Assembly (NCBI GenBank): GCA_964596715.1
Contig: CAZQVL010000002.1
Location: 50,829 to 114,828 of the forward strand
Source: an uncultured Rikenellaceae bacterium
GTDB taxonomy: Bacteria; Bacteroidota; Bacteroidia; Bacteroidales; VadinHA17
DNA length: 64,000 nucleotides
Direction: 5' to 3'
Part shown: piece after piece, positions 1 to 64,000 of the stretch
Position numbering within the stretch: the first letter of the stretch is position 1
How the letters are laid out: the number at the start of each line of letters is the position of its first letter
Made by a program: the position numbers and the translations under genes
The notes under the pieces: model-generated
Database searches by the model: none
Seen by the model: only the letters and a program-made list of their open reading frames with translations
What the model was told of the DNA's origin: nothing

Positions 1-1260
1 ATTTGCACTGATAAGATCACCTAGTGTATCTTCCGGTGGATTCATCATTGCAAAAGGTTTTATACCTCCAACTTCAGTTTCTTTACCGGGGAAGTCGGGA
101 TGTTTAATTTCTCTCCACGGAATAAAGACATCGTTTATTCTGTTTTTTTCAGCAAACTTAAGAAAAGCCACTTCAGCATTCATGTCTTTCTCTACAGGGA
201 ACCACCAGGCAGGTGTGCTGAAGCTGTATCTCCCGTAATGAAAATATGACCATTCCATAAAATTACCGGGAGGATTGCTGGTAACCGGGGCACCTTTTGC
301 TCCGGTAATTTCATGATACCTGTCCGAAACAAGCTTATTAATTATCTCATCACTTTTGGTAATACTGGTGATCTTCCTCCCCTGGGCAGGTCGTTCTGCT
401 GATTTCATAGGTTGTCCAAGGTTATCCTGCGGCCCAAATGCAAAAGTTGCATATATATTAAATCTTTCATAGAGAAAATCAAGCACTGCTTTTGTTTCGG
501 GTTCGGAAACAGGATATAATCCTGCATTAGTACCAAACTCTTCATAATTATATGTAAGATTCCGGTTGAGATTTACTCCGCCCTCGCCATCTTCATTATA
601 TCTTCCGTCTTTATCATTATCAAAACCCTCAGAATAAAGACTATAACCACCGGATTCTCCTTTCGTCAGTTCAGCTTCTGTCATAATCCTTTGATCTTCC
701 TTATTTTTTGTAAATATTCCTGAAGGATCCCTGACACGAATATGTGTTATATAACCATCATTATTAAGATCTTCGTAAGGATCTTCATTAATGGAAAAAT
801 CTTTATCATCATCCGTAGCACTCGTATTAACAACTCTCTCATATTTTGTTTCAGCGAAAAACTGTTCTGTTGCATCAGGACTGATATCCGGAAGAACATA
901 GAAAGTTATTTTATTCAGTAGTTCTTTGATTTCAGGTGTCTGCTGATTTTTGAGGATTGTTGATGCAAATCCTAAAGCAATTTCCTTTCCCAGTATGTGA
1001 TTTCCCTCAATTCCGCCAAGTACAGCGACTGCCGGTTTATTGTCCTTGTCGCCGGTTCCGATGGTAACCAGCCAGATATCTTTACCACCATCAGTTTTTA
1101 CCAGAGATTTAGCACTGCAGACAGTAGAATGATCTCTGCTCATGGCATCGATCATCTGTGCCATCGTTCTGTGGTTATGGTATTTTTCCTGAGATGAAAG
1201 CGGAAATGACCCGATTTTAATAATCAAGGTCAGGATCATGATTTTACGAATTATTTTCAT
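1..1260 (-). CDS. Secreted M14-family zinc carboxypeptidase-like protein, 3' end runs off the window
   Basis: Not in the ORF track. Manual translation from ATG at 1260 gives MKIIRKIMILTLIIK...VLGGIEGNHILG...GVNLNRN...PVSEPETKAV, with acidic DDDKD/EDLNNDG loops typical of Bacteroidota M14-like proteins. Confidence 0.75.
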   Translation of the reverse strand, partial: MKIIRKIMILTLIIKIGSFPLSSQEKYHNHRTMAQMIDAMSRDHSTVCSAKSLVKTDGGKDIWLVTIGTGDKDNKPAVAVLGGIEGNHILGKEIALGFASTILKNQQTPEIKELLNKITFYVLPDISPDATEQFFAETKYERVVNTSATDDDKDFSINEDPYEDLNNDGYITHIRVRDPSGIFTKNKEDQRIMTEAELTKGESGGYSLYSEGFDNDKDGRYNEDGEGGVNLNRNLTYNYEEFGTNAGLYPVSEPETKAVLDFLYERFNIYATFAFGPQDNLGQPMKSAERPAQGRKITSITKSDEIINKLVSDRYHEITGAKGAPVTSNPPGNFMEWSYFHYGRYSFSTPAWWFPVEKDMNAEVAFLKFAEKNRINDVFIPWREIKHPDFPGKETEVGGIKPFAMMNPPEDTLGDLISAN

Positions 1261-1289
1261 ATTATTCGATTAAATATTAGTTATTTACG

Positions 1290-1805
1290 TTAATGCAATG
1301 TATGGTTCCGGGAGATTTGAAAATTGCAGGAATTGAATCCGGGATTCCAATTCTTATTCTTAATAAATTCATTTGTTATGATATTGAAGTATCCGAGCAC
1401 ATGTTCCGGTGACAAAGTGTAGACAAGCTCATCGTTGTCTCCGATATACGGATCGGTAATCGACATAACTTCTTCGATATCTAGATCATCTGTATTTGAT
1501 ACGGCCGTATATATATCATAAATGGTCTTAGGTATTGCTATTATAATTGTAAAATGTCCGTATTCTTTCCTCTGGAATAGAAAATAAGTAATTTCAATGG
1601 GTTCATTCGGATTTACACTATCGGTCGAATGGGATAGCTGACTTTCAAATATGAATCCGTCGTTAATAATGCTTTCAACAACGCTGAATTCCCTGGTATT
1701 GTGGAGGAAGATATAGCAATCATTATAATCCTTTAGAATAGTTGACAGAATCTCTCCTTTATTCTTCATTGCAGAAAACAACGTTTGTCTGTTATTCAGA
1801 TTCAA
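1290..1805 (-). CDS. Hypothetical protein (171 aa)
   Basis: Open frame filling the gap between the M14 gene and znuA, co-oriented with the M14 gene; no motif recognised. Confidence 0.6.
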   Translation of the reverse strand: MNLNNRQTLFSAMKNKGEILSTILKDYNDCYIFLHNTREFSVVESIINDGFIFESQLSHSTDSVNPNEPIEITYFLFQRKEYGHFTIIIAIPKTIYDIYTAVSNTDDLDIEEVMSITDPYIGDNDELVYTLSPEHVLGYFNIITNEFIKNKNWNPGFNSCNFQISRNHTLH

Positions 1806-1894
1806 AAATAGTTTATATTATTTTATTTGCAACACTTTACTCTTTTGATCTGTTATATGTTAAATTTGTATCTGTTATGAACAAAGGAGTGTCA

Positions 1895-2761
1895 ATGAAA
1901 AAGCTACTTTTTTCGTTTTACTTCATATTTTTATTCTCATGCGGCAGACACGGATCACATACTGAAGGGGACATAATAACTGTAAGCATATCGCCCTTCA
2001 AGTATTTTGTTGAACAGATAGCCGGGCACGATTTCACTGTTAATGTAATGGTTCCTCCGGGAGCCAATCCTCATATATACGAACCATATCCCGGGCAGAT
2101 CAGCAATCTCAGAAAATCAGTCGCATACATCAGTAACGGACATCTAGGTTTTGAAATAACATGGCTTGATCGTTTTTATGAAGCAAACAGGACAATGGTA
2201 AAGTTGTCGGCCAGTGATCAGATTGATCTCATTGAACCGGAGCATTCACATGAGGGTAACCATTCCGAAGGAGCTGATCCTCATTACTGGTTATCTCCGA
2301 AATGTGCACTAATTATTGCTGCATCGGTTAAAGAGTTATTGATTGAACTAAATCCGAACCACAGGGAGAAATACGAGATAAATTACCGGAATCTGATTGA
2401 AAAAATAGAACAGGTTGATGAAAAAGCCCGGCAGCTTCTTTCCGGAGGTCAGAAAAAATCTTTTTTGATATTTCATCCTAACCTTCAGTATCTTGCCAGG
2501 GATTATGGCCTTGAAGAGATTTCTCTTGAACATGAAGGGAAGGAACCTTCTCCTTCAAGAATGAAAGAACTAATCGACCGGTCAAAAAAAGAGGATCTGA
2601 AGGTAATATTTGTTCAAAAGGAGTACGACATAAAAAATGCACAGACAATAGCTGATGAAACAGGTGCTGAAATTGTGATCATAGATCCTTTATCTGAAGA
2701 CTGGTTTAATGCTACAATGGATATTGTAAATGCGTTGTATGAAAGCTTTGTGATTAATTGA
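1895..2761 (+). CDS. znuA: Zn/Mn ABC transporter substrate-binding lipoprotein
   Basis: Lipobox (LFSC), PPGANPHIYEP, His-rich loop EHSHEGNHSEGADPHYW, FLIFHP, IFVQKE. Start moved to the ATG at 1895 (alternative 1877). Confidence 0.9.
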   Translation: MKKLLFSFYFIFLFSCGRHGSHTEGDIITVSISPFKYFVEQIAGHDFTVNVMVPPGANPHIYEPYPGQISNLRKSVAYISNGHLGFEITWLDRFYEANRTMVKLSASDQIDLIEPEHSHEGNHSEGADPHYWLSPKCALIIAASVKELLIELNPNHREKYEINYRNLIEKIEQVDEKARQLLSGGQKKSFLIFHPNLQYLARDYGLEEISLEHEGKEPSPSRMKELIDRSKKEDLKVIFVQKEYDIKNAQTIADETGAEIVIIDPLSEDWFNATMDIVNALYESFVIN

Positions 2762-2772
2762 GTAGTTAAATT

Positions 2773-3519
2773 ATGGCATATTTAGTTGAAATAAACTCAT
2801 TGTCAGCCTCATATGGTGACAATACCGTACTTGAGGATATTAATTTTAAGATATACGACCATGATTTTATTGGTGTTATTGGACCTAATGGAGGCGGAAA
2901 AACAACCCTTCTGAAAGTAATACTTGGCCTGGTAAAGCCTGTAAAAGGTAAAATAATATTCAATAGAAAACTGTTGATCGGTAATAATACTGGGTATCTT
3001 CCTCAGATCGCGACCGGTGATTTAAATTACCCGGTTACTGTAAGTGACGTAGTATTATCAGGTCTGATGATAGGGAAGGGAGTTGTTTCACGGGTATCGT
3101 CGCAGGACAAAGAACGGGTCGTTGAAGTTATTGAGGAACTTGGCCTGACATCAATGAGAAGGTCGTCGCTAAGCGAATTATCAGGGGGTCAGTTGCAAAG
3201 GGTCTTTCTGGGACGTGCGATAATCGGAAATCCAAAATTACTATTGCTTGACGAGCCGGGCAATTTTGTTGATACAAATTTCGAGAAAGATTTTTATGAC
3301 AAGCTGCGTGAACTTAATAGCCGGATGGCAATCTTGATGGTTTCTCATGATATCGGTACCATATCGTCACATGTTAAGTCATTTGCCTGTGTGAACAGAT
3401 ATCTTCATTATCATCCCTCGTCTGAGATATCTAATGAACAACTTCTTGCTTACGGTTGTCCGATACAACTTATTACTCACGGAGATGTTCCTCATACAGT
3501 TCTGAAACACCATGATTAG
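2773..3519 (+). CDS. znuC: Metal ABC transporter ATP-binding protein
   Basis: Walker A GPNGGGKT, signature LSGGQLQR, Walker B LLLLDEP, His-rich C-terminus. Confidence 0.9.
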   Translation: MAYLVEINSLSASYGDNTVLEDINFKIYDHDFIGVIGPNGGGKTTLLKVILGLVKPVKGKIIFNRKLLIGNNTGYLPQIATGDLNYPVTVSDVVLSGLMIGKGVVSRVSSQDKERVVEVIEELGLTSMRRSSLSELSGGQLQRVFLGRAIIGNPKLLLLDEPGNFVDTNFEKDFYDKLRELNSRMAILMVSHDIGTISSHVKSFACVNRYLHYHPSSEISNEQLLAYGCPIQLITHGDVPHTVLKHHD

Positions 3520-4370
3520 TGGAAGGAAGCATTTTTCAATATAGTTTTGTAATAAAGGGATTGCTTGGTGCGGTATTTGCCAGCATAACTGCTGGTCTGG
3601 CAGGTACATATATAGTGTCGAAGAGGATGGTTTTTCTTAGTGGGGGTATAACTCATGCCTCCTTCGGAGGTATCGGAATCGGATATTTTGCCGGATTTAA
3701 TCCATTGATTGGTGCTGCCGTTTTTGCTATACTGTCTGCTATTGGAATTGAATATCTTTCCGTAAGGCAAAAAATCAGGGAGGATTCAGCAATTGGCATC
3801 CTATGGGCTCTCGGTATGGCTGTTGGTATAATTTTCATATATCTGACTCCGGGTTATACACCCAATCTCATAAGTTATCTTTTCGGTAGTATCCTTACAG
3901 TCACCAACGCAGATATTACAGCTCTTGGAGTCTTATCGGTTGTACTTATTCTCTATTTTGTAATCTTTTACCGTTCAATTCTTTATATATCATTTGATGA
4001 AACGTTTGCAAGAACATATTCTTCATATGTAGATATATTTAAATATATCACTACGAGCCTGATCGCTCTTACTATAGTTCTGAATATAAGGATGGCCGGG
4101 ATTGTACTGGTTATTTCATTACTTACTATTCCCCCAAATATTGCCATGCTGTTCACCAGGGTTTACAGCACAATTGTCATCGGGTCAATTATTGCGGGTT
4201 TCATTGGTACTGTGACAGGTTATGTAATTGCTTATTTTGCAGGTATTCCTGTCGGTGCAACAGTAATTTTTTCACTAGGCACAATATGGATTATTGCAAA
4301 ACTGGTTAATCAGTTATGTAAAACAAAACCTGACTCAGGGGATCATGATGTTAAATCTAAATACTTATAA
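3519..4370 (+). CDS. znuB: Metal ABC transporter permease
   Basis: Multiple TM helices with GITHASFGG, DSAIG and SYLFGSIL motifs; in operon with znuAC. Confidence 0.9.
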   Translation: MEGSIFQYSFVIKGLLGAVFASITAGLAGTYIVSKRMVFLSGGITHASFGGIGIGYFAGFNPLIGAAVFAILSAIGIEYLSVRQKIREDSAIGILWALGMAVGIIFIYLTPGYTPNLISYLFGSILTVTNADITALGVLSVVLILYFVIFYRSILYISFDETFARTYSSYVDIFKYITTSLIALTIVLNIRMAGIVLVISLLTIPPNIAMLFTRVYSTIVIGSIIAGFIGTVTGYVIAYFAGIPVGATVIFSLGTIWIIAKLVNQLCKTKPDSGDHDVKSKYL

Positions 4371-4383
4371 AATAACAGACACA

Positions 4384-5775
4384 ATGGATTATGATCTGAT
4401 AATTATCGGAAGTGGCCCCGGAGGTTATGTTGCGGCGATCAGGGCGTCACAGTTGAAAATGAAAGTCGCGGTTATTGAAAAAGCTGAACCTGGAGGTATA
4501 TGTCTTAACTGGGGCTGTATTCCTACCAAATCCCTTCTGAAAAGTGCTCAGGTTTTTGAATATATGAAGCATGCATCAGAATATGGTATAACAACCGAAG
4601 TAGAGGTAAAGCCCGATTTCAGGGCAATAATTGCCCGTAGCCGGGCTGTTGCGGAAAGTATGAGCAAAGGAGTTCAGTTTCTTTTCAGAAAAAACAATAT
4701 TACCTTCATTAACGGATTTGGTCGGCTGTCCGGAAATGGCACGGTTGAAGTTGAAGATTCAGACAGGAACAGGAAAACCTATTCCGCAAAGAATATCATT
4801 CTCGCAACAGGAGCAAGGTCGAAAGAACTTACAGACCTGAAACAGGACAGTAAAAAGATTATCGGCTACAGGGAAGCAATGACTCTTGAAAAGCAACCTT
4901 CCTCGATGGTTGTTGTTGGTTCAGGAGCCATAGGCAGTGAGTTTGCAGGTTTTTACCAGACACTCGGCACCAGCGTTACTCTTATTGAGTTACTTCCCAG
5001 ACTTGTCCCTAATGAAGATGAAGAGGTTTCAAAACAGCTCGAGAGGTCTTTCAAAAAGCTTAAAATGAGGATATTGACTGATTCCATGGTGGAATCGGCA
5101 GATACATCGAAAGATAAATGTATTGTTACTGTCAAAACACCCAAAGGTCACGAAAGAATTGAAGCAGATATAGTATTGCTGGCTGTTGGTGTTACCGCAA
5201 ACCTGGAGGGTATCGGTCTTGAGAAGGAAGGTGTGAAAATTGAGAATGGGAAAGTTGTTGTGGACGATTTTTACAGGACGTTTGTTCCGGGAATCTTTGC
5301 CATAGGAGATATCGTTCATGGGCCGGCACTGGCACATGTTGCTTCAGCGGAAGGAATTATATGTGTTGAAAAGATGGCGGGATTAGATCCTGAACCTCTG
5401 GATTATAACAATATTCCAGCCTGTACATATACAAGTCCCGAAATAGCTTCCTGCGGTCTTACAGAAGCTGCTGCCAGGGAAGCCGGATATGATATTAAGG
5501 TCGGAAAATTTCCGTTTACAGCTTCAGGTAAAGCGAACTCGGCAGGTTCAAAAGATGGTTTTGTGAAATTGATATTTGATTCTGCTTACGGTGAACTGCT
5601 TGGCGCTCATTTGATTGGAGCAAATGTTACAGAAATGATTGCGGAAATAGTCGTGGCAAGGCGACTTGAAACCACAGCCCATGAACTGATCAAGTCGGTA
5701 CATCCTCATCCAACAATGTCTGAAGCTATTATGGAGGCTGCAGCTGCTGCTTACGGGGAAGTAATTCATCTATAA
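4384..5775 (+). CDS. lpdA: Dihydrolipoamide dehydrogenase (E3)
   Basis: GSGPGGY, redox GGICLNWGCIPTK and C-terminal HPHPTMSE; start at MDYD (4384). Confidence 0.95.
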   Translation: MDYDLIIIGSGPGGYVAAIRASQLKMKVAVIEKAEPGGICLNWGCIPTKSLLKSAQVFEYMKHASEYGITTEVEVKPDFRAIIARSRAVAESMSKGVQFLFRKNNITFINGFGRLSGNGTVEVEDSDRNRKTYSAKNIILATGARSKELTDLKQDSKKIIGYREAMTLEKQPSSMVVVGSGAIGSEFAGFYQTLGTSVTLIELLPRLVPNEDEEVSKQLERSFKKLKMRILTDSMVESADTSKDKCIVTVKTPKGHERIEADIVLLAVGVTANLEGIGLEKEGVKIENGKVVVDDFYRTFVPGIFAIGDIVHGPALAHVASAEGIICVEKMAGLDPEPLDYNNIPACTYTSPEIASCGLTEAAAREAGYDIKVGKFPFTASGKANSAGSKDGFVKLIFDSAYGELLGAHLIGANVTEMIAEIVVARRLETTAHELIKSVHPHPTMSEAIMEAAAAAYGEVIHL

Positions 5776-5788
5776 TAATATTCCTTAC

Positions 5789-5814
5789 GCAACCTTTTTT
5801 AGTGAATATGCATC
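5789..5814 (+). promoter_or_regulatory. ECF-sigma-type promoter, probably autoregulatory
   Basis: GCAAC-N17-CATC about 70 bp upstream of the ECF sigma gene, matching the AAC-N17-CGTC class consensus. Confidence 0.55.
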
Positions 5815-5885
5815 AATCTTTTTGGAATTACTGGCTTTTTAGACAATTATTTTATATTTTTATAATCTGAAAAAGGTCAATAACC

Positions 5886-6446
5886 TTGACAGATCTAAAA
5901 AATATAATCAAAGGTTGTCTGGCAGGTAACAGAAGAGATCAGGAACTTCTGTACAGAAGACATGCATCAAGATTATATGCTGTTTGTCTTCAGTATTCCG
6001 CTACTGATGATGAAGCACGTGATATTTTGCAGGATGGATTCATCAAGATTTTTGAAAATCTCGTGCATTATAAGCATGAAGGTTCTTTCGAAGGATGGAT
6101 GCGCCGGATAATAGTCAATACAGCTCTTGAGAAATACCGCAGTAAGCATACTCTTTACAGGGTCGATGATATTGAGTTGATTCCGGAACTTGATGCAGAA
6201 CCCTATAATGAAGATTATACCGGTCTTGAAGCTACTGATCTGCTTGACATTATCAGGGAACTGCCACCGAAATACAGGATGGTCTTCAACCTTTTTGCCA
6301 TAGAAGGTTATTCGCATAAGGAGATAAGCAAAATGGTAAATATTTCGGAGGGGACATCCAAATCTAATCTGTCGCGTGCCAGAGTTATACTACAGAGAAA
6401 AGTGACTGCATATACCGGAATAAAAAAACGGATAGTGAATGAATGA
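5886..6446 (+). CDS. ECF RNA polymerase sigma factor
   Basis: Region 2 (DILQDGFIKIF, FEGWMRRIIVNT) and region 4 (YSHKEISKMVNISEGTSKSNLSRAR); TTG start. Confidence 0.92.
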   Translation: MTDLKNIIKGCLAGNRRDQELLYRRHASRLYAVCLQYSATDDEARDILQDGFIKIFENLVHYKHEGSFEGWMRRIIVNTALEKYRSKHTLYRVDDIELIPELDAEPYNEDYTGLEATDLLDIIRELPPKYRMVFNLFAIEGYSHKEISKMVNISEGTSKSNLSRARVILQRKVTAYTGIKKRIVNE

Positions 6447-7749
6447 AACAAGGGCAAATATTGATCTTCTGTTCAGGAACGGACTAAAAGACCTTGAAGT
6501 TCTGCCACCCTCTGAAGTGTGGATTAATATAAAACCTGTTATAAGAAGAAGGCAGAAACCATTTATATATCTCAGAGCAGCTGCACTTATTGCTGTCCTG
6601 TTATCTCTTAGTTTTATTGCTTACAGGTGGGCAAGTGAACTGTCAAACACTCTTGAAAATCCTTTAATAACTCTTAATGATGAGTCAGTAATGCCAGTGG
6701 AAAACAGCGTAATTTCCCGGTTACTGCCTGTCCGTGAAAACAGCAGCAAGGAAACCCCGGTTGCAAAGGATAACCATCCGGGCCAGACCATAACCGAGTT
6801 GCCCGATGTTGATATAAAACCGGAAAATATCGTTTCTAACACTGAAGCAAATAATCCTGTAATAAATAAAAGTCTTTTTTCTCCGGAACCTTCTCTGGCA
6901 CTTTTAAACACGGGAGATAGTCAGAACACAGGGATTGATGATCTGAAAGGAGAGGATCACTACATGAATGACGGAAGCGTGCGAACACCAAAGTGGTCTG
7001 TTACTGCTATGGCTTCTCCAACATATTATACAGGTTTTGGATCGGCTAATGATGATTTTACAAAGGAGCTGATGGCATCCGAACAGGCTCACATCTCCTA
7101 CTCCGGAGGTGTGGCACTTTCATATAAACTGGGAGAAAAGCTAAGTATTCAGTCAGGTATTTACTATTCATCTGTCGGGCAGGTTGTAGGGGGAATCAGT
7201 TCTTACGGTGGATTCCGAAATTATGATTATACGAAAGGAGATCATAACTTCCGTGTACTTACTTCCACCGGGACTATCTACACTGACAATGTTGACGTGT
7301 TCCTTCTTGATGCAACCGGAAACAGAGTTCTGACAAGATATACCAATGATGTTTTCGACCCTATAAAATCAGAGCTTCAATATATCAACAGCTCCCTTCA
7401 TCAGAATTTCAGTTATCTCGAATTGCCTGTAATCCTGAGATATAAATTAGTCGACAGGGTTATTGATCTAAACCTTATCGGAGGATTATCCTATAACCTT
7501 CTGGTATACAACTCTGTATATACTACATACGACGGCAGCAAGTATGTCGTTGGAGGGACAGAAGGATTAAATCCGATGATCTTCAGCAGTTCCCTCGGAA
7601 TGGGAATGGAATATAATCTTTCCGACAAATTATCACTTAATCTTGAACCCACATTCAGATATTACCTCAAACCTTTCAGTGAAATGTCCGGGATAAATAA
7701 TCATCCATATTCCTTCGGAATTTTCTCGGGATTATCATATAAGTTCTGA
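6439..7749 (+). CDS. Putative anti-sigma factor with C-terminal outer-membrane beta-barrel (PorT/OMP_b-brl_2-like)
   Basis: Overlaps the sigma stop; short N-terminal domain, one TM helix, low-complexity linker, amphipathic beta-strands (YLELPVILRY, LNLEPTFRY) ending GLSYKF. Confidence 0.7.
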   Translation: MNETRANIDLLFRNGLKDLEVLPPSEVWINIKPVIRRRQKPFIYLRAAALIAVLLSLSFIAYRWASELSNTLENPLITLNDESVMPVENSVISRLLPVRENSSKETPVAKDNHPGQTITELPDVDIKPENIVSNTEANNPVINKSLFSPEPSLALLNTGDSQNTGIDDLKGEDHYMNDGSVRTPKWSVTAMASPTYYTGFGSANDDFTKELMASEQAHISYSGGVALSYKLGEKLSIQSGIYYSSVGQVVGGISSYGGFRNYDYTKGDHNFRVLTSTGTIYTDNVDVFLLDATGNRVLTRYTNDVFDPIKSELQYINSSLHQNFSYLELPVILRYKLVDRVIDLNLIGGLSYNLLVYNSVYTTYDGSKYVVGGTEGLNPMIFSSSLGMGMEYNLSDKLSLNLEPTFRYYLKPFSEMSGINNHPYSFGIFSGLSYKF

Positions 7750-7856
7750 TACCGGGGATCAATCAATCATTTTATGCATATTTAACATTGGCCTGAGTTA
7801 GTTTTCAGGTTCAAAAATATTACCTTTGCATTTTATTTCTAATCAGATTACTAATT

Positions 7857-8819
7857 ATGATAAGATCAGAAAGGAAAGCTTTTGTTGTTGCATTCGTACT
7901 TGTAAGTATTATAGTAATTGCCTTGTTTGTTGCTCCGACCATAAAAGGATATAGTGAGACAATTACCGGGGAGGAGTTTCCTTTAGATACGGTGCTTTCA
8001 AATAGACCTTACAAAATCCCTGATAATGTCAGTTTTGCCGGGGAAGAGATGCCTCTTAAGAATTTTGATACCCGCGAAAGCCTTGACCGTGAAATACTTA
8101 CAAGCGCCTACAGGCACTCGTCAACAATTCTTATTATAAAAAGAGCGAACAGGTATCTTCCTGTTATTGAGAAGATACTTAAGAAAAACGGCATACCTGA
8201 TGACTTTAAATATCTTGTGGCAGCAGAGAGCGAATACAGTAATATGATTTCTGCTGCTGGTGCAACAGGCTTCTGGCAGATCATGTCAGCAACAGGGAAA
8301 GAGGCAGGTATGGAGATCAATAATGTGATAGACGAACGTTACCACATTGAAAAATCAACTCAGTTTGCATGTGATTATTTTCTAAAATCGTACGAGAAAT
8401 ACGGTAACTGGACTTTGGCAGCAGCATCATATAATGGAGGCAGATCAGCTATTGGTGAACAAATAAGGATCCAGAAAGAAAATAATTATTATGATCTGTT
8501 GCTGACTGAAGAGACTGCAAGGTACATTTTCAGAGCTGTAGCTTACAAATTGATAATATCCGATCCGTCAAGTTACGGTTTCGAAATCACCAAGGATGAA
8601 TTGTATCCTGAACTACAGTACTATGAAGCAAAAGTTGATTCTGCAATAAATGACATGACCGATTTTGCGAAGAAACACGGAACAAATTATAAACTGCTGA
8701 AATATCTGAATCCATGGCTCAGGAAACCATATTTTATCCCCAGGCCAGGCAAGGAATATAAGATAAAGCTCCCCGTTGAAGGAATGCGTAATATTGAAAT
8801 GACTGAGATTGAATTCTGA
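7857..8819 (+). CDS. Lytic transglycosylase (SLT/MltD-like)
   Basis: AAESEY catalytic Glu, GATGFWQIM, LAAASYNGG, ETARYI. Confidence 0.9.
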   Translation: MIRSERKAFVVAFVLVSIIVIALFVAPTIKGYSETITGEEFPLDTVLSNRPYKIPDNVSFAGEEMPLKNFDTRESLDREILTSAYRHSSTILIIKRANRYLPVIEKILKKNGIPDDFKYLVAAESEYSNMISAAGATGFWQIMSATGKEAGMEINNVIDERYHIEKSTQFACDYFLKSYEKYGNWTLAAASYNGGRSAIGEQIRIQKENNYYDLLLTEETARYIFRAVAYKLIISDPSSYGFEITKDELYPELQYYEAKVDSAINDMTDFAKKHGTNYKLLKYLNPWLRKPYFIPRPGKEYKIKLPVEGMRNIEMTEIEF

Positions 8820-8841
8820 TTTTTGAAGGCATAAATTAGAG

Positions 8842-11679
8842 ATGAGCGACGAAATAAAAGTCCTTGGAGCAAGGGTTCATAATCTAAAAAATATTGATGT
8901 TGTTATCCCGCATAATAAATTTGTTGTAATAACAGGTTTGAGCGGAAGCGGCAAATCATCACTTGCTTTCGATACTATATATGCAGAGGGTCAGAGACGT
9001 TATATTGAAACCCTGTCAGCTTATGCCCGTCAGTTTTTAGGCGGTATGGAACGACCCGATGTTGATAAGATTACAGGATTAAGCCCTGTGATCTCCATCG
9101 AACAAAAAACAACAAATAAAAATCCCAGGTCAACGGTTGGTACTATTACAGAGATTTATGATTTTCTGAGACTTTTATATGCTCGTGCCGCAGATGCCTA
9201 TTCTTACACTTCCGGTGAGAAGATGGTGAAATACACAGATGACCAGATACTTGAGCTTATCAAGAATCGTTTCAACAACAGGAAAGTCTACTTTTTAGCT
9301 CCACTGGTCAAAGGGAGAAAAGGGCACTATAAGGAGTTATTTGAACAACTCCGGCGGAAAGGATTTCTCAATGTACGTGTTAATGGAGAAATACAGGAAT
9401 TGGTCTCCGGAATGAAACTTGACAGATATAAGACTCATTATATCGAACTTGTGGTTGATAAACTAAGGGTAGGGGATATAACCGATAAACGTCTCCGCGA
9501 CTCGGTACTGATGTCGCTCGATCAGGGTGATGGAGTAATGATGGTTCTTGATTTTGAAAGTAAAGAACCCCGTTTTTTCAGCCGGCATCTTATGTGTCCC
9601 GTTACAGGTTTATCCTATAACGAACCAGCTCCTCATACTTTCTCATTTAACTCACCTCAGGGAGCTTGTCCTCACTGTAATGGTCTGGGTGAAATATCCA
9701 GCATCGATCTGAAAAAAATTATCCCCGATCCTGAGCTCAGTATCAGGAATGGCGGCATAGTACCGCTCGGAAAATACAGAAATGTCTGGATTTTCTGGCA
9801 GATTGAAGCTATTGCGGAAAAAAACGGTTTTACACTTGATACTCCGATCAGAGATATTCCGGAAGATGCCCTGAACAAGGTTCTTTACGGGTCGGATGAG
9901 GTGCTTAAGCTGTCAAATACTCCGCTAGGTATGACATCAAACTATTTCCTGACTTTTGAAGGAGTGGTCAACTTTGTCGGAAATATCGAGGCAATAAACG
10001 GGAAGAAGAACGGAACCAGATTAAGGGATCAGTATATTCAATATCATACATGCCCGGAATGTAACGGAACAAGACTTAAAAAGGAATCTCTTTTTTTCAG
10101 GATAGACGGTAAAAATATCGGTGAGCTGTCCTCAATGGATATAAGGGAATTATCGTCATTTCTGATCAATATTGAGGACAGGATGACGGGCAGACAAAAA
10201 AAAATTGCTTCAGAGATTCTCAAAGAGTTAAGGGACAGGCTTGGATTTCTTCTTGAAGTAGGTCTGGAATACCTTTCACTGAACAGGGGTGCAAGAACAC
10301 TGTCAGGTGGAGAGAGTCAGAGGATAAGGCTGGCCACTCAGATCGGATCAAGACTGGTAAACGTTTTATATATACTTGATGAACCAAGCATAGGATTACA
10401 TCAAAGGGATAACAGGAGGCTGATTGCATCTCTGAAACAGCTCAGGGATTCAGGTAATTCGATCATCGTTGTTGAGCATGATAAGGAGATGATCCTATCA
10501 GCTGATCATATTATTGACATGGGTCCGGGTGCAGGTCGTCACGGAGGCCATGTAGTTGCCTGCGGGAAACCTGATGAAATAAAAAACTTTGAGACACTTA
10601 CTTCATCATACCTTAATAATAAAAAGAAGTTTCATTTGCCAGACATCAGGAGAAGGGGCAATGGGAAATTTCTTTTTTTAACGGGAGCTACAGGTCATAA
10701 TCTGAACAATGTGGATCTTATGTTGCCTCTCGGGACATTTATTTGTGTTACAGGTGTCTCCGGAAGCGGAAAATCGTCGCTGATTAATCAGACCCTTCAT
10801 CCTGCGCTTGCACAGAGATTTCATAATTCGGGCAAATCAGCTTTACCCTTCAGGGAGATTTCAGGCCTTGAACACCTCGATAAAGTGATTGAAGTCAGTC
10901 AGTCTCCGATAGGAAAGACCCCGCGATCAAATCCTGCCACTTATACAGGAGTTTTTACTGATATCAGAAAGCTGTTTGAACAGACAACTGAAGCGAAGAT
11001 CCGGGGTTTCCGTGCCGGCAGGTTTTCTTTCAATGTAAAGGGTGGGCGTTGTGAAGGATGTGAAGGAGCAGGGATGAAAACGATTGAAATGAATTTTTTA
11101 CCTGATGTATATGTTCATTGTACCGAGTGCAATGGTAAACGTTATAACCGAGAAACGCTTGAAGTAAAATATAAAGGAAAATCTATCAGCGATGTGCTCG
11201 AGATGACTGTTAACGTGGCGGTCGAATTTTTTGCCAATATTCCTTCAATATATCATAAAATCAAAACATTACAGGATGTTGGACTGGGTTATATAGGGTT
11301 GGGACAACAATCAACAACCCTCTCCGGCGGGGAAGCCCAGAGAATTAAGCTTGCTACAGAACTGGCACGCCGCGATACCGGCAGGACACTTTATATCCTC
11401 GATGAACCTACAACAGGATTACATTTCGAAGATGTAAGAGTACTTCTCGATGTGTTGAACAGGCTTGTTACACGTGGCAACACAGTGGTTGTGATCGAAC
11501 ATAATATTGATGTTATCAAAATGGCAGATTATATTGTGGACCTGGGCAAAGAAGGTGGAAAGGAGGGGGGAAACATTATCTTCTCAGGTCCCCCTGAAAA
11601 ACTTGTTGAATGCGAGGAAAGTTATACGGGAATATTTTTGAAACCGGAACTTAAGGCACCAGAATTTAACTATATTTGA
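8842..11679 (+). CDS. uvrA: Excinuclease ABC subunit A
   Basis: Two ABC modules ([32 protein letters not shown]) and zinc-finger cysteines. Confidence 0.97.
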
Positions 11680-11705
11680 TACAATAATTTTTATCGTTAG
11701 TCAAA

Positions 11706-12416
11706 ATGGAGAAACCGGCTGATCTGATTAAAGATGCTTTTAAACAAAAAACCTGGCAAGAGATACATATTACTGATTCATGGAGAGTATTTAAGATACT
11801 GTCAGAGCTTGTAGAGGGATTCGAAAAGCTTGCACGTATCGGTCCCTGTGTATCAATTTTCGGTTCAGCAAGAACCCATTACAATGATAAGTACTACAAA
11901 CTGGCTGAGGATATTGCCTTTAAACTGACTCAGAATGGATACGGAGTGATTACTGGCGGAGGTCCGGGTATAATGGAGGCTGCCAATAAAGGTGCAAAAC
12001 GTGGAAATGGCAAATCAGTGGGGATAAATATTGACCTTCCCTTTGAACAGCGACCAAATTCATTTATCGACTCCGACAAGCTGATAACCTTTGACCATTT
12101 CTTTATCAGGAAAGTAATGTTTATGAAGTATGCACAGGGATTTATAGTTCTTCCCGGAGGATTCGGTACCTTTGATGAATTATTTGAGGCAATCACACTT
12201 ATACAGACCAGAAAGATCGGAAAATTTCCAATTATACTCGTCGGGAAAAAATACTGGAATGGATTGATCAGATGGATTAAAGAAGAGATGCTGGCGGAAG
12301 AACACAACATCTCAAACGAAGATCTTGACTTATTCACTCTTGTAGATACATCAGACCAAGCTGTGAATTATATTGTCAGGTTTTACTCGAGATATCTTCT
12401 CAGTCCCAATTTCTGA
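11706..12416 (+). CDS. LOG-family (TIGR00730) nucleotide-binding protein
   Basis: VSIFGSAR, TGGGPGIMEAANKG, PGGFGTFDEL. Confidence 0.9.
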   Translation: MEKPADLIKDAFKQKTWQEIHITDSWRVFKILSELVEGFEKLARIGPCVSIFGSARTHYNDKYYKLAEDIAFKLTQNGYGVITGGGPGIMEAANKGAKRGNGKSVGINIDLPFEQRPNSFIDSDKLITFDHFFIRKVMFMKYAQGFIVLPGGFGTFDELFEAITLIQTRKIGKFPIILVGKKYWNGLIRWIKEEMLAEEHNISNEDLDLFTLVDTSDQAVNYIVRFYSRYLLSPNF

Positions 12417-12418
12417 TT

Positions 12419-12877
12419 TCATACTTTTCTTAGCCGGTTCATCTCCCTGTCAGCGTCTTTGCGTTTGATAGTCTGACGTTTATCGTACTCTCTTTTACCT
12501 TTTGATATGGCAATTTCAGCTTTTGCCAGACCTCTTTCATTGATAAAAACTTTAATTACAATTATAGTGAGGCCTGTCTCCTTTACTTTTCTTTCAATCT
12601 TCTTCAATTCACGGGCAGTGAGAAGCAGCTTACGCTCTCTCAAAGGATCGTGATTATTAAGATTACCCCACCAGTACTCCGCTATATGCATTCCCCTGAT
12701 ATAAAGCTCTCCCTCCCTGAAAAAACAATATGAATCGGCAAGAGTGGCCTTTCCGAGTCTTATTGATTTAATTTCAGTTCCGGTCAGTTGTATGCCGGCA
12801 ACAAATTTTTCGAGGAACTCATAATCATACGAGGCCTTTTTGTTTCTAATTGTGATATTGCCGGGATTGCTTTTCAT
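12419..12877 (-). CDS. smpB: SsrA-binding protein
   Basis: NKKASYDY, AGIQLTGTEIKSIR, KLLL, KGKREYDKRQTIK; start taken at ATG 12877. Confidence 0.95.
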   Translation of the reverse strand: MKSNPGNITIRNKKASYDYEFLEKFVAGIQLTGTEIKSIRLGKATLADSYCFFREGELYIRGMHIAEYWWGNLNNHDPLRERKLLLTARELKKIERKVKETGLTIIVIKVFINERGLAKAEIAISKGKREYDKRQTIKRKDADREMNRLRKV

Positions 12878-12946
12878 AACAGGTTGCACGCACGGCAAAA
12901 TTAAGTAAATTTATGGTAACTTGCTTTCTTTTACAGTATTGTCACC

Positions 12947-13876
12947 ATGAATCCCGGATTAAAGACTTTAAAATATGATATACTGGTAATTACGGGACCA
13001 ACAGCCTCTGGTAAGACATCTCTTGCTGCTGCTGTAGCCATGAAGCTCGGCGGAGAAATCATAAATGCAGATTCCCGTCAGGTTTACAGGGATATGAATC
13101 TGGGAACCGGAAAAGACTATGATGATTATGTAGTTGATGGTTATTGTGTACCATTCCATCTTATTGATATAGTTGATCCGGGATATAAATACAATGTTTT
13201 TGAGTATCAAAGTGATTTTATAAAAGTCTATAATGATCTGAGAAAACGGCAGATATTCCCTGTTGTCTGTGGTGGTTCAGGTATGTATATCGACAGTATT
13301 GTTTCAGGCTACAGGATGTTTAAGGTACCACCTGATCCCATCCTCAGAACAGAACTTGAAAAGAAATCAATGAATGAACTTACCGGATTACTATCGTCTC
13401 TTAAAAAACTTCACAATAAGACCGATCTGGATTCAAAAAAAAGGGTGATCAGGGCTATTGAAATAGAAAAATATCATGCTGCGCGAGAGAAACAACATCC
13501 ACAATTTCCTGAGCTGAATTCTCTGGTAGCAGGTGTGATGTCAGACAGGGAAACCCGGCGCCGGAGGATCTCTGAGAGGCTGAAACAACGGCTTGAAGCA
13601 GGTATGGTTGATGAGGTAAGAGAATTGCTGGATAAGGGAATTAAACCTGATGTTTTGATTTATTATGGGCTTGAATATAAGTACATTACATTATATCTGA
13701 ATGGCAAGCTGACTTATAACGATATGGTCAGGGATCTTGAGACAGCCATTCACCAGTTTGCCAAGCGTCAGATGACATGGTTCAGGGGGATGGAGCGCAG
13801 GGGTATGAAGATCCACTGGCTCGACGGGGAGCTGTCGATAGGAGAGAAGGTAAGACAGGTTCTCGGATTACTTTAA
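12947..13876 (+). CDS. miaA: tRNA dimethylallyltransferase
   Basis: GPTASGKT, DSRQVY, VCGGSGMY, FAKRQMTWF. Confidence 0.9.
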   Translation: MNPGLKTLKYDILVITGPTASGKTSLAAAVAMKLGGEIINADSRQVYRDMNLGTGKDYDDYVVDGYCVPFHLIDIVDPGYKYNVFEYQSDFIKVYNDLRKRQIFPVVCGGSGMYIDSIVSGYRMFKVPPDPILRTELEKKSMNELTGLLSSLKKLHNKTDLDSKKRVIRAIEIEKYHAAREKQHPQFPELNSLVAGVMSDRETRRRRISERLKQRLEAGMVDEVRELLDKGIKPDVLIYYGLEYKYITLYLNGKLTYNDMVRDLETAIHQFAKRQMTWFRGMERRGMKIHWLDGELSIGEKVRQVLGLL

Positions 13877-15928
13877 ATATGTCTCCAGCCACTCAAAGAA
13901 TTCGCGTTGCCAGATAATTGCATTATGCGGTTTTAATACAAAATGGGTTTCATCCTCAAAGAACAGCAGCCTGCTGGGTATTTCAAGCAACTGGGCTGCC
14001 TGAAAGGCTTCCATACTCTGTGCAAAGGGTATCCTGAAATCGTTAGCTCCGGTTATTATGAGTATTGGTGTATCCCAGTTATCAACTATTAAATGGGGAG
14101 AGAAACGGTAACTTTCCGGTCTGATCCAGTAGGGACCCTCAATGTCTTTATTTGGAAACCATAGCTCCTCAGTGGTTCCATACCAGCTTGTAAAGTTGAA
14201 AACACCACAGTGGGAAATAAATGCTTTAAAACGTCCTCCGTGAATTCCTGCAAGGTAGAAGACTGAAAATCCGCCATAGCTTGCTCCGACAGCTCCCAGT
14301 CTTTGTTCATCCACAAAAGGTTCTTTAGCCATGGCATCGGTAGCATCGAGGTAATCCTGCATGTTGGCGCCGCCGTAATCACCTGAGATCTGTTCTTTCC
14401 ATTCCTGTCCAAAACCGGAATTACCCCGTCTGTTAGGGGCAATTACAATATATCCTTTAGCTGCCATCATTTGAAAGTTCCAGCGGTAAGACCAGAACTG
14501 ACCTATTGGTGTTTGAGGACCACCATTACAAAACAGCAGAGCAGAGTACTTCTTTGCCGGATCAAAATCCGGAGGATAAACAATCCACATTTGCAGATCT
14601 TTATTGTCTTTTGTTATAATGTATCGCTCTTCCACTCTGCCCATCCTGACCGATTCATATATATCTTTATTAATATTGGTTATCTGATTAATCTGCCCTG
14701 TTGACATATCAACAATTGAAATTTCCGGGGCCATAGACATTGATACCAGGCCTGATATAAGCACTCCGGATTTAAGGTCAAGAGGCCCCATGTCATGGAC
14801 TCCTTCAGTTACTTTGACTATGTTTCCGCCGGTAGTGCTGATTTTAAATATCTCTGTTGTCCCAAGATAAGCACAGGTAAAATAAAGAGTCTGGTTATCG
14901 GCCCACGTAATGGTTTCTACATCAAAATCCCATCCCTTTGAGAGCCATCTGCGGATTCCGGTTTCAATATCATAAATAAACAGCCGGTCAAGATCTGACT
15001 CATAGCCATCTCTCTCCATGCTCTGAAAAGCTATTTTGGACCCGTCGGGTGAAAAGACGGGATATCTGTCATATCCTCTGTTTCCTTCGGTAATATTGAT
15101 TTCTTTCCCTGAAGATACTTCGTAAAGAAAGATATCTGAATTGGTACTTCTGGCATAATCTTTACCGATCAGCCTTTTTGATGTATAAGCAATATATTTT
15201 CCATCGGAACTCCACGAAATTTCTCCTTCATCAAAATATGGCGCCAATGGTGATTCAAATCTCTGGCCTTCCATTATATCTTTTTCACCTGATACACTTC
15301 TGTTGTCGAAAGATGCCACAAATATATGACTGTATGAATAGTCGCTCCAGTAATTCCAGTGGCGGTACATAAGGTCATCAATTATACGGACTTTTGCGTT
15401 TGGCAGGTTATGTTTTTCGATGGCAGTCTGGTTCATTTTAATCCTTCTTGTAAAATATATTTTGTTGCCGGCAGGAGAGATACTGTAGATTTCAAAACCT
15501 GACAGACCTTTTACTGTCTGTTTACCTGAACCATCAGCATTCATAGTGATAAGATTACCTTCCTTAATGTATGCTATTTTCATTCCGTTATCAAACCACT
15601 GGGGAGCGCTTCCTCCTTCGCTGGTAAGCTGTACGGGATCACCTCCGTGTGAAGGTATTTTATAGATATTTGTAATTCTTGCTTCGGTTCGGTAATCAAT
15701 ATTTGTAACTGTGTATAATACAGCAGACCCATCGGGGGCTAGTGAGACTGTTCCGAGCCGTCCTAATTTCCACATGATTTCAGGAGTCATCACACCTCCT
15801 GCTTTTTCTTCTTCAGTCAGCTGGTTATTTAACTGCGGCGTTGTTTCCTGGCTGACGGGAGCTTCTTGTCTGCATGAAATAAAGGAAAAGACGATCAGGA
15901 TCATCAAAAGGCTAAGAGATCTATTCAT
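13868..15928 (-). CDS. S9-family (prolyl oligopeptidase/dipeptidyl peptidase-like) lipoprotein peptidase
   Basis: Lipobox (FISC), beta-propeller repeats, nucleophile GASYGG, Asp in DFRIP and His in ETHFV. Confidence 0.9.
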   Translation of the reverse strand: MNRSLSLLMILIVFSFISCRQEAPVSQETTPQLNNQLTEEEKAGGVMTPEIMWKLGRLGTVSLAPDGSAVLYTVTNIDYRTEARITNIYKIPSHGGDPVQLTSEGGSAPQWFDNGMKIAYIKEGNLITMNADGSGKQTVKGLSGFEIYSISPAGNKIYFTRRIKMNQTAIEKHNLPNAKVRIIDDLMYRHWNYWSDYSYSHIFVASFDNRSVSGEKDIMEGQRFESPLAPYFDEGEISWSSDGKYIAYTSKRLIGKDYARSTNSDIFLYEVSSGKEINITEGNRGYDRYPVFSPDGSKIAFQSMERDGYESDLDRLFIYDIETGIRRWLSKGWDFDVETITWADNQTLYFTCAYLGTTEIFKISTTGGNIVKVTEGVHDMGPLDLKSGVLISGLVSMSMAPEISIVDMSTGQINQITNINKDIYESVRMGRVEERYIITKDNKDLQMWIVYPPDFDPAKKYSALLFCNGGPQTPIGQFWSYRWNFQMMAAKGYIVIAPNRRGNSGFGQEWKEQISGDYGGANMQDYLDATDAMAKEPFVDEQRLGAVGASYGGFSVFYLAGIHGGRFKAFISHCGVFNFTSWYGTTEELWFPNKDIEGPYWIRPESYRFSPHLIVDNWDTPILIITGANDFRIPFAQSMEAFQAAQLLEIPSRLLFFEDETHFVLKPHNAIIWQREFFEWLETYLK

Positions 15929-15946
15929 GTCTGGATATTATATTGA

Positions 15947-16957
15947 TTATTGTTTTCTGATCAGTTTAGCTATTTTGGATTTCAACTCATCATGCAGTTC
16001 AGGATTGTCTTTAATTATCTGTTTAACTGCATCCCTGCCCTGTCCAAGTTTTGTTTCGCCATAACTGAACCACGAACCGCTTTTATTTATGATGTCTAAG
16101 TCGACTCCGAGGTCAACGATTTCTCCAAGCTGGGATATTCCTTCACCATAGAGGATATCAAAATCGGCCTTTTTAAATGGTGGCGCAAGCTTGTTTTTCA
16201 CAATTTTGACCCTTGTCCTGTTTCCAATGACCTCTTCTCCTTCTTTGATCTGATTGCTTCTGCGGATATCGACACGGACTGTGGCATAGAATTTGAGCGC
16301 ATTACCTCCTGTTGTGGTTTCAGGGTTTCCAAACATAACACCTATTTTATCCCTGAGCTGGTTTATGAAAACACACGAAGTATTTGTTTTATTGATATTG
16401 GCTGTAAGTTTTCTCAAAGCCTGTGACATTAACCTTGCCTGGAGGCCCATTTTTGAATCACCCATCTCTCCTTCAATCTCTGCCTTTGGAGTCAATGCAG
16501 CAACTGAGTCAATTACCACAATGTCGAGTGCTCCGGACCGGATCAGGTTGTCAGCTATTTCAAGAGCTTGTTCGCCGTTATCGGGTTGTGATATCAGAAG
16601 GTTTTCGACATCTACTCCAAGCTTCTCTGCGTAGTTACGGTCAAAGGTGTGTTCCGCATCAATTATCGCAGCTATTCCGCCATTTTTTTGGGCTTCAGCT
16701 ATTGCATGAATTGCAAGAGTAGTTTTACCTGACGCTTCGGGTCCGTAAATCTCAATAACCCGTCCGCGGGGAAAACCTCCTATTCCCAGCGCAGCATCCA
16801 GCCCGATAGAACCGGTTGAGATCACCTGTATATTATCAACTGCGTGATCTCCCAGCTTCATAATGGTTCCCTTGCCAAAATCCTTCTCTATTTTCCCCAG
16901 TGTAACCTCGAGTGCTTTAAGCTTTTCCTTGTTTATTTCCTTTCTTTCATTGCTCAT
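15947..16957 (-). CDS. recA: Recombinase A
   Basis: [38 protein letters not shown]. Confidence 0.98.
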
Positions 16958-16969
16958 ATTGCCGGTATT

Positions 16970-17431
16970 TTATTGGTATATTTTGAAAATCTGCGCTGAG
17001 TGATCTTTCGTTTCAACTTCAGTGATAATTCTTTCTATAATCCCTTTTTCATCAATGATAAAGGTCGTTCTGGCAACTCCCATAAAGCTCTTCCCGTATA
17101 ATTTTTTTTCACGCCACACTCCATAATCATTAAGGATTTTTTTTGAAGGATCTGAGATAAGGGGAAATGGTAACGAATATTTTGATGCGAAGTCCTTATG
17201 CGATTTTTCACTATCCATGCTTACTCCCACAACAGCAAATCCTTTATCAATTAATGAGTTATAATTATCGCGGAGATTGCAGGCTTCGGCTATACAACCA
17301 GGAGTGTTGTCTTTCGGATAAAAATATAATACTACCTTTTTGCCTGCGAAATCACTGAGTTTAACAAGCCTGCCATCCTGGTCAGTACCTTCAAACAGTG
17401 GTGCTTTTATTCCCTCTTTTAATTGTGTCAT
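16970..17431 (-). CDS. bcp: Peroxiredoxin Bcp
   Basis: YFYPKDNTPGCIAEAC; start at MTQL (17431); directly upstream of recA. Confidence 0.93.
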   Translation of the reverse strand: MTQLKEGIKAPLFEGTDQDGRLVKLSDFAGKKVVLYFYPKDNTPGCIAEACNLRDNYNSLIDKGFAVVGVSMDSEKSHKDFASKYSLPFPLISDPSKKILNDYGVWREKKLYGKSFMGVARTTFIIDEKGIIERIITEVETKDHSAQIFKIYQ

Positions 17432-17603
17432 ACGATTATTAATTTTGTAATTAGTGGTAAATTTACGAAGTTTGAATTGCATTCTGATAAAAATATTGCA
17501 ATTGTTATTAACAAAAAACGTTCTATATTAGTAGAGCAAGTAAGGTTAATAGTCAGAAAACAAGCTATTTGTGAAAAAAGGTTACATAATCGGTCAGGGA
17601 AGA

Positions 17604-19319
17604 ATGCGATGGATAAAATGTATCTTGATCGTACTGATTACTTTTTTGTCTGAAAGTATCATCTACTCGCAGGATGATCAGTCGAGACCTTCGCGGCAAT
17701 CAGCTCTTGAAGCTTTTTCCAGAGAAGATTACGAAGTGGCATTGAATGAATTCAGCGAGCTACTGGTGGTATATTCAAAAGATCCTTTATATAAATACTA
17801 TTCAGGAGTATGCCTGGTAAAGCTGAACAGAGATCCGGAAAATGCGGTGATACTCCTGGAACAGGCCCTCCAGGGTGCGGCTGTCATCAGAACAGTGCCT
17901 GCAGACGGGTGGTTTTATCTCGGCAGGGCCCAGCAAATGTCAGGAAGGTTTGCTGACGCAATAAATTCCTTCAACGTTTTTGCTGATCAATCAGGAAGAA
18001 AATCAGCCAGGGAGTTTAACGTTGCGGAATATATACGCCAGTGTAATGAAAGAAGAGGACAACTGAATGAAACCGCAATCAGAAGGGCAGGGAGTACAAA
18101 GACAAAAGATGCGGAATTGGTAACGGAGGAAAAACCTGAGTTGAAAACTGAAACTGACAGGCAACCGGTTGACAAAACAGGTATTCCACCTGATACTCTT
18201 CCATCAGACTATGAAGAATTAATTGCTGAAGCCCTCGATTATCAGGTTAAAGCTGATTCACTTCAAGGTATTGTTGTTAAGAGAAAAGAGGAACTCGCAA
18301 GCCTTACTGAATCAGAGAGACCAGCGCTGGAAAAGCAAATATCAGAGATCGAGCAGATGTCGACAGCGTATCAGAAGTTAGCTGATCAGAGGTATAATGA
18401 GGCAATGGCTTCAATTGGTAAAAAAAATTCGACCAGAATTGATAAATATCCGAAAAGTATTTCAGGATCAGAAACACAGCAGGAGAAATACGTGCAGGAT
18501 ATTTCAGTTTCAAAAGATAAAGAAGGTATGGCAGTTGATACAGTATCAAGTATAAAAAAGGATTCAGTTTATACCACAAAAGCTAAAACTGACGCTAAAG
18601 TTAAATTCCCTAAAGAAACCGAAGTCTTTTCAATTTTTGAAATTGTTTCAAATCCAGTATATGCAGCCGACGATAAGATTATGATAGATCCTGATATACC
18701 TGAAGGGCTTGTTTACAGGATTCAGGTTGCTGTTTTCCGCAATCCGGTAGCTCCTTCATATTTTAAAGGAATTACTCCGGTATATGGCTTCAGGGTTACC
18801 GGTACTGACAGAACCAATTATTATGCGGGGATGTTCAGGAGGTTTGTTGACGCCAGCAAATCACTTGCATTTATTAAGCAGAAGGGCTTTAAAGATGCCT
18901 TTATTGTATCTTTATATGGAGGCAAACGTGTATCCTCTGAGCGGGCTGCAATTCTGGAAAAGGAGTGGGGGAAAAGACCTTTCTCTTCAGGCTCCGGACC
19001 CGGATTCGATTATCAGAAAGATACCATACCTCCTACTTTATCTTTCAGGGTAGAGGTTATGAGGTCAGAAAAATCGCTTGAGGATGATATGATTGAAACG
19101 ATCAGAAAAATAGCAGGAAAACGTGGGCTGGATATTTATACTACAGGAGAAGGAAATATTGTTTATCTGATTGGAAAATTTATTACCTTTGAGAGTGCAT
19201 CAGAATATGCAGACCTTCTTGTCAGAAACGGTTACCATGAGGCAAAAGTAGGAGCATGGCTTGGTAAAAGGGAAATACCACTTGATATTGCAAGGCAATT
19301 ATTTGAAAATATAGAATGA
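17604..19319 (+). CDS. Secreted TPR protein with C-terminal SPOR-like repeats
   Basis: Signal peptide ending SQ, TPR-like helices, and two VYRIQVAVFRNP / FRVEVMRS...GYHEAKV SPOR-like modules. Confidence 0.7.
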   Translation: MRWIKCILIVLITFLSESIIYSQDDQSRPSRQSALEAFSREDYEVALNEFSELLVVYSKDPLYKYYSGVCLVKLNRDPENAVILLEQALQGAAVIRTVPADGWFYLGRAQQMSGRFADAINSFNVFADQSGRKSAREFNVAEYIRQCNERRGQLNETAIRRAGSTKTKDAELVTEEKPELKTETDRQPVDKTGIPPDTLPSDYEELIAEALDYQVKADSLQGIVVKRKEELASLTESERPALEKQISEIEQMSTAYQKLADQRYNEAMASIGKKNSTRIDKYPKSISGSETQQEKYVQDISVSKDKEGMAVDTVSSIKKDSVYTTKAKTDAKVKFPKETEVFSIFEIVSNPVYAADDKIMIDPDIPEGLVYRIQVAVFRNPVAPSYFKGITPVYGFRVTGTDRTNYYAGMFRRFVDASKSLAFIKQKGFKDAFIVSLYGGKRVSSERAAILEKEWGKRPFSSGSGPGFDYQKDTIPPTLSFRVEVMRSEKSLEDDMIETIRKIAGKRGLDIYTTGEGNIVYLIGKFITFESASEYADLLVRNGYHEAKVGAWLGKREIPLDIARQLFENIE

Positions 19320-19588
19320 AAGAGAGGACGTTACATAAGGGCGATAAGCTGAAGAGAGGAGGGGAATCCGGCTCTCTTATCCTGTTCAATGATGAGATAA
19401 ATACTTTTGATCATGTTATCAAATCATTGGTGGAGGTATGTGGCCACGATTCGGTTCAGGCCGAACAATGTGCACTAATAGTACATTTAAAGGGTAGTTG
19501 TGAGATAAAAACAGGTTTGGTGGAAGTACTGCAGACTATGTGCAGATCGTTAAACGCCAAGGGATTGAATTCTAAGGTGGTGAACTAG
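19316..19588 (+). CDS. clpS: ATP-dependent Clp protease adaptor
   Basis: LILFNDEINTFDHVI...QAEQCALIVHLKG. Confidence 0.88.
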   Translation: MKERTLHKGDKLKRGGESGSLILFNDEINTFDHVIKSLVEVCGHDSVQAEQCALIVHLKGSCEIKTGLVEVLQTMCRSLNAKGLNSKVVN

Positions 19589-20001
19589 AAGTGCCTTTTG
19601 AACAAAAGTGATAATACCTTATCAAAAAGTCCGAGTATCGGTATCCCAATAAAAATGTAAACCAACCATACCGGAAGGTTTAAATCCGGAAGCTCACTGA
19701 ATTTTAGTTCCGGAATATTTAACCTGATATTTTGAAATTTCTCAAGTAACGACATCCCCAAAGTACCAGTCTCACTCCCCGGGGTAAGAACTGCAGCAAT
19801 TATGAGCACGGCTACCACAGCAGCTGAAATTAGAGGAACCATTTTTTCCGTCCGTAGCATGTAATGTACTTTTGCAGGTCTGGTTTCAATATGAATCCTT
19901 GTCATGGTTTTTGATGTGAAACCCTCCGGGGCTTTCTCAATACTCACAGGATTAATGTATTGCCTCAAAAGATCCTCGTTATATTCAGTTTGTCGGTTCA
20001 T
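19585..20001 (-). CDS. Membrane protein, anti-sigma-like partner of the upstream ECF remnant
   Basis: EKAPEGFTSKTMTRI N-terminus plus two TM helices; start overlaps the sigma-remnant stop by 17 nt. Confidence 0.65.
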   Translation of the reverse strand: MNRQTEYNEDLLRQYINPVSIEKAPEGFTSKTMTRIHIETRPAKVHYMLRTEKMVPLISAAVVAVLIIAAVLTPGSETGTLGMSLLEKFQNIRLNIPELKFSELPDLNLPVWLVYIFIGIPILGLFDKVLSLLFKRHF

Positions 20002-20146
20002 AGTATATTACTTTTTTCTTTTCAATTTTCCGGAGGATATCTGCCATTCTCTGTCTTGCTCTGAATAGCCTAATCTTGATATTATCTTCCGGCACATTTC
20101 CAATATTGAACAAATCACTTTTATTAATTCTGTTACTTTGACGCAT
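19985..20146 (-). pseudogene. ECF sigma factor remnant (region 4.2 and C-tail only)
   Basis: 53-codon frame ending NVPEDNIKIRLFRARQRMADILRKIEKKKVIYYEPTN*; regions 2 to 4.1 are absent. Confidence 0.8.
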
Positions 20147-20166
20147 AAAATTATTAATCGGTTTCA
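20140..20166 (-). promoter_or_regulatory. ECF-type promoter of the deleted sigma gene
   Basis: Minus strand TGAAAC-N17-CGTC, a perfect AAC-N17-CGTC match. Confidence 0.6.
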
Positions 20167-20258
20167 GGATTTAAATAGAAAATTATCAGCTCTGGTCAAT
20201 AAAAAATAACTTATAATCCGCATTGTATTCCGCTGCAAATACTTTTTTCATTAACTAT

Positions 20259-20284
20259 GTAACCATTTTCTATGGACCTGTGTC
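20259..20284 (+). promoter_or_regulatory. ECF-type promoter of the divergent membrane-protein gene
   Basis: GTAAC-N17-TGTC, 40 bp upstream of the ATG at 20324. Confidence 0.55.
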
Positions 20285-20323
20285 TAAAGGTTAAAAAAGA
20301 GTGTTTAACCAATTTTAAAAGTC

Positions 20324-20665
20324 ATGGAAGTATTAATTGCTTTTATCGCATTGTTTGCAACAGTATTTGGTATAATGTATGTTTATTACACCACACGTAA
20401 CAAAGAACGTCTGATACTTATTGAGAAAGGTGCAGATGCCAGCCTCTTCAATACAGGAAAGGTAGGCAGAGGATCTGTCAGCGGGGGTAAAATAGTACTG
20501 AAAACGGGAATGTTCTTTATGGGTATTGCGATTGGTGTAATAGTCGGTGCAATACTGAGTTATTTGAATGTTCTGGAGGCGGGTCCGAATTATGTATCAA
20601 TGATCTTCTTTTTCGGTGGCCTCAGCCTGGTCATTTATTACCTGATCGACAGGAAAAATAAATAG
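20324..20665 (+). CDS. Small membrane protein (DUF6249-like)
   Basis: TRNKERLILIEKGAD motif, three TM helices, divergent from an ECF locus. Confidence 0.75.
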   Translation: MEVLIAFIALFATVFGIMYVYYTTRNKERLILIEKGADASLFNTGKVGRGSVSGGKIVLKTGMFFMGIAIGVIVGAILSYLNVLEAGPNYVSMIFFFGGLSLVIYYLIDRKNK

Positions 20666-20698
20666 TAGAGACGCACTATTTGTGCGTCTCTACTATTT
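20660..20698. repeat. REP-like palindrome that may act as a bidirectional terminator
   Basis: 17-bp perfect stem AAATAGTAGAGACGCAC / GTGCGTCTCTACTATTT with a 5-nt loop, between convergent genes. Confidence 0.85.
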
Positions 20699-21972
20699 TA
20701 ATTAATGTAGAATTCAATCATTTTTCTGATTGCTTCCCTGCACACAGAGCAGAAGCCTTTCGGGCCATTACTTTTCATCCGGCACTCCATTTCAGCACGA
20801 TAAATACCTTTTGCAGAATAACCACCTCCTTCAAATAATCCCGTAACATTACTGTATTGTTCTTCTGCCGGCGTTGGAACAGGCGTACTTTCCAATATGA
20901 TGTTTTTCCATTTGGAATCAAAATCAACAAGAGTAGTAATATTGGGTTCCCATGGTTCAACATCGAGAGGGTAAAACTCATCATATGCCACGGCTGAGGA
21001 ATAGTATTCATCTGCCAGTCCTGCAAATCCATGACCAAATTCATGCACAAATACTTTTGGAGACAGGGGATGTCCTGTTGTGGTTCCACTGTAATAATTG
21101 TATATACCGCCGCCACCGTATCGGGTACTATTAATCAGAACAACAATATTATCATGGGGAACTGATGCAGCATAATCATTTAGAGTTTTAATGTCGTGGG
21201 TTGTCAGGTATCTGTCAAGATCGAAAGTATAGAAGCTTGAATTCAGAGCTGTATTCAGATAGATACCCTCTCCCGGGATATCAGTACCTGAATCTTCAGA
21301 CACAGCTTCAACTGCCCAAATATTGGTTTTGCTCTTATAATCACTGAATGGTGTGTCTGTGAAGAGCACTTCTGCCATCTTTCTTGCATCTTCTATGAAT
21401 TTTCCCATCTCCTCTTTCTTATAACCCTCAGCAATAAAAGCAATGTCAACGCAATTAGCAGGTTCTCCAGTGAAATTGATTTTTGTAACTCCTACATTAA
21501 CAGGTTTCTCTTTTATTATGAAATAGTTATCAGGATCTATAATCGTATCATAAAGTGTGGAGAATAGGCCTGTTCGCTCCCTTATGCTCAGTACAAACCG
21601 GATCCTGTTTTTTGGGAAGGGCATTGTGGCCACTTCATAAAAACTTCGTTCCATGATCTTAGCCTCAGCAGTGGTCTGCCATTCCTGAAAAAGGGTGCAG
21701 AATCCCCTGGAATAAATGAGGATATTATCGGAGAGATCAAATATTTCATATTTAAAATTACCATAATTAAACGGATCAATAAGGTTTCTTTTCGATCCGG
21801 CCCAGAATGGCTCTTCCTTCATCCCGACAGGATAAACAACCGTTTTCTGATCGTTGCCGGCGAGCATAAAGTCAAATCTTAATACTCTATCATTAAAATA
21901 TTTATCAAAATCAACCTGTGTCAGAACGGGTTGTGAGCAACAGAGAAGAAGAAATATCAGAGATCTTTCCAT
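20698..21972 (-). CDS. M64-family (IgA protease-like) metallopeptidase
   Basis: IAFIAEGY, RYGGGG, HEFGHGFAGLADEY, GLFEGGGY, CRMKSN...FCSVC. Confidence 0.9.
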   Translation of the reverse strand: MERSLIFLLLCCSQPVLTQVDFDKYFNDRVLRFDFMLAGNDQKTVVYPVGMKEEPFWAGSKRNLIDPFNYGNFKYEIFDLSDNILIYSRGFCTLFQEWQTTAEAKIMERSFYEVATMPFPKNRIRFVLSIRERTGLFSTLYDTIIDPDNYFIIKEKPVNVGVTKINFTGEPANCVDIAFIAEGYKKEEMGKFIEDARKMAEVLFTDTPFSDYKSKTNIWAVEAVSEDSGTDIPGEGIYLNTALNSSFYTFDLDRYLTTHDIKTLNDYAASVPHDNIVVLINSTRYGGGGIYNYYSGTTTGHPLSPKVFVHEFGHGFAGLADEYYSSAVAYDEFYPLDVEPWEPNITTLVDFDSKWKNIILESTPVPTPAEEQYSNVTGLFEGGGYSAKGIYRAEMECRMKSNGPKGFCSVCREAIRKMIEFYIN

Positions 21973-22067
21973 TGGACATATTTTATATAAGACATGTAAA
22001 GCTAAAAATTTACATCAATACAAGTTAATAATTTGTATAATTTTGCCTCGGACTAAAAATTAATATT

Positions 22068-23285
22068 ATGGCTGATCTGAACACCAGAATTAGTGATTTT
22101 ATCTGGAGGAATATTAGTGAAAAAAAAGTAAAAGGTGTGAAAGATCCCTTCTGGGAGTCACTCCGGAATACAGGAACAGAACTCTGGCTCGATACTGGTG
22201 ACATGAAGGAAGCTGAAGAAAACTGGACAGCCGAGATGAGTGCTCTTACTACTAATAATACTCTTCTTAATAATGAGATACAAAAAGGTATTTATGATGC
22301 ATTTATTTCAGAGGCAAAGAGTATTGTAAGGGATCTGCCTGCGGAAGACAGGGTAAAAGAGATAGCTTTTATTCTAAATTCCAGGCATGGATTACGGTTG
22401 GCTCTTAAATTCGGGGGGTACGTAAGTGTTGAGTTACATACAGATACAGCCCATGACATTAAAGCAATTGAATACTATGGCAGAAGATATCATGAAATAT
22501 GCCCTGAACAGTTTATCATCAAAGTTCCTTTTACTGCTGAAGGATTGATAGGTGCGCGAAGGCTAAAGGAATCAGGTGTTAGAGTCAATTTCACTCTTGA
22601 ATTCAGTGCACGCGAAAATGTAATTGTGACAAAGGTTGCCAGGCCAGACTATCTGAATGTTTTTATGGGGAGAATAGGTGCCTATATGATTAATAATAAG
22701 CTTGGTGATGGATCAGGTGCGGGAGAGATGGCAGTTATAGCCTCACAGAACTGGGTGACTGGTCTTTCGGCTCAGAATCCGTGGCAGACAAAACTTATTG
22801 CTGCAAGTCTGAGACATTATGCACAACTTGAACTTCTGGCCGGAACGGATGTTTTAACTATACCCCCAAAGGTTGCTGCAGCAGGCAGGAAAGAATTAAG
22901 TGGCCGGTTCTCATCCAGAACTCATGAGAACTACGAAGTCAGTCTTTATTCATCAGCAAAGAATGCGCATATTGAAAAGTTCTGGGAGGTTGATGATAAT
23001 GTTCTAAGCCTGGCAGAAAGACTTTCGCGGAATGTTCCCGCTACCGGGCAGGAACTAATTGAGATAGCACATGATGAGGGTTGTGGTGATATCTTCCCTG
23101 TACTTACCAGGGAAGAGAAATCATTAATTGCTTCGGATGGCAAGATTCCGGTCCATTCCAGGTGGGAAAAGAAGATAAGGGAAGGCACTATTGCTCCCGA
23201 CACCCTTCTGACTCTTGCGGGAATAGCCTCATTTACTACAGATCAGCAGATGCTTGATGAAAGAATAAAAAGCATTATTGAATAA
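22068..23285 (+). CDS. Transaldolase-family protein (long form)
   Basis: ELWLDTGD, LTTNN, IIKVPFTAEGL (Schiff-base Lys), VNFTLEFS, TKLIAASLR. Confidence 0.82.
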   Translation: MADLNTRISDFIWRNISEKKVKGVKDPFWESLRNTGTELWLDTGDMKEAEENWTAEMSALTTNNTLLNNEIQKGIYDAFISEAKSIVRDLPAEDRVKEIAFILNSRHGLRLALKFGGYVSVELHTDTAHDIKAIEYYGRRYHEICPEQFIIKVPFTAEGLIGARRLKESGVRVNFTLEFSARENVIVTKVARPDYLNVFMGRIGAYMINNKLGDGSGAGEMAVIASQNWVTGLSAQNPWQTKLIAASLRHYAQLELLAGTDVLTIPPKVAAAGRKELSGRFSSRTHENYEVSLYSSAKNAHIEKFWEVDDNVLSLAERLSRNVPATGQELIEIAHDEGCGDIFPVLTREEKSLIASDGKIPVHSRWEKKIREGTIAPDTLLTLAGIASFTTDQQMLDERIKSIIE

Positions 23286-24027
23286 GTCTGGCTGTGCGCT
23301 GCTTCATTATTTCATAAAGGAGTATCCCTGCAGATACTGAAACATTAAGTGAAGAAATAGTCCCTGTAACCGGTATTCTGACCTGGTAATCGGAAAAGGC
23401 TGTTATTTCACGGCTTATCCCCCGGTCTTCAGAGCCAAGGATAAGCACTGCAGGACCAGTAAGAGGGACTTCATAAACCATTGACTGCGACTTTTCAGTC
23501 CCGCATATCACTTTCAGTCCCGAGTCTTTAAGATACTCTATTGACCTGACAATGCTTTTTTCCCTGCATACAGGGAATGAATGCAAAGCTCCTGCAGAAG
23601 TTTTAATTGCATCACCAGTTATTCTGGCTGATCCTTTTTCGGGGATCACAACAGCATGCACTCCCATACAGTTGGCGGTACGTACAATTGCACCAAAGTT
23701 CCTGACATCCGAAACACCATCAAGAGCAACAATAAGAGGATCTTCTCCTTTTTCGAATATCACAGGGAGAAGGTTAGTGATTTTCTGATATTCAATTAAT
23801 GACAGCCATGCTAAAACACCCTGATGATTTTTCCGGGTCACCATTTCTATTCTTTCGGGCGGAACAATACGGTAACTTATATCATGCTTTTTAACTTCAT
23901 TCATCATTTCATGATACAAGGCTCCCTGAAGTCCCTGGCGGATCAATAAGCGATCGATCTGTCTCCCGGCTCTGATTGCCTCTATAACAGCCCGCAAACC
24001 AAAAATACAGTCAGATTCTTTTATCAT
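23275..24027 (-). CDS. rlmB: 23S rRNA G2251 2'-O-methyltransferase (TrmH family)
   Basis: NHQGV, LDGVSDVRNFGAIVRT, GSEDRG, SLNVSVSAG. Confidence 0.92.
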   Translation of the reverse strand: MIKESDCIFGLRAVIEAIRAGRQIDRLLIRQGLQGALYHEMMNEVKKHDISYRIVPPERIEMVTRKNHQGVLAWLSLIEYQKITNLLPVIFEKGEDPLIVALDGVSDVRNFGAIVRTANCMGVHAVVIPEKGSARITGDAIKTSAGALHSFPVCREKSIVRSIEYLKDSGLKVICGTEKSQSMVYEVPLTGPAVLILGSEDRGISREITAFSDYQVRIPVTGTISSLNVSVSAGILLYEIMKQRTARLIQ

Positions 24028-24032
24028 CTTTT

Positions 24033-25385
24033 CTATATATCACCGGGATTATCAAGACGGTAAACTATGCCTCTTCTCCAGCTTGCTATTGCCTGATCCC
24101 AGTTAGTTATAAGTGTTTCACTGCGGCTGATATAATAGTCGTTATCGGAGGAGATACTGTTTCTTTTTTTGAATGTGAAATACAGATAATCTTCTTTTAA
24201 CCTGTATCTTCCTCCCCATGAGGATTTTATGACTGGTTTTCGATAACCCCATCTTTCCCCGTCAGAGGTCTTATATACTTTATCGGGAGGTCCGTATATT
24301 ATATAAATCATACCTCTTTCGGTCCTCCATCCCTCTTTAAAAGATGTGAAATAAAAGTTAGAGTAATATACTCTTGTATAAAAGATCCTTATAAGCTCCC
24401 TCGATTTTTCAACATTACCTCCGCATTTAATCCAGAATTCATCCAGTGCAACTTTTGGTTTCGGGCTCGAGGTTAAAGATGCTATCTCATCCTGTGAAGA
24501 AAGGTAAGCAAGAGGTTCTATCATCACCTCAGGAGTAGTCATTGAAGGATATGTCTCACCGAAATTATAAAAAGTGAAACCATCTCTGATATCCCTATCT
24601 GTCGTGCACAGGTATACACCTTTTTGCGGGAACATCATGGGTAGAGTGTCGGAGTAAGGAAATACAATAACAGTATCCGGTTCATAATCAAGAGTTTTTT
24701 CCGGAAGGAGCATTGATGGAGGATCAGGAATACCTGTTAATGGTTTATAAAATGAAACATAAATAGAATCAACAGGATTTCTTGGATAAATAAGGTTAAC
24801 ATATTCGTTTTCTCTCAATACAGGATTGAAAAGTTCATTCTTAATAAAATGTCCCTGAGCCCTGAAATTGTATTTATTATTATACGACAGTGTGTTAAAC
24901 GGGATAAATGCCTGTATTACCTGCGTCCGGAGCCTGTCCAGTATTTTGACCTCCGCCATATAGTCAACTCCTCTTTCAACCCTGAGCGGAATATTATAAG
25001 TGTATTCAGGGCGTGACTCTTCTTTAACGATACTGATATTGTAAACTGCTGTATCTGTCAGAATCCTGCCACTGGTTATATTATAAAGCTTGACAGTTAC
25101 AAGTATCATTGCCATAGGCACACCCTGAGGATTTGCTTCCGAGAAAAAGAGATCACCTGTAAAAAATTTAATCGAGAGGAGTGAGGACTCATCCGATTGA
25201 TTGAATACTTTATACCTCGGATTAATAGGGTTCCTCGATGGATTATAAAGATATGAGAGGTCTTTGGAATCAATAGCAGGCTGCATTGTTTTACAGGATA
25301 TCATAACTGCCATAGTCATTAAAAGAATAGGTAGAAAAGATAAAATCCTGGTAGAAATATTATGTCTGTTCATATTGTTATTCAT
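24033..25385 (-). CDS. GWxTD-domain lipoprotein
   Basis: Lipobox (MISC); EGWRTERGMIYIIYGPPD. Confidence 0.8.
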   Translation of the reverse strand: MNNNMNRHNISTRILSFLPILLMTMAVMISCKTMQPAIDSKDLSYLYNPSRNPINPRYKVFNQSDESSLLSIKFFTGDLFFSEANPQGVPMAMILVTVKLYNITSGRILTDTAVYNISIVKEESRPEYTYNIPLRVERGVDYMAEVKILDRLRTQVIQAFIPFNTLSYNNKYNFRAQGHFIKNELFNPVLRENEYVNLIYPRNPVDSIYVSFYKPLTGIPDPPSMLLPEKTLDYEPDTVIVFPYSDTLPMMFPQKGVYLCTTDRDIRDGFTFYNFGETYPSMTTPEVMIEPLAYLSSQDEIASLTSSPKPKVALDEFWIKCGGNVEKSRELIRIFYTRVYYSNFYFTSFKEGWRTERGMIYIIYGPPDKVYKTSDGERWGYRKPVIKSSWGGRYRLKEDYLYFTFKKRNSISSDNDYYISRSETLITNWDQAIASWRRGIVYRLDNPGDI

Positions 25386-25391
25386 TTATAT

Positions 25392-26156
25392 TCAAAGGTT
25401 GTTTTGTTTCCAGCCCATTCTTATCCGGCACAACTCAGTATTATCAGTTGAGCGGTAAACAGAATGATTATAAAAGTTGTTATTATCTTGTTCCTTTTTT
25501 GAGGACCTGATAATAATATCGTCATTATAATGCGATTCGGAAAGATAGTTGATTTCAACAAAATGCGGGGTATTTTTCATACAGAATTCGAGGTCATAGC
25601 TATCTGTCACCCATTTAATATAGTTTACATTGTTTGTATGCAGATTAACATCAAGATCGCTTATGTTTACTCTGAATTCTGAACTGATCTGACTATTATT
25701 CGGAACAGGTTCTAATTTTGCTGCATTTCTCTGGAGGGATTTATTTTCGGGAAAGACTTTATTAAAACCGGTAAGGTTATTGTCGGGTCTTTGAATTTTT
25801 CTGGTAGTATTGTGTACAATAAGCCAGGAGGATGTAGCTGAAGCTATTAGCCTGCCGTCAGTATAACATGCCTCATAGTCACGAAGGGCAAATAGTTTTT
25901 CTGTTCCTCTGGGCCATGTAGTAACAATCAGAGTATCTTCCCACGAAGGCATTCGGGTAATTTCCGCATACATTCGTGAAAGAACCCAGAAACAGTGGTC
26001 TTTTAATAGATCATCCCTTCCATAACCAAGTTTTATGGCATGTTCAGATGCTACATCCTGAAAGAAATTAAAGAGGGAATAAAGGCTGAGTTTTCCCTCG
26101 GGTCCTGTTTCATAAACATGAACCCTGTACTCCTTTTTAAGTTGCAGTTCGTTCAT
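25392..26156 (-). CDS. Acyl-ACP thioesterase
   Basis: FQDVASEHA, FWVLSR, TWPRG, DLDVNLHTNNVNY. Confidence 0.88.
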   Translation of the reverse strand: MNELQLKKEYRVHVYETGPEGKLSLYSLFNFFQDVASEHAIKLGYGRDDLLKDHCFWVLSRMYAEITRMPSWEDTLIVTTWPRGTEKLFALRDYEACYTDGRLIASATSSWLIVHNTTRKIQRPDNNLTGFNKVFPENKSLQRNAAKLEPVPNNSQISSEFRVNISDLDVNLHTNNVNYIKWVTDSYDLEFCMKNTPHFVEINYLSESHYNDDIIIRSSKKEQDNNNFYNHSVYRSTDNTELCRIRMGWKQNNL

Positions 26157-28099
26157 TCGGTGGTTTTTCGTAGAAAATCTTCAACTTCATGGTAAAATGA
26201 TACCCAATTGTTCATTTCTTTATTTAGACGTTCCCTGAGAAGATTGTAATTAGTGTAGATATCTGCATCAACACTGGCAGGGTGATCCGGATTTGAAAGT
26301 ATTTTGTCCATATCCATTAATTCTGCTTCCATCTTTTCAATCTGCTTCTCAGAATCTTTAAGCCTTTTGCGTAACTTTCGCAGGTTTCGCTCATATTCCT
26401 TCTTATCAAAGTATCGCTGTTTATTTACAGAGATATTATCCCTGTTTACAACGTTAACGGATTTATCTTTCAGTTCTATATCCCTCAGGTCCTTTATTTT
26501 CTTTTTTCTCAGGAAATCATAAATTCCTCCAATGTTCTCTTTGACAGTTTTATTTCTGAACTCATACACTTTTTCCACCAGCCCGTCAAGAAAATCCCTG
26601 TCATGAGAAACCACAATTAATGTGCCATCATATTTCATCAGTGCCTGTTTCAGTATATCCTTTGAATGGATGTCAAGGTGATTGGTAGGTTCATCGAGCA
26701 CAAGCAGATTGGCAGGTTCCAGGAGTAGTTTTGCCAGAGCAAGACGTGATCGTTCACCACCCGAAAGCACTTTGACTTTCTTTTCAATATCATCCCCACT
26801 GAACAGAAAAGCCCCTAGCAGATCACGGATTTTTGTTCTTATTTCTCCTTTTGCCACATCATCGATGGTCTGAAAAACTGTCTTGTTGTCATCAAGCAAT
26901 TCATCCTGATTCTGGGCATAATAACCAGTTATTACATTATGTCCCTTTTTAAATTTGCCTGTAAAATTGAGTTCACTATTAATAATTCTTGCCAGGGTTG
27001 TTTTTCCTTCCGCATTACGGCCCACAAACGCAATTTTTTCACCTCTGGTAACAGTGATTGCAATTTTGTTCAGAACAAGATGCGAACCATAGCATTTAGA
27101 AAGGTCCTCTGCTTCTATCACTACTGTGCCCGACCGTGGTGCAGGTGGAAACCTTACATTAATGGAACTGGTATCTTCTGCATCTACTTCAATCCGGTCA
27201 AGCCTGGCCAGTTGTTTAATCTTCGACTGGACCTGGACGGCCTTGGTTGCTTTGTACCTGAACCTTTCAATGAATTTTTCAGTATCTTCTATCATTTTTT
27301 GCTGGTTCCTGTAAGAGGCGAGCTGTTGTTCTCTGCGCTCTTTTCTCAGGATCACAAATTCAGACCAGGAAGCTTTATAGTCATATATCTTCCCGAGGGA
27401 TATCTCTATTGTTCTTCTGGTTATGTTATCCAGAAAAGCACGATCGTGGGAAACAAGCATAACCGCTCCGGAATAGCCTGTAAGATATGTTTCAAACCAC
27501 TGAATTGACTCAATATCAAGATGGTTTGTCGGTTCATCAAGCAGCAGTAATGAAGGTTTCTTTAAAAGTATCTTTGCAAGCTCAATACGTATCCTCCATC
27601 CCCCGCTTAATTCTACAGTGGGCCTGTTAAAATCCTCCCTTTCAAATCCAAGGCCAGTAAGTGCCAGTTCGGTTTCTGCAATATAATTTGACCCGCCAAG
27701 CATACGGAATCTCTCTTCAGACAAAGTCAGAAAATCACATAGTCTCATATATTCAACTGATTCATAGTCTGCCCTGGAGGAAATTTCTTTACTGTATTTT
27801 TCTATTTCTTCCGACAGATTTATTATATCAGAGAAGGCTGAGACAGTTTCATCCCAGACTGTTGTATTATCATCAACTCTCATTTGCTGAGGAAGATAGC
27901 CAATTGTAACATCTCCGGACATATCTATTACTCCGGTGGTTGGATTCTGGATACCTGCAATGATTTTAAGAAGTGTCGATTTCCCGGAACCGTTTTTACC
28001 TGTAAGCCCAATCCTGTCATGCTCATTGATAAGAAATGATAGATTTTTTAACAGGTCAAAACTGCCAAATGAAACACAAACATCCTGTACCGCAACCAT
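26153..28099 (-). CDS. ABC-F family ATPase
   Basis: Two ABC domains (GKNGSGKS, LSGGWRIR, LSGGERSR, DEPTNHLD), no TM segments, coiled-coil tail. Confidence 0.92.
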   Translation of the reverse strand: MVAVQDVCVSFGSFDLLKNLSFLINEHDRIGLTGKNGSGKSTLLKIIAGIQNPTTGVIDMSGDVTIGYLPQQMRVDDNTTVWDETVSAFSDIINLSEEIEKYSKEISSRADYESVEYMRLCDFLTLSEERFRMLGGSNYIAETELALTGLGFEREDFNRPTVELSGGWRIRIELAKILLKKPSLLLLDEPTNHLDIESIQWFETYLTGYSGAVMLVSHDRAFLDNITRRTIEISLGKIYDYKASWSEFVILRKERREQQLASYRNQQKMIEDTEKFIERFRYKATKAVQVQSKIKQLARLDRIEVDAEDTSSINVRFPPAPRSGTVVIEAEDLSKCYGSHLVLNKIAITVTRGEKIAFVGRNAEGKTTLARIINSELNFTGKFKKGHNVITGYYAQNQDELLDDNKTVFQTIDDVAKGEIRTKIRDLLGAFLFSGDDIEKKVKVLSGGERSRLALAKLLLEPANLLVLDEPTNHLDIHSKDILKQALMKYDGTLIVVSHDRDFLDGLVEKVYEFRNKTVKENIGGIYDFLRKKKIKDLRDIELKDKSVNVVNRDNISVNKQRYFDKKEYERNLRKLRKRLKDSEKQIEKMEAELMDMDKILSNPDHPASVDADIYTNYNLLRERLNKEMNNWVSFYHEVEDFLRKTTE

Positions 28100-28239
28100 A
28101 AAAATACTTAATTGAGGACAAATATAGAAAAAGTATGAAAGCCGGGGAAGTATGGTGTATTAGCAGAAAGCGTTATCTTTGCAATAATGACCAAATAAAC
28201 ACATTATTAATCACGATAAATTAAATAGTTACTAATGCC

Positions 28240-29466
28240 ATGAAGAATTACAGTTTATTCTTGAGATTCACCATACTTTTATCAGTAGCAGCCGTCTTTT
28301 TTAACTCCTGTAAAAAAGAGACCGGAAAAGAGTATTCATACTTTGTTTCGAAGGATCTTCTGATATCTTATGATATAACATACATACATACTCTGTTTGA
28401 AAGTGCTTCGGTGGACTATCCCGATATCAACGATCTGAAACCTCTGGTTGAAACTGATGTAAATGTTTATAGCCTGGTATATTCGACTACCATAAACAAT
28501 GAAGAAGTAAATGCTTCCGGATTATTATGTGTTCCGGTCGATGAAGGTGAATACCCGGTTCTGTGTTTCCATAACGGAACCAATACTGTTGATGCGTATG
28601 CACCCAGTAATTTTGTGTTAAATCCACTTTACCAGATGGTTGAGGTCATTGCTTCAATAGGATACTGTGTTATAATTCCTGATTACCCCGGATTTGGGGA
28701 ATCTGCTCATCTGGTTCATCCTTATCTTATAGCAGAACCCACTGTGCGATCAATTGTGGATATGCTATATGCTGTAAATGAACTCGGTGATTCAGAGCTA
28801 CCGGGCTTCTCAATTAAAAATGAATATTATCTTCTGGGGTATTCACAGGGTGGATGGGCGGCATTTGCGATGCATAAAGCACTTGAACTGGATTATGCCA
28901 GTGATTTTAATCTGGGAGGAAGTGCCTGCGGGGCAGGCCCTTATAATCTAAGTTTGTTATTTCAGGAGATGACAAATGAAATATATTATCCGATGCCCGT
29001 TTATATTGGGTATATTGTAAATGCCTATTCAGCTTATAATCAGTTCTCAAATCCGGTAACAGATATTTTAAATGAACCATTTGCTTCCGCCTTAAGTTCG
29101 TTATACACAGGAACACTTTCTTCTGATCAGATCAACAACCAGCTTACAACCTCAATCCCCGAATTATTTACCGCAGATTTTCTTGCAGGATTTGCCTCTG
29201 AGCCTGAATATTCAACGATCAGGGAGGCACTGGCTAATAACAGTATATCTGCCTGGAATTCTGCAAAACCGCTGTACTTTGTACACGGGGAAAATGATAC
29301 TCAAGTCAGTCCGCTTACTACAGAAAATATATATGATGCAATGATTCAGGCCGGAACCTCCCCGGCGACCTGTATAAAGGAAATAGTGCCCGGAGTTGAT
29401 CACGGTGATGGGATAGTTCCATGTATGTTAAAAGGATTATTTTTCATAATGAGTTTGGGTAAATAA
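28240..29466 (+). CDS. Secreted alpha/beta-hydrolase lipoprotein (secretory lipase-like)
   Basis: Lipobox (FNSC), FHNGT, PDYPGFG, GYSQGG, HGENDTQV, VDHG. Confidence 0.82.
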   Translation: MKNYSLFLRFTILLSVAAVFFNSCKKETGKEYSYFVSKDLLISYDITYIHTLFESASVDYPDINDLKPLVETDVNVYSLVYSTTINNEEVNASGLLCVPVDEGEYPVLCFHNGTNTVDAYAPSNFVLNPLYQMVEVIASIGYCVIIPDYPGFGESAHLVHPYLIAEPTVRSIVDMLYAVNELGDSELPGFSIKNEYYLLGYSQGGWAAFAMHKALELDYASDFNLGGSACGAGPYNLSLLFQEMTNEIYYPMPVYIGYIVNAYSAYNQFSNPVTDILNEPFASALSSLYTGTLSSDQINNQLTTSIPELFTADFLAGFASEPEYSTIREALANNSISAWNSAKPLYFVHGENDTQVSPLTTENIYDAMIQAGTSPATCIKEIVPGVDHGDGIVPCMLKGLFFIMSLGK

Positions 29467-29518
29467 AAAATTAATCCGGGATCATTATTCCAGGATATAT
29501 AGAGAAAACATACTGATA

Positions 29519-30931
29519 GTGAGAAGGAGAAAAGATCTGCCTCTGCTTGAAAAGGTGAAGGTAACTGATATTGGTTATGAAGGAAACTCGGTAGCGAGAG
29601 TTAATGACCTTGTAGTTTTTGTTCCGGGACTTATTCCGGGTGATATTGTTGATATACAGGTAGTCAGAAAAAAAAGAAATTACTTTGAAGGAAAAGTTGT
29701 ACGATTCCAAGACTATTCCAGTGACAGAATAGAACCCCGGTGCATCCATTTCGGGAAATGCGGAGGATGTAAATGGCAGCATCTACCTTACAATCTTCAG
29801 CTTCATTTCAAGGAGAAGCAGGTGAAAGATATCCTTACAAGGATAGGGAAAGTGGATATTCCTCATATAAAACCTGTTATTGGAGCGTCCGAGGTATATA
29901 ACTACAGGAATAAACTCGAATACACATTTTCAGACAAACAGTGGCTGACATGCAAAGAGCTATCCTCAGATAATGAGTTTGCAAAGGACGATGCCATCGG
30001 ATTTCATGTCCCGGGCTTCTTTGATAAAGTACTGGATATCCGGGAATGTCATCTACAACCAGAACCTTCAAATGCAATAAGAAATCTAATCAGGGATTAT
30101 GCTCATAAAAACCGGCTTGCATTTTTTAATTTAAAGGAGCCATCGGGTTTTCTCAGAAATCTTGTAATACGTAATTCGCTCGATGGTAAAGTAATGGTGA
30201 TACTAGTCTTCTATTATGAAGATGAGAAAAAAAGAAAGGGTCTTCTTGATTTCATAAAATCCCAATTTCCACAGATCGCTTCTTTAATGTTTGTTATTAA
30301 TTCGAAAAGAAATGATTGCCTAGCCGACCAGAGAGTGATGCTTTATTATGGGGAAGATCATCTGATGGAAGAGATGGAAGGACTGAGATTCAGGATCGGA
30401 CCTAAATCGTTTTATCAGACTAATACAAAACAAGCTCTCCAATTATATAACGTTGCAAAAAGTTTTGCAGCACTTACAGGTAAAGAGATAGTTTATGACC
30501 TTTATACCGGGGCAGGTACAATTGCAAATTTTATTGCAGGTTCTGCAAAAAAAGTAATTGGACTTGAGTATCTGGAAGAGGCGGTCAGGGATGCAGCTGT
30601 TAATTCGGCGCTGAATAATATTAAAAATACTTGTTTCATTTCTGGTGATATCAGGTTCGTGCTTAACAGACAATTAATGCTTCTGCATGGCAAGCCTGAT
30701 ATTATCATCACCGATCCGCCAAGAGCAGGAATGCATCAGGATGTTGTAAAATCTATTCTTGAAACTTCTCCAACGAGAATTATATATATTAGTTGTAATC
30801 CTGCTACACAGGCACGTGATATCTCCTTAATGTCAGGCCAGTACGAGGCAACCATGGCTCAGCCTGTGGATATGTTCCCGCATACTCATCATATTGAGAA
30901 CGTTGTTCTTCTGGAAAAGCGAAGAGTATAA
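29519..30931 (+). CDS. rlmD: 23S rRNA U1939 C5-methyltransferase
   Basis: TRAM domain, CIHFGKCGGC Fe-S motif, YDLYTGAGTI, DPPRAG, YISCNP, DMFPHTHH. Confidence 0.92.
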   Translation: MRRRKDLPLLEKVKVTDIGYEGNSVARVNDLVVFVPGLIPGDIVDIQVVRKKRNYFEGKVVRFQDYSSDRIEPRCIHFGKCGGCKWQHLPYNLQLHFKEKQVKDILTRIGKVDIPHIKPVIGASEVYNYRNKLEYTFSDKQWLTCKELSSDNEFAKDDAIGFHVPGFFDKVLDIRECHLQPEPSNAIRNLIRDYAHKNRLAFFNLKEPSGFLRNLVIRNSLDGKVMVILVFYYEDEKKRKGLLDFIKSQFPQIASLMFVINSKRNDCLADQRVMLYYGEDHLMEEMEGLRFRIGPKSFYQTNTKQALQLYNVAKSFAALTGKEIVYDLYTGAGTIANFIAGSAKKVIGLEYLEEAVRDAAVNSALNNIKNTCFISGDIRFVLNRQLMLLHGKPDIIITDPPRAGMHQDVVKSILETSPTRIIYISCNPATQARDISLMSGQYEATMAQPVDMFPHTHHIENVVLLEKRRV

Positions 30932-31003
30932 AGGTTATAGATTAGATGTTCAGTAATATAAAATTTAATGTATATTTATCGTTCGTTTAAAAGATAACCG
31001 GTA

Positions 31004-31819
31004 ATGCCAATAACGAATAATGATAATTTTGATTTTATTTCATTGATTCAGACCCAGGGTCTGGATGATCATATTGCAAGCCTTCGTTATGCTGGGATGA
31101 TCCAGCATGCTCTCTTGCCGGATCATGATATTCTCGGTGAGATTCTCAAGGATTATTTTGTGTTGTTTCTTCCTCGTGATATTGTTAGTGGTGATTTCTA
31201 TTATGCATTTTGTAACCGCCAGTATATTTGTATTGCTGCGGGTGATTGTACCGGGCATGGAGTTCCTGGTGCTTTAATGAGTATTCTCGGAATAAGTTTC
31301 CTGAATGAGATATTTCAGTCGAAAGCAGATCTGAAAGCTAACAGGATACTGAATCTAATGAGGGAAAAGGTCATGAAAGCCCTGCATCAGACTGGTGGAC
31401 GTGTAGAAGCAAAAGACAGTATTGATATTGGCCTCTGTATTGTGGAACGGGGCATCGAGAAACTTCAGTTTTCAGGTGCCAACAGACCTCTTATTATGAT
31501 GAGGGATGGTGTAATGAATGAATTTAAACCTGATAAAATGACAATAGGCATTGCACCTCTTATTGAACAACCTTTTACAAATAATGTGATAGATATCTTA
31601 CCAGGCGATTCATTTTATCTTTTTTCTGACGGATTCTCTGATCAGTTTGGCGAAGTAACCGATAAAAAGTTCAAATACAAACAGTTCAAGCATATTCTTG
31701 AATCTGTTACCGGATTATCAATGGCTATGCAGAAAGAATGTCTTGAATACTCTTTTAATGAATGGAAAGGCAATACACGGCAGATTGATGATGTGCTTGT
31801 TTTTGGTTTTCAGTTTTAA
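31004..31819 (+). CDS. Stand-alone SpoIIE/PP2C-type phosphatase
   Basis: VSGDFY, AAGDCTGHGVPGA, DSIDIG, FSDGFSDQFG, IDDV; no sensor domain. Confidence 0.88.
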   Translation: MPITNNDNFDFISLIQTQGLDDHIASLRYAGMIQHALLPDHDILGEILKDYFVLFLPRDIVSGDFYYAFCNRQYICIAAGDCTGHGVPGALMSILGISFLNEIFQSKADLKANRILNLMREKVMKALHQTGGRVEAKDSIDIGLCIVERGIEKLQFSGANRPLIMMRDGVMNEFKPDKMTIGIAPLIEQPFTNNVIDILPGDSFYLFSDGFSDQFGEVTDKKFKYKQFKHILESVTGLSMAMQKECLEYSFNEWKGNTRQIDDVLVFGFQF

Positions 31820-31830
31820 TTGTTTTCGGT

Positions 31831-34119
31831 ATGATGAAGCTGATAGCTTTCAGGATAATGAATTTCCGGTCGATTATTGATACGGACTGGCAAAGTTTAT
31901 CTCCTGACAATATCACCTGTCTTATTGGTCAGAATGAATCAGGGAAGACATCTGTTCTGGAAGCTTTGAGGGCTTTTTATTCAGGAAAAATAACTGAGGA
32001 CATATTAAGAAGCGATCTTTCTTTACCTGAGGTCAGCTGCCGGTTCAGTATCCCGGAAGGCTGGCTTACCTCGGTTACGGATAATCCGGGAACCGAATTG
32101 AAAGAGCTGTTATCAAGCCTTAATCATCTCGAGCTGACAAGGAAATGGCTTCCTGACCTTACGTCAGTTATTTATGTAAGTGGAAAAATAAGTCAATATC
32201 TTGATTCTCTGGAAGATGCATGGAGGCTTTATCTGTATGATGTTACAGTGAAACTGCGGGATGAGATTAATCAGATAAACAACTATGAAAAAGAGTTGAA
32301 AAACCTGACTGATGAGGAATCGGAGATAAAGTTAAAAGAAACACTGGCAAAGGGAAGCGGAAGAGGATTTAAGTTATTTGGGAAAAGAGCGGTTGATTTG
32401 TCTACAGCGCCTAGAAATCAGTATCATAACCTGAAGAATCAACTGGATGAGATAAGAAGCCGTGAAGAAATAATCAGAGGGGAATTATTAAAGAAGAAGC
32501 CAATAGCCAAAGCTGGAGAAAAATGGTTAAAGCTGGAGGAAAGATATTATGCTATCGATAAGCATCTTTCAGAGCTGGCTGTCGCAATGGAGGAAAGGCA
32601 TCAGAAGATGATCCTTCTTGTGAAACCTGACGATGATGGTGATGATATTGAATGGAATAACACTATTAATGATTACAGGAAGACTCGGGCTGAACGGGAA
32701 GTGATGCAGGAGGAGCTTAACAGGCACATAGCCCTGGCAGGATATATTATGGATGGATTCTCCGAAGAGAATGCAGAGAAGAAGGTAAATGAGATAGTAA
32801 GATCATACAAATCCCATTATAACAGTGAGATTCTGGGTAGTAAATACTATGAATACTGTCCGGTTTTTGAATTATTTGAGGATTTTGGCAGTCTGCTGCC
32901 CAACAGGATAGATTTGGATGATATCATGGAAGGAAACACCACGGTTGAGGGCTACAAAGCAGCACGCAATTTTCTTTCCCTGGCACAGGTGAATTATTCA
33001 TTTTTTCAGCAACCTTCAAGACGGATCCTTAAACAGAAAATTGAAAATCTAAATCATAATCTTACAAACAATTTTCGGGAATTCTGGCAGCAGTCAATAG
33101 GCAGGAATAATAAGATAAACATTCAGTTTGATCTCGATCATTATAGTTCTTCCAATGGTGAAAAGACAGGGAAGCCTTATCTTGAGTTCTGGATCAAGGA
33201 TGAGGGTGAGCGTCTATACCCCAAACAAAGAAGTCGCGGTGTCAGATGGTTCCTCTCTTTTTATCTCGAATTACAAGCCTCTGCAAGCAACAGTAGTACG
33301 CCTATGGTTCTACTTGTTGACGAACCGGGAGTAAGCCTTCATGCCCGTGCACAGGAAGATGTTCTCAAAGTATTTGAGGATATCAGCAGGAAAATACAGA
33401 TTATATATACAACACATTCACCTCATCTTGTGGAAATTAATAAACTGCACAGAGTAATGGCAGTACAGCGCGACAATCTTGATAACTATAAAAGTACAAC
33501 AAGAATACTCGATCCTTTGCGATTATCTTCAGCCACACCTGATACATTGACTCCGTTGCAGAGCATTCTCGGGCAGCCTGTGTCTGAAGAAGGATTCTCA
33601 GCAAAGAAATTTAATCTGATTGTAAATGATATAGGATCATTCTGCTTGTTAAATGCTATAATTATTCTTACCAGATTTAAGGGACAGATAAGCCTGATTC
33701 CCTCCACAAACGTTCCTTACATCCCGCTGTTATGTAATATCTTTATAGGATGGGGATTGGAGTTTGGTGTGCTTCTATTTGAAAATGAAAATGAAAACCA
33801 GATGGGGGAGGAGCTGAAAAAAACTGTTTTCAAGACTGAAAGCAGTGGCAGTGAGTTGATAATTAAAATGCCGGAAATGTTCCTGAATGCTGAAGATCTG
33901 TTATCAACACTTGATTTTAAAAACCATATTCTCAAAAGCAGGGAAGGGATTACTGTACCTAATTCTGTTTATGTCAGGGAAAAAGAGATACCGAGGAACT
34001 TTGTGCTGAGCAGGTTCCTGAGTAACGTTAAATCAGGAATGATAAAACTGTCCGATTTTGATGAAGAGACTCTTGAAAATTTTAAACTCATTACTGATCT
34101 TCTTAAAGGTTTGAAATAG
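31831..34119 (+). CDS. OLD/AAA_15-like ABC ATPase with coiled-coil insert and degenerate TOPRIM-like C-terminus
   Basis: NFRSI, Walker A GQNESGKT, RSRGVRWFLSFY, Walker B LLVDEPGVSLH, H-loop TTHSP. Confidence 0.75.
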   Translation: MMKLIAFRIMNFRSIIDTDWQSLSPDNITCLIGQNESGKTSVLEALRAFYSGKITEDILRSDLSLPEVSCRFSIPEGWLTSVTDNPGTELKELLSSLNHLELTRKWLPDLTSVIYVSGKISQYLDSLEDAWRLYLYDVTVKLRDEINQINNYEKELKNLTDEESEIKLKETLAKGSGRGFKLFGKRAVDLSTAPRNQYHNLKNQLDEIRSREEIIRGELLKKKPIAKAGEKWLKLEERYYAIDKHLSELAVAMEERHQKMILLVKPDDDGDDIEWNNTINDYRKTRAEREVMQEELNRHIALAGYIMDGFSEENAEKKVNEIVRSYKSHYNSEILGSKYYEYCPVFELFEDFGSLLPNRIDLDDIMEGNTTVEGYKAARNFLSLAQVNYSFFQQPSRRILKQKIENLNHNLTNNFREFWQQSIGRNNKINIQFDLDHYSSSNGEKTGKPYLEFWIKDEGERLYPKQRSRGVRWFLSFYLELQASASNSSTPMVLLVDEPGVSLHARAQEDVLKVFEDISRKIQIIYTTHSPHLVEINKLHRVMAVQRDNLDNYKSTTRILDPLRLSSATPDTLTPLQSILGQPVSEEGFSAKKFNLIVNDIGSFCLLNAIIILTRFKGQISLIPSTNVPYIPLLCNIFIGWGLEFGVLLFENENENQMGEELKKTVFKTESSGSELIIKMPEMFLNAEDLLSTLDFKNHILKSREGITVPNSVYVREKEIPRNFVLSRFLSNVKSGMIKLSDFDEETLENFKLITDLLKGLK

Positions 34120-34177
34120 ATAGTTTTTATTTTGCACTGTACTGCTGATTTTTTACATTTGTCGGATTTTCGGGTGA

Positions 34178-34243
34178 CCCTCCTTCGCTAAAGCTTCGGA
34201 CTGCGTCCGACGGAGCGGACTTCGTCCGACGAAGTCGGAGGGC
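34178..34243. repeat. Nested palindromic (REP-like) element upstream of tRNA-Ser
   Basis: Outer CCCTCC/GGAGGG arms enclosing TTCGCTAAAGCTTCGGA and a perfect inner palindrome GACTTCGTC-C-GACGAAGTC. Confidence 0.7.
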
Positions 34244-34269
34244 AAAGGTGGCAATAATAAGCCGGAACA

Positions 34270-34357
<88 letters not shown>

Positions 34358-34361
34358 GAAG

Positions 34362-34546
34362 CCAAATTACTCCCACAGCTTGCTGTGGGATTTTTGTTTT
34401 CGGCAGGCCGATCCAGGCTTGCCTGAGTGAGGACTGCAGAAAACAAAAAGATCAACGAGTGAAACGAGTTGGGAGTAATTTGGAGTTGCAGATACCCCAA
34501 AAGGGATCACGCCCGAATTGCATGAGGGCGTAATCCCTCAGACTCC
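34362..34546. repeat. tRNA-linked multi-hairpin (cruciform) element
   Basis: 14-bp outer inverted repeat CCAAATTACTCCCA/TGGGAGTAATTTGG, 11-bp inner inverted repeat, GCTTGC-capped side hairpins, and a further 11/12-bp hairpin at 34503-34537. Confidence 0.8.
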
Positions 34547-34566
34547 TGAACTTACCCCCAAGCCCA

Positions 34567-34586
34567 CTCTCTTAGCCATAAGAGAG
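34567..34586. repeat. Short hairpin after a C-rich tract
   Basis: CTCTCTTA-GCCA-TAAGAGAG preceded by CTTACCCCCAAGCCC. Confidence 0.5.
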
Positions 34587-34787
34587 GAGACTTAAATAAC
34601 AGGATATTAGCAAATTACTACTATAAGGGCATGCTTTATTAAATCATTATAATATTGATCTGTAGATGGATATGTTTTATGATAAAATATGGATAACATA
34701 AATAAAATTGCTTTTAAGCTAAGTAAGGTTTAACTTTGATAAAGCAACAAATAGGATTCAGATTTTTTTTTAGAATCTAATAATCTG

Positions 34788-35528
34788 ATGGAAAGCATTA
34801 TAGAGGATTATACTTGCGATATTTCAAAAAGGTGCCGTCAGAAAGCCATCAAATGCCTTATATGTCTCTTAGTCCTTTCTGGAATATTCTGTTTAATACA
34901 ATGCGGTGAACAAAACGGCAATTCCGACAAAAAACCAGGTATAGATAATCTTACCGATGATTCTCTTCTGACACTGGTTCAATACAGAACTTTCCAGTAC
35001 TTCAGTGACGGGGCCGAAACTACATCCGGGATGGCAAGGGAACGTTATCATGTTGACGGTATTTATCCGGAAAATGATATGAATGTTGTTACTTCAGGTG
35101 GTACAGGTTTCGGTGTGATGGGCATACTGGTTGGTATTGAAAAGGGCTTCATAACGAGGGATGAAGGTCTTAAACATCTTCAGAAGGTTGTCACTTTTCT
35201 CCAGGGTGCTGACCGTTTTCACGGGGCCTGGTCACACTGGATCTACGGCGAAACAGGTAAAGTGAAACCGTTCTCTCAAAAGGATAACGGAGCAGATATT
35301 GTTGAGACTGCTTACCTTATACAGGGGTTACTTGCTGTAAGACAATATTTTGAAGACGGAACCGCATTCAGTATTGAGAAAGACTGGTATTCTAAGAGAT
35401 ATCTTGCCATCGACCAGGGACCAGTAATTGTTATGATCGGGAACTACCGGACAGATTTGCTATGGAATCTTTTTATGTCGTGCCCTGAAATAAAATCGGG
35501 ATTAAATTCACTTGGATTTATTTACTAG
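34788..35528 (+). pseudogene. Glucoamylase-like/GH144 (endo-beta-1,2-glucanase-type) lipoprotein with a large in-frame internal deletion
   Basis: N-terminal motifs (SGMARER, VVTSGGTGFG, RFHGAWSHW, DNGADIVETAYL) join directly at about 35361 to the extreme C-terminal motif (AFS...YLAIDQGP...LLWNLFMSCPE); 246 aa. Confidence 0.75.
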
Positions 35529-35670
35529 TCCGGGTGAACAATAATATTCTGCCAGGGTGAAAAAAATAATGCACATATTGAATAACCTAATTTAAATTAA
35601 ATAACTTCACTCCGTTTTTATAAAACTAACCGATTAACAATATAATCGAAAAATTAAACAATGCATTAAA

Positions 35671-36273
35671 ATGGATAGAAAAATGAAAAACAAGGTGTTT
35701 ATGGGATTAGCAACCCTATTGATGATTGCTTTCCTGGTTGGTTGTGGTAAAGCCCCTCAGGATCAAATTGATGCTGTAAATGATTCTATTGAAGCTGCCA
35801 AAGCTGCTGAGGCTGATCTGTATTTTCCAACTGAATTCGCAGTTGTTCAGGACCAGATGGATGCAGTTATGGTCGACATTGAAGCTCAGAAGTCAAAATT
35901 GTTTGGGAAATATGATGCTGTTAAAATGAAACTTGACTCAACATTAGCACTGGCAAATCAACTTACTGCAAACATTGCTGCTAAGAAAGAAGAGGTTAAG
36001 AAAGAGGTTGAAGCTTTAATAACAGAAATTAAAACAGTTATTAAAGAGAATAAGACACTTATTACTAAAGCTCCAAGAGGAAAGGAAGGCCAGGCTGTTA
36101 TCGACCAGATTGAAACTGAAATGGATACTATCGAAGGTTCTGTTGTTGAAGCACAGGATTTATACGACAAAGGTGCCTTTATGGATGCTCTAAACAAAAC
36201 TAAAGCTGCCAGCGAAGGTGCAACTGGTATCAATACTGAACTGAAGGAAGCTATTGCAAAGGTCAGAAGATAA
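35671..36273 (+). CDS. All-helical coiled-coil lipoprotein (DUF4398-like)
   Basis: Lipobox LVG-C; Ala/Glu/Lys-rich amphipathic helices throughout. Confidence 0.8.
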   Translation: MDRKMKNKVFMGLATLLMIAFLVGCGKAPQDQIDAVNDSIEAAKAAEADLYFPTEFAVVQDQMDAVMVDIEAQKSKLFGKYDAVKMKLDSTLALANQLTANIAAKKEEVKKEVEALITEIKTVIKENKTLITKAPRGKEGQAVIDQIETEMDTIEGSVVEAQDLYDKGAFMDALNKTKAASEGATGINTELKEAIAKVRR

Positions 36274-36356
36274 TTGATATTGAGGGTCCTTATATTTTAT
36301 GAAGTTGGACTAAATATTATTTAATCCACACTGAAGCTGTCGATAAAAGTCATTAA

Positions 36357-36509
36357 TAACCGCAAAATACGCTAAGCCCGTCTTCTCTGCCGGTTGGCGG
36401 ATACAGTGGGAAAATCAGGTGCAAAGTACACAAAGTTATTATTTTCAATATCAACTCTTTGCGCTCGTTACTATCCCGGGTCATCGGGACTTTGCAGCCT
36501 TTGCGGTTA
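36357..36509. repeat. MITE-like element bounded by inverted CGCAAA(G)-type repeats
   Basis: Terminal TAACCGCAAA/TTTGCGGTTA (10/10) with internal GCAAAG/CTTTGC copies. Confidence 0.6.
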
Positions 36510-36554
36510 ATTTATTAACTTAAGACAGCCTCTTTATTAGAATCGCAGGTTGTA

Positions 36555-37667
36555 ATGAGAAAGATTGGGAAATATTTCCTGGTTCCTGCAGTAATTGCAA
36601 TAAATATTCCATTGATAGTATTCATTTTGATCCGTCTTACGCCCCAGCCTCCTGTAAACAAAATGGAATATGCAAGGAAAACACTTTCCGAAGCGAGATT
36701 TAATAAAGCAGATATTTATTCCGAAAAACTTTTTGGTGAAGCAAATCTCCTTTATGACTCTGCAATGTTAAAATGGCAAAATGAAAACAGAAGGTTCATA
36801 TATTTCAGAAATTATGATTGTGTAGAATTGCTTGCTGAAATCTCAGCTGTAAATGCCGGAGAAGCAATTAAAGGTGCGAAAAGTAATGCATCGAATCTTA
36901 TTATCAGACTTCAGCTAAAGATCGACTCTCTTAGAAATATCATTACGGAACTGGGCAAAAACTTTACAACATATCCACTTAGCCCGGAAGTCCGGACTGC
37001 AATTTCGAAGGGTAAATTTTTGCTCAAAGAAGCTGAAATTGATTATAATACAGGTGAGTATGTCAGTGCATACAGGAAAACAAGCGATTCTGAATTGCTG
37101 CTTCGACCATCCTTTGAAATAGCAGGTACAAATCTTATAGAGTATTTCAATTCATTTTCATTATGGAAGAAGTGGACAGACAAAACCATAAACGAGTCGA
37201 AGCTGAACCATAATTATGCTCTGATTATAGATAAATTTTCGCATAAATGTCTGGTATATTATAATGGAGTGAAAAGGTACGAGTACAATGTTGAACTTGG
37301 CCGTAACTGGGTCGGTGATAAACGGGTAAAAGGCGACTACGCAACACCGGAGGGAATGTATAAGATAATAAAAAAAATCGACACTTACAAAACTAAATAT
37401 TATAAAGCGCTTTTGCTCGATTACCCAAACGAAGAGGATAATGAGAGATTCAAACAGGAAATAGCTAATGGTACACTTCCTGCTTCAGCTAAACAGGGAA
37501 GCCTCATTGAGATACATGGCAACGGGGGAAAAGGTATTGACTGGACAGAAGGGTGTATTGCACTTACAGATTCCGAGATGGATGCAGTCTTTAAAATTGC
37601 GAAAACAGGTACACCGGTGACTATAGTCGGATCGACGGTCAATCTACAGCAATTATTAAAGAGATAA
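36555..37667 (+). CDS. L,D-transpeptidase-family protein, YafK/DpaA-like, with N-terminal TM and helical domain
   Basis: GDKRVKGDYATPEGMY, LLDYPNEED, catalytic IEIHG...WTEGCIAL. Confidence 0.88.
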   Translation: MRKIGKYFLVPAVIAINIPLIVFILIRLTPQPPVNKMEYARKTLSEARFNKADIYSEKLFGEANLLYDSAMLKWQNENRRFIYFRNYDCVELLAEISAVNAGEAIKGAKSNASNLIIRLQLKIDSLRNIITELGKNFTTYPLSPEVRTAISKGKFLLKEAEIDYNTGEYVSAYRKTSDSELLLRPSFEIAGTNLIEYFNSFSLWKKWTDKTINESKLNHNYALIIDKFSHKCLVYYNGVKRYEYNVELGRNWVGDKRVKGDYATPEGMYKIIKKIDTYKTKYYKALLLDYPNEEDNERFKQEIANGTLPASAKQGSLIEIHGNGGKGIDWTEGCIALTDSEMDAVFKIAKTGTPVTIVGSTVNLQQLLKR

Positions 37668-37677
37668 CAATCATGCT

Positions 37678-38484
37678 ATGGAAAATGAAAAACTAACAAA
37701 AGGAAGTGTGCACCCAGAAAATAAATCAGGGAATCGTTTTACTGAGATAACGGCTGAAATCATAAAGCATATAAATAATCTTTATCAGAAAATCCTTCAA
37801 AATAAAAAACTTACTGGCCGCCTCCGGTCAGTCATGATATCTGTTATTTATATTTTTATAATCCTTCTTGTCTTTGTATTTATACTATACTTAATCCCTG
37901 GTCTACAAGAACTTACACCTGGCATGACGACAAAAATCATAAACAACAGGGAATTAAAGCAGAATCAGGAATATAACAAACAGATAAGTCTTTTAAACAG
38001 AGAGATTCAATACCTGTCAAGGAAATATAATTCATTTTCAACAGGTCAGTCATATATTATAATTAATACTACTGATAACAGGTTCTTCCTGTACAGGAAT
38101 AAGAAGCTTATACGTGAAGGATTTTGCAGCTCAGGAAGTTATACATTGCTCCGGACCCATGGAGAGAGGAAGTGGATATTTAAAACACCCAAGGGAAAAT
38201 ATTGGATTCAGGGAAAGACCATGTACCCTGTCTGGAGAAAACCCGATTGGGCATTTGTTGAAGAAGGACTTCCGGTTCCTCCTGAGAATGATGTCTCAAG
38301 ATGGGAGTACGGAGTGCTTGGGGACTACGCACTGAGCATAGGTGACGGATATCTGATACATGGTACACTTTACAAACGATTTCTGGGTATGCCTGTAACA
38401 CATGGCTGTGTTCGCCTCAATGACGAAGATCTTAAGGTTATTTACCATACCCTTAATATTGGTTCCAAGGTGTTTATTTTCTGA
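37678..38484 (+). CDS. L,D-transpeptidase (YkuD-type), membrane-anchored
   Basis: FKTPKG, PVWRKPDW, catalytic YLIHGT...PVTHGCVRL. Confidence 0.9.
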   Translation: MENEKLTKGSVHPENKSGNRFTEITAEIIKHINNLYQKILQNKKLTGRLRSVMISVIYIFIILLVFVFILYLIPGLQELTPGMTTKIINNRELKQNQEYNKQISLLNREIQYLSRKYNSFSTGQSYIIINTTDNRFFLYRNKKLIREGFCSSGSYTLLRTHGERKWIFKTPKGKYWIQGKTMYPVWRKPDWAFVEEGLPVPPENDVSRWEYGVLGDYALSIGDGYLIHGTLYKRFLGMPVTHGCVRLNDEDLKVIYHTLNIGSKVFIF

Positions 38485-38506
38485 TCAGACAGTTGGAGGG
38501 AATCCT

Positions 38507-39307
38507 ATGGAAACAGAAACCAGATCATACAAAAGAGGCAGAAAAAATACTATTCTTCTTCTGTCAGTTTTCCTGCCAGCATTCATTTTATATTATACTA
38601 TAATGTCAATTATGGCTCCTGGTAGAAAATTGTCGGTAATAAAGGATGAGTTCAGCTTTAAGCAGGATGAAAGTAACATTAATGATGAAAGGATTGCCTC
38701 TGATTCAGTTTATCTGAACTTATTAAAACAAAAGGATTTTCTCCAGTCAAAGATCACAATGGCAGAAACTGATTCAATCTATCTGACTATTAACCTTAAT
38801 GATAGCACAACCAATATTGAAATAAGCGGGGTCGTTGTTCACACTTCAAAAATGAAAAAAATAGCAACAAGCAAAATTCTCGACAAAGGGGATGATATTG
38901 AAATATTAGAAATGTTATCGTTACCGATGAGTATAGTGAATGATTATTCAACAATTAAGAAAGAACCATTAATGATTAAGATGGCACCCAGGGATACTTC
39001 AGAGTATAAACCTGATATCATCCCTGATACATCTGATTTTGAGTCTGTTAATTATATCCTTGAGTTAGAATGCGGAATAAAGATCCATGTTTATCAGGAA
39101 GAAAATACTGAAATCAGCGACAGGATCCACCTTTTCTGGTTTGACCTGGCTGACAGGATCCGTACTGCTCTCAGATCGATTACAAGTGTTTTTCTTTTAA
39201 AAGTACCTGATTATCAGCCCAGCATAAAGATAAGGCTGCCAAAATCTGACGCAAAGATTCTGTACAGAGCCATTCCGTATCATGGACAGATAGCTGTTTA
39301 CCTTTAG
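38507..39307 (+). CDS. Membrane-anchored protein, probable catalytically dead L,D-transpeptidase paralog
   Basis: YkuD-like entry strand IYLTINLNDS and exit IKIRLPKSDAKILYRAIP, but no HG...GC motif; start at ATG 38507. Confidence 0.55.
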   Translation: METETRSYKRGRKNTILLLSVFLPAFILYYTIMSIMAPGRKLSVIKDEFSFKQDESNINDERIASDSVYLNLLKQKDFLQSKITMAETDSIYLTINLNDSTTNIEISGVVVHTSKMKKIATSKILDKGDDIEILEMLSLPMSIVNDYSTIKKEPLMIKMAPRDTSEYKPDIIPDTSDFESVNYILELECGIKIHVYQEENTEISDRIHLFWFDLADRIRTALRSITSVFLLKVPDYQPSIKIRLPKSDAKILYRAIPYHGQIAVYL

Positions 39308-39390
39308 CACTTCTTTTTTCAAAAAATCATAATCACATATCGAAAAAAAAATGTAGGTTTGAAGAGGACTCTAAAGCTTGTACTTTTTAC

Positions 39391-40668
39391 ATGGAACGAT
39401 TTACTGGTGTTATAGGTATTCTTATTCTACTGGGACTTGCATTCCTATGGTCGAATAACCGAAAAGCCATTAACTACCGTGTTGTTTTTACAGGACTTGG
39501 TCTGCAACTGGCGCTGGCTGTTTTTATTCTTAAAGTGCCACTTGGCCAGGATATCTTTTACTGGCTTGGAAAGGCAATAAATAAGCTTCTCGATTTTTCC
39601 CAGGAAGGTGGATTGTTTGTTTTTGGTGATCTTACAAAAGTAACAGAGATCCTGCCGGAAGGTATTGTGAAGAGTGGTATTTTTTTGTTTGTTTTATTAC
39701 CGACAATAATATTTGTCTGTGTTCTCGTTGCTATGGCTTATCATATTGGTTTAATGCAAAGGATTGTGGCGGTTATTGCCCGGTTCGTTCACTGGGCAAT
39801 GAGGGTAAGCGGCAGTGAGGCTTTGTCGAATGTGGCAAGTGCTTTTGTAGGGCAGGTCGAAGCTCAGATCATGATACGGCCGTATCTGTCAGGTATGACA
39901 ATGTCGGAATTACTGGCTTCAATGACCGGTAGTATGGCATGTATTGCAGGTGGAGTTATGGCTGTATATATCTCAATGGGTGTCCCTGCATCATATCTGC
40001 TCGCTGCAAGCCTGATGGCTGCTCCGGGAGCCCTGGTAATTTCAAAGATAGTCTTTCCTGAAACAGAAGAATCAGAAACAAAAGGGAGAGTAAAGCTCGA
40101 AGTAAAAAAGGAATATACGAACATTATGGATGCTATTTCTCATGGCGCCACCGATGGAATGAAAATATCGATAAATGTGATAGCCATGTTGATCGGTGTT
40201 ATTGCTCTTATTGCACTTGTTGATGCTCTGCTCGGTTATTTCGGTCATTTTCTTGCGTGGGTAGGAGTATCACTTGAAGGAATAGGTCTTCATGTTGAAA
40301 ACTTACGTCTGAAAGATGTTGTAGGTGCTTTTTTTTCACTTTTTGCAATTGTAATGGGTGTTCCGCCTGAAGAATCACTTACTGTAGGCTCATTAATGGG
40401 AACTAAGATGGTAATAAATGAATTTGTTGCCTATACGGATTTTTCACCGATGATACAACAGGGTGTCCTGAGCACCAAATCAGTTATTATTGCAAGTTTC
40501 GCACTATGCGGATTTGCTAATTTCAGTTCCATTGCCATTCAGTTGGGCGGAATAGGTGCGATGATTCCTCATCGAAAAGCTGACCTTGCCAGACTGGGAT
40601 TTAAGGCAATGCTCTGCGGTACTATGGCTTCGTATATTTCCGCCTCGTTGGCCGGGATTTTGTTGTAA
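39391..40668 (+). CDS. nupC: Na+/nucleoside cotransporter (CNT/NupC family)
   Basis: ASAFVGQVEA, LAASLMAAPG, GTKMVINEFVAY, FALCGFANFSSIAI. Confidence 0.92.
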   Translation: MERFTGVIGILILLGLAFLWSNNRKAINYRVVFTGLGLQLALAVFILKVPLGQDIFYWLGKAINKLLDFSQEGGLFVFGDLTKVTEILPEGIVKSGIFLFVLLPTIIFVCVLVAMAYHIGLMQRIVAVIARFVHWAMRVSGSEALSNVASAFVGQVEAQIMIRPYLSGMTMSELLASMTGSMACIAGGVMAVYISMGVPASYLLAASLMAAPGALVISKIVFPETEESETKGRVKLEVKKEYTNIMDAISHGATDGMKISINVIAMLIGVIALIALVDALLGYFGHFLAWVGVSLEGIGLHVENLRLKDVVGAFFSLFAIVMGVPPEESLTVGSLMGTKMVINEFVAYTDFSPMIQQGVLSTKSVIIASFALCGFANFSSIAIQLGGIGAMIPHRKADLARLGFKAMLCGTMASYISASLAGILL

Positions 40669-40678
40669 TTTGTCGTTG

Positions 40679-40767
40679 CGGAGAGAGGGGGGATCGAACC
40701 CCCGGTCCCGCGATAGCAGGACAACGGTTTTCGAGACCGCCGCATTCGACCACTCTGCCATCTCTCC
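40679..40767 (-). tRNA. tRNA-Ser(CGA)
   Basis: Minus strand GGAGAGATGG...GCGGT-CTCGAAA-ACCGT...GGGGGTTCGATCCCCCCTCTCTCCG with long variable arm. Confidence 0.96.
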
Positions 40768-40997
40768 AAAAAATATATAAGACGCATTCGCCATGATGTT
40801 TAAAAGCAACACACCTGCCGAATTGACAAAAATAAGAATTATTTGATTACTGATATCTACAGATTTATGAAGATAACTCTTCAGCACTAACTCTGAAGAA
40901 TGATAAAAAAACTGAAAATCTTTTGATTCCATGGCTGAATAAACTTATTTTGCATAACGGACAGTAAATAAAATAATAACCATTAAAATCTTCTATT

Positions 40998-43112
40998 GTG
41001 AAAAAACTATCTAAAATCTTATTGATTTGCGGATTGGCAGTTTTGGCTTTAACAGCCTGTAAAAATCAACCTGACGTTGATCTGAACAATCCATTTTTTA
41101 CTGAATACAATACTCCATTTAATGTTCCTCCCTTTGAAAAGATCATGGCAAAGCACTACATGCCTGCTTTTGAAAAGGGTATGGCTGACGGAAGAAAAGA
41201 GATTGAGAACCTGGTAAAAAACAGAAAGGAACCTACTTTCGAAAATACAATCGAAGCTCTTGATAAATCAGGAGAATTATTGACAAATGTTGTCAATGTA
41301 TTCTTTGCACAAACTTCGGCAAACACAAATGATTCATTACAGAAAATTGAAGTTCAGATCTCTCCTGAATTATCGGAATTCTACGACGGAATAATACTTA
41401 ATCCTGATCTGTTCCAAAAAGTCAAATATGTATATGATAATCAGGACGGATATAACCTTAATCCGGAGCAGGAGTTTCTCCTGGGAAACCTCTATAAAAG
41501 CTTCGTACGCAACGGGGCTAACCTCAACAAGCAGGATCAGGATACTTTAAAAAAGATGAACCAGAGGCTTTCTATTTTAACTGTCCAATATAGTCAGAAT
41601 GTCCTTGCCGAAACAAATAACTATAAACTGTATGTAACAGGTGATGATCTGGAGGGTTTGCCTGAATCTGTAATTGCCGCGGCGGCTGAAACAGCAAAGG
41701 AAGCAGGTCAGGAGGGTAAATGGGCCTTCACAACACAGAGACCAAGCATCTTTCCGTTTATGCAGTATTCGCCCAACAGGGAACTTCGAAGGGAATTATT
41801 TAATGCTTATACCAACCGGGGAAACAACGGAAATGAATTTGATAATAATGAAATTCTTGCCGAGATTATAAGACTGAGGGCGGAAAGAGCTAAGCTTCTG
41901 GGCTATAAAACTCATTCACATATAGTTCTTGAGCCGAGAATGGCCAAGATGCCTGAAAATGTTTTTACATTATTAGACAATCTCTGGGAAAAATCAATCC
42001 CTGTGGCAAAAAATGAAGTAAAGGAGATGCAGGGAATAATCAACAGGGAGGGAGACAGGTTCATGCTTGAACCTTCCGACTGGTGGTATTATGCCGAGAA
42101 ACTCAGAAAACAAAAATATGATCTTAACGATGAGGAACTGAGACCGTATTTTAAACTTGAGAATGTAAGGGAGGGAGTCTTTACTGTCGCTAATAAGCTC
42201 TTTGGTATCACATTTACACCTCTGAGTAACATCCCACTTCCACATCCGGAAGCCCTGGCTTTTGAGGTGAAAGAGAGTGACGGATCTCATCTGGGAGTTT
42301 TATATATGGATTTTCATCCCAGGACCAGCAAACAACAGGGAGCATGGTGCGGTGAATACCGTAGCTATCATATTGCTGACGGACAGAGTATTGCACCTGT
42401 TGTTACAGTGGTTTGTAATTTTACAAAACCAACTGGTGATCAGCCTTCACTACTCAGCCTTGAAGAGGTTACTACCCTGTACCATGAATTCGGTCATGCA
42501 CTGGATGCCCTGTTCAACAAGAGTACGTATAATCAGACCAATATTGCCTGGGACTTTGTTGAGCTTCCTTCGCAGCTTATGGAACACTGGGCAACCGAAC
42601 CGGAAGTACTTAATTTATATGCAAAGAACTACCTGACAGGTGAGATGATACCTTCAAAACTGGTTGAGAAAATAAAGAACAGCAAATATTTTAACCAGGG
42701 TTTTGAAACAGTTGAATACCTTGCAGCCTCACTGCTTGATATGTCTTTTCATACACTTGAGACTCCGGCAATTATTGATGTTCAAAGTTTTGAAAAGGAA
42801 TATTTCGATAAGATCAATCTGATCCCTGAAATCGTCTCCCGTTACAGAAGTACTTATTTTCTTCATATTGCAGGTGGCTACGATTCAGGTTATTACAGCT
42901 ACATATGGGCTGGAGTGCTTGATAATGACGCTTTTGAAGCCTTTAAGGAAAAGGGATTATTTGATAATCCAGTTGCAACATCCTACCGTAAGAACATCCT
43001 TGAGAAAAATGGTACAATGGATGCTATGCAAATGTATATTAACTTCCGTGGGAGAGAACCTGAAATAGAGCCCCTGCTGAAGAACAGAGGGTTGATCCCG
43101 GAAGAAATTTAG
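40998..43112 (+). CDS. dcp: M3-family peptidyl-dipeptidase (lipoprotein)
   Basis: Lipobox (LTAC), HEFGH, DFVELPSQLMEHW, GYDSGYYSYIWA. Confidence 0.9.
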   Translation: MKKLSKILLICGLAVLALTACKNQPDVDLNNPFFTEYNTPFNVPPFEKIMAKHYMPAFEKGMADGRKEIENLVKNRKEPTFENTIEALDKSGELLTNVVNVFFAQTSANTNDSLQKIEVQISPELSEFYDGIILNPDLFQKVKYVYDNQDGYNLNPEQEFLLGNLYKSFVRNGANLNKQDQDTLKKMNQRLSILTVQYSQNVLAETNNYKLYVTGDDLEGLPESVIAAAAETAKEAGQEGKWAFTTQRPSIFPFMQYSPNRELRRELFNAYTNRGNNGNEFDNNEILAEIIRLRAERAKLLGYKTHSHIVLEPRMAKMPENVFTLLDNLWEKSIPVAKNEVKEMQGIINREGDRFMLEPSDWWYYAEKLRKQKYDLNDEELRPYFKLENVREGVFTVANKLFGITFTPLSNIPLPHPEALAFEVKESDGSHLGVLYMDFHPRTSKQQGAWCGEYRSYHIADGQSIAPVVTVVCNFTKPTGDQPSLLSLEEVTTLYHEFGHALDALFNKSTYNQTNIAWDFVELPSQLMEHWATEPEVLNLYAKNYLTGEMIPSKLVEKIKNSKYFNQGFETVEYLAASLLDMSFHTLETPAIIDVQSFEKEYFDKINLIPEIVSRYRSTYFLHIAGGYDSGYYSYIWAGVLDNDAFEAFKEKGLFDNPVATSYRKNILEKNGTMDAMQMYINFRGREPEIEPLLKNRGLIPEEI

Positions 43113-44395
43113 TGCTGAAAGTTATTCATTATTTGCTCCAGACTGACACCCAGTACTTTGCGGGATATATTATCAAGGTTTTGCATGGGTCCCGTGAAAT
43201 GCAAAGTATATTGAATATGGTTGAGACTTTCTCCCGGTTTCAGGTCTGCAGCGGGGGAGGAAGTCTCAAGCTCATAAAACGGGCCCATCTGTGTGCCATC
43301 TTCAAGAGGTCCGTCATTATAGGAGTTAAAAGCATCACCAGAGTAGGGATTGTCCTGAATCTGCCATGATGAGTTTACATATTCAGTCTTACCTTCAGGC
43401 AGATTGCAAATAAGAATGGTAAGGATATTGTTATCTGAGTCAAAGCTACCCATCGTGCCTGTCGATCTCAGAGGCGGAACACCTATTTTTCCCCGGCTTT
43501 TTCCATCGGCTCTGAAAAATATATGACTGCCGGATACTTTTAGCCTCTCTTCCGGAATCTTTCCGAAATAGGTATCATTCACCGGTACTCCCAGAAGGTC
43601 TTCGTCGCCCTCTTTGAACGGAATTACAACAACCACCGCAGGTGAAGGATTAAACATTCCAAGCATCCATATCGAAAGCAAACCTGTTTCCTTTTGCCAT
43701 TCATTATCGCCTGCGTTAATAAGGGTGTTCATCGATTTATATGCAACACAATTTAAATGTTCATCATCGGTACCTGTAAGTTTAGTAATTTCATTTTCAG
43801 TCAGAAGAATGACTTCCCTCTCAATCCTGAGTTTAAATGGAGTGCCACTGTAATTCTCAATGGCAAGATCTATTGAGAACAATGCTGAAGAATCAGTAAG
43901 CTTAACAAGTTCGAAAGGCATTGTATCAAGAAATGCCGGAGTCTGCCAGTTTTCGTAAACAAAGTCTTCACCTTTCCCGAAAAAGATTGAGAACTGACCA
44001 CCTTCAGGACCAAGCCATAACCTCTCTTCACCACCATAAGGATTGATGTGAGGCAGAATATTACCTGACTCAATAAGTTCGTGATTTATCCAACCGAAAC
44101 TGAAGCCTTCATCACCTTCGGATGTGCTTGTCATTACCCGGCCTTGCCAGTCAGGTACAATAAGTATAGCTGAATTATTGTTCCTTAATTCTATAATATT
44201 TATATGCTTTTTCAGGAATTCCCTGTTATACCCATATTGTTTTGTAGTGTCCGTTATCATAATATTGTTTATAAATCTGTTTTTCCCGGTTCCGTTTGTA
44301 CATGACCAGAGAACAAATAGCAGGGAAAACAATCCTGTGACTGATATTAATGCAACAGAATGATTGCCAACATGAAAACTCCCGGAATGATTCAC
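43109..44395 (-). CDS. Conserved Bacteroidota lipoprotein (DUF6786-like)
   Basis: WQGRVMTST, GGEERLWLGPEGGQFS, YNDGP, FYELETSSPA. Confidence 0.7.
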   Translation of the reverse strand: MNHSGSFHVGNHSVALISVTGLFSLLFVLWSCTNGTGKNRFINNIMITDTTKQYGYNREFLKKHINIIELRNNNSAILIVPDWQGRVMTSTSEGDEGFSFGWINHELIESGNILPHINPYGGEERLWLGPEGGQFSIFFGKGEDFVYENWQTPAFLDTMPFELVKLTDSSALFSIDLAIENYSGTPFKLRIEREVILLTENEITKLTGTDDEHLNCVAYKSMNTLINAGDNEWQKETGLLSIWMLGMFNPSPAVVVVIPFKEGDEDLLGVPVNDTYFGKIPEERLKVSGSHIFFRADGKSRGKIGVPPLRSTGTMGSFDSDNNILTILICNLPEGKTEYVNSSWQIQDNPYSGDAFNSYNDGPLEDGTQMGPFYELETSSPAADLKPGESLNHIQYTLHFTGPMQNLDNISRKVLGVSLEQIMNNFQH

Positions 44396-44913
44396 AGTGT
44401 ATTTATCAGTTGAAATATATATTCATCAAGGTATCCGTCAGTAGTCTTAATCCAGTCTTTTTTTATTCCGGTCTGCACGAATCCCTGTTTTTTAAATAGA
44501 TCCATACTTTCACAATTATTGGCCAGAATATGGCAATAAAGCTGGTGTAATTGAAGCGTTTTAAAGCAATATTTTGTAAGGCATGTGAGTGACATTGAAG
44601 CATATCCTTTCCTTCTGTAAGCTTCGTTAGCGATAAGAATTCCAACTCCGGCCCTTTTGTGAAAGGGATCAAAATCAAAAATATCAATTGTTCCTATTGT
44701 TGTGTTATCCTTAATATGATCAATCATAAGCCTTATCTGTCCTGTCTCATAAACATTTTTATGAGAATTTTCGAGATATCTTTTGAGAGTATATTTGGAA
44801 AAAGGAGTAATGGTATTACTGATAATCCAGTGAGTACTATTATTTTCCCACTTATACAGCAATTCCAGGTCCTCCGGTTCTAATGCTCTGAGTCTTACGT
44901 CTTTATATTTCAT
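44392..44913 (-). CDS. GNAT N-acetyltransferase (RimJ/SpeG-like)
   Basis: LRALEPEDL, YRRKGYA, LHQLY, GFVQTGIKKDW. Confidence 0.88.
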   Translation of the reverse strand: MKYKDVRLRALEPEDLELLYKWENNSTHWIISNTITPFSKYTLKRYLENSHKNVYETGQIRLMIDHIKDNTTIGTIDIFDFDPFHKRAGVGILIANEAYRRKGYASMSLTCLTKYCFKTLQLHQLYCHILANNCESMDLFKKQGFVQTGIKKDWIKTTDGYLDEYIFQLINTL

Positions 44914-44939
44914 ATTATGCTGTAACGCCAGTTACTTCA

Positions 44940-47438
44940 TCAGTTAACCACTACGTTAATCTCCCTTATGAATGCATCGGGGTATCCTGAATTACGGAAC
45001 TTTTCAATAGCTGCTTTAGCCTGGGAGTAGGTTTTGTAATCGCCATAAACGTATTTGAATAATCCATCATCAGCTTTTATCTCTCTTACTCCTTCAATTC
45101 CTCCAAATACACTGCTTATGTTCAACGGATTTCTGGTAGCTTCCAGCTGAATTGTGTAAACCCTCTGAGTCACTACCGGTTTATCTTCTGAATCCGGGGT
45201 GAGCAATGATTTTGATTCGTTGTTCAGATCATACTGGTTTACGATATAAGCATCCTTAAGCCCCTTCTCCTTTGCAAAATTCAGATATTTAACTGCATCA
45301 GCTCTGTTGTAGAAGATGCCAATCACATATATCGTAACGGCATCCACCTCAATTGATCTAAGGAATAACATTTTATTGTTTATCAGATTACTGAAATAGC
45401 TCGGATAGAGTTTGTCCTTTGTTTTGAGCAAAACTGTACTGTATTTCATTGAATATGGTTGTCGCAGGTGTTCAGGAGTATAAGTATCCTGTCGTATTAC
45501 AACACCCGTCTTTGAATCCACAATGCCGAAGGTAGCTCGTCTGTTATATTTTCTTCCCTCAGGGTTATCAGTACCGTCAAGATTTCTATTCACAGCGGCA
45601 AATTCTGATTCCCCGAATGCTTTTTTGACAAATCTTGCAGAGGATATGCCTGCTGATGTAAAATAGTCGATAACAGCCTGAGCCCTTCTGTCTGCCAGTC
45701 CTATGTTATATTCACTGGTTCCGATGGCATCTGTATAACCAGCCACTTCTATTGTTAATTCAGGATAACTGGTAAGAATGTTTTTAACTATTTCAAGACT
45801 GGGTTTTGCTTCGTCCTTAATTGCATACTTGTCAAAATCGAAGAGGACATTTTTAATTGCAAGGAATTCGCCTGCTGCCACTTTTTCAGGAACAAGAGAA
45901 GCATTAAATGATATATACTTGCTCAAGAAATAAAGAGGAATATTCAGATTAATAGTGTCTGTCTGATAGCCGGCATGGTTTACAAATACCTGATAATCAC
46001 CTGGTTTTATATCAAACCTGAATGATCCGCTATCGCTGACCGGTATGTTTTGCATTACAGTTCCGGTTTTAATATTTGTCACTTTTACCTGTGCCTGTTC
46101 AGGATTAACATTCATTCCATCCTCCAGGGTAATACTTCCATCAGCAAGGGTTATTTCGTCTGCCGGATCAATAGCAACAATCGCATAAATATTTCTGCTT
46201 TTTGTCTTATTGTCGAACCTGCTTGCTACAAATCCCGTGGCATTATTATTCAGGATAAAATTTGTATTTTCCGAGACATCATTAAAAGCAAAAGGCATTC
46301 CTACAGGCTGAGTCCATACGCCATTTCTGAAAGTTGATCTGAATACGTCGTAGCCTCCCATACTTATATGACCGATAGAACTGTATAGCAGCGCATCATT
46401 TTCAGGATCGTAGAAGGGTGTATCTTCATCATAGGGAGTATTGATGACATTTCCGCAATTAACCGGTCGTTCCCAGGAACCATCAGCAGCTTTCCGGGAG
46501 ATCCAGATATCAAGCTCACCTTCACCACCGGGACGGTTGCTTGCAAAATACATTGTATTGCCGTCAGTGGTAATAAACCCATGTGATTCCCAGTAAATAG
46601 AATTAACAAACCTTCCTACACTTTTTATTTTTGACCAGACAGTATCGGTTCTCTCACTGGAGTAAAGGTTACCATCATCTCCGTCATCTATGAAGAGTAT
46701 TAATGTTTTTCCATCACCTGTAATGGAATTTGTATAAAGTCTGTCATACCCTCCCAACTGTTCTGTTATATTAGCCGGCTTATTCCAGCTGTCATTTTTA
46801 TATGAGCAGAAAATTTGTGTTTTACCATCTTTTTTTACGGTGAAAACAAAAACTGAGTCGTTTTTTGCAAGGACGGGATTGCATGCTCCCGGATAGTCAG
46901 TCAGCCAGGGAGCAAAAAGCTCCGAGATAATAGTCAGGGGTTTCTTTTTCATCTCCATACCATAGCGGCAATCTCTTATTTGAAGGTCAATATAATCTTC
47001 CAGGAAGGATTCAGTACCGGCCAGTCTTTTCTTAACATCATAATAAAGAGAGACTGCTTTTTCAAGGCTATCATTTACATGATAAGCATTAGCCAGATAC
47101 AAATCCGTATCAAAGGGTGCTTTTTCACCATGCTCCTGATATTCCTTCTCATCATTTACCACATTAACTGAAGCTTTCTTTAAAAGCTCAAGTGCTTCAG
47201 TTTTTTTCCCGTCAATGTTGAGGTAGCATATTCCAAGCTTTGCAGCGAGGTTACTATTTTCGGGATTGGCATTGTAAAGAGGTTCATATAAACTGGCAGC
47301 CATTTCATAATCCTTATCATAATAATAAGAGTTATCAGCGTTTTGAACCGCCCTGATGAATTCCTTGGAAGGAGTTTCCTGGGATTTCAGGGAAATGAAA
47401 CATGAAACCAGAATTGAAATGACAATAAATCTTCTCAT
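44940..47438 (-). CDS. TPR-PD40-OmpA protein (PorE-like) with C-terminal SPOR-like repeats
   Basis: PD40 repeats (WESHGFIT, YFASNRPGG), OmpA_C (GYTDAIG...LADRRA...NRRATF), YTIQL...GYPDAFI. Confidence 0.85.
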   Translation of the reverse strand: MRRFIVISILVSCFISLKSQETPSKEFIRAVQNADNSYYYDKDYEMAASLYEPLYNANPENSNLAAKLGICYLNIDGKKTEALELLKKASVNVVNDEKEYQEHGEKAPFDTDLYLANAYHVNDSLEKAVSLYYDVKKRLAGTESFLEDYIDLQIRDCRYGMEMKKKPLTIISELFAPWLTDYPGACNPVLAKNDSVFVFTVKKDGKTQIFCSYKNDSWNKPANITEQLGGYDRLYTNSITGDGKTLILFIDDGDDGNLYSSERTDTVWSKIKSVGRFVNSIYWESHGFITTDGNTMYFASNRPGGEGELDIWISRKAADGSWERPVNCGNVINTPYDEDTPFYDPENDALLYSSIGHISMGGYDVFRSTFRNGVWTQPVGMPFAFNDVSENTNFILNNNATGFVASRFDNKTKSRNIYAIVAIDPADEITLADGSITLEDGMNVNPEQAQVKVTNIKTGTVMQNIPVSDSGSFRFDIKPGDYQVFVNHAGYQTDTINLNIPLYFLSKYISFNASLVPEKVAAGEFLAIKNVLFDFDKYAIKDEAKPSLEIVKNILTSYPELTIEVAGYTDAIGTSEYNIGLADRRAQAVIDYFTSAGISSARFVKKAFGESEFAAVNRNLDGTDNPEGRKYNRRATFGIVDSKTGVVIRQDTYTPEHLRQPYSMKYSTVLLKTKDKLYPSYFSNLINNKMLFLRSIEVDAVTIYVIGIFYNRADAVKYLNFAKEKGLKDAYIVNQYDLNNESKSLLTPDSEDKPVVTQRVYTIQLEATRNPLNISSVFGGIEGVREIKADDGLFKYVYGDYKTYSQAKAAIEKFRNSGYPDAFIREINVVVN

Positions 47439-47542
47439 AGTCCAGAGGTGTATTGATTATAATATTTTAATATTGATAAGATAATGGAATTCAAGGATTC
47501 CAGGCTATATTTATATTTTATTAATTAGCCAGTTAGATTTGA

Positions 47543-49783
47543 TTACTTAACCAATACTTTTATTTCCCTGACAATTGCGTCTTTATAATCCTCTTTGATA
47601 ATTTTTTTCAGTGCAGTCATAGCTTCCGGGAATGATTCATATCTGCCATACAGGTAATGGTATAATCCGTCAACTTCTTTTGTTTCTCTGACTTCCTCAT
47701 ACCCTCTGAATTCAGTATCCATATCAAGATGATTGCCGGAAGCTTTAAGTTGAATTGTAAAGTATGTCCAGTTTATAACAGGTTTATCTCCAGGAATCCT
47801 GCTAACCTTTTTGACAAAAATATCTTCCGGATAACCTTTTGTAAAAAGCTCATTCCTGTGTGCATATGCTTCTGCAATATCCTTAAACTGGCCGGTAGTA
47901 TATCTGTAAAACAAGTCAGTCTCATTGTAAAGGACCTTTATATTGTCAACATATTTGAAATAACTGATATCCACGGGATTATAAAGTGCCATTACCTGCA
48001 CTGTATAATAAAGAACATCTGAATCTTCAACATTGTTGTCGGTAAGGTCATTCACCTTCATATTGGTAATAAAAATACTTGAATCAACTGATGCGACCAC
48101 TGGAATATCATCGAGGTTGATCCTGTCATAGCCGGAAGCCAGCTCTTTATAGTCCGGATCTTTGTCAAGCACTACGTTAAGATCAATAATCTTGTCGGGA
48201 TCGTCCTGTAAAATTATTGTATCAATAGTCTGTGATAAATATCCGACACCGGTGTAGATTAATTCATAATTACCGGGGCCTACAATGAAATTATAACGGC
48301 CGGTAATTTTATTGGGATAACCTACATCGATTGTATCTCCTGAGTCTTTGCTGAGAAGATGTATGGAATACTTTTCATCAAAGAAGACGGTTGTGTCTCT
48401 CAGACCATATTCCCCTCGTATTTCGAATATCTTATTCAGGCCTGTACTACCAATATTGAGATAGAAAATTTCTTTTTTTTTGTATTCGGTCGTCATTGCG
48501 TAATAACCGTTTTTCCCATTATTTGCCGGTTTAAAGAATCTGTCATCGTCTGTGGTGTTGATAGGAGAGCCCAGGTTTTGAGGTGTTTTCCAGAAGGATC
48601 CCTGTTTCTGGCTTTTAAAATTATCATAGCCGCCCATCGAACTATGGCCCTCGGAACTGAAATAGAGCATGGAATCATTCAGTGTAACAAACGGTGTATC
48701 TTCATTGTATTTTGTATTTATCGTGGTTCCCAGGTTTATTGACGGGCCCCAGTCTCCTGTCGCATCTTTCTCTGACATGTAAATATCAAGCCCGCCGTTT
48801 CCACCATCCCGGTTGCTTGTAAAATATAGTCTTTCACCATCTGATGAGACAGAAGCATGTGATTCAAAATACTTTGTGTTAATATTTCTATTGAGCTTTT
48901 TAACAGGTGTCCATTCCCCGTTCACATATTCCGAGGAGTAGATATTGCCGTCGTAGTTATCAATCTTATAAAGAAATAATTCATTTCCATCTTTATTAAG
49001 GGAGCAGGTGGAACAATCTTCCCCGGCATTGATGCGGTCAGTAATATCGACAGGAGGCAGCCATTTATCTCCATCTTTTTTAGAGAAGAGTATAACGTTT
49101 ACAATACCCCTTCGCTCTGTAAAGGCTATTGTGTTGCCATCGTAGCTGACTGCCGGATTATCACTTATTGAACCCTGATTAAAATCAGAACCAAGGGTTT
49201 TGATGGTCATGGCAACCGGATTATTCTGATATTCCATAGCATTCCGGCAGGCCAGTATCTCCTGATCAATGTACCCTAGGTTTTGCATACCTCCTTTCAT
49301 CTCTGTGTCTCTGGCAAGTTTTCTGAAGTATTGAAATGTATCGAGGGCTTTATCCAGGTTGTTATTAATCATATATGCTATAGCCAGCAGAAACCATGCA
49401 TCAAGAGGAGCTCTTTTTTCTTTAAGTTTAGATGTTTTGGCATCATATGCAGCATCTTTAACCGCAGCTTCAAGATATGGTATAGCTTTATCCTTCTCAT
49501 CAGGAATGTTCAGATAACATAAGCCTATTTTGTATTTAATATTTAAATTATCGGGTGTTTCAAGTAATATATAGAGCTGGTTTGCCAGGTCATACTCTTC
49601 ATAAAGACAGTGGGATTCTGCCCGGGCAAAAATCTTTTTCATCTCACTGGCAGGCTGAGAGGAGGCAGCAAAGGGGAAAAGAACCAGAGTTAACAGCTGC
49701 AATCTAAAGCAAGGTATTTTTACTCTGAATTTAATCATTATAACAAATATATAATACTTTTTATAACTAATATCAGGTATCAA
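47543..49783 (-). CDS. TPR-PD40 protein with two SPOR-like repeats, no OmpA domain
   Basis: FESHASV, YFTSNRDGG, EDTPFV; C-terminal YYTVQVMALYNP and YFTIQLKAS modules. Confidence 0.8.
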   Translation of the reverse strand: MIPDISYKKYYIFVIMIKFRVKIPCFRLQLLTLVLFPFAASSQPASEMKKIFARAESHCLYEEYDLANQLYILLETPDNLNIKYKIGLCYLNIPDEKDKAIPYLEAAVKDAAYDAKTSKLKEKRAPLDAWFLLAIAYMINNNLDKALDTFQYFRKLARDTEMKGGMQNLGYIDQEILACRNAMEYQNNPVAMTIKTLGSDFNQGSISDNPAVSYDGNTIAFTERRGIVNVILFSKKDGDKWLPPVDITDRINAGEDCSTCSLNKDGNELFLYKIDNYDGNIYSSEYVNGEWTPVKKLNRNINTKYFESHASVSSDGERLYFTSNRDGGNGGLDIYMSEKDATGDWGPSINLGTTINTKYNEDTPFVTLNDSMLYFSSEGHSSMGGYDNFKSQKQGSFWKTPQNLGSPINTTDDDRFFKPANNGKNGYYAMTTEYKKKEIFYLNIGSTGLNKIFEIRGEYGLRDTTVFFDEKYSIHLLSKDSGDTIDVGYPNKITGRYNFIVGPGNYELIYTGVGYLSQTIDTIILQDDPDKIIDLNVVLDKDPDYKELASGYDRINLDDIPVVASVDSSIFITNMKVNDLTDNNVEDSDVLYYTVQVMALYNPVDISYFKYVDNIKVLYNETDLFYRYTTGQFKDIAEAYAHRNELFTKGYPEDIFVKKVSRIPGDKPVINWTYFTIQLKASGNHLDMDTEFRGYEEVRETKEVDGLYHYLYGRYESFPEAMTALKKIIKEDYKDAIVREIKVLVK

Positions 49784-51066
49784 GGCTGTTTTTCTCTTAA
49801 GGTAATTTTATAGATATCCTCTTTTCCGGAGCCGGTAAATTCTTTATAGATTGAATAATAACCGGAATTTCCGTTACCGGTTGGCATGAAGAAAAAATTA
49901 TCATCAGGGTTATTCAGCGGATATCCGATATTCTCAGGAGTGCTCCATAAATTGTTTGATTGAAGTTCGGATCTGAAAATATCATAACCTCCTACATTAT
50001 TGTGTCCCTGTGAGCTGAAGAAAAGCGTCCTGCCATTATTGATAAGAAATGGTCTGTCTTCGTTAAACCGTGTATTAATCTCGGGACCAAGATTGACAGG
50101 CGGACCCCAGTCTCCATTTTGTATCTGAGAAATATAAAGATCAAGACCACCGAAACCACCTGGTCTGTCTGACGCAAATATCAGTTGATTACCATCTTCA
50201 GATATAAAACCATGTGATTCCCAGTATTTTGTATTAATATTCCGGTTAAGCAGGACACTTTTAGTCCATCTGATTCCGTCAAATGTGCTAACATAGATAT
50301 CACTGTTATTGTTGTCATCTTTGGAAAGGAATAGAAGATTTCCATCTGATGAAAGACATGAGATATAAAGATCTCCGTCTGACTGAAGTCCGGGGGTAAC
50401 ATTCTCAGGCAGGCTCCATTTTCTGTTGATAAGTCTTGAAAACATTATTGCATCATAAAACTTCAGAGAAACCATATATGCAAATGATTGCCCGTCGCTT
50501 GATATTACCGGATTAAACTCGGATTGTGATGTATTAAAGAGCGGGCCAATGTTTTCTTCAATAAAATCAACGGGCCGGGCTATGATTTCCGTGGCATTGT
50601 CACATATTCTTATTTCATTTTGTATGAAATCGATATTTTCATGATCATCAGGCAGGAGTGTTTCAAAATATCTCTGGTAGCACTCTTTGGCTTTATCGAA
50701 CATGTAGTTAATACGATAGGCTTTACCCAGATCGTATAATGCATCATAAGGTGCTGATTTATAATTCAGTGATCCTTCCTTGTGTTTTGCCGACATGTTT
50801 TTTACAGCTGTCTCCAGATAGCTGACAGACAGGTTCTTTTTACCGGGAATGTTAAGATAGCAGGCTCCTATCCGGAATGCGAGATTGAAATTATCCGGAA
50901 ATATCTCATACAGCTTAAGGTAATAAGGGAGAGCGTCAGAATAATCTTCATTCATAAAAAAATACTCGGCATCGAGGAATGTCTCATGAAGATTACGTGT
51001 GTCCTGAGCACACAATGTGATGGAAATTGTTATTGCAGTAATCAGACAGACAATTTTTTTGCTCAT
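49780..51066 (-). CDS. TPR-PD40 protein, no anchor domain
   Basis: WESHGFIS, IFASDRPGG, EDRPFL; ends right after the propeller (EDIYKI). Confidence 0.8.
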   Translation of the reverse strand: MSKKIVCLITAITISITLCAQDTRNLHETFLDAEYFFMNEDYSDALPYYLKLYEIFPDNFNLAFRIGACYLNIPGKKNLSVSYLETAVKNMSAKHKEGSLNYKSAPYDALYDLGKAYRINYMFDKAKECYQRYFETLLPDDHENIDFIQNEIRICDNATEIIARPVDFIEENIGPLFNTSQSEFNPVISSDGQSFAYMVSLKFYDAIMFSRLINRKWSLPENVTPGLQSDGDLYISCLSSDGNLLFLSKDDNNNSDIYVSTFDGIRWTKSVLLNRNINTKYWESHGFISEDGNQLIFASDRPGGFGGLDLYISQIQNGDWGPPVNLGPEINTRFNEDRPFLINNGRTLFFSSQGHNNVGGYDIFRSELQSNNLWSTPENIGYPLNNPDDNFFFMPTGNGNSGYYSIYKEFTGSGKEDIYKITLREKQP

Positions 51067-51145
51067 AGCAGAAGATTTAAATATCCAAATTTATTAAAAA
51101 TATTACCACCCTCAAAAATACTTGCCTGCAATTTTTCAGACTGAA

Positions 51146-53767
51146 TTACTGACCATCTGTTTTTCTTCTTTTTCTGAATATTACTATGAAAAGGAGAATT
51201 AATCCTGCACCGAGTGCTATCCACAGAATCCATAACCGGCATACCTTGCCTTCAGACAGGCGATCTTCAAAAGTGTCCGAAGGAATTTCGCAGGCAGCAA
51301 TAATACGGGCAAAACTCTCAAATACATCTTCAGCAGGATACAGATCTTCATTTACTATAATATGATTTATCAGATCCTGCGCTGACTTTATTTTTTCTTT
51401 TTTGACATTAATAGCCCTGAGCAATGAGAGTAACGGATCTTCTGTATAATTGATGAATTCTTCAAGAAATTGTTTCGCATCTGATTCCGGAGGCGAACTG
51501 AGGATGGCAAACATCTGAGCTAATTGAATTTCTGTAAGTCCCTGACCGATTGCGTCACTATAGACTGATTGCAACCATTTACCAGCTGTCTTTATTTCAA
51601 GATTATCTGTATTCTCGACTGATTTACGGATCAGACTGCCTGATTTATGTACTTCACTGTATGCAAGAATCTTTTCCCTTATAATTGATATCGCAGGATC
51701 AGAAGGAGCAATAATATCCTCAGCCAATCTATTAAACTCCGCCGGGCTTGTTATAATATCATCATCTTTGTCAAATTGATGATTTTCAATATCAGAATCT
51801 TCAATTATCATTCTGATTTTATCATCAGCCTGCTCCTTCTGCACCTGGTTAAATGTTTCCGCCTCTTCCTTGGCAATGATGTATTCAGGTTTTACAGTTG
51901 GTTCAGTACTTTTTATCCTGGTTATCAGGACTTCTGCAGCAGCTCTATTATTGAACCTGTCAGTAAGTGTAAACACGATTTTGTTATCGCCGGGCAGAGG
52001 TATAACCTTATAATTGAAGGAAGACCGGGTTATTTTATGTTTCTCCGGAGATATGGAGTCAATACCGGACAGGTGTTCAATGGCAAGCACCGACCGGGTT
52101 TCGACTTCTAAAGGAATAACAACCGGATCATCTGTACTGACAATAATTATTTTGTCGGCTCCGACAACAAGATCTGCAACTAAATCTTTTTGTGGCAGGA
52201 CAATTTCGGGAAGAATAATTGTATCAGAAGGATTTGTGAGCGGAAGCTGAATGATTTTACTGATTTTTCCTCCTCCATCTGCCTCATAAGTAAATTCATA
52301 ATTGCCATGCGGTAACTGTAACTCATATTCGCCTGTTTCCGGGTCTGAAAAGCTACTGCTTGACTGGTCTGTTTTTCTTGTATTCACTGCGCTGATCTTT
52401 ACTCTGTCATTCATATCGCCGATCAGATCAGCCACTTTGACCATTCCCATTACATAGAATTCTCTTGGATGCTTATCTGAGAACAACTCCAGTCTGTAAA
52501 TATCCTGGTTTCCAAAACCTTCCGGACTGTATTTTGCAAGATATCCCTCATGTCCTTCATTTACAGGTTTAAAGAATATATCATCATCGGTGGAGTTAAG
52601 AGGATAACCGACATTCATGGGGACCGTCCATTCACCGTTGTCCGTAAGTGTTGAGTAAAAGACATCATAACCCCCCATGTTAAAGTGTCCTCTTGAACTG
52701 AAAAAAAGTGTTTTATCATCCTTACTCAGAAAAGGAGTCTCGTCATTGTAAGGAGTGTTTATAACTGATCCCAGGTTAACAGGTGTACCCCAGTCTCCTG
52801 AACTATCCCTTTCAGATACGTAGATATCCAATCCTCCAAATCCTCCTTTCCTGTTGCTTGTAAAGTAGAGCTTTTTATTATTGTGGGAAACAGTTGCATG
52901 TGACTCCCAGAATTTGGTATTTATATTAGGATTGAGCATTACAGGGAGAGACCAGGTACCGTTTTCAAATCTTGAAATATATATGTTGCCGTCGTAATCA
53001 ACAGAGCTATAAAGGTACAGATCCTTACCATCAGCGGACAGGGAAGTCGGAAAGAAATCTCTGTCTATTTTCAGTATCTCATTCATATTGACAGGTCCCG
53101 ACCATTGATTATTATTTCTGGTGGAATAAAGAATTGCATCATAGAAAGGCTCGCTTTTTGAAAACACCAGAATATTCTCATTGTCGGAAATGACTGGATT
53201 GAATTCAGAGGTATTCTCGTTTATTGAGTTGCCGAGGTTGGTTTCCCTGATGAAAAGGGGATTCGCCATCAGGTCTTTTGCATTATGACAGGATTGGATC
53301 TGAAGGTTAACGATTATGGAGTCATAAATTTTCGGATCAAGATTCTCTTTGAATTGGATGTATGTCTCGATAGCTTTGTCAAGCTGGTTATTAATTCTGT
53401 AAGCATTTGCAAGAAAGTAGAGGGCATCATATGGCGCACTGGTCTCCCTGAAACTTCCCTCTATATATTTTGAATTAATATTTTTAACAGCATCTTCGAG
53501 GTATCCTATTGATTTTTCTTTTTCCCCGGGTGTATTAATATAGCACTGTCCAATCCTGTATTTATAATTGGCGTTATCAGGGTATATTTCAAGGAGTCTC
53601 TGATATAGAGGCAAAGCTTCCTGGTAATCTTCAAAGAGAATCCAGCTTTCAGCTTCATAGAAATTGTTTTTGATTTCACTTCTGGACTGGGATATCAATT
53701 CCGGATTGATTAATATAACCAGGCTCCATGATAAAAGAACTATCTTTTTCATTCGTTTGATTTTCAT
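51146..53767 (-). CDS. TPR-PD40 protein with beta-sandwich and helical extension and a C-terminal TM helix
   Basis: WESHATV, YFTSNRKGG, DETPFL; C-terminus LWILWIALGAGLILLFIVIFRKRRK. Confidence 0.8.
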   Translation of the reverse strand: MKIKRMKKIVLLSWSLVILINPELISQSRSEIKNNFYEAESWILFEDYQEALPLYQRLLEIYPDNANYKYRIGQCYINTPGEKEKSIGYLEDAVKNINSKYIEGSFRETSAPYDALYFLANAYRINNQLDKAIETYIQFKENLDPKIYDSIIVNLQIQSCHNAKDLMANPLFIRETNLGNSINENTSEFNPVISDNENILVFSKSEPFYDAILYSTRNNNQWSGPVNMNEILKIDRDFFPTSLSADGKDLYLYSSVDYDGNIYISRFENGTWSLPVMLNPNINTKFWESHATVSHNNKKLYFTSNRKGGFGGLDIYVSERDSSGDWGTPVNLGSVINTPYNDETPFLSKDDKTLFFSSRGHFNMGGYDVFYSTLTDNGEWTVPMNVGYPLNSTDDDIFFKPVNEGHEGYLAKYSPEGFGNQDIYRLELFSDKHPREFYVMGMVKVADLIGDMNDRVKISAVNTRKTDQSSSSFSDPETGEYELQLPHGNYEFTYEADGGGKISKIIQLPLTNPSDTIILPEIVLPQKDLVADLVVGADKIIIVSTDDPVVIPLEVETRSVLAIEHLSGIDSISPEKHKITRSSFNYKVIPLPGDNKIVFTLTDRFNNRAAAEVLITRIKSTEPTVKPEYIIAKEEAETFNQVQKEQADDKIRMIIEDSDIENHQFDKDDDIITSPAEFNRLAEDIIAPSDPAISIIREKILAYSEVHKSGSLIRKSVENTDNLEIKTAGKWLQSVYSDAIGQGLTEIQLAQMFAILSSPPESDAKQFLEEFINYTEDPLLSLLRAINVKKEKIKSAQDLINHIIVNEDLYPAEDVFESFARIIAACEIPSDTFEDRLSEGKVCRLWILWIALGAGLILLFIVIFRKRRKTDGQ

Positions 53768-53905
53768 TTCTCAAGCTACTAATATATGAGAAATAAAAGA
53801 AAATAGATATTCCCTTTTTGTCCTTTTTATTAACTATCTTAAATTTTATGTTAATCCTGATAATCCAGAAATGAGTAAGAAAGAGAATGGATATTTGTTA
53901 TTATT

Positions 53906-55213
53906 TTAATACAGATCGGGTGTATAGTTTTCGAGGATCTCTTTAAGCCTGTTAAGAAATTTTCCCGCAAGAGCACCATCGATAACTCTGTGGTCATAGC
54001 TTAATGACAGGATCATAAACTGACGGATGCCAATAACATCACCATCGGGTGTCTCAATTACTGCAGGTGTTTTTCTGACTGCTCCGGTCCCAAGTATGGC
54101 TGCCTGGGGCTGATTTATGATAGGGGTTCCGGAAAGGTTGTTATAACTTCCAAAGTTAGTTACAGTAAATGTTCCCCCTTTTATTTCATCGGGTTTTAAT
54201 TTATTTTTTCTGGCTCTGTCAGCCAGGTCATTGACAGCTCTGGCCAATCCGGTCAGATTTTTCTCATTTGCATTTTTTATTATCGGTACGATAAGGTTTC
54301 CGTCAGGTAAAGCAGTAGCCATACCGATATTGATATTTTTCCTGATGATTATTTTATCACCTTCGACTGATATGTTAAGCATCGGATATTCGTGCAAAGC
54401 TCTGGCAGTAGCATCAATAAAGATAGGTGTAAGTGTAAGTTTCTGTCCCTCAGTGGCAAGGAATTTTTCCTTTATTCTGTTTCTCCAGTTCACCAGGCGG
54501 GTTACATCAGCATCGATGAATGATGTTACATGCGGGGAAGTTCTTTTTGACATAACCATATGTTCAGCAATTAGCTTACGAACACGGTCCATCTCTATTA
54601 TCTCATCCCCTTCTGCAGAGGTGCCGGAAATAATTTGTTTTTCTTCTGTTTCTGAAGTCTTTAATGTTTCTGCTTTCTTTTTATCTTCTGCTGCTTTTTT
54701 TCTTTCTTCCAGGAGTTTTAATACATCATCTTTGGTAATTCTTCCATCCATTCCGGTCCCGTTCAGTTTATCCAGGTCGGAATAGCTGATTTCTTCCCGG
54801 GCAGCTATGCTTCTGACAAGAGGGGATATAAATTTGCCTGAAGGAGTCCTGCTTTTCATATCATGGGATAGAGTTTCAACTTCCTTCTTTTCCTGTCTGG
54901 CAGTATTAATAGTTGCCCTGATTCTTTCAACCTCTTTGGCGATTTTCTTTGAATCTTCCGGACCGGTCTCAACAATGGTTTCAATTACAGCGATCACATC
55001 TCCTACTTTTGCTACGGACCCTTCAGCAGCTGCAATGGAAACAATAGTACCTGCAGCAGGAGCAGGCACCTCTGAATCGACTTTATCAGTGGCTACTTCT
55101 ACGATAGGGTCTTCTTCTTTGACTACCGAACCTTCAGAAACAAGCCATTTATTAATTATTGCTTCGATAACTCCTTCACCCATCGCGGGCAATACTATGT
55201 TCATTCTTGCCAT
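53906..55213 (-). CDS. 2-oxoacid dehydrogenase E2 (dihydrolipoamide acyltransferase)
   Basis: Lipoyl motif ATDKVDSEV, E3-binding SPLVRSIA...GRITKDD, catalytic DHRVIDG. Confidence 0.93.
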   Translation of the reverse strand: MARMNIVLPAMGEGVIEAIINKWLVSEGSVVKEEDPIVEVATDKVDSEVPAPAAGTIVSIAAAEGSVAKVGDVIAVIETIVETGPEDSKKIAKEVERIRATINTARQEKKEVETLSHDMKSRTPSGKFISPLVRSIAAREEISYSDLDKLNGTGMDGRITKDDVLKLLEERKKAAEDKKKAETLKTSETEEKQIISGTSAEGDEIIEMDRVRKLIAEHMVMSKRTSPHVTSFIDADVTRLVNWRNRIKEKFLATEGQKLTLTPIFIDATARALHEYPMLNISVEGDKIIIRKNINIGMATALPDGNLIVPIIKNANEKNLTGLARAVNDLADRARKNKLKPDEIKGGTFTVTNFGSYNNLSGTPIINQPQAAILGTGAVRKTPAVIETPDGDVIGIRQFMILSLSYDHRVIDGALAGKFLNRLKEILENYTPDLY

Positions 55214-55311
55214 GAATATGTTTTTTGTTCTTATCGTACTAACAACTATGACAGCAATATGTTTGATAAATCTTTGTGTTAATAAAACAAGATAAGCGGT
55301 ACTACTGGAAC

Positions 55312-55488
55312 TTACTGATTACTTATTTCATTATGAATGACTCGTGAAAGCCTCTTAACTCCTTCTTCGATCTCATCATTGTCGGAAAAGCAGAAATTGA
55401 TACGCATTGTATTTTTGCCCGAATTATCACAGAAGAAAGTTGATCCTGAAACAAATGCAACATTAAGGAAATGATTTATGGATTTCAT
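55312..55488 (-). pseudogene. PLP-dependent aminotransferase (class I/II) remnant, start fused in-frame to the last 50 codons
   Basis: 58-aa frame [58 protein letters not shown]; its ATG overlaps the recR stop (TGATG). Confidence 0.8.
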
Positions 55489-56102
55489 CATTGCTGATAG
55501 GGATTTCGGTTCGTAATTGCCCTTCCAAGAGTTACTTCATCAGTGTATTCAAGCTCATCGCCGATAGCCACACCTCTGGCAAGTGTAGTAAGGAGGACAT
55601 CATATTTATTAAGTCTTCTGTAAAGATAGAAATTAGTGGTATCGCCTTCCATTGTTGTACTAAGTGCGAAAATAATTTCTTTAACTCCACCTGCTTTTAA
55701 TTTTTCTTCAAGATTTTCGATTTTAAGGTCGGAAGGTCCAATACCGTCAACCGGTGAAATGATACCACCAAGCACATGATATACTCCTTTGAACTGTCTT
55801 GTATTTTCAATCGCCATTACATCCTGGATATTCTCGACAACACAAATTATTGTTTTGTCTCTTTTCTCATCTTTACAGATGTTGCATACTTCAGTGTCAG
55901 ATATATTATTGCAGATACTGCAATAGTTGATCTCAGAACGTAATTTTATTATGCACTCTCCGAATCTTCTTACTTCTTCAGTATCTTTTCTTAAAAGGTT
56001 CATAACCAACCTAAGAGCTGTTTTACGCCCGATACCGGGAAGTGATGCGAATTCATTTACTGCATTCTCCAGTAATCTTGAAGGGAACTCTGTGAAACTC
56101 AT
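55488..56102 (-). CDS. recR: Recombination protein RecR
   Basis: [18 protein letters not shown]...CNIC zinc finger, YHVLGG, TMEGDTT, ELEYTDE. Confidence 0.96.
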
Positions 56103-56201
56103 ATTAAGATGTTTTGGACAAAATTAATTCAATTATTGCCTTTAAACTAAACAGGTCAGGAATTTTTTGTCTGCATTCTTTTTACTATTCTTGCAGATTA
56201 T

Positions 56202-57662
56202 TTGCCCGGGATGTCACCATCACTTATTCTTGGAATATTCCTTGTTTACACAGCTCTGCTCTTTATTGTAACATGGATAACAGCACACAAAGCCGACAGC
56301 CAGTCGTTCTATATAGGGAATAAGATATCTCCGTGGTTTGTTGTTGCCTATGGGATGATAGGTGCATCGCTTTCAGGGGTTACCTTTATGTCAGTACCCG
56401 GATGGGTACAGGAGACACAGTTCAGCTATATGGTTGTTGTTTTCGGGTACCTGTTCGGTTATTTTGTCATAGCCCTCATTTTGCTGCCTTTATATTACAG
56501 GTTAAAACTAACTTCAATCTACACCTATCTCGATCAGCGCTTTGGGTTCTGGTCATACAAAACCGGTGCAGGTTTCTTTATCATATCAAGAACACTTGGA
56601 GTGTCGCTTCGTATGTTTTTGGTTATTAATGTATTACAAGTATTTGTTTTTGATTCCTGGAACGTTCCTTTCTGGATTAATGTCCTTATTTTTATTGTAC
56701 TTATTATTTTATATACTTTAAAAGGGGGAATAAAGACTATAGTCTGGACTGATACGCTGCAGACAACTTTTATGTTATTAGCAGTAGTATTTTCAATAAT
56801 TTATATCAGCAAAGGAATAGGAGTATCAATTTCAGGACTTATATCCCATGTCAACGACAGCTCTGTTTCACGAATGTTTATTACTGATTGGCACCATGAA
56901 AGATTTTTTATCAAGCAGTTTCTAAGCGGGATGTTTATTACAATAGTGATGACAGGACTTGATCAGGAGATGATGCAAAAGAATCTGAGCTGTAAGAATA
57001 TCAGGGAAGCTCAGAAGAATATGTTCACCTTCAGCGGTATTCTGGTTCTGGTAAATTTCATATTTTTGTTACTTGGTGCCCTTCTGTTTATTTATGCTCT
57101 GAACAAAGGAATCTCTGTGGCTTTGACAGATGACCTGTTCCCAACTATAGCTTTTCAATATCTGGGACCGGTTGCGGGTATAGTTTTTCTTATCGGGTTG
57201 ATTTCTGCAGCTTTCCCGAGTGCTGACGGTGCACTGACTTCACTTACCACATCAGTAAGCATTGACTTTCTGGGACTTGATCGCAAAAAAGAAATTTCAG
57301 AAAGAACCAGGACAAGGATCAGGTACGCTGTTCATATGACCATAGCACTTATATTCTTTATCAGTATATTGATTTTTAGAAAGTTGAGCGACAGAGCTGT
57401 TATAGATAAACTTTTTACAATAGCTGGTTATACATATGGGCCTTTACTGGGACTTTATTCATTCGGACTTTTTACAAAAAGGAAAGCAAACGACAGACTG
57501 ACACCTTATATTGCAATCATTTCTCCTGTAGTGTGTTACTTCCTCAGTCTTTATTCGGTGGAATTATTCAACGGGTATAAATTTGGTTTCGAATTACTAC
57601 TGGTTAATGGATTCCTGACATTCACCGGCTTACTGATATTCAGCCGTAAGCATGTTATTTAA
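56202..57662 (+). CDS. Sodium:solute symporter (SSS family)
   Basis: MIGASLSGVTFMSVPG, TIVWTDTLQ, GLDQEMMQKNL; about 13 TM helices. Confidence 0.9.
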   Translation: MPGMSPSLILGIFLVYTALLFIVTWITAHKADSQSFYIGNKISPWFVVAYGMIGASLSGVTFMSVPGWVQETQFSYMVVVFGYLFGYFVIALILLPLYYRLKLTSIYTYLDQRFGFWSYKTGAGFFIISRTLGVSLRMFLVINVLQVFVFDSWNVPFWINVLIFIVLIILYTLKGGIKTIVWTDTLQTTFMLLAVVFSIIYISKGIGVSISGLISHVNDSSVSRMFITDWHHERFFIKQFLSGMFITIVMTGLDQEMMQKNLSCKNIREAQKNMFTFSGILVLVNFIFLLLGALLFIYALNKGISVALTDDLFPTIAFQYLGPVAGIVFLIGLISAAFPSADGALTSLTTSVSIDFLGLDRKKEISERTRTRIRYAVHMTIALIFFISILIFRKLSDRAVIDKLFTIAGYTYGPLLGLYSFGLFTKRKANDRLTPYIAIISPVVCYFLSLYSVELFNGYKFGFELLLVNGFLTFTGLLIFSRKHVI

Positions 57663-58375
57663 CGATCGGTTTCCTCTGGTTCTTCCTGGACCTGGACCTC
57701 CTCCTTAATTTTTACATTAATGGTCTTATAAGGGATATTCAGTATCATATAATAACTTATACCAGCACTGGTGGATTTTCCTCCTCTGCCGAATCCCGGA
57801 AAATATATGGGTCTGAGATCCTTCCCAGTCCCGGCTGATATCAATAATCTTAACCTGATTGTCCATCCTAAACTGAGATTTTTAAATACTTCTGTTTTTA
57901 CTCCCGGAGCTACTTCAACGAAATGTCCCCAGCTTGTTCTGGATGGTATGGAAGAGGTTGTTGTTCCCCAGTAATTTTCGTGTTGAAATGAAGGGGTTGC
58001 AAAATTGAAGACGCTTACACCATATCTTAATCCGATCCCGGCCCAGTATCTTCCTTTAGAGATATCAGGTTTCAATAAATTAAAATCAACTCCGGCGCGG
58101 GCAAATGAGCCTTTAGTCCTGTAATCATAGTTATATTGTGAATATTTGTATTTAAGGAATCCGCCTTCAAGAACAAATGTCATTTTTTCATTCCGCTCAT
58201 AAGAAACAAATCCTTCAACGCTCATGTTGTTTTCGTCTGTTAGATAAATAACAGGGCCTGAAATTTCAATTCCGGCTCTAAGATTAAGCGGAAAGAGGAG
58301 ACTGTCCTGTCCTTTAAGCAGACACGGAACTGCAAGGATCAGAAAACTAATAAAATATGCGTACGTTCTCCTCAT
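57659..58375 (-). CDS. Outer-membrane beta-barrel-like protein (DUF6048-like)
   Basis: Signal peptide, amphipathic strands, RPIYFPGFG. Confidence 0.7.
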   Translation of the reverse strand: MRRTYAYFISFLILAVPCLLKGQDSLLFPLNLRAGIEISGPVIYLTDENNMSVEGFVSYERNEKMTFVLEGGFLKYKYSQYNYDYRTKGSFARAGVDFNLLKPDISKGRYWAGIGLRYGVSVFNFATPSFQHENYWGTTTSSIPSRTSWGHFVEVAPGVKTEVFKNLSLGWTIRLRLLISAGTGKDLRPIYFPGFGRGGKSTSAGISYYMILNIPYKTINVKIKEEVQVQEEPEETDR

Positions 58376-58814
58376 TAATGGTAGTTATATTATTATTCCT
58401 TACGATTATTGTATCAATGATGTTATTTGTGACAATATATGAATCGAGTATATGGTAAAAGGTATAGCCACACTCTTTTGAGATAAGATGAGGATAGCTG
58501 CTGTACTTCAGTATTATTGTGTCGGTTATTCCATTGATTCTGATAATAAACGTGCAATTATCAGTTGCTGAATTTAGAGGAAGCAGGGCTGGTTGAACAG
58601 ATACGGCTTTATTGTACAGTTTATTGGTATCCATGCCCATGCCGTACAAAGTAAGGCTGTCGGGTGCCTTATAATTACCTGTGGCGTCAAGATAGAATGA
58701 TGCCTTAAGAAAGGCATTTGTCTCTTCAAAACATGCTTCCGGAGAGCAGGAAATCAGATAAGTAAAAAAACCTGCAATGATTAGTTGAACAGCAACTGAA
58801 ACAAATCTGGTCAT
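58347..58814 (-). CDS. Lipoprotein (DUF6452-like)
   Basis: ISCSPEAC, LISKECGY, ENVRIFY; coupled to the DUF6048-like gene. Confidence 0.7.
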   Translation of the reverse strand: MTRFVSVAVQLIIAGFFTYLISCSPEACFEETNAFLKASFYLDATGNYKAPDSLTLYGMGMDTNKLYNKAVSVQPALLPLNSATDNCTFIIRINGITDTIILKYSSYPHLISKECGYTFYHILDSYIVTNNIIDTIIVRNNNITTINEENVRIFY

Positions 58815-58931
58815 TTAACTGTTAAAAGTATCAAAAATATAAAAAATCCCGTCTCACTGTCTGTGAAAGGCATAATGATTCATTTATTCTTTAATGAATT
58901 TTATAAGACAAACAGATAAAGTAAACTCCTC

Positions 58932-58991
58932 AACGCCCTAACGCCCTAACGCCCTAACGCCCTAACGCCCTAACGCCCTAACGCCCTAACG
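58932..58991. repeat. Tandem octamer repeat (AACGCCCT)7, i.e. (TTAGGGCG)n on the minus strand
   Basis: Seven perfect units plus a 4-nt partial unit, counted directly. Confidence 0.97.
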
Positions 58992-59443
58992 TTTCCCTGG
59001 AACTTCGGCAGGTTTTTCAATATTCCACTAATACCGTTTTTAATTTTTGAAAGCATATTAGACTCTTTTTCATTGACAAAGTATATTCCGGATATAAGAT
59101 CTTTGTATTTTTCTGCAACGTAGCTTCTCCTGAGCTTAAGGGTAGGAGAGAGTTCTCCAGGCAAATCGGCTGCCCAGAAGATTTTTTCGAGTCTTGACTG
59201 CAATGCTGCTCCACCCGAGACCATTACCTGGAGCTCTCCTCCGAGAGCTTCCTGCCACTTACTGAATATCAGTTTTCTTGCAATTTTATCACCTTTATTG
59301 TATCCGAGTGCAAGCAGGCCATAACTTACCCAGTTAACATAGTTCCGGACATCTTCAGTGGAATATTTGATCCATTCGTTGTCCTGTTTCCCTCCGTACA
59401 TGTCATTGCGGGGATATTTCTCATAATTCAGCTCAATACGAAT
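58970..59443 (-). pseudogene. Long-chain fatty acyl-CoA ligase (FadD-like) remnant with two in-frame internal deletions
   Basis: N-terminal ELNYEKYPRNDMYGGKQDNEWIKYS...GDKIA, then mid-protein RKLIFSKWQEALGG...VSGGAALQ...FWAA, then C-terminal GELSPTLKLRR; the AMP-binding loop and GYGLTE motif are missing. Confidence 0.85.
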
Positions 59444-59498
59444 TCCTGCGACACCTGTTTCGGGAGATCACAACGGAATTTTGTGGTACTAAAAATCC

Positions 59499-59600
59499 GA
59501 GCTTAGTTCAAAACTACGCTCAGCATTGTTTGTAATTTCTATCAGCGTTATTGTGTAAAATTCAGTTTTAAAGGCTCGGCGTAGTTTGAAACTACACCGC
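59499..59600. repeat. Inverted pair of REP-like hairpins (REPIN-like)
   Basis: GAGCTTAGTTCAAAACTACGCTCAGC and GCTCGGCGTAGTTTGAAACTACACCGC are each hairpins and approximate reverse complements, about 50 bp apart. Confidence 0.7.
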
Positions 59601-59607
59601 ATTAGTA

Positions 59608-62262
59608 TTATACTTCTTCCGAAGTTTTTCTGATATAATCTTCTGCCTTTTTGATTGCTCTGGCGAGACCAGCCGGGTTTTTACCCCCAGCTGTGGCGAG
59701 AAAAGGCTGACCTCCACCGCCTCCGTTTATTTCGCCGGCTATTTCATTTATAATACTGATTGCATTAATGTTATTATTCCTTACCAGGCTGTCGCTTACC
59801 ATTACCAGAATATTAGCTTTTCCACCGATATTTGATCCGATGGCCAGAACAAAACTATGCGTCTTACTGCGTATCTGATAAGCTAATGTCTTAAGAAAAT
59901 CCATCGGTTCGTTTTCGACCTGTCCGGAAATGAATTTTATATTTCCTATCTGAACAGTTTCTTCTTCCAGTTTCTTAATCAATACTTTTGCTGATTGAGC
60001 CTGCAGCTTTTCAACTGACTTCTTAAGTGAGTTATTTTCCGCGATAAGTTTTTCTATATTCTCCTTAATGTTTCCTGTGCTTTTGAGGAGACTGGCAATT
60101 TCTTCCAGGGCTGCCAGTTTTTTATTTATATACTCCTCAGCTTTAGAGGCAGTAACTGCTTCAATTCTTCTTATTCCTGATGCAATGGCTGTCTCTGAGA
60201 TTATTTTGACTATTCCAATGCTACCTGTGTTTGTGACATGTGTCCCCCCGCATAATTCAACCGATCCGCCAAACTCAACAACTCTGACAGTTTCTCCGTA
60301 TTTTTCCCCGAACAGTGCCATGGCACCCATCGATTTAGCTTTTTCCATGGGAATGTCATCAGTAACTATACTGTTATAATTTTCCCGGACCATACGGTTG
60401 ACCATTTCTTCAACTTTCATGATCTCTTCCTTAGTCAATTTTGTGTAATGGCTGAAATCAAACCTGAGCTTTTCAGGTGTAACCAGTGATCCTTTCTGTT
60501 CAACGTGATTACCAAGAACTGACCTTAAAGCAAGGTGGATTAAGTGTGTGGCTGTATGGTTGCGGGCAGTCATTAAGCGTCTTTCAGTATCGACTGAAGC
60601 TGTAAAGGATGTTTTCGGATCAGACACTATTTTATCCGCTATATGAATAATCTGGTTGTTCTCTTTTATTGTATCTATAATTTTTATCCTGTCATTCTGT
60701 GATCTCAGAATACCTGTATCACCTGTCTGTCCTCCTGCTTCAGCGTAAAACGGAGTTTTATTGAAAACAAGATGGTATATTTCTTTTCCTTTAACTTTTA
60801 CTTTACGATACCTGGTAATAAGCACCTCTTCTTCGGTTTTCTCATAACCTGAAAATTCTGTGCCTTCAATATTTCTTATAATAATCCAGTCACCAGTTGC
60901 GACAGAAGCGTCTTCTCTCGATCTTTCCTTCTGATTTTTCATCTCATTTTCAAACCCGGTGATATCCAGATGCATATTTTTTTCTTTGAGGATCAACTGT
61001 GTAAGGTCAACAGGGAATCCGTAAGTATCATACAATTCAAATGCAACTTTCCCTGGCAGAATATTCTTATGCTCTTTCTGCAGATCAGAAATCATTTTTT
61101 CAATCATCTTCAAACCTTTGCCAAGGGTTTTAAGAAATGCAGTCTCCTCTTCATAAATTATCCGGGCTATCTGATCCACCGCTGTTCTTAATTCAGGGTA
61201 GTTATCGCCCATGGTGGCGGACAGTACAGGGATAAGCTTGTAAATAAATGGATTCTCCATTCCAAGATTGTTATAGCCATATCTTACTGCCCTTCGTAGG
61301 ATTCTTCTTATAACATAACCTGCTTTAATATTTGAAGGTAATTGTCCGTCGGCGATTGAAAAGGCAACGGCTCTCAGATGGTCGGCTATAACGCGCAAAG
61401 CAATGTCCCACGACTTGTTCTCTCCGTATTTTTTATTGGTAATCTTTGATATTTCTGTTATTAGTGACTGAAAAAGATCAGTGTCATAATTGGACTTTTT
61501 ACCCTGTACTACCATGCATAACCTCTCAAACCCCATACCTGTATCCACATGTTTCGAAGGGAGTTGTTCGAGTTTCCCGTCAGATCTTCGGTTATATTGA
61601 ATAAAAACAAGGTTCCAGATCTCAATTACGAGGGGATGTCCTTTATTTATCAGTGTATCTCCGGGGATCCTGTTTCTTTCATTGTTGTCTCTGATATCAA
61701 TATGAATTTCGGAACAGGGTCCGCATGGTCCTGTTTCGCCCATTTCCCAGAAATTATCTTTTCTGGCTCCCTCAAGGATCCTTCCTGAAGGATCTGGGAA
61801 GCACTTCTTCCAGCATTCAAATGCTTCATCATCGCGGGGAACGTTCTCTTCGCTGCTTCCTTCAAAGATCGTTACATATATTCTATCGGCAGGGATACCA
61901 AGCTCGTTGACGAGAAATTCCCAGCTCCACTCAATAGCTTCTTTTTTAAAGTAATCACCAAACGACCAGTTTCCAAGCATTTCAAACATCGTATGATGAT
62001 AAGTGTCTATTCCGACTTCTTCGAGATCGTTATGTTTACCGGATACCCTCAGACATTTCTGTGAATTTGCTATTCTTCTATTCAACGGCTGCTGGTTTCC
62101 AAGGAAAATATCCTTGAACTGATTCATGCCGGCATTGGTAAACATAAGGGTGGGATCATCTTTGATGACCATGGGCGCTGAAGGAACAATTTTATGGTCT
62201 TTTCTCCGGAAAAATTCGAAAAAAAGTTGTCGTAATTCATGTGCCTTCATTGTAATTGTCAT
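59608..62262 (-). CDS. alaS: Alanine--tRNA ligase
   Basis: FTNAGMNQFK, HHTMFEMLGNWSFGDYFK, GPCGPCSEI, editing HTATH...ELCGGTH, GGGGQ. Confidence 0.98.
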   Translation of the reverse strand: MTITMKAHELRQLFFEFFRRKDHKIVPSAPMVIKDDPTLMFTNAGMNQFKDIFLGNQQPLNRRIANSQKCLRVSGKHNDLEEVGIDTYHHTMFEMLGNWSFGDYFKKEAIEWSWEFLVNELGIPADRIYVTIFEGSSEENVPRDDEAFECWKKCFPDPSGRILEGARKDNFWEMGETGPCGPCSEIHIDIRDNNERNRIPGDTLINKGHPLVIEIWNLVFIQYNRRSDGKLEQLPSKHVDTGMGFERLCMVVQGKKSNYDTDLFQSLITEISKITNKKYGENKSWDIALRVIADHLRAVAFSIADGQLPSNIKAGYVIRRILRRAVRYGYNNLGMENPFIYKLIPVLSATMGDNYPELRTAVDQIARIIYEEETAFLKTLGKGLKMIEKMISDLQKEHKNILPGKVAFELYDTYGFPVDLTQLILKEKNMHLDITGFENEMKNQKERSREDASVATGDWIIIRNIEGTEFSGYEKTEEEVLITRYRKVKVKGKEIYHLVFNKTPFYAEAGGQTGDTGILRSQNDRIKIIDTIKENNQIIHIADKIVSDPKTSFTASVDTERRLMTARNHTATHLIHLALRSVLGNHVEQKGSLVTPEKLRFDFSHYTKLTKEEIMKVEEMVNRMVRENYNSIVTDDIPMEKAKSMGAMALFGEKYGETVRVVEFGGSVELCGGTHVTNTGSIGIVKIISETAIASGIRRIEAVTASKAEEYINKKLAALEEIASLLKSTGNIKENIEKLIAENNSLKKSVEKLQAQSAKVLIKKLEEETVQIGNIKFISGQVENEPMDFLKTLAYQIRSKTHSFVLAIGSNIGGKANILVMVSDSLVRNNNINAISIINEIAGEINGGGGGQPFLATAGGKNPAGLARAIKKAEDYIRKTSEEV

Positions 62263-62267
62263 ATTAT

Positions 62268-62315
62268 TATATAAATAAACCTCATTTCAGAAATATAAAT
62301 AAACCTCATTTCAGA
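62268..62315. repeat. 24-bp tandem duplication in the divergent alaS/M23 promoter region
   Basis: ATATAAATAAACCTCATTTCAGA at 62269-62291 and 62293-62315. Confidence 0.9.
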
Positions 62316-62387
62316 CTTGTAAAATTAATTTATTTGTTTTAGATTTGTTGACTACAGGAAAAAAAGTCTAAAAAACAGGTATCGTGG

Positions 62388-63353
62388 ATGCGTGACCGGA
62401 AATATTTTTTTGATCTGAACGATCTGCAATTCAAGCAGATTTATCTTACATGGAAACAGAAGGCTCTGCGTCTTTTATTATGGTTTGCAGCATCTTTGGC
62501 AGTTGCTTTTCTTTATATTACTGTTTTTAAAAATATATTTGGCTCGCCAAAAGAGAAGATGATGGAACAGGAAATAGAGAAGATAAAACTTCAGTATTCT
62601 TTGCTGGGACGCCAGCTTGATAATTCGATAGAGGTTCTTGGTGAATTGAAGCTTTCGGATGACAGTCGTTACAGACCAATACTTGATATGGACAGCATCC
62701 CGGAGTCTATCAGGAATCCGGGATTTGGTGGTGTTGACAGGTACAGAGATCTTTATGGCTATGTGAATTCTGATCTTATGATCCTGTTTCGTTCAAGGAT
62801 TGACGAGATAAGAAACCGAACATCTGTCCAGACTGAATCATTCAAGTCCATTGAGGATAAGAAAGGCGAATGGAAACGCGAAATGGAGTATCTGCCATAT
62901 ATAAGCCCTGTAAATCCTATTTACAGACTTGGCGACGGATTAAAATTCAGAGAGGTTCATCCTGTTTTGGGTACTTCACAATGGCATCATGGTCAGGATT
63001 TCAATACACCTTATGGCACAGAAGTTTTTGCTACAGGTGCGGGGAAAGTGATTAAAGCAGGATGGAATTCAGGTGGCTTTGGTAACTATGTGGTTATTGA
63101 TCATGGTTATGGATTTCAGACAACATACGGACATCTCAGCAGTATTAAAGTATCGAAGGGAATGAACGTTATACGGGGCGATATGATAGGTCTTAGCGGA
63201 AGTTCCGGCACTTCATCAGGCCCCCATCTTCATTACCAGATTGACCTGTATGGCCAGCATAAAAATCCCCTTTACTATTTTAATAATGATCTGACTGAAG
63301 AAGAATATTTTAAGATGATTCAGACACTAAGTTCAAAATTGAAATTCAGATAA
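62388..63353 (+). CDS. M23-family metallo-endopeptidase (MepM-like)
   Basis: TM helix, coiled coil, HHGQD (HxxxD), YGHL, GPHLHY. Confidence 0.9.
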   Translation: MRDRKYFFDLNDLQFKQIYLTWKQKALRLLLWFAASLAVAFLYITVFKNIFGSPKEKMMEQEIEKIKLQYSLLGRQLDNSIEVLGELKLSDDSRYRPILDMDSIPESIRNPGFGGVDRYRDLYGYVNSDLMILFRSRIDEIRNRTSVQTESFKSIEDKKGEWKREMEYLPYISPVNPIYRLGDGLKFREVHPVLGTSQWHHGQDFNTPYGTEVFATGAGKVIKAGWNSGGFGNYVVIDHGYGFQTTYGHLSSIKVSKGMNVIRGDMIGLSGSSGTSSGPHLHYQIDLYGQHKNPLYYFNNDLTEEEYFKMIQTLSSKLKFR

Positions 63354-63439
63354 TCCCTTTTTGTATCTTAAGTTTTATCCGGCTATTAACGCTTTTTGAG
63401 TGTTTTTATATTTTATTAATTATTTATCTTTGTGGTGTA

Positions 63440-64000
63440 ATGGCAAATACAAAATATAAGTTCAATCAGGAATCTCTGAGTTTTGACAAGATAAGACTGG
63501 GTTTCAGAGCTGTTCTGCTACGGTTTCTAGCCTATTTTATTGGTTCCCTGATTCTTGCCGTTATCTATGGTTTCATTTTCGCTATATTCATTGATTCGCC
63601 TAAAGAAAAAGCCCTCAAACGTGAAGTAGCTCAACTTTCACTGCAGTACAATCTGATACATAAAGAGATGGAAAACCTGGAGAAGGTTATTGATCATCTT
63701 CAGGAGACGGATGATAATCTTTACAGGACTATTTTTGAAGCTGAACCGGTTCCGACTACACTTCGCCAAAGTGGAACAGGAGGAGTGAACAGATATAAGG
63801 AACTCGAAGGTTTTGATAATTCAAGTATTGTAATTGGAACAGTAAAAAAACTTGATAAGATCAGGAAACAGGTATATGTACAATCAAAATCATTTGATGA
63901 TCTGATAACTCTTGCAAATGAAAAGGAAGAAATGCTGAGATGCATTCCGGCTATAATGCCTATTTCGAATAAAGATCTTAAGAGGACTGCCTCGGGATTC
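63440..64000 (+). CDS. Second M23-family endopeptidase, N-terminal part (truncated by the window)
   Basis: Manual translation MANTKYKFNQESLSF...DSPKEK...DDNLYRTIFEAEP...GTGGVNRY...IPAIMPISNKDLKRTASGF, paralogous to the preceding gene. Confidence 0.88.
   Translation, partial: MANTKYKFNQESLSFDKIRLGFRAVLLRFLAYFIGSLILAVIYGFIFAIFIDSPKEKALKREVAQLSLQYNLIHKEMENLEKVIDHLQETDDNLYRTIFEAEPVPTTLRQSGTGGVNRYKELEGFDNSSIVIGTVKKLDKIRKQVYVQSKSFDDLITLANEKEEMLRCIPAIMPISNKDLKRTASGF

Follow-up and report, generated by a model that had tools for sequence, protein, structure and literature searches.

Introduction

Engineered in-frame (non-polar) deletions in operons keep the start and stop contexts of a gene and remove its interior; ribosomes still reach the native stop, and the genes further downstream are unaffected. 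A deletional-bias model of bacterial gene loss is reportedly due to Mira, Ochman and Moran. Rapid purging of bacterial pseudogenes has been described (PMC2916853). A bias towards deletions of 3n nucleotides in bacterial pseudogenes was found by Danneels et al. 2018, who put it down to microhomology/alternative end-joining and not to selection (PMC6054270). That bias concerns mainly deletions of at most 15 nt in reduced genomes, with microhomology at 43% of junctions. For microhomology-mediated or alternative end-joining itself, we refer to Chayot et al. 2010 as it is cited in PMC6054270.

We analyzed a stretch of 64,000 nucleotides (the window) from an uncultured Bacteroidales bacterium. The original prediction, made from the letters alone, held that four unrelated genes had been hollowed out by large, frame-preserving deletions. 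We conclude, with a probability of about 0.8, that the four are ordinary pseudogene remnants of dispensable genes in a free-living uncultured Bacteroidales population, left by real deletions of 0.6–1.7 kb.

The locus resembles the deletional erosion of bacterial pseudogenes in the stepwise deletion of dispensable genes, the short life of the remnants and the clean absence of the genes in relatives. It differs in its host, which is no host-restricted symbiont or pathogen but a Bacteroidales that lives free in sediment and has a compact genome, and in its visible lesions, which are few, large (0.6–1.7 kb) and all in frame. With the 3n bias (PMC6054270) it shares microhomology at some but not all junctions (here one or two out of four) and the tendency of identical k-mers to favor 3n intervals, which we reproduced at 90–1500 nt. 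The window deletions are much larger, however (609–1035 bp), and the k-mer phase effect accounts for only part of the 4/4 in-frame tally. Deletion by microhomology or strand slippage matches one FadD join (J1, 9–10 nt), a GH144 gene of a relative (L102, ~13 nt) and an ABC-F gene of a sister lineage, but the window GH144, aminotransferase and second FadD (J2) joins have at most 3 nt of homology. Like an engineered in-frame deletion, the aminotransferase remnant consists of an ATG overlapping the recR stop, 9 codons and then the last 50. Unlike engineered ones, the window deletions are natural and the role of polarity is putative.

Results

Four genes are reduced to fragments among intact neighbors

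Comparison with PDB sequences and with intact orthologs from relatives confirmed that the four genes are leftovers of deletion. Their neighbors are full length when compared with those of relatives, as had been claimed. The features are as follows.

34788..35528, plus strand: pseudogene remnant of a GH144 gene (endo-beta-1,2-glucanase family), N-terminal ~192 codons fused in frame to C-terminal ~54
55312..55491, minus strand: pseudogene remnant of a PLP aminotransferase, the first 9 codons running in frame into the last 50
58970..59443, minus strand: pseudogene remnant of a FadD-like long-chain acyl-CoA ligase, in three segments that share one frame
58932..58991, no strand: perfect 8-nt tandem repeat x7.5, GTTAGGGC on the minus strand, in place of the FadD stop codon
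19985..20146, minus strand: ECF sigma-factor remnant, codons 7–50 corresponding to region 4.2, residues 148–191 of a 191-aa ortholog
20147..20323, no strand: residual spacer, ~1.7 kb missing relative to the gene order in L111–L114
19585..20001, minus strand: orphan anti-sigma-like membrane protein, 138 aa, intact, kept after loss of its sigma partner

Intact orthologs occupy the same syntenic positions in relatives (FadD in L016, L019, L024 and L025; the aminotransferase in L013, L016 and L023; GH144 in L107 and L103; sigma in L100, L111 and L113), and all four remnants have lost parts essential for function. All four slots are variable: among relatives with the same gene order, the gene is intact, absent or differently eroded. 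Alignment to the intact orthologs placed the breakpoints at the GH144, aminotransferase and FadD joins, and the junction coordinates proposed earlier were correct to within a few bases. The four testable joins (one in GH144, one in the aminotransferase, two in FadD) are all seamless and in frame.

GH144. Residues 38–192 of the remnant align to PDB 5gzk 23–181, and residues 192–244 align to 5gzk 403–455. Thus, ~221 of ~440 residues are lost internally, with a single frame on either side of a join at 35363|35364 ('EDGT|AFS') that carries at most 2 nt of microhomology. These two 5gzk segments are all that is left of the catalytic domain, which in complete form aligns end-to-end with 5gzh/5gzk, and the Pfam Glycoamylase match covers only profile positions 178–221. 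The 246-aa remnant ORF is identical on 21 contigs. A nonsense allele (TGG>TGA at 35385–35387), just past the join, is present in L119 and L121. The slot holds an intact gene in L103 and L107, is empty in L105, L106 and L110, and is differently hollowed in L102, where the deletion lies within a ~13 nt repeat ('DNGA(D/E)'). A hollow GH144 of similar length (P0130, 247 aa) occurs in another lineage.

Aminotransferase. The N-terminus 'MMKSINHFL' resembles the MLTSINQFLS and MIKSVRRFLS of intact syntenic orthologs, and 'NVAFVSGS...' corresponds to these orthologs from residue 355 on. The loss amounts to ~345 codons (residues 10–354), joined at 55465|55464 with at most 2 nt of microhomology. A tblastn extension had suggested a purely C-terminal fragment; the N-terminus comparison ruled this out, as 9 native codons are kept. 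The remnant ATG overlaps the recR stop as it does in intact genes. The PLP fold-type I large domain with the PLP-binding region is not present: alignment to 1x0m and 3aov is limited to the final ~47 residues, and a Pfam search of the remnant gave no match. The 59-aa ORF stands downstream of recR in the same-species contigs that we read across the site. In relatives the gene is intact in L013, L016, L021, L022, L023 and L025 and absent from L014, L015, L020 and L024, and in L101 a GT2 gene occupies the slot.

FadD. The three segments correspond to residues 12–64, 318–360 and 564–616 of the L016 FadD, all in one frame, and are separated by two internal deletions of ~256 and ~203 codons. FadD was struck at least twice. 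J1 lies in the zone 59287–59278 and carries 9–10 nt of microhomology, AAAATTGCA(A), which reads K-I-A on either side. J2 is at 59159|59158, with ~3 nt. The native start is unrecognizable. The native stop is lost into the 8-nt tandem repeat, which precedes the DUF6452 gene by ~120 nt and differs in copy number between samples. The remnant is without the 'TSGTTGNSKG' adenylation motif, and the alignment shows the core motifs deleted that, with the P-loop, mark the AMP-binding domain of ANL enzymes. The Pfam AMP-binding match (E=0.06) falls below the cut-off. PDB sequence searches with the FadD remnant and with the sigma remnant gave no match. The 143-aa FadD ORF recurs in L115 and 14 similar contigs. 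The fadD slot is intact in L016, L019, L024 and L025, empty in L013, L014, L018, L020, L021, L022 and L023, and reduced to an N-terminal stub in L015. Another lineage has its own hollow FadD (P0039, 176 aa), and the breakpoints in the L012 and L102 orthologs are unlike those of the window.

Many database 'fragments' of FadD and GH144 were set aside as evidence of decay. Contigs L011 and L101 have every gene frameshifted, and the P0131 and P0163 fragments end at an A-rich stretch; both patterns probably reflect sequencing error.

The sigma remnant is shared with a sister lineage

The prediction that the sigma factor survives as an end fragment was borne out: tblastn recovered 44 contiguous C-terminal codons, the single piece of residues 148–191, with residues 1–147 (regions 2–4.1) gone. 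The Pfam Sigma70_r4_2 match has E=0.11, and the combination of region 2 and region 4 is not present. We sought the source of the first 6 codons ('MRQSNR') and traced none. The 3' end of the remnant overlaps the anti-sigma start by 17 nt, and a concatenated sigma and anti-sigma query returned anti-sigma homologs only. Where the window has the spacer, relatives carry a 404-aa aldo/keto reductase gene, the divergent promoter region and sigma codons 1–147. The sigma deletion thus also took out the neighboring aldo/keto reductase.

Sigma is intact in L100 and L111–L114, and the remnant is common to the window and the sister lineage L093–L099. Between these two, the remnant has dN 0.099 and dN/dS 0.51 (from 17 substitutions only), versus a dN of ~0.02 in its neighbors; its amino-acid divergence is ~5 times theirs. 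A single 3-nt indel separates the two remnants. The anti-sigma gene has dN/dS 0.25 in the same comparison. A metagenome scan with YkuD returned 8 distant loci, none from the sister lineage.

All testable joins are in frame

The figure of 1/81 originally given for a chance origin of four in-frame joins is too small. With a null derived from this genome, 4/4 has p ~0.02–0.03, uncorrected for post hoc selection. Intragenic direct repeats in the window genes are in phase in 32–37% of cases at 0–3 nt, 40% at 4 nt and ~52% at 8 nt (repeat distances of 90–1500 nt). This phase bias raises the chance of 4/4 from 0.012 only to ~0.02–0.03, a small gain because microhomology is slight or absent at three of the four window joins.

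In-frame remnants are easier to spot, a worry raised from the start. Frame-agnostic blastx of intergenic stretches of at least 40 bp against the ORFs of relatives returned only these four remnants, each with all its segments in a single frame. Where relatives are available, the tally is therefore not a mere effect of reading ORFs. No further remnants were found in any of the intergenic gaps. Two apparent gaps, 3520–4293 (774 bp) and 1261–1741 (481 bp), are fully spanned by long open frames of 257 and 149 codons, which we take as candidate genes.

In 1.66 Mb of sequence from relatives, surveyed without regard to frame, no out-of-frame tight internal deletion was found, suggesting that chance and mechanism may not be the whole story. 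In the survey for hollow genes, a strict overlap limit missed known cases; relaxing it left the frames unchanged. The L012 and L102 cases came from protein searches, which favor in-frame forms, and the sample is small. The sister lineage has an in-frame 281-codon deletion in ABC-F, between its two 'LDEPTNHLDI' motifs; it falls in a Walker-B segment that is similar over ~30 nt and exactly matched over 8 nt. At FadD J1, the L102 GH144 and the sister ABC-F, the repeats encode the same peptide; these deletions are therefore necessarily in frame.

Discussion

Taken together, the locus set is ordinary gene decay, and its frame bias is mild and in part described before. None of the remnants still codes for a functional enzyme or sigma factor, and they are drifting towards the state of several relatives, in which the genes are cleanly gone. 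Clean, microhomology-guided deletion rather than point decay had been suggested. The joins are indeed seamless, but clear microhomology is confined to FadD J1 (9–10 nt), and point decay is also at work (FadD start and stop loss, the GH144 TGG>TGA change, the sigma dN of 0.099). We regard as established that the deletions exist in the population, where their breakpoints lie, that the slots vary and that there are signs of decay; how the breaks were repaired, and whether selection acted on frame, we infer.

We propose the following course of events. Each gene is dispensable, in a slot that varies among relatives. Real deletions of 0.6–1.7 kb took the gene interiors out of the chromosome, probably by illegitimate recombination, with 9–10 nt of microhomology at one junction. 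Such interior deletions may persist because they do no damage to the overlapping start and stop codons or signals of the neighbors. Frame would have been kept at the four joins by chance, the known 3n excess and a fixation filter combined. The 3n excess may come from identical short words in coding DNA preferentially sharing codon phase. The filter would probably act against out-of-frame alleles that are polar on co-directional downstream genes.

Selection could instead be the main cause of the in-frame pattern, an account that overlaps the course proposed above and makes the filter dominant. Given a large population of free-living cells, out-of-frame operon deletions would expose untranslated RNA, lower the expression of co-transcribed downstream genes and be purged, and only non-polar in-frame ones would fix. 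The gene arrangement is consistent with this: a co-directional gene follows every remnant (anti-sigma, overlapping by 17 nt; E2 at 98 nt; a lipoprotein gene at 142–154 nt; DUF6452 at 155 nt), the aminotransferase start overlaps the recR stop, and in relatives without the genes the flanking genes lie 57–110 bp apart and look operon-like. No terminator-like site was found on the remnant's own strand between remnant and downstream gene at GH144, the aminotransferase and FadD, in a scan that does not cover Bacteroidota promoters. In-frame counts of 4/4 in the window and 1/1 for the sister ABC-F, with 0 out of frame in 1.66 Mb of relatives, point the same way from a small sample. However, FadD has lost its native start, so that the original start no longer serves translation, and the nonsense allele segregating right after the GH144 join shows that read-through is not strictly required. 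As the main cause we consider selection possible but doubtful. Its generalization, that in large free-living Bacteroidales the first fixed step of within-operon gene loss is filtered by frame so that only non-polar in-frame hollowing fixes, is speculative and on balance unlikely.

It is quite improbable that the hollow ORFs are functional short proteins under selection, such as a GH144 N-terminal module or a regulatory peptide. They are open and called as genes in many assemblies, and hollow GH144 (P0130) and FadD (P0039) forms of similar length exist in other lineages. Yet the catalytic cores are removed, a nonsense allele is tolerated, the sigma remnant evolves ~5 times faster than its neighbors at non-synonymous sites, and relatives lack the genes altogether. 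Breakpoints vary between lineages, which indicates independent events and no conserved short family.

An assembly artefact, in which the interiors are present in cells and were collapsed by assemblers, is effectively refuted. The metagenomic origin of the window is evident, the 8-nt repeat beside FadD breaks contigs (L116 and 8 similar ones begin there), and L010 folds back at a tRNA-Ser repeat, so that assembly trouble occurs nearby. Against this, two pipelines (JGI and Logan) gave the same junctions in 15–24 contigs per locus, each assembled independently, and no intact allele adjoining identical neighbor genes was found among these contigs. Junction homology of at most 10 nt is below typical assembler k-mer lengths, and a population SNP lies just past one join on the same contigs. 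Programmed or site-specific elimination of gene interiors has next to no probability, even with joins that are seamless, in frame and free of IS or repeat scars: the four joins share no motif, the gene map has no recombinase nearby, relatives show other breakpoints and every stage from intact to complete loss, and FadD needs two separate events plus point lesions.

Ordinary decay of dispensable genes has consequences for annotation. Gene calls in dozens of metagenomes include short 'hypothetical' ORFs such as those of 59, 143 and 246 aa; these are hollow pseudogenes, not genes or families to be counted. For evolution, four accessory genes of a single clade form a clean natural series from intact to hollow, stub and absent. 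There is also a modest hint, open to testing, that gene loss from operons favors deletions that preserve the frame. If a genome-wide tally agreed, the published 3n bias, known from small indels, would reach up to deletions of kilobase size, and mechanism could be better told apart from selection. If the frame filter is real, in-frame hollow ORFs would be a regular, recognizable intermediate of gene loss and not a coincidence.

Four genes reduced to in-frame remnants

The window has a G+C content of 37–42% and its genes are tightly packed. In the species-representative collection, its nearest genomes are MAGs from uncultured Bacteroidales or "Rikenellaceae" (AlaS identity 63–76%). Proteins identical to the window's are encoded on dozens of metagenome contigs from JGI and Logan, and a sister lineage (L093–L099) has 95.5% nucleotide identity to it. 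We compared every intergenic stretch of the window with the ORFs of relatives by frame-agnostic blastx. Four remnants only were found, and the blocks within each lay in a single frame. The original prediction had seen these deletions and their frames in the sequence; it was correct and had placed them carefully. The remnants, and a tandem repeat adjoining one of them, are:

19985–20146: sigma remnant, a 53-aa ORF matching residues 148–191 (region 4.2) only of a 191-aa ECF sigma factor
34788–35528: GH144 remnant, a 246-aa ORF with two blocks that align to endo-beta-1,2-glucanase structures (5gzk, 5gzh)
55312–55491: aminotransferase remnant, a 59-aa ORF whose ATG overlaps the recR stop, as in the 404-aa intact orthologs
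58970–59443, minus strand: FadD remnant, three in-frame blocks corresponding to residues 12–64, 318–360 and 564–616 of the FadD of relative L016
58932–58991, unit read on the minus strand: perfect 8-nt tandem repeat (GTTAGGGC) of 7.5 copies, separating the FadD remnant from the DUF6452/DUF6048 gene pair

The joins recur across metagenomes

To sample alleles without bias, we searched for exact copies of the genes next to the remnants, not of the remnants themselves. The lipoprotein gene was found on 23 contigs and the same GH144 join was present in 23/23; recR was found on 24, with the 59-aa ORF wherever the contig reached the spot. The 143-aa FadD ORF occurred on 15 contigs and the exact 246-aa GH144 product on 21. 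Typical assembler k-mers are longer than the junction homologies, which reach 10 nt at most and so should not mislead an assembler. Mis-assembly, one option of the original prediction, is unsupported: because identical joins occur on 15–24 assembled contigs per locus and their homologies are short, it appears very unlikely. Nothing in the analysis supports another option, programmed DNA elimination.

Gene fragments on two ENA contigs (L011, L101) were rejected as pseudogenes. There, frameshifts split every gene, alaS included, presumably reflecting noisy long-read assemblies; these contigs explain many of the short "fragments" among the protein-search hits.

Each locus is variable among relatives

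In the GH144 remnant, residues 38–192 align with residues 23–181 of the structures and residues 192–244 with 403–455. About 221 residues are gone with the frame intact, and the join (EDGT/AFS, 35363/35364) has a possible homology of at most 2 nt. GH144 is intact and syntenic in relatives L107 and L103, upstream of the same lipoprotein-YkuD-YkuD genes; it is absent from L105, L106 and L110. The 80% identical ortholog of L102, followed by the same downstream gene, was hollowed in frame by another deletion, whose ends lie in KDNGAD and KHNGAE and share ∼13 nt of microhomology. Six codons past the window's join (35385–35387), a nonsense variant, TGG>TGA (W199*), is found with nearby substitutions in L119 and L121, two of the 23 same-species contigs.

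The aminotransferase remnant begins MMKSINHFL (orthologs: MLTSINQFLS, MIKSVRRFLS, MIDSIDRFLS) and resumes at NVAFVSGSTFF..., which corresponds to ortholog residue 355 through the end. The join (55465/55464) removed 345 codons in frame, with no evident microhomology. Between recR and the downstream E2 acyltransferase gene, L013, L016, L021, L022, L023 and L025 have an aminotransferase, L014, L015, L020 and L024 have nothing (gaps of 57–113 bp), and L101 has a GT2 glycosyltransferase (9598–10365; window slot 55214–55487). What is inserted at this point varies across the clade.

The FadD remnant has two joins. J1, within GDKIA/RKLIF (59287–59278), removed ∼256 codons. Its two parental sites specify K-(I/V)-A in every relative, giving a microhomology of 9–10 nt, AAAATTGCA(A). 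J2 (FWAADLP/GELSPT, 59159/59158) removed 203 codons with ∼3 nt of homology. The native start is unrecognisable, with an in-frame stop upstream, and the native stop after ...NLPKF is lost, the frame continuing into the tandem repeat. This repeat has no other copy site in the window and is absent from the relatives. Samples differ in its copy number and unit sequence (L115 has 6 copies, L116 has GGGTGTTA variants), contigs often end at it, and it may act as a phase-variable spacer in front of DUF6452, changing by strand slippage. Following alaS, fadD is intact in L016, L019, L024 and L025, missing in L013, L014, L018 and L020–L023, and reduced to an N-terminal stub in L015. The more distant L012 carries an independent in-frame fusion of FadD N- and C-terminal parts.

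At the sigma locus, relatives L100 and L111–L114 encode the full 191-aa ECF sigma before the orthologous anti-sigma gene. Between DUF6249 and the sigma gene they also carry a divergent aldo/keto reductase of 404 aa, whose C-terminus is ferredoxin-like (1095–2310 in L111/L113). The window has lost about 1.7 kb here, which took the reductase gene, the promoter region and 147 codons of sigma. No trace of the reductase was detectable at 20147–20323. The sister lineage carries the same remnant, differing by one 3-nt indel and many amino-acid changes; the deletion therefore predates the split. Against the sister, the remnant shows a dN of 0.099 (neighbours ∼0.02) and a dN/dS of 0.51, which suggests near-neutral evolution. 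The anti-sigma-like membrane protein (19585–20001) is intact, with a dN/dS of 0.25. By this measure its gene is still under purifying selection, though its sigma partner and their shared promoter region were deleted before the split.

Other structural variation and public chimeras

Two inverted tRNA-Ser genes (34270–34357, 40678–40767) share a 42-nt inverted repeat (34329–34370/40665–40706). The ∼6.3-kb segment between them, from the GH144 remnant to a nucleoside transporter, is reversed in L107, and the same-species contig L010/L118 joins 40669 inverted to ∼34558. Two readings fit: inversion polymorphism at the repeats, or a fold-back made in assembly.

Public data contain other in-frame chimeras and hollows that gene callers list as normal proteins: P0035, a 34-aa N-terminus joined in frame to a FadD C-terminus; P0047, lacking 27 internal residues; and P0130, a 247-aa GH144 of a different subclade hollowed at almost the same place. 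The P0035 N-terminus is probably UbiD-like, from our reading of its sequence and a precomputed Pfam match (PF20695).

Frame preservation

The 4/4 in-frame tally was not created by reading ORFs, because frame-agnostic blastx also placed all blocks of a remnant in one frame. For a chance expectation, we built a phase null from direct repeats 550–1100 nt apart in the window's own genes. The in-phase share was 32–34% for repeats of 0–1 nt, 37% for 3 nt, 40% for 4 nt and ∼52% for 8 nt. When each junction is given its own value, 4/4 has a probability of ∼0.02–0.03, before correction for the post hoc picking of the pattern; the 0.012 originally proposed was too small.

The sister lineage carries a further case (L093, 2743–3846), an in-frame 281-codon deletion between the two Walker-B LDEPTNHLDI segments of an ABC-F gene that is intact in the window (26153–28099). 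Its product is a 367-aa single-domain protein, the two ABC domains fused, and still overlaps the next gene. The in-frame hollows of L102 and L012 surfaced in protein searches, a route biased towards in-frame cases. When 1.66 Mb of relatives was surveyed by frame-agnostic tblastn, no out-of-frame tight internal deletion came to light. The 4/4 tally, the sister ABC-F and this survey make a genuine in-frame bias plausible.

A 3n deletion bias in bacterial pseudogenes has been ascribed to microhomology-guided end joining rather than selection (PMC6054270), but that bias concerns small deletions, unlike the large ones here. A reasonable additional contributor would be selection against polar alleles. 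A co-directional gene lies close behind each remnant, the three loci scanned (GH144, aminotransferase, FadD) have no terminator-like site between remnant and next gene, and the flanking genes abut in relatives lacking the accessory gene. However, the lost FadD start and the segregating GH144 nonsense allele oppose a strict frame requirement.

Taken together, these are accessory genes that deletions have turned into ordinary pseudogenes, midway to full loss. That their frames are kept is mildly curious; a mechanistic precedent has been published, and the selective explanation is putative.

Follow-up and report, generated by a model that had tools for sequence, protein, structure and literature searches.

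A conserved four-gene module encoding a helical lipoprotein and three YkuD-type or YkuD-like proteins in environmental Bacteroidota: a candidate system for membrane-wall tethering

Results

Organization of the locus

The window analyzed here, a stretch of 64,000 nucleotides from an uncultured Rikenellaceae bacterium, contains four co-oriented genes, denoted a, b, c and d, that encode a helical lipoprotein and three proteins with predicted inner-membrane anchors and YkuD-type or YkuD-like domains (Table 1). The shared orientation had been noted in a preliminary description, and all four open reading frames are indeed present on the plus strand. The true start of gene a is probably M5, at position 35683, because its homologs begin with MKNK. 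The open reading frame of gene d opens at 38402, although its homologs are all about 266 amino acids long, so that the start was placed at METETR (38507), past the stop codon of gene c.

Table 1. Features of the four-gene module, in positions of the window
Feature	Residues	Position	Strand	Basis or remark
Four-gene module a, b, c, d		35671-39307	+	All four open reading frames present
Gene a, helical lipoprotein	200 aa	35671..36273	+	ORF, lipobox, homologs
Gene a, lipobox Cys codon	Cys25	35743-35745	+	Signal peptide, L-V-G-C25
Gene a, basic C-terminal tail IAKVRR		36250-36270	+
a-b spacer	281 nt	36274..36554	+	No canonical terminator in window copy
Gene b, inner-membrane-anchored YkuD hydrolase-type enzyme (predicted)	370 aa	36555..37667	+	Pfam, structure relatives, AlphaFold2
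Gene b, TM segment	~4-31
Gene b, helical stalk	31-200	36645-37154	+
Gene b, YkuD domain	221-357	37215-37625	+	PF03734, E 3e-17
Gene b, catalytic Cys codon	Cys334	37554-37556	+
Gene c, inner-membrane-anchored canonical L,D-transpeptidase (predicted)	268 aa	37678..38484	+	Pfam YkuD 5e-19
Gene c, TM segment	52-70	37831-37887	+	Followed by coiled-coil linker
Gene c, YkuD domain	125-267	38050-38478	+
Gene c, catalytic Cys codon, within THGCVRL	Cys244	38407-38409	+
Gene d, inner-membrane-anchored Cys-less YkuD-like protein (predicted)	266 aa	38507..39307	+
Gene d, TM segment	15-33	38549-38605	+
Gene d, YkuD-like region	89-265	38771-39301	+
Gene d, invariant loop	K152-x-P...A160-P-K/R-D-T-x-E166...P173-D-T

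Conservation of the gene order had been set beforehand as a check on the module, and the order a-b-c-d is intact in each of the 108 related loci whose sequence suffices, 68 from the 80 species genomes and 40 from the 80 distant metagenome loci; the other loci are interrupted by contig ends, bar one in which gene a is split. Among the close relatives, the entire neighborhood is syntenic, including nupC and the gene for an M3 peptidase, so that conservation of the module there carries little information. The count, however, includes the distant loci, in which gene d is only ~25-45% identical, and the order is kept in 40 of the 40 informative ones despite changed flanking genes; nupC lies beside the module in 74 of 80 close relatives vs 0 of 80 distant loci. 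No beta-barrel gene is conserved beside the module, the flanks being different in close and distant loci. The intergenic gaps b-c and c-d are short, with medians of 1-16 nt. The arrangement is not due to chance, and the module is conserved across several orders, in many environmental Bacteroidota.

The spacer between genes a and b is ~80 nt long in the relatives vs 281 nt in the window. The 70 nt directly 3' of gene a contain a strong hairpin and a T-run in 86% of 111 relatives (median z -4.5), whereas the window spacer has moderate structure only (z -2.3), with the inverted repeat AACCGCAAA / TTTGCGGTT. Judging from these signals, most relatives transcribe gene a as a unit of its own. Gene a also surpasses all other window genes in codon bias (index 0.60; 0.349 +/- 0.065 for 45 window genes). 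In the relatives, the index is 0.485 for gene a vs ~0.30 for b, c, d and nupC, and gene a tops the locus in 96 of 111 cases. By this codon bias, judged against the other window genes and against b, c, d and nupC of the relatives, the product of gene a is probably abundant. Given the codon bias and the terminator of its own that gene a has in most relatives, the module appears to combine one probably abundant gene with a tight b-c-d operon. Gene a is covered by metatranscriptome contigs, and transcript contigs over the spacer region span 36133-36400 and 36482-36716. Metatranscriptome contigs place genes a, b and c among those transcribed in situ.

A helical lipoprotein related to the stalk of gene b

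The gene a product contains a signal peptide and a lipobox with the only cysteine of the protein; the lipobox and the N-terminal cysteine are conserved in all homologs. The 1240 homologs, the best of which are ~70% identical, share an invariant AIAKV motif that is followed by a variable basic tail. As the preliminary description had cautioned, the protein encoded in the window ends in AKVRR, with no terminal lysine. Among 102 homologs, the last residue is Lys in 36, Arg in 34 and hydrophobic in 32; because the terminal residue thus varies, the invariant C-terminal lysine of the Lpp type is absent from gene a. Nevertheless, the tail is always basic, and each of the 102 sequences has a Lys at most 6 residues from the C-terminus. 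In some relatives, the tail is lengthened by (PAAK)n repeats and ends in PKKK; these natural spacers suggest that the protein works through its C-terminus.

The lipoprotein is not Lpp-like: searches of Pfam, NCBIfam and the PDB gave no Lpp match. Instead, gene a is homologous to the N-terminal helical stalk of gene b (hhalign Prob 97.9%, E 3.9e-13, 169 columns) and, by this profile comparison, is a paralog of that stalk over ~170 residues. By extrapolation from the modeled stalk of b, the mature protein would have an elongated shape, with three long helical segments bundled together. Weak similarity to DUF4398 (PF14346) was found for 7 of 15 diverse members of the family (best E 0.0055) and to DUF2291 (PF10054) for one member (8.4e-5), in both cases below the Pfam threshold; since neither domain family has a known function, this likeness adds no mechanism. 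One homolog is named 'DUF2291 family protein' by NCBI.

Three YkuD-type or YkuD-like proteins

Gene c had been described as a canonical YkuD-type L,D-transpeptidase, and this identification stands: apart from the match to PF03734, the protein contains the motifs IHG...THGCVRL, with the catalytic His and Cys followed by the Arg of the transpeptidase-type HGC(V)R motif. Among solved structures, it is closest to the L,D-transpeptidases 4lzh and 9tyw, and its top NCBIfam matches are E. coli-type L,D-transpeptidases. Domain and motif together support the assignment of gene c to the YkuD L,D-transpeptidases of transpeptidase type.

In gene b, a single N-terminal TM segment is followed by a helical region of ~180 aa and a YkuD domain, C-terminal of which no second domain family was detected in a Pfam search. 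In the AlphaFold2 model, the stalk (pLDDT >90) consists of three long helical segments of ~45-55 residues each, and a Foldseek search with the model retrieved YkuD folds. All the motifs listed for this protein in the preliminary description are present (VGDKRVKGDYATPEGMY, DYPNEED, IHG...TEGC). The best solved relatives are Bd1075 (7o21), DpaA (8ikr), Csd6 (4xzz) and Pgp2 (6xj6), with the carboxypeptidase Bd1075 as the top profile match (E 1.8e-6), followed by Csd6 and Pgp2. The catalytic Cys is part of GCIAL, with no Arg, and C334-I-A336 aligns with C143-Y-A145 of DpaA. K256, invariant in 34 homologs, corresponds to the L1 lysine K83 of DpaA, which binds the mDAP D-centre carboxylate and is common to carboxypeptidases (PMC10653827); the YYKA motif (Y109-A112) is also common to gene b and DpaA. 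The residues specific to the DpaA cleft, Gln86, Arg108, Lys130, Tyr131 and Met133 (PMC10653827), are replaced in gene b by K259, K281, S316, L317 and E319, of which only Arg108->Lys is conservative. The Trp of the D-Ala pocket reported for LD-carboxypeptidases (PMC10653827) is absent as well: E319 occupies its place, two residues ahead of the HG motif, whereas the L2 Tyr is present (Y282/Y283). This Glu is invariant in close relatives and replaced by Gln in one distant homolog. With its Arg-less GCIAL, gene b falls into the hydrolase clade of DpaA, Csd6, Pgp2 and Bd1075 (PMC8263019, PMC10653827). The earlier label of a YafK/DpaA-type enzyme thus holds for the clade and the missing Arg, but by sequence gene b is as near to the L,D-carboxypeptidases as to DpaA. 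Orthology with DpaA was considered and rejected, given a score of 35.3 bits vs the equivalog cut-off of 365 (NCBIfam NF040599) and the Glu in place of Met133.

The gene d family (1001 homologs, 452 clusters at 50% identity) has no match in Pfam or NCBIfam. With the AlphaFold2 model (pLDDT 69.8) as the query, L,D-transpeptidases take every one of the best 50 places among the Foldseek matches in the PDB (E 2e-4 to 2e-2, probability 0.87-1.0). The TM-scores are low, however, at 0.18-0.47, and profile-profile comparison links the family only weakly to YkuD (Prob 15%). The transpeptidase shape proposed for gene d is tentatively supported. The lack of His and Cys, also proposed earlier, is confirmed: the position aligned with HGC.R reads P-x-I-K-I-R-L, and among 149 sequences no column contains more than 20% Cys. 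Gene d thus encodes a Cys-less, putatively YkuD-like protein.

Discussion

A possible reversible membrane-wall tether

The preferred interpretation of the module is a reversible tether between membrane and wall. It would consist of two units: gene a, with a lipid anchor at one end and a Lys/Arg-rich tail at the other, and the b-c-d operon, encoding three inner-membrane-anchored proteins, each with a YkuD-type domain on a helical stalk. The transpeptidase c would form an acyl-enzyme with a peptidoglycan tetrapeptide and then move the stem onto a lysine that belongs to the basic tail of a or lies close to it, covalently tying a membrane to the wall. The hydrolase b, DpaA-like and without the D-Ala pocket, would cut this bond again; because the stalk of b is a paralog of a, the active site of b would sit level with the tail. 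The Cys-less d would serve as a non-catalytic partner, that is, a scaffold, a regulator or a binder of the tail or stem. The assignment of c, b and d as writer, eraser and pseudo-enzyme, respectively, is supported at the level of motifs and folds. Covalent attachment and release of lipoprotein a by c and b appears plausible without being probable. The complete scheme, a self-contained tether in which the module's own transpeptidase ligates an abundant stalk-shaped lipoprotein via a tail lysine, the hydrolase with the paralogous stalk frees it and the dead YkuD protein sets the balance, is put forward tentatively and is more doubtful.

The codon bias, the separate terminator, the transcripts and the basic tail would all count in favor of gene a as a stoichiometric partner or substrate. 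The retained gene order, the enzyme motifs and the homology of a to the b stalk likewise favor the tether. Bacteroides has mDAP-type peptidoglycan (10.1101/2023.04.17.537164). The links between proteins and peptidoglycan that are made by L,D-transpeptidases involve C-terminal Lys, Lys-Lys or Lys-Thr as well as internal Lys, and one of the linked proteins resides in the inner membrane, so that acceptors may be unlike Lpp and may lack a terminal Lys (PMC12274547, PMC12729407). The lack of an invariant terminal Lys in gene a is less damaging because proteins can also be attached at Lys-Thr termini or via internal lysines (PMC12729407). Still, the presence of this residue in only about a third of the homologs (36/102) argues against the tether, as do the predicted inner-membrane anchors of all three proteins b, c and d, combined with a membrane location of a that is not predictable, the equal closeness of b to the L,D-carboxypeptidases and the single, conservatively kept DpaA-specific cleft residue of b. 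Furthermore, DpaA-like proteins are also widespread among bacteria that lack Lpp and have no known role there (PMC8263019).

The E. coli system of Lpp, LdtA-C and DpaA (YafK, LdtF) resembles the module in combining a basic-ended lipoprotein, a YkuD transpeptidase with the Arg motif and an Arg-less YkuD hydrolase; b shares the L1 lysine and the L2-loop YYKA motif with DpaA, and gene a is apparently highly expressed, as Lpp is. However, Lpp is a trimeric coiled coil of 58 residues with an invariant terminal Lys, whereas a has ~175 mature residues and a varying terminus; the E. coli genes are scattered and their enzymes soluble, whereas those of the module are adjacent and encode membrane-anchored proteins on stalks; and the Cys-less protein d is an addition of the module. 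Other acceptors are Coxiella LimB (internal Lys), Dickeya OutB (an inner-membrane protein with C-terminal Lys-Lys) and Legionella Lpg1810 (C-terminal Lys-Thr), all linked by L,D-transpeptidases (PMC12274547, PMC12729407). The gene a tails (KK, KKK, K-x, internal AIAK) fall within their range, although all three are from Proteobacteria, lack homology to a and are not encoded next to the enzymes that link them.

Alternative explanations

It is also possible, albeit somewhat less likely in our estimate, that the module remodels stem peptides, with c making 3-3 cross-links, b supplying or removing substrates as an L,D-carboxypeptidase or L,D-endopeptidase, similarly to Csd6, Pgp2 and Bd1075 in cell-shape control, d as a scaffold and a as a non-covalent partner. 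The latter could be a regulator, adaptor or periplasmic ruler of the LpoA/LpoB or NlpI kind, binding via the domain shared with b; paralogous helical domains often associate, and the varying C-terminus of a fits such a role. Csd6 (H. pylori), Pgp2 (C. jejuni) and Bd1075 (B. bacteriovorus), MEROPS C82.A01, share with b the GDK...GD..TP.G.Y signature, long L1/L3 loops and GCIAL without Arg. The shape-determining YkuD carboxypeptidases, however, carry a C-terminal NTF2-like domain, which b lacks, having an N-terminal TM segment and a helical stalk instead. Pgp2 has GIWIHG, with the D-Ala pocket Trp, where b has LIEIHG, with Glu. Codon bias and terminator suggest that a far exceeds its enzymes in amount, which would be unusual for a regulator, and the basic tail with its (PAAK)n-KKK extensions would have no obvious role. 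In support of remodeling, a set made up of a transpeptidase and DpaA/LdtF is reported to take part in the remodeling of 3-3 cross-links in E. coli (PMC6428754).

We consider it improbable that the substrates are other envelope proteins, such as outer-membrane beta-barrels linked via N-terminal residues as in Alpha- and Gammaproteobacteria, with a as an accessory or merely co-regulated structural protein. Beta-barrel attachment by L,D-transpeptidases is widespread, the species concerned also have DpaA-like genes (PMC8263019, PMC12729407), and no sequence feature singles out a as the acceptor; but the strict adjacency of a and b-c-d across orders and the homology of a to the b stalk argue for a direct relationship, and the changing flanks include no conserved beta-barrel gene. 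That the four genes are neighbors by descent only, sharing no function, might be suggested by the synteny of the close relatives, but is hardly credible given the order retained in the distant loci, the near-abutting b-c-d genes and the composition of the module, in which three of the four proteins appear to have one fold and the remaining one has a domain in common with b.

Implications

To our knowledge, attachment of the outer membrane to the wall in Bacteroidota involves only the non-covalent Pal and OmpA-type proteins. In a review on L,D-transpeptidases of December 2025, covalent protein-wall links are listed for Proteobacteria only, and Bacteroidota go unmentioned. If the tether interpretation is correct, the module would represent the first covalent link between membrane and wall in the phylum, and the first case of such a tether in which a single locus encodes substrate, writer, eraser and regulator. 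By setting a candidate substrate beside a candidate writer, eraser and pseudo-enzyme, it makes tethering in Bacteroidota testable. The tether would also provide functions for many DpaA-like proteins of bacteria without Lpp, for the unannotated gene d family with its ~450 clusters and for DUF4398-like helical lipoproteins, and the natural length variants of the gene a tail could provide ready rulers of the membrane-to-wall distance.

Conservation and expression of the four-gene module

Four co-oriented genes of the window were proposed, in the preliminary description, to comprise a module for tethering the membrane to the cell wall, with a helical lipoprotein (a) as the substrate, an L,D-transpeptidase (LDT; c) as the writer, a second YkuD-domain enzyme (b) as the eraser and a Cys-less YkuD-like protein (d) as a pseudo-enzyme. 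All the motifs quoted in that proposal are present in the respective open reading frames (ORFs; see the table).

Features of the window in and around the four-gene module
Feature	Coordinates	Strand	Description
OLD/ABC-type ATPase	31831-34119	+	762 aa; just upstream of the module
tRNA-Ser (gct)	34270-34357		neighbor of the ATPase gene
Truncated glycoamylase ORF	34788-35528		match to the Glycoamylase profile confined to its last 44 positions
Module a-b-c-d	35671-39307	+	four ORFs
a	35671-36273	+	200 aa; one hydrophobic N-terminal segment ending in lipobox L-V-G-C25
a-b spacer	36274-36554		281 nt (~80 nt in relatives)
b	36555-37667	+	370 aa; one N-terminal TM segment, ~180 helical residues, YkuD domain (PF03734, E 3e-17)
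c	37678-38484	+	268 aa; short cytoplasmic tail, one TM segment, coiled-coil linker, YkuD domain (E 5e-19)
d	ORF opens at 38402; assigned start 38507	+	one TM segment
nupC-type nucleoside transporter	39391-40668
tRNA-Ser (cga)	40678-40767	-	directly after the nupC-type gene

The conservation of the gene order was analyzed in two sets of loci, with the neighboring ORFs classified by profile HMMs. Scanning a single genome per species, we detected a relative of d in 213 genomes; the best 80 of these are all metagenome-assembled genomes (MAGs) of Bacteroidales in which d is 50-61% identical to that of the window. Because the entire neighborhood is syntenic in these close relatives, metagenome contigs were also scanned with distant homologs of d, yielding 80 further loci (d ~25-45% identical to window d). 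The order a-b-c-d, the conservation of which had been put forward as a check of the proposal, is indeed conserved: it is complete in 68 of the 80 close and 40 of the 80 distant loci, and the remaining loci are cut by a contig end (11 and 40, respectively), with the single exception of a species genome with a split a. Given that nupC is found within 2.5 kb downstream in 74 close loci and in none of the distant ones, the four genes are kept together despite changed surroundings. In the exceptional locus (L031), a consists of two adjacent ORFs upstream of b, which could be a split gene, a frameshift or an assembly error. In one distant locus (L110), an a-like lipoprotein with a different, Thr- and Pro-rich tail is encoded 3.6 kb downstream of c-d (5423-6067) rather than upstream; this contig stops just before c.

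The source bacterium, an uncultured member of the Bacteroidales, is found in salt-marsh metagenomes, and the named relatives of the module belong to Bacteroidales, Prolixibacteraceae, Marinilabiliales/Salinivirgaceae and one MAG labelled Imperialibacter. Because the sequence clusters are small and carry MAG names only, with no cultured carrier among them, the module appears to be missing from the heavily sampled gut Bacteroides. The literature searched contained no description of a covalent wall tether, or of such a module, in Bacteroidota.

The median gaps between b and c and between c and d are 1-16 nt. Downstream of a, the median gap is ~80 nt in the relatives, and its start bears a strong hairpin and then a T-run in 86% of the 111 loci examined (median z -4.5); therefore, the layout is a monocistronic a followed by a three-gene operon b-c-d. 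The longer a-b spacer of the window, unlike those of the 86% of relatives, lacks this canonical terminator, is moderately structured (z -2.3) and contains a 9-bp inverted repeat (AACCGCAAA ... TTTGCGGTT) with the arms ~140 nt apart. An Rfam scan of 33500-41500 detected two tRNAs only and no family matching the spacer, and scans for sigma-70 promoters and terminators, with a tool that does not extend to the promoters of Bacteroidota, showed no enrichment. In two marine-sediment metatranscriptomes, contigs map to a, to parts of the spacer, to the 5' end of b and to a portion of c.

Codon bias is a common sign of translational selection for high expression. Measured as the share of four-fold family codons that end in T, codon usage deviates more in a than in any other gene of the window (0.60 vs 0.349 +/- 0.065 for 45 genes), and a has the highest value in 96 of 111 related loci (0.485 vs ~0.30). 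We read this bias as probable selection for high expression; EF-Tu, GroEL, DnaK and similar reference genes, which would calibrate the index, are absent from both the window and the related loci.

The lipoprotein and its relationship to b

Of the four gene products, the lipoprotein shows the highest conservation (~70% identity among the top homologs); it contains a single Cys, and its true start is probably Met5, given that the homologs begin with MKNK. In a BLASTP search, a matched b colinearly over b residues 31-176 (E 1e-4), and comparison of 102 diverse a sequences with 110 diverse b stalks using hhalign yielded a match over 169 columns (Prob 97.9%, E 3.9e-13; low-diversity alignments gave Prob 11% only). 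Thus, a is a free-standing paralog of the stalk that bears the catalytic domain of b. The stalk of b is modeled with pLDDT > 90 as three long helical segments (~34-78, 88-136 and 144-198), suggestive of an elongated bundle with its ends far apart; if this model applies to a, the C-terminal tail would be at the end opposite to the lipid anchor. With Pfam, a showed nothing beyond sub-threshold helical matches (DUF4398 in 7 of 15 members, DUF2291 in one), a literature search for DUF4398 was empty, and a search of PDB sequences with a profile of a produced no significant match and hence no solved relative.

Beyond a near-invariant AIAK motif, the C-terminus of a, which closes with AKVRR in the window, is always basic and varies in form: it can be short (KVRR or KVKGKK, for example), consist of (PAAK)n repeats that span 10-35 residues and always terminate in PKK or PKKK, or read KARI[KR]F. 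In 102 sequences, the last Lys is 0 residues from the end in 36, 1 in 25, 2 in 10, 3 in 14, 5 in 15 and 6 in 2. The tail types track phylogeny, so that any co-variation of the tail with residues in the b, c and d pockets would be confounded. The (PAAK)n tails of the homologs in several related loci (L014, L017, L023, L034, L050 and others) form a natural tail-length series.

The YkuD-domain enzymes and the Cys-less YkuD-like protein

The best solved relatives of b are Bd1075 (7o21), E. coli DpaA (8ikr), Csd6 (4xzz) and Pgp2 (6xj6) (identities from PMC10653827), which by sequence places b in the YkuD-family clade of hydrolases. Members of this clade have no Arg after the catalytic Cys and bind mDAP through a lysine of loop L1; the carboxypeptidases possess, in addition, an aromatic D-Ala pocket made up of an L2 Tyr and a Trp two positions ahead of HG, the Trp position being occupied by Met133 in DpaA (PMC8263019, PMC10653827). 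In an alignment of b with DpaA from the K-12 genome, the L1 lysine is kept (DpaA K83, b K256), as is the L2 motif (R108-Y109-Y110-K111-A112 and K281-Y282-Y283-K284-A285, with YYKA identical), and no Arg follows the Cys (C143-Y144-A145 and C334-I335-A336). The position of M133 is taken by E319, invariant in close relatives, and the DpaA-specific Q86, K130 and Y131 are replaced by K259, S316 and L317. Together with the difference between GIWIHG in Pgp2 and LIEIHG in b, this alignment identifies b, at the sequence level, as a hydrolase-type YkuD enzyme that is predicted to lack the D-Ala pocket. Although loop L2 resembles that of DpaA, b is not a DpaA orthologue (35 bits against the NCBIfam model with a cut-off of 365). 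A Foldseek search with the full-length model of b retrieved YkuD matches only (E 2e-5 to 6e-4, TM-scores up to 0.53), leaving the helical stalk without classification.

The best solved relatives of c are L,D-transpeptidases, and c contains the full transpeptidase motif, IHG...THGCVRL, including the Arg after the catalytic Cys.

The start of d was placed according to 1001 homologs of ~266 aa. No Pfam or NCBIfam family matched d, and hhalign detected no convincing similarity between d and the YkuD domain of either b or c, so the fold assignment relies on Foldseek. When the AlphaFold2 model (pLDDT 69.8, pTM 0.65) was compared with 350,542 PDB chains, the best 50 matches were all L,D-transpeptidases, with E of 2e-4 to 2e-2 and low TM-scores of 0.18-0.47 (compared with 2e-5 to 6e-4 and up to 0.53 for b, which has a bona fide YkuD domain). 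Among 149 family members, no alignment column exceeds 20% Cys, the segment aligned with HGC.R reads P-x-I-K-I-R-L, and the invariant residues lie in a long loop, K-x-P...A-P-K-D-T-x-E...P-D-T. The earlier assignment of d as an LDT-shaped protein without His/Cys therefore finds support with moderate confidence.

Possible mechanisms

We consider the module and the domain relationships solid, and tethering a testable hypothesis. The set of parts, in which a putatively abundant stalk bearing lysines at its far end is combined with a transpeptidase, a hydrolase carried by a like stalk and a presumably dead paralog, fits a membrane-to-wall coupling device. Such a device would work, overall, like Lpp, LdtA-C and DpaA of E. 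coli; the components differ in that a does not qualify as an Lpp, nor b as a DpaA orthologue or a YkuD L,D-carboxypeptidase.

In the leading candidate mechanism, which we favor tentatively, c would link a covalently to mDAP stems and b would break this link again, making the attachment reversible, with d serving as a catalytically inert partner. The variable terminal residue of a weakens an Lpp-type mechanism and is still compatible with attachment, given the range of known LDT acceptor sites, namely, C-terminal Lys, Lys-Lys, Lys-Thr and internal Lys, with one acceptor being an inner-membrane protein (PMC12274547, PMC12729407). Parallel pairing of the a and b stalks would place a in the inner membrane too because b is anchored there and shares its stalk with a. 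The main rival, a complex remodeling stem peptides in which a is a non-covalent partner, appears somewhat less probable. A third possibility, action of the enzymes on different proteins of the envelope, seems improbable.

Flanking genes

With PADLOC, the ATPase encoded just upstream of the module matches AriA of the PARIS defence system best (6.4e-27); Old, PtuA and GajA come next. In the related loci, glycoamylase genes, whole or in several pieces, are located upstream of a, and no ATPase was seen there; the arrangement is suggestive of a defence gene that has inserted at a tRNA gene. Downstream, the tRNA-Ser (cga) gene is covered by a stack of metatranscriptome contigs that derive from other organisms.
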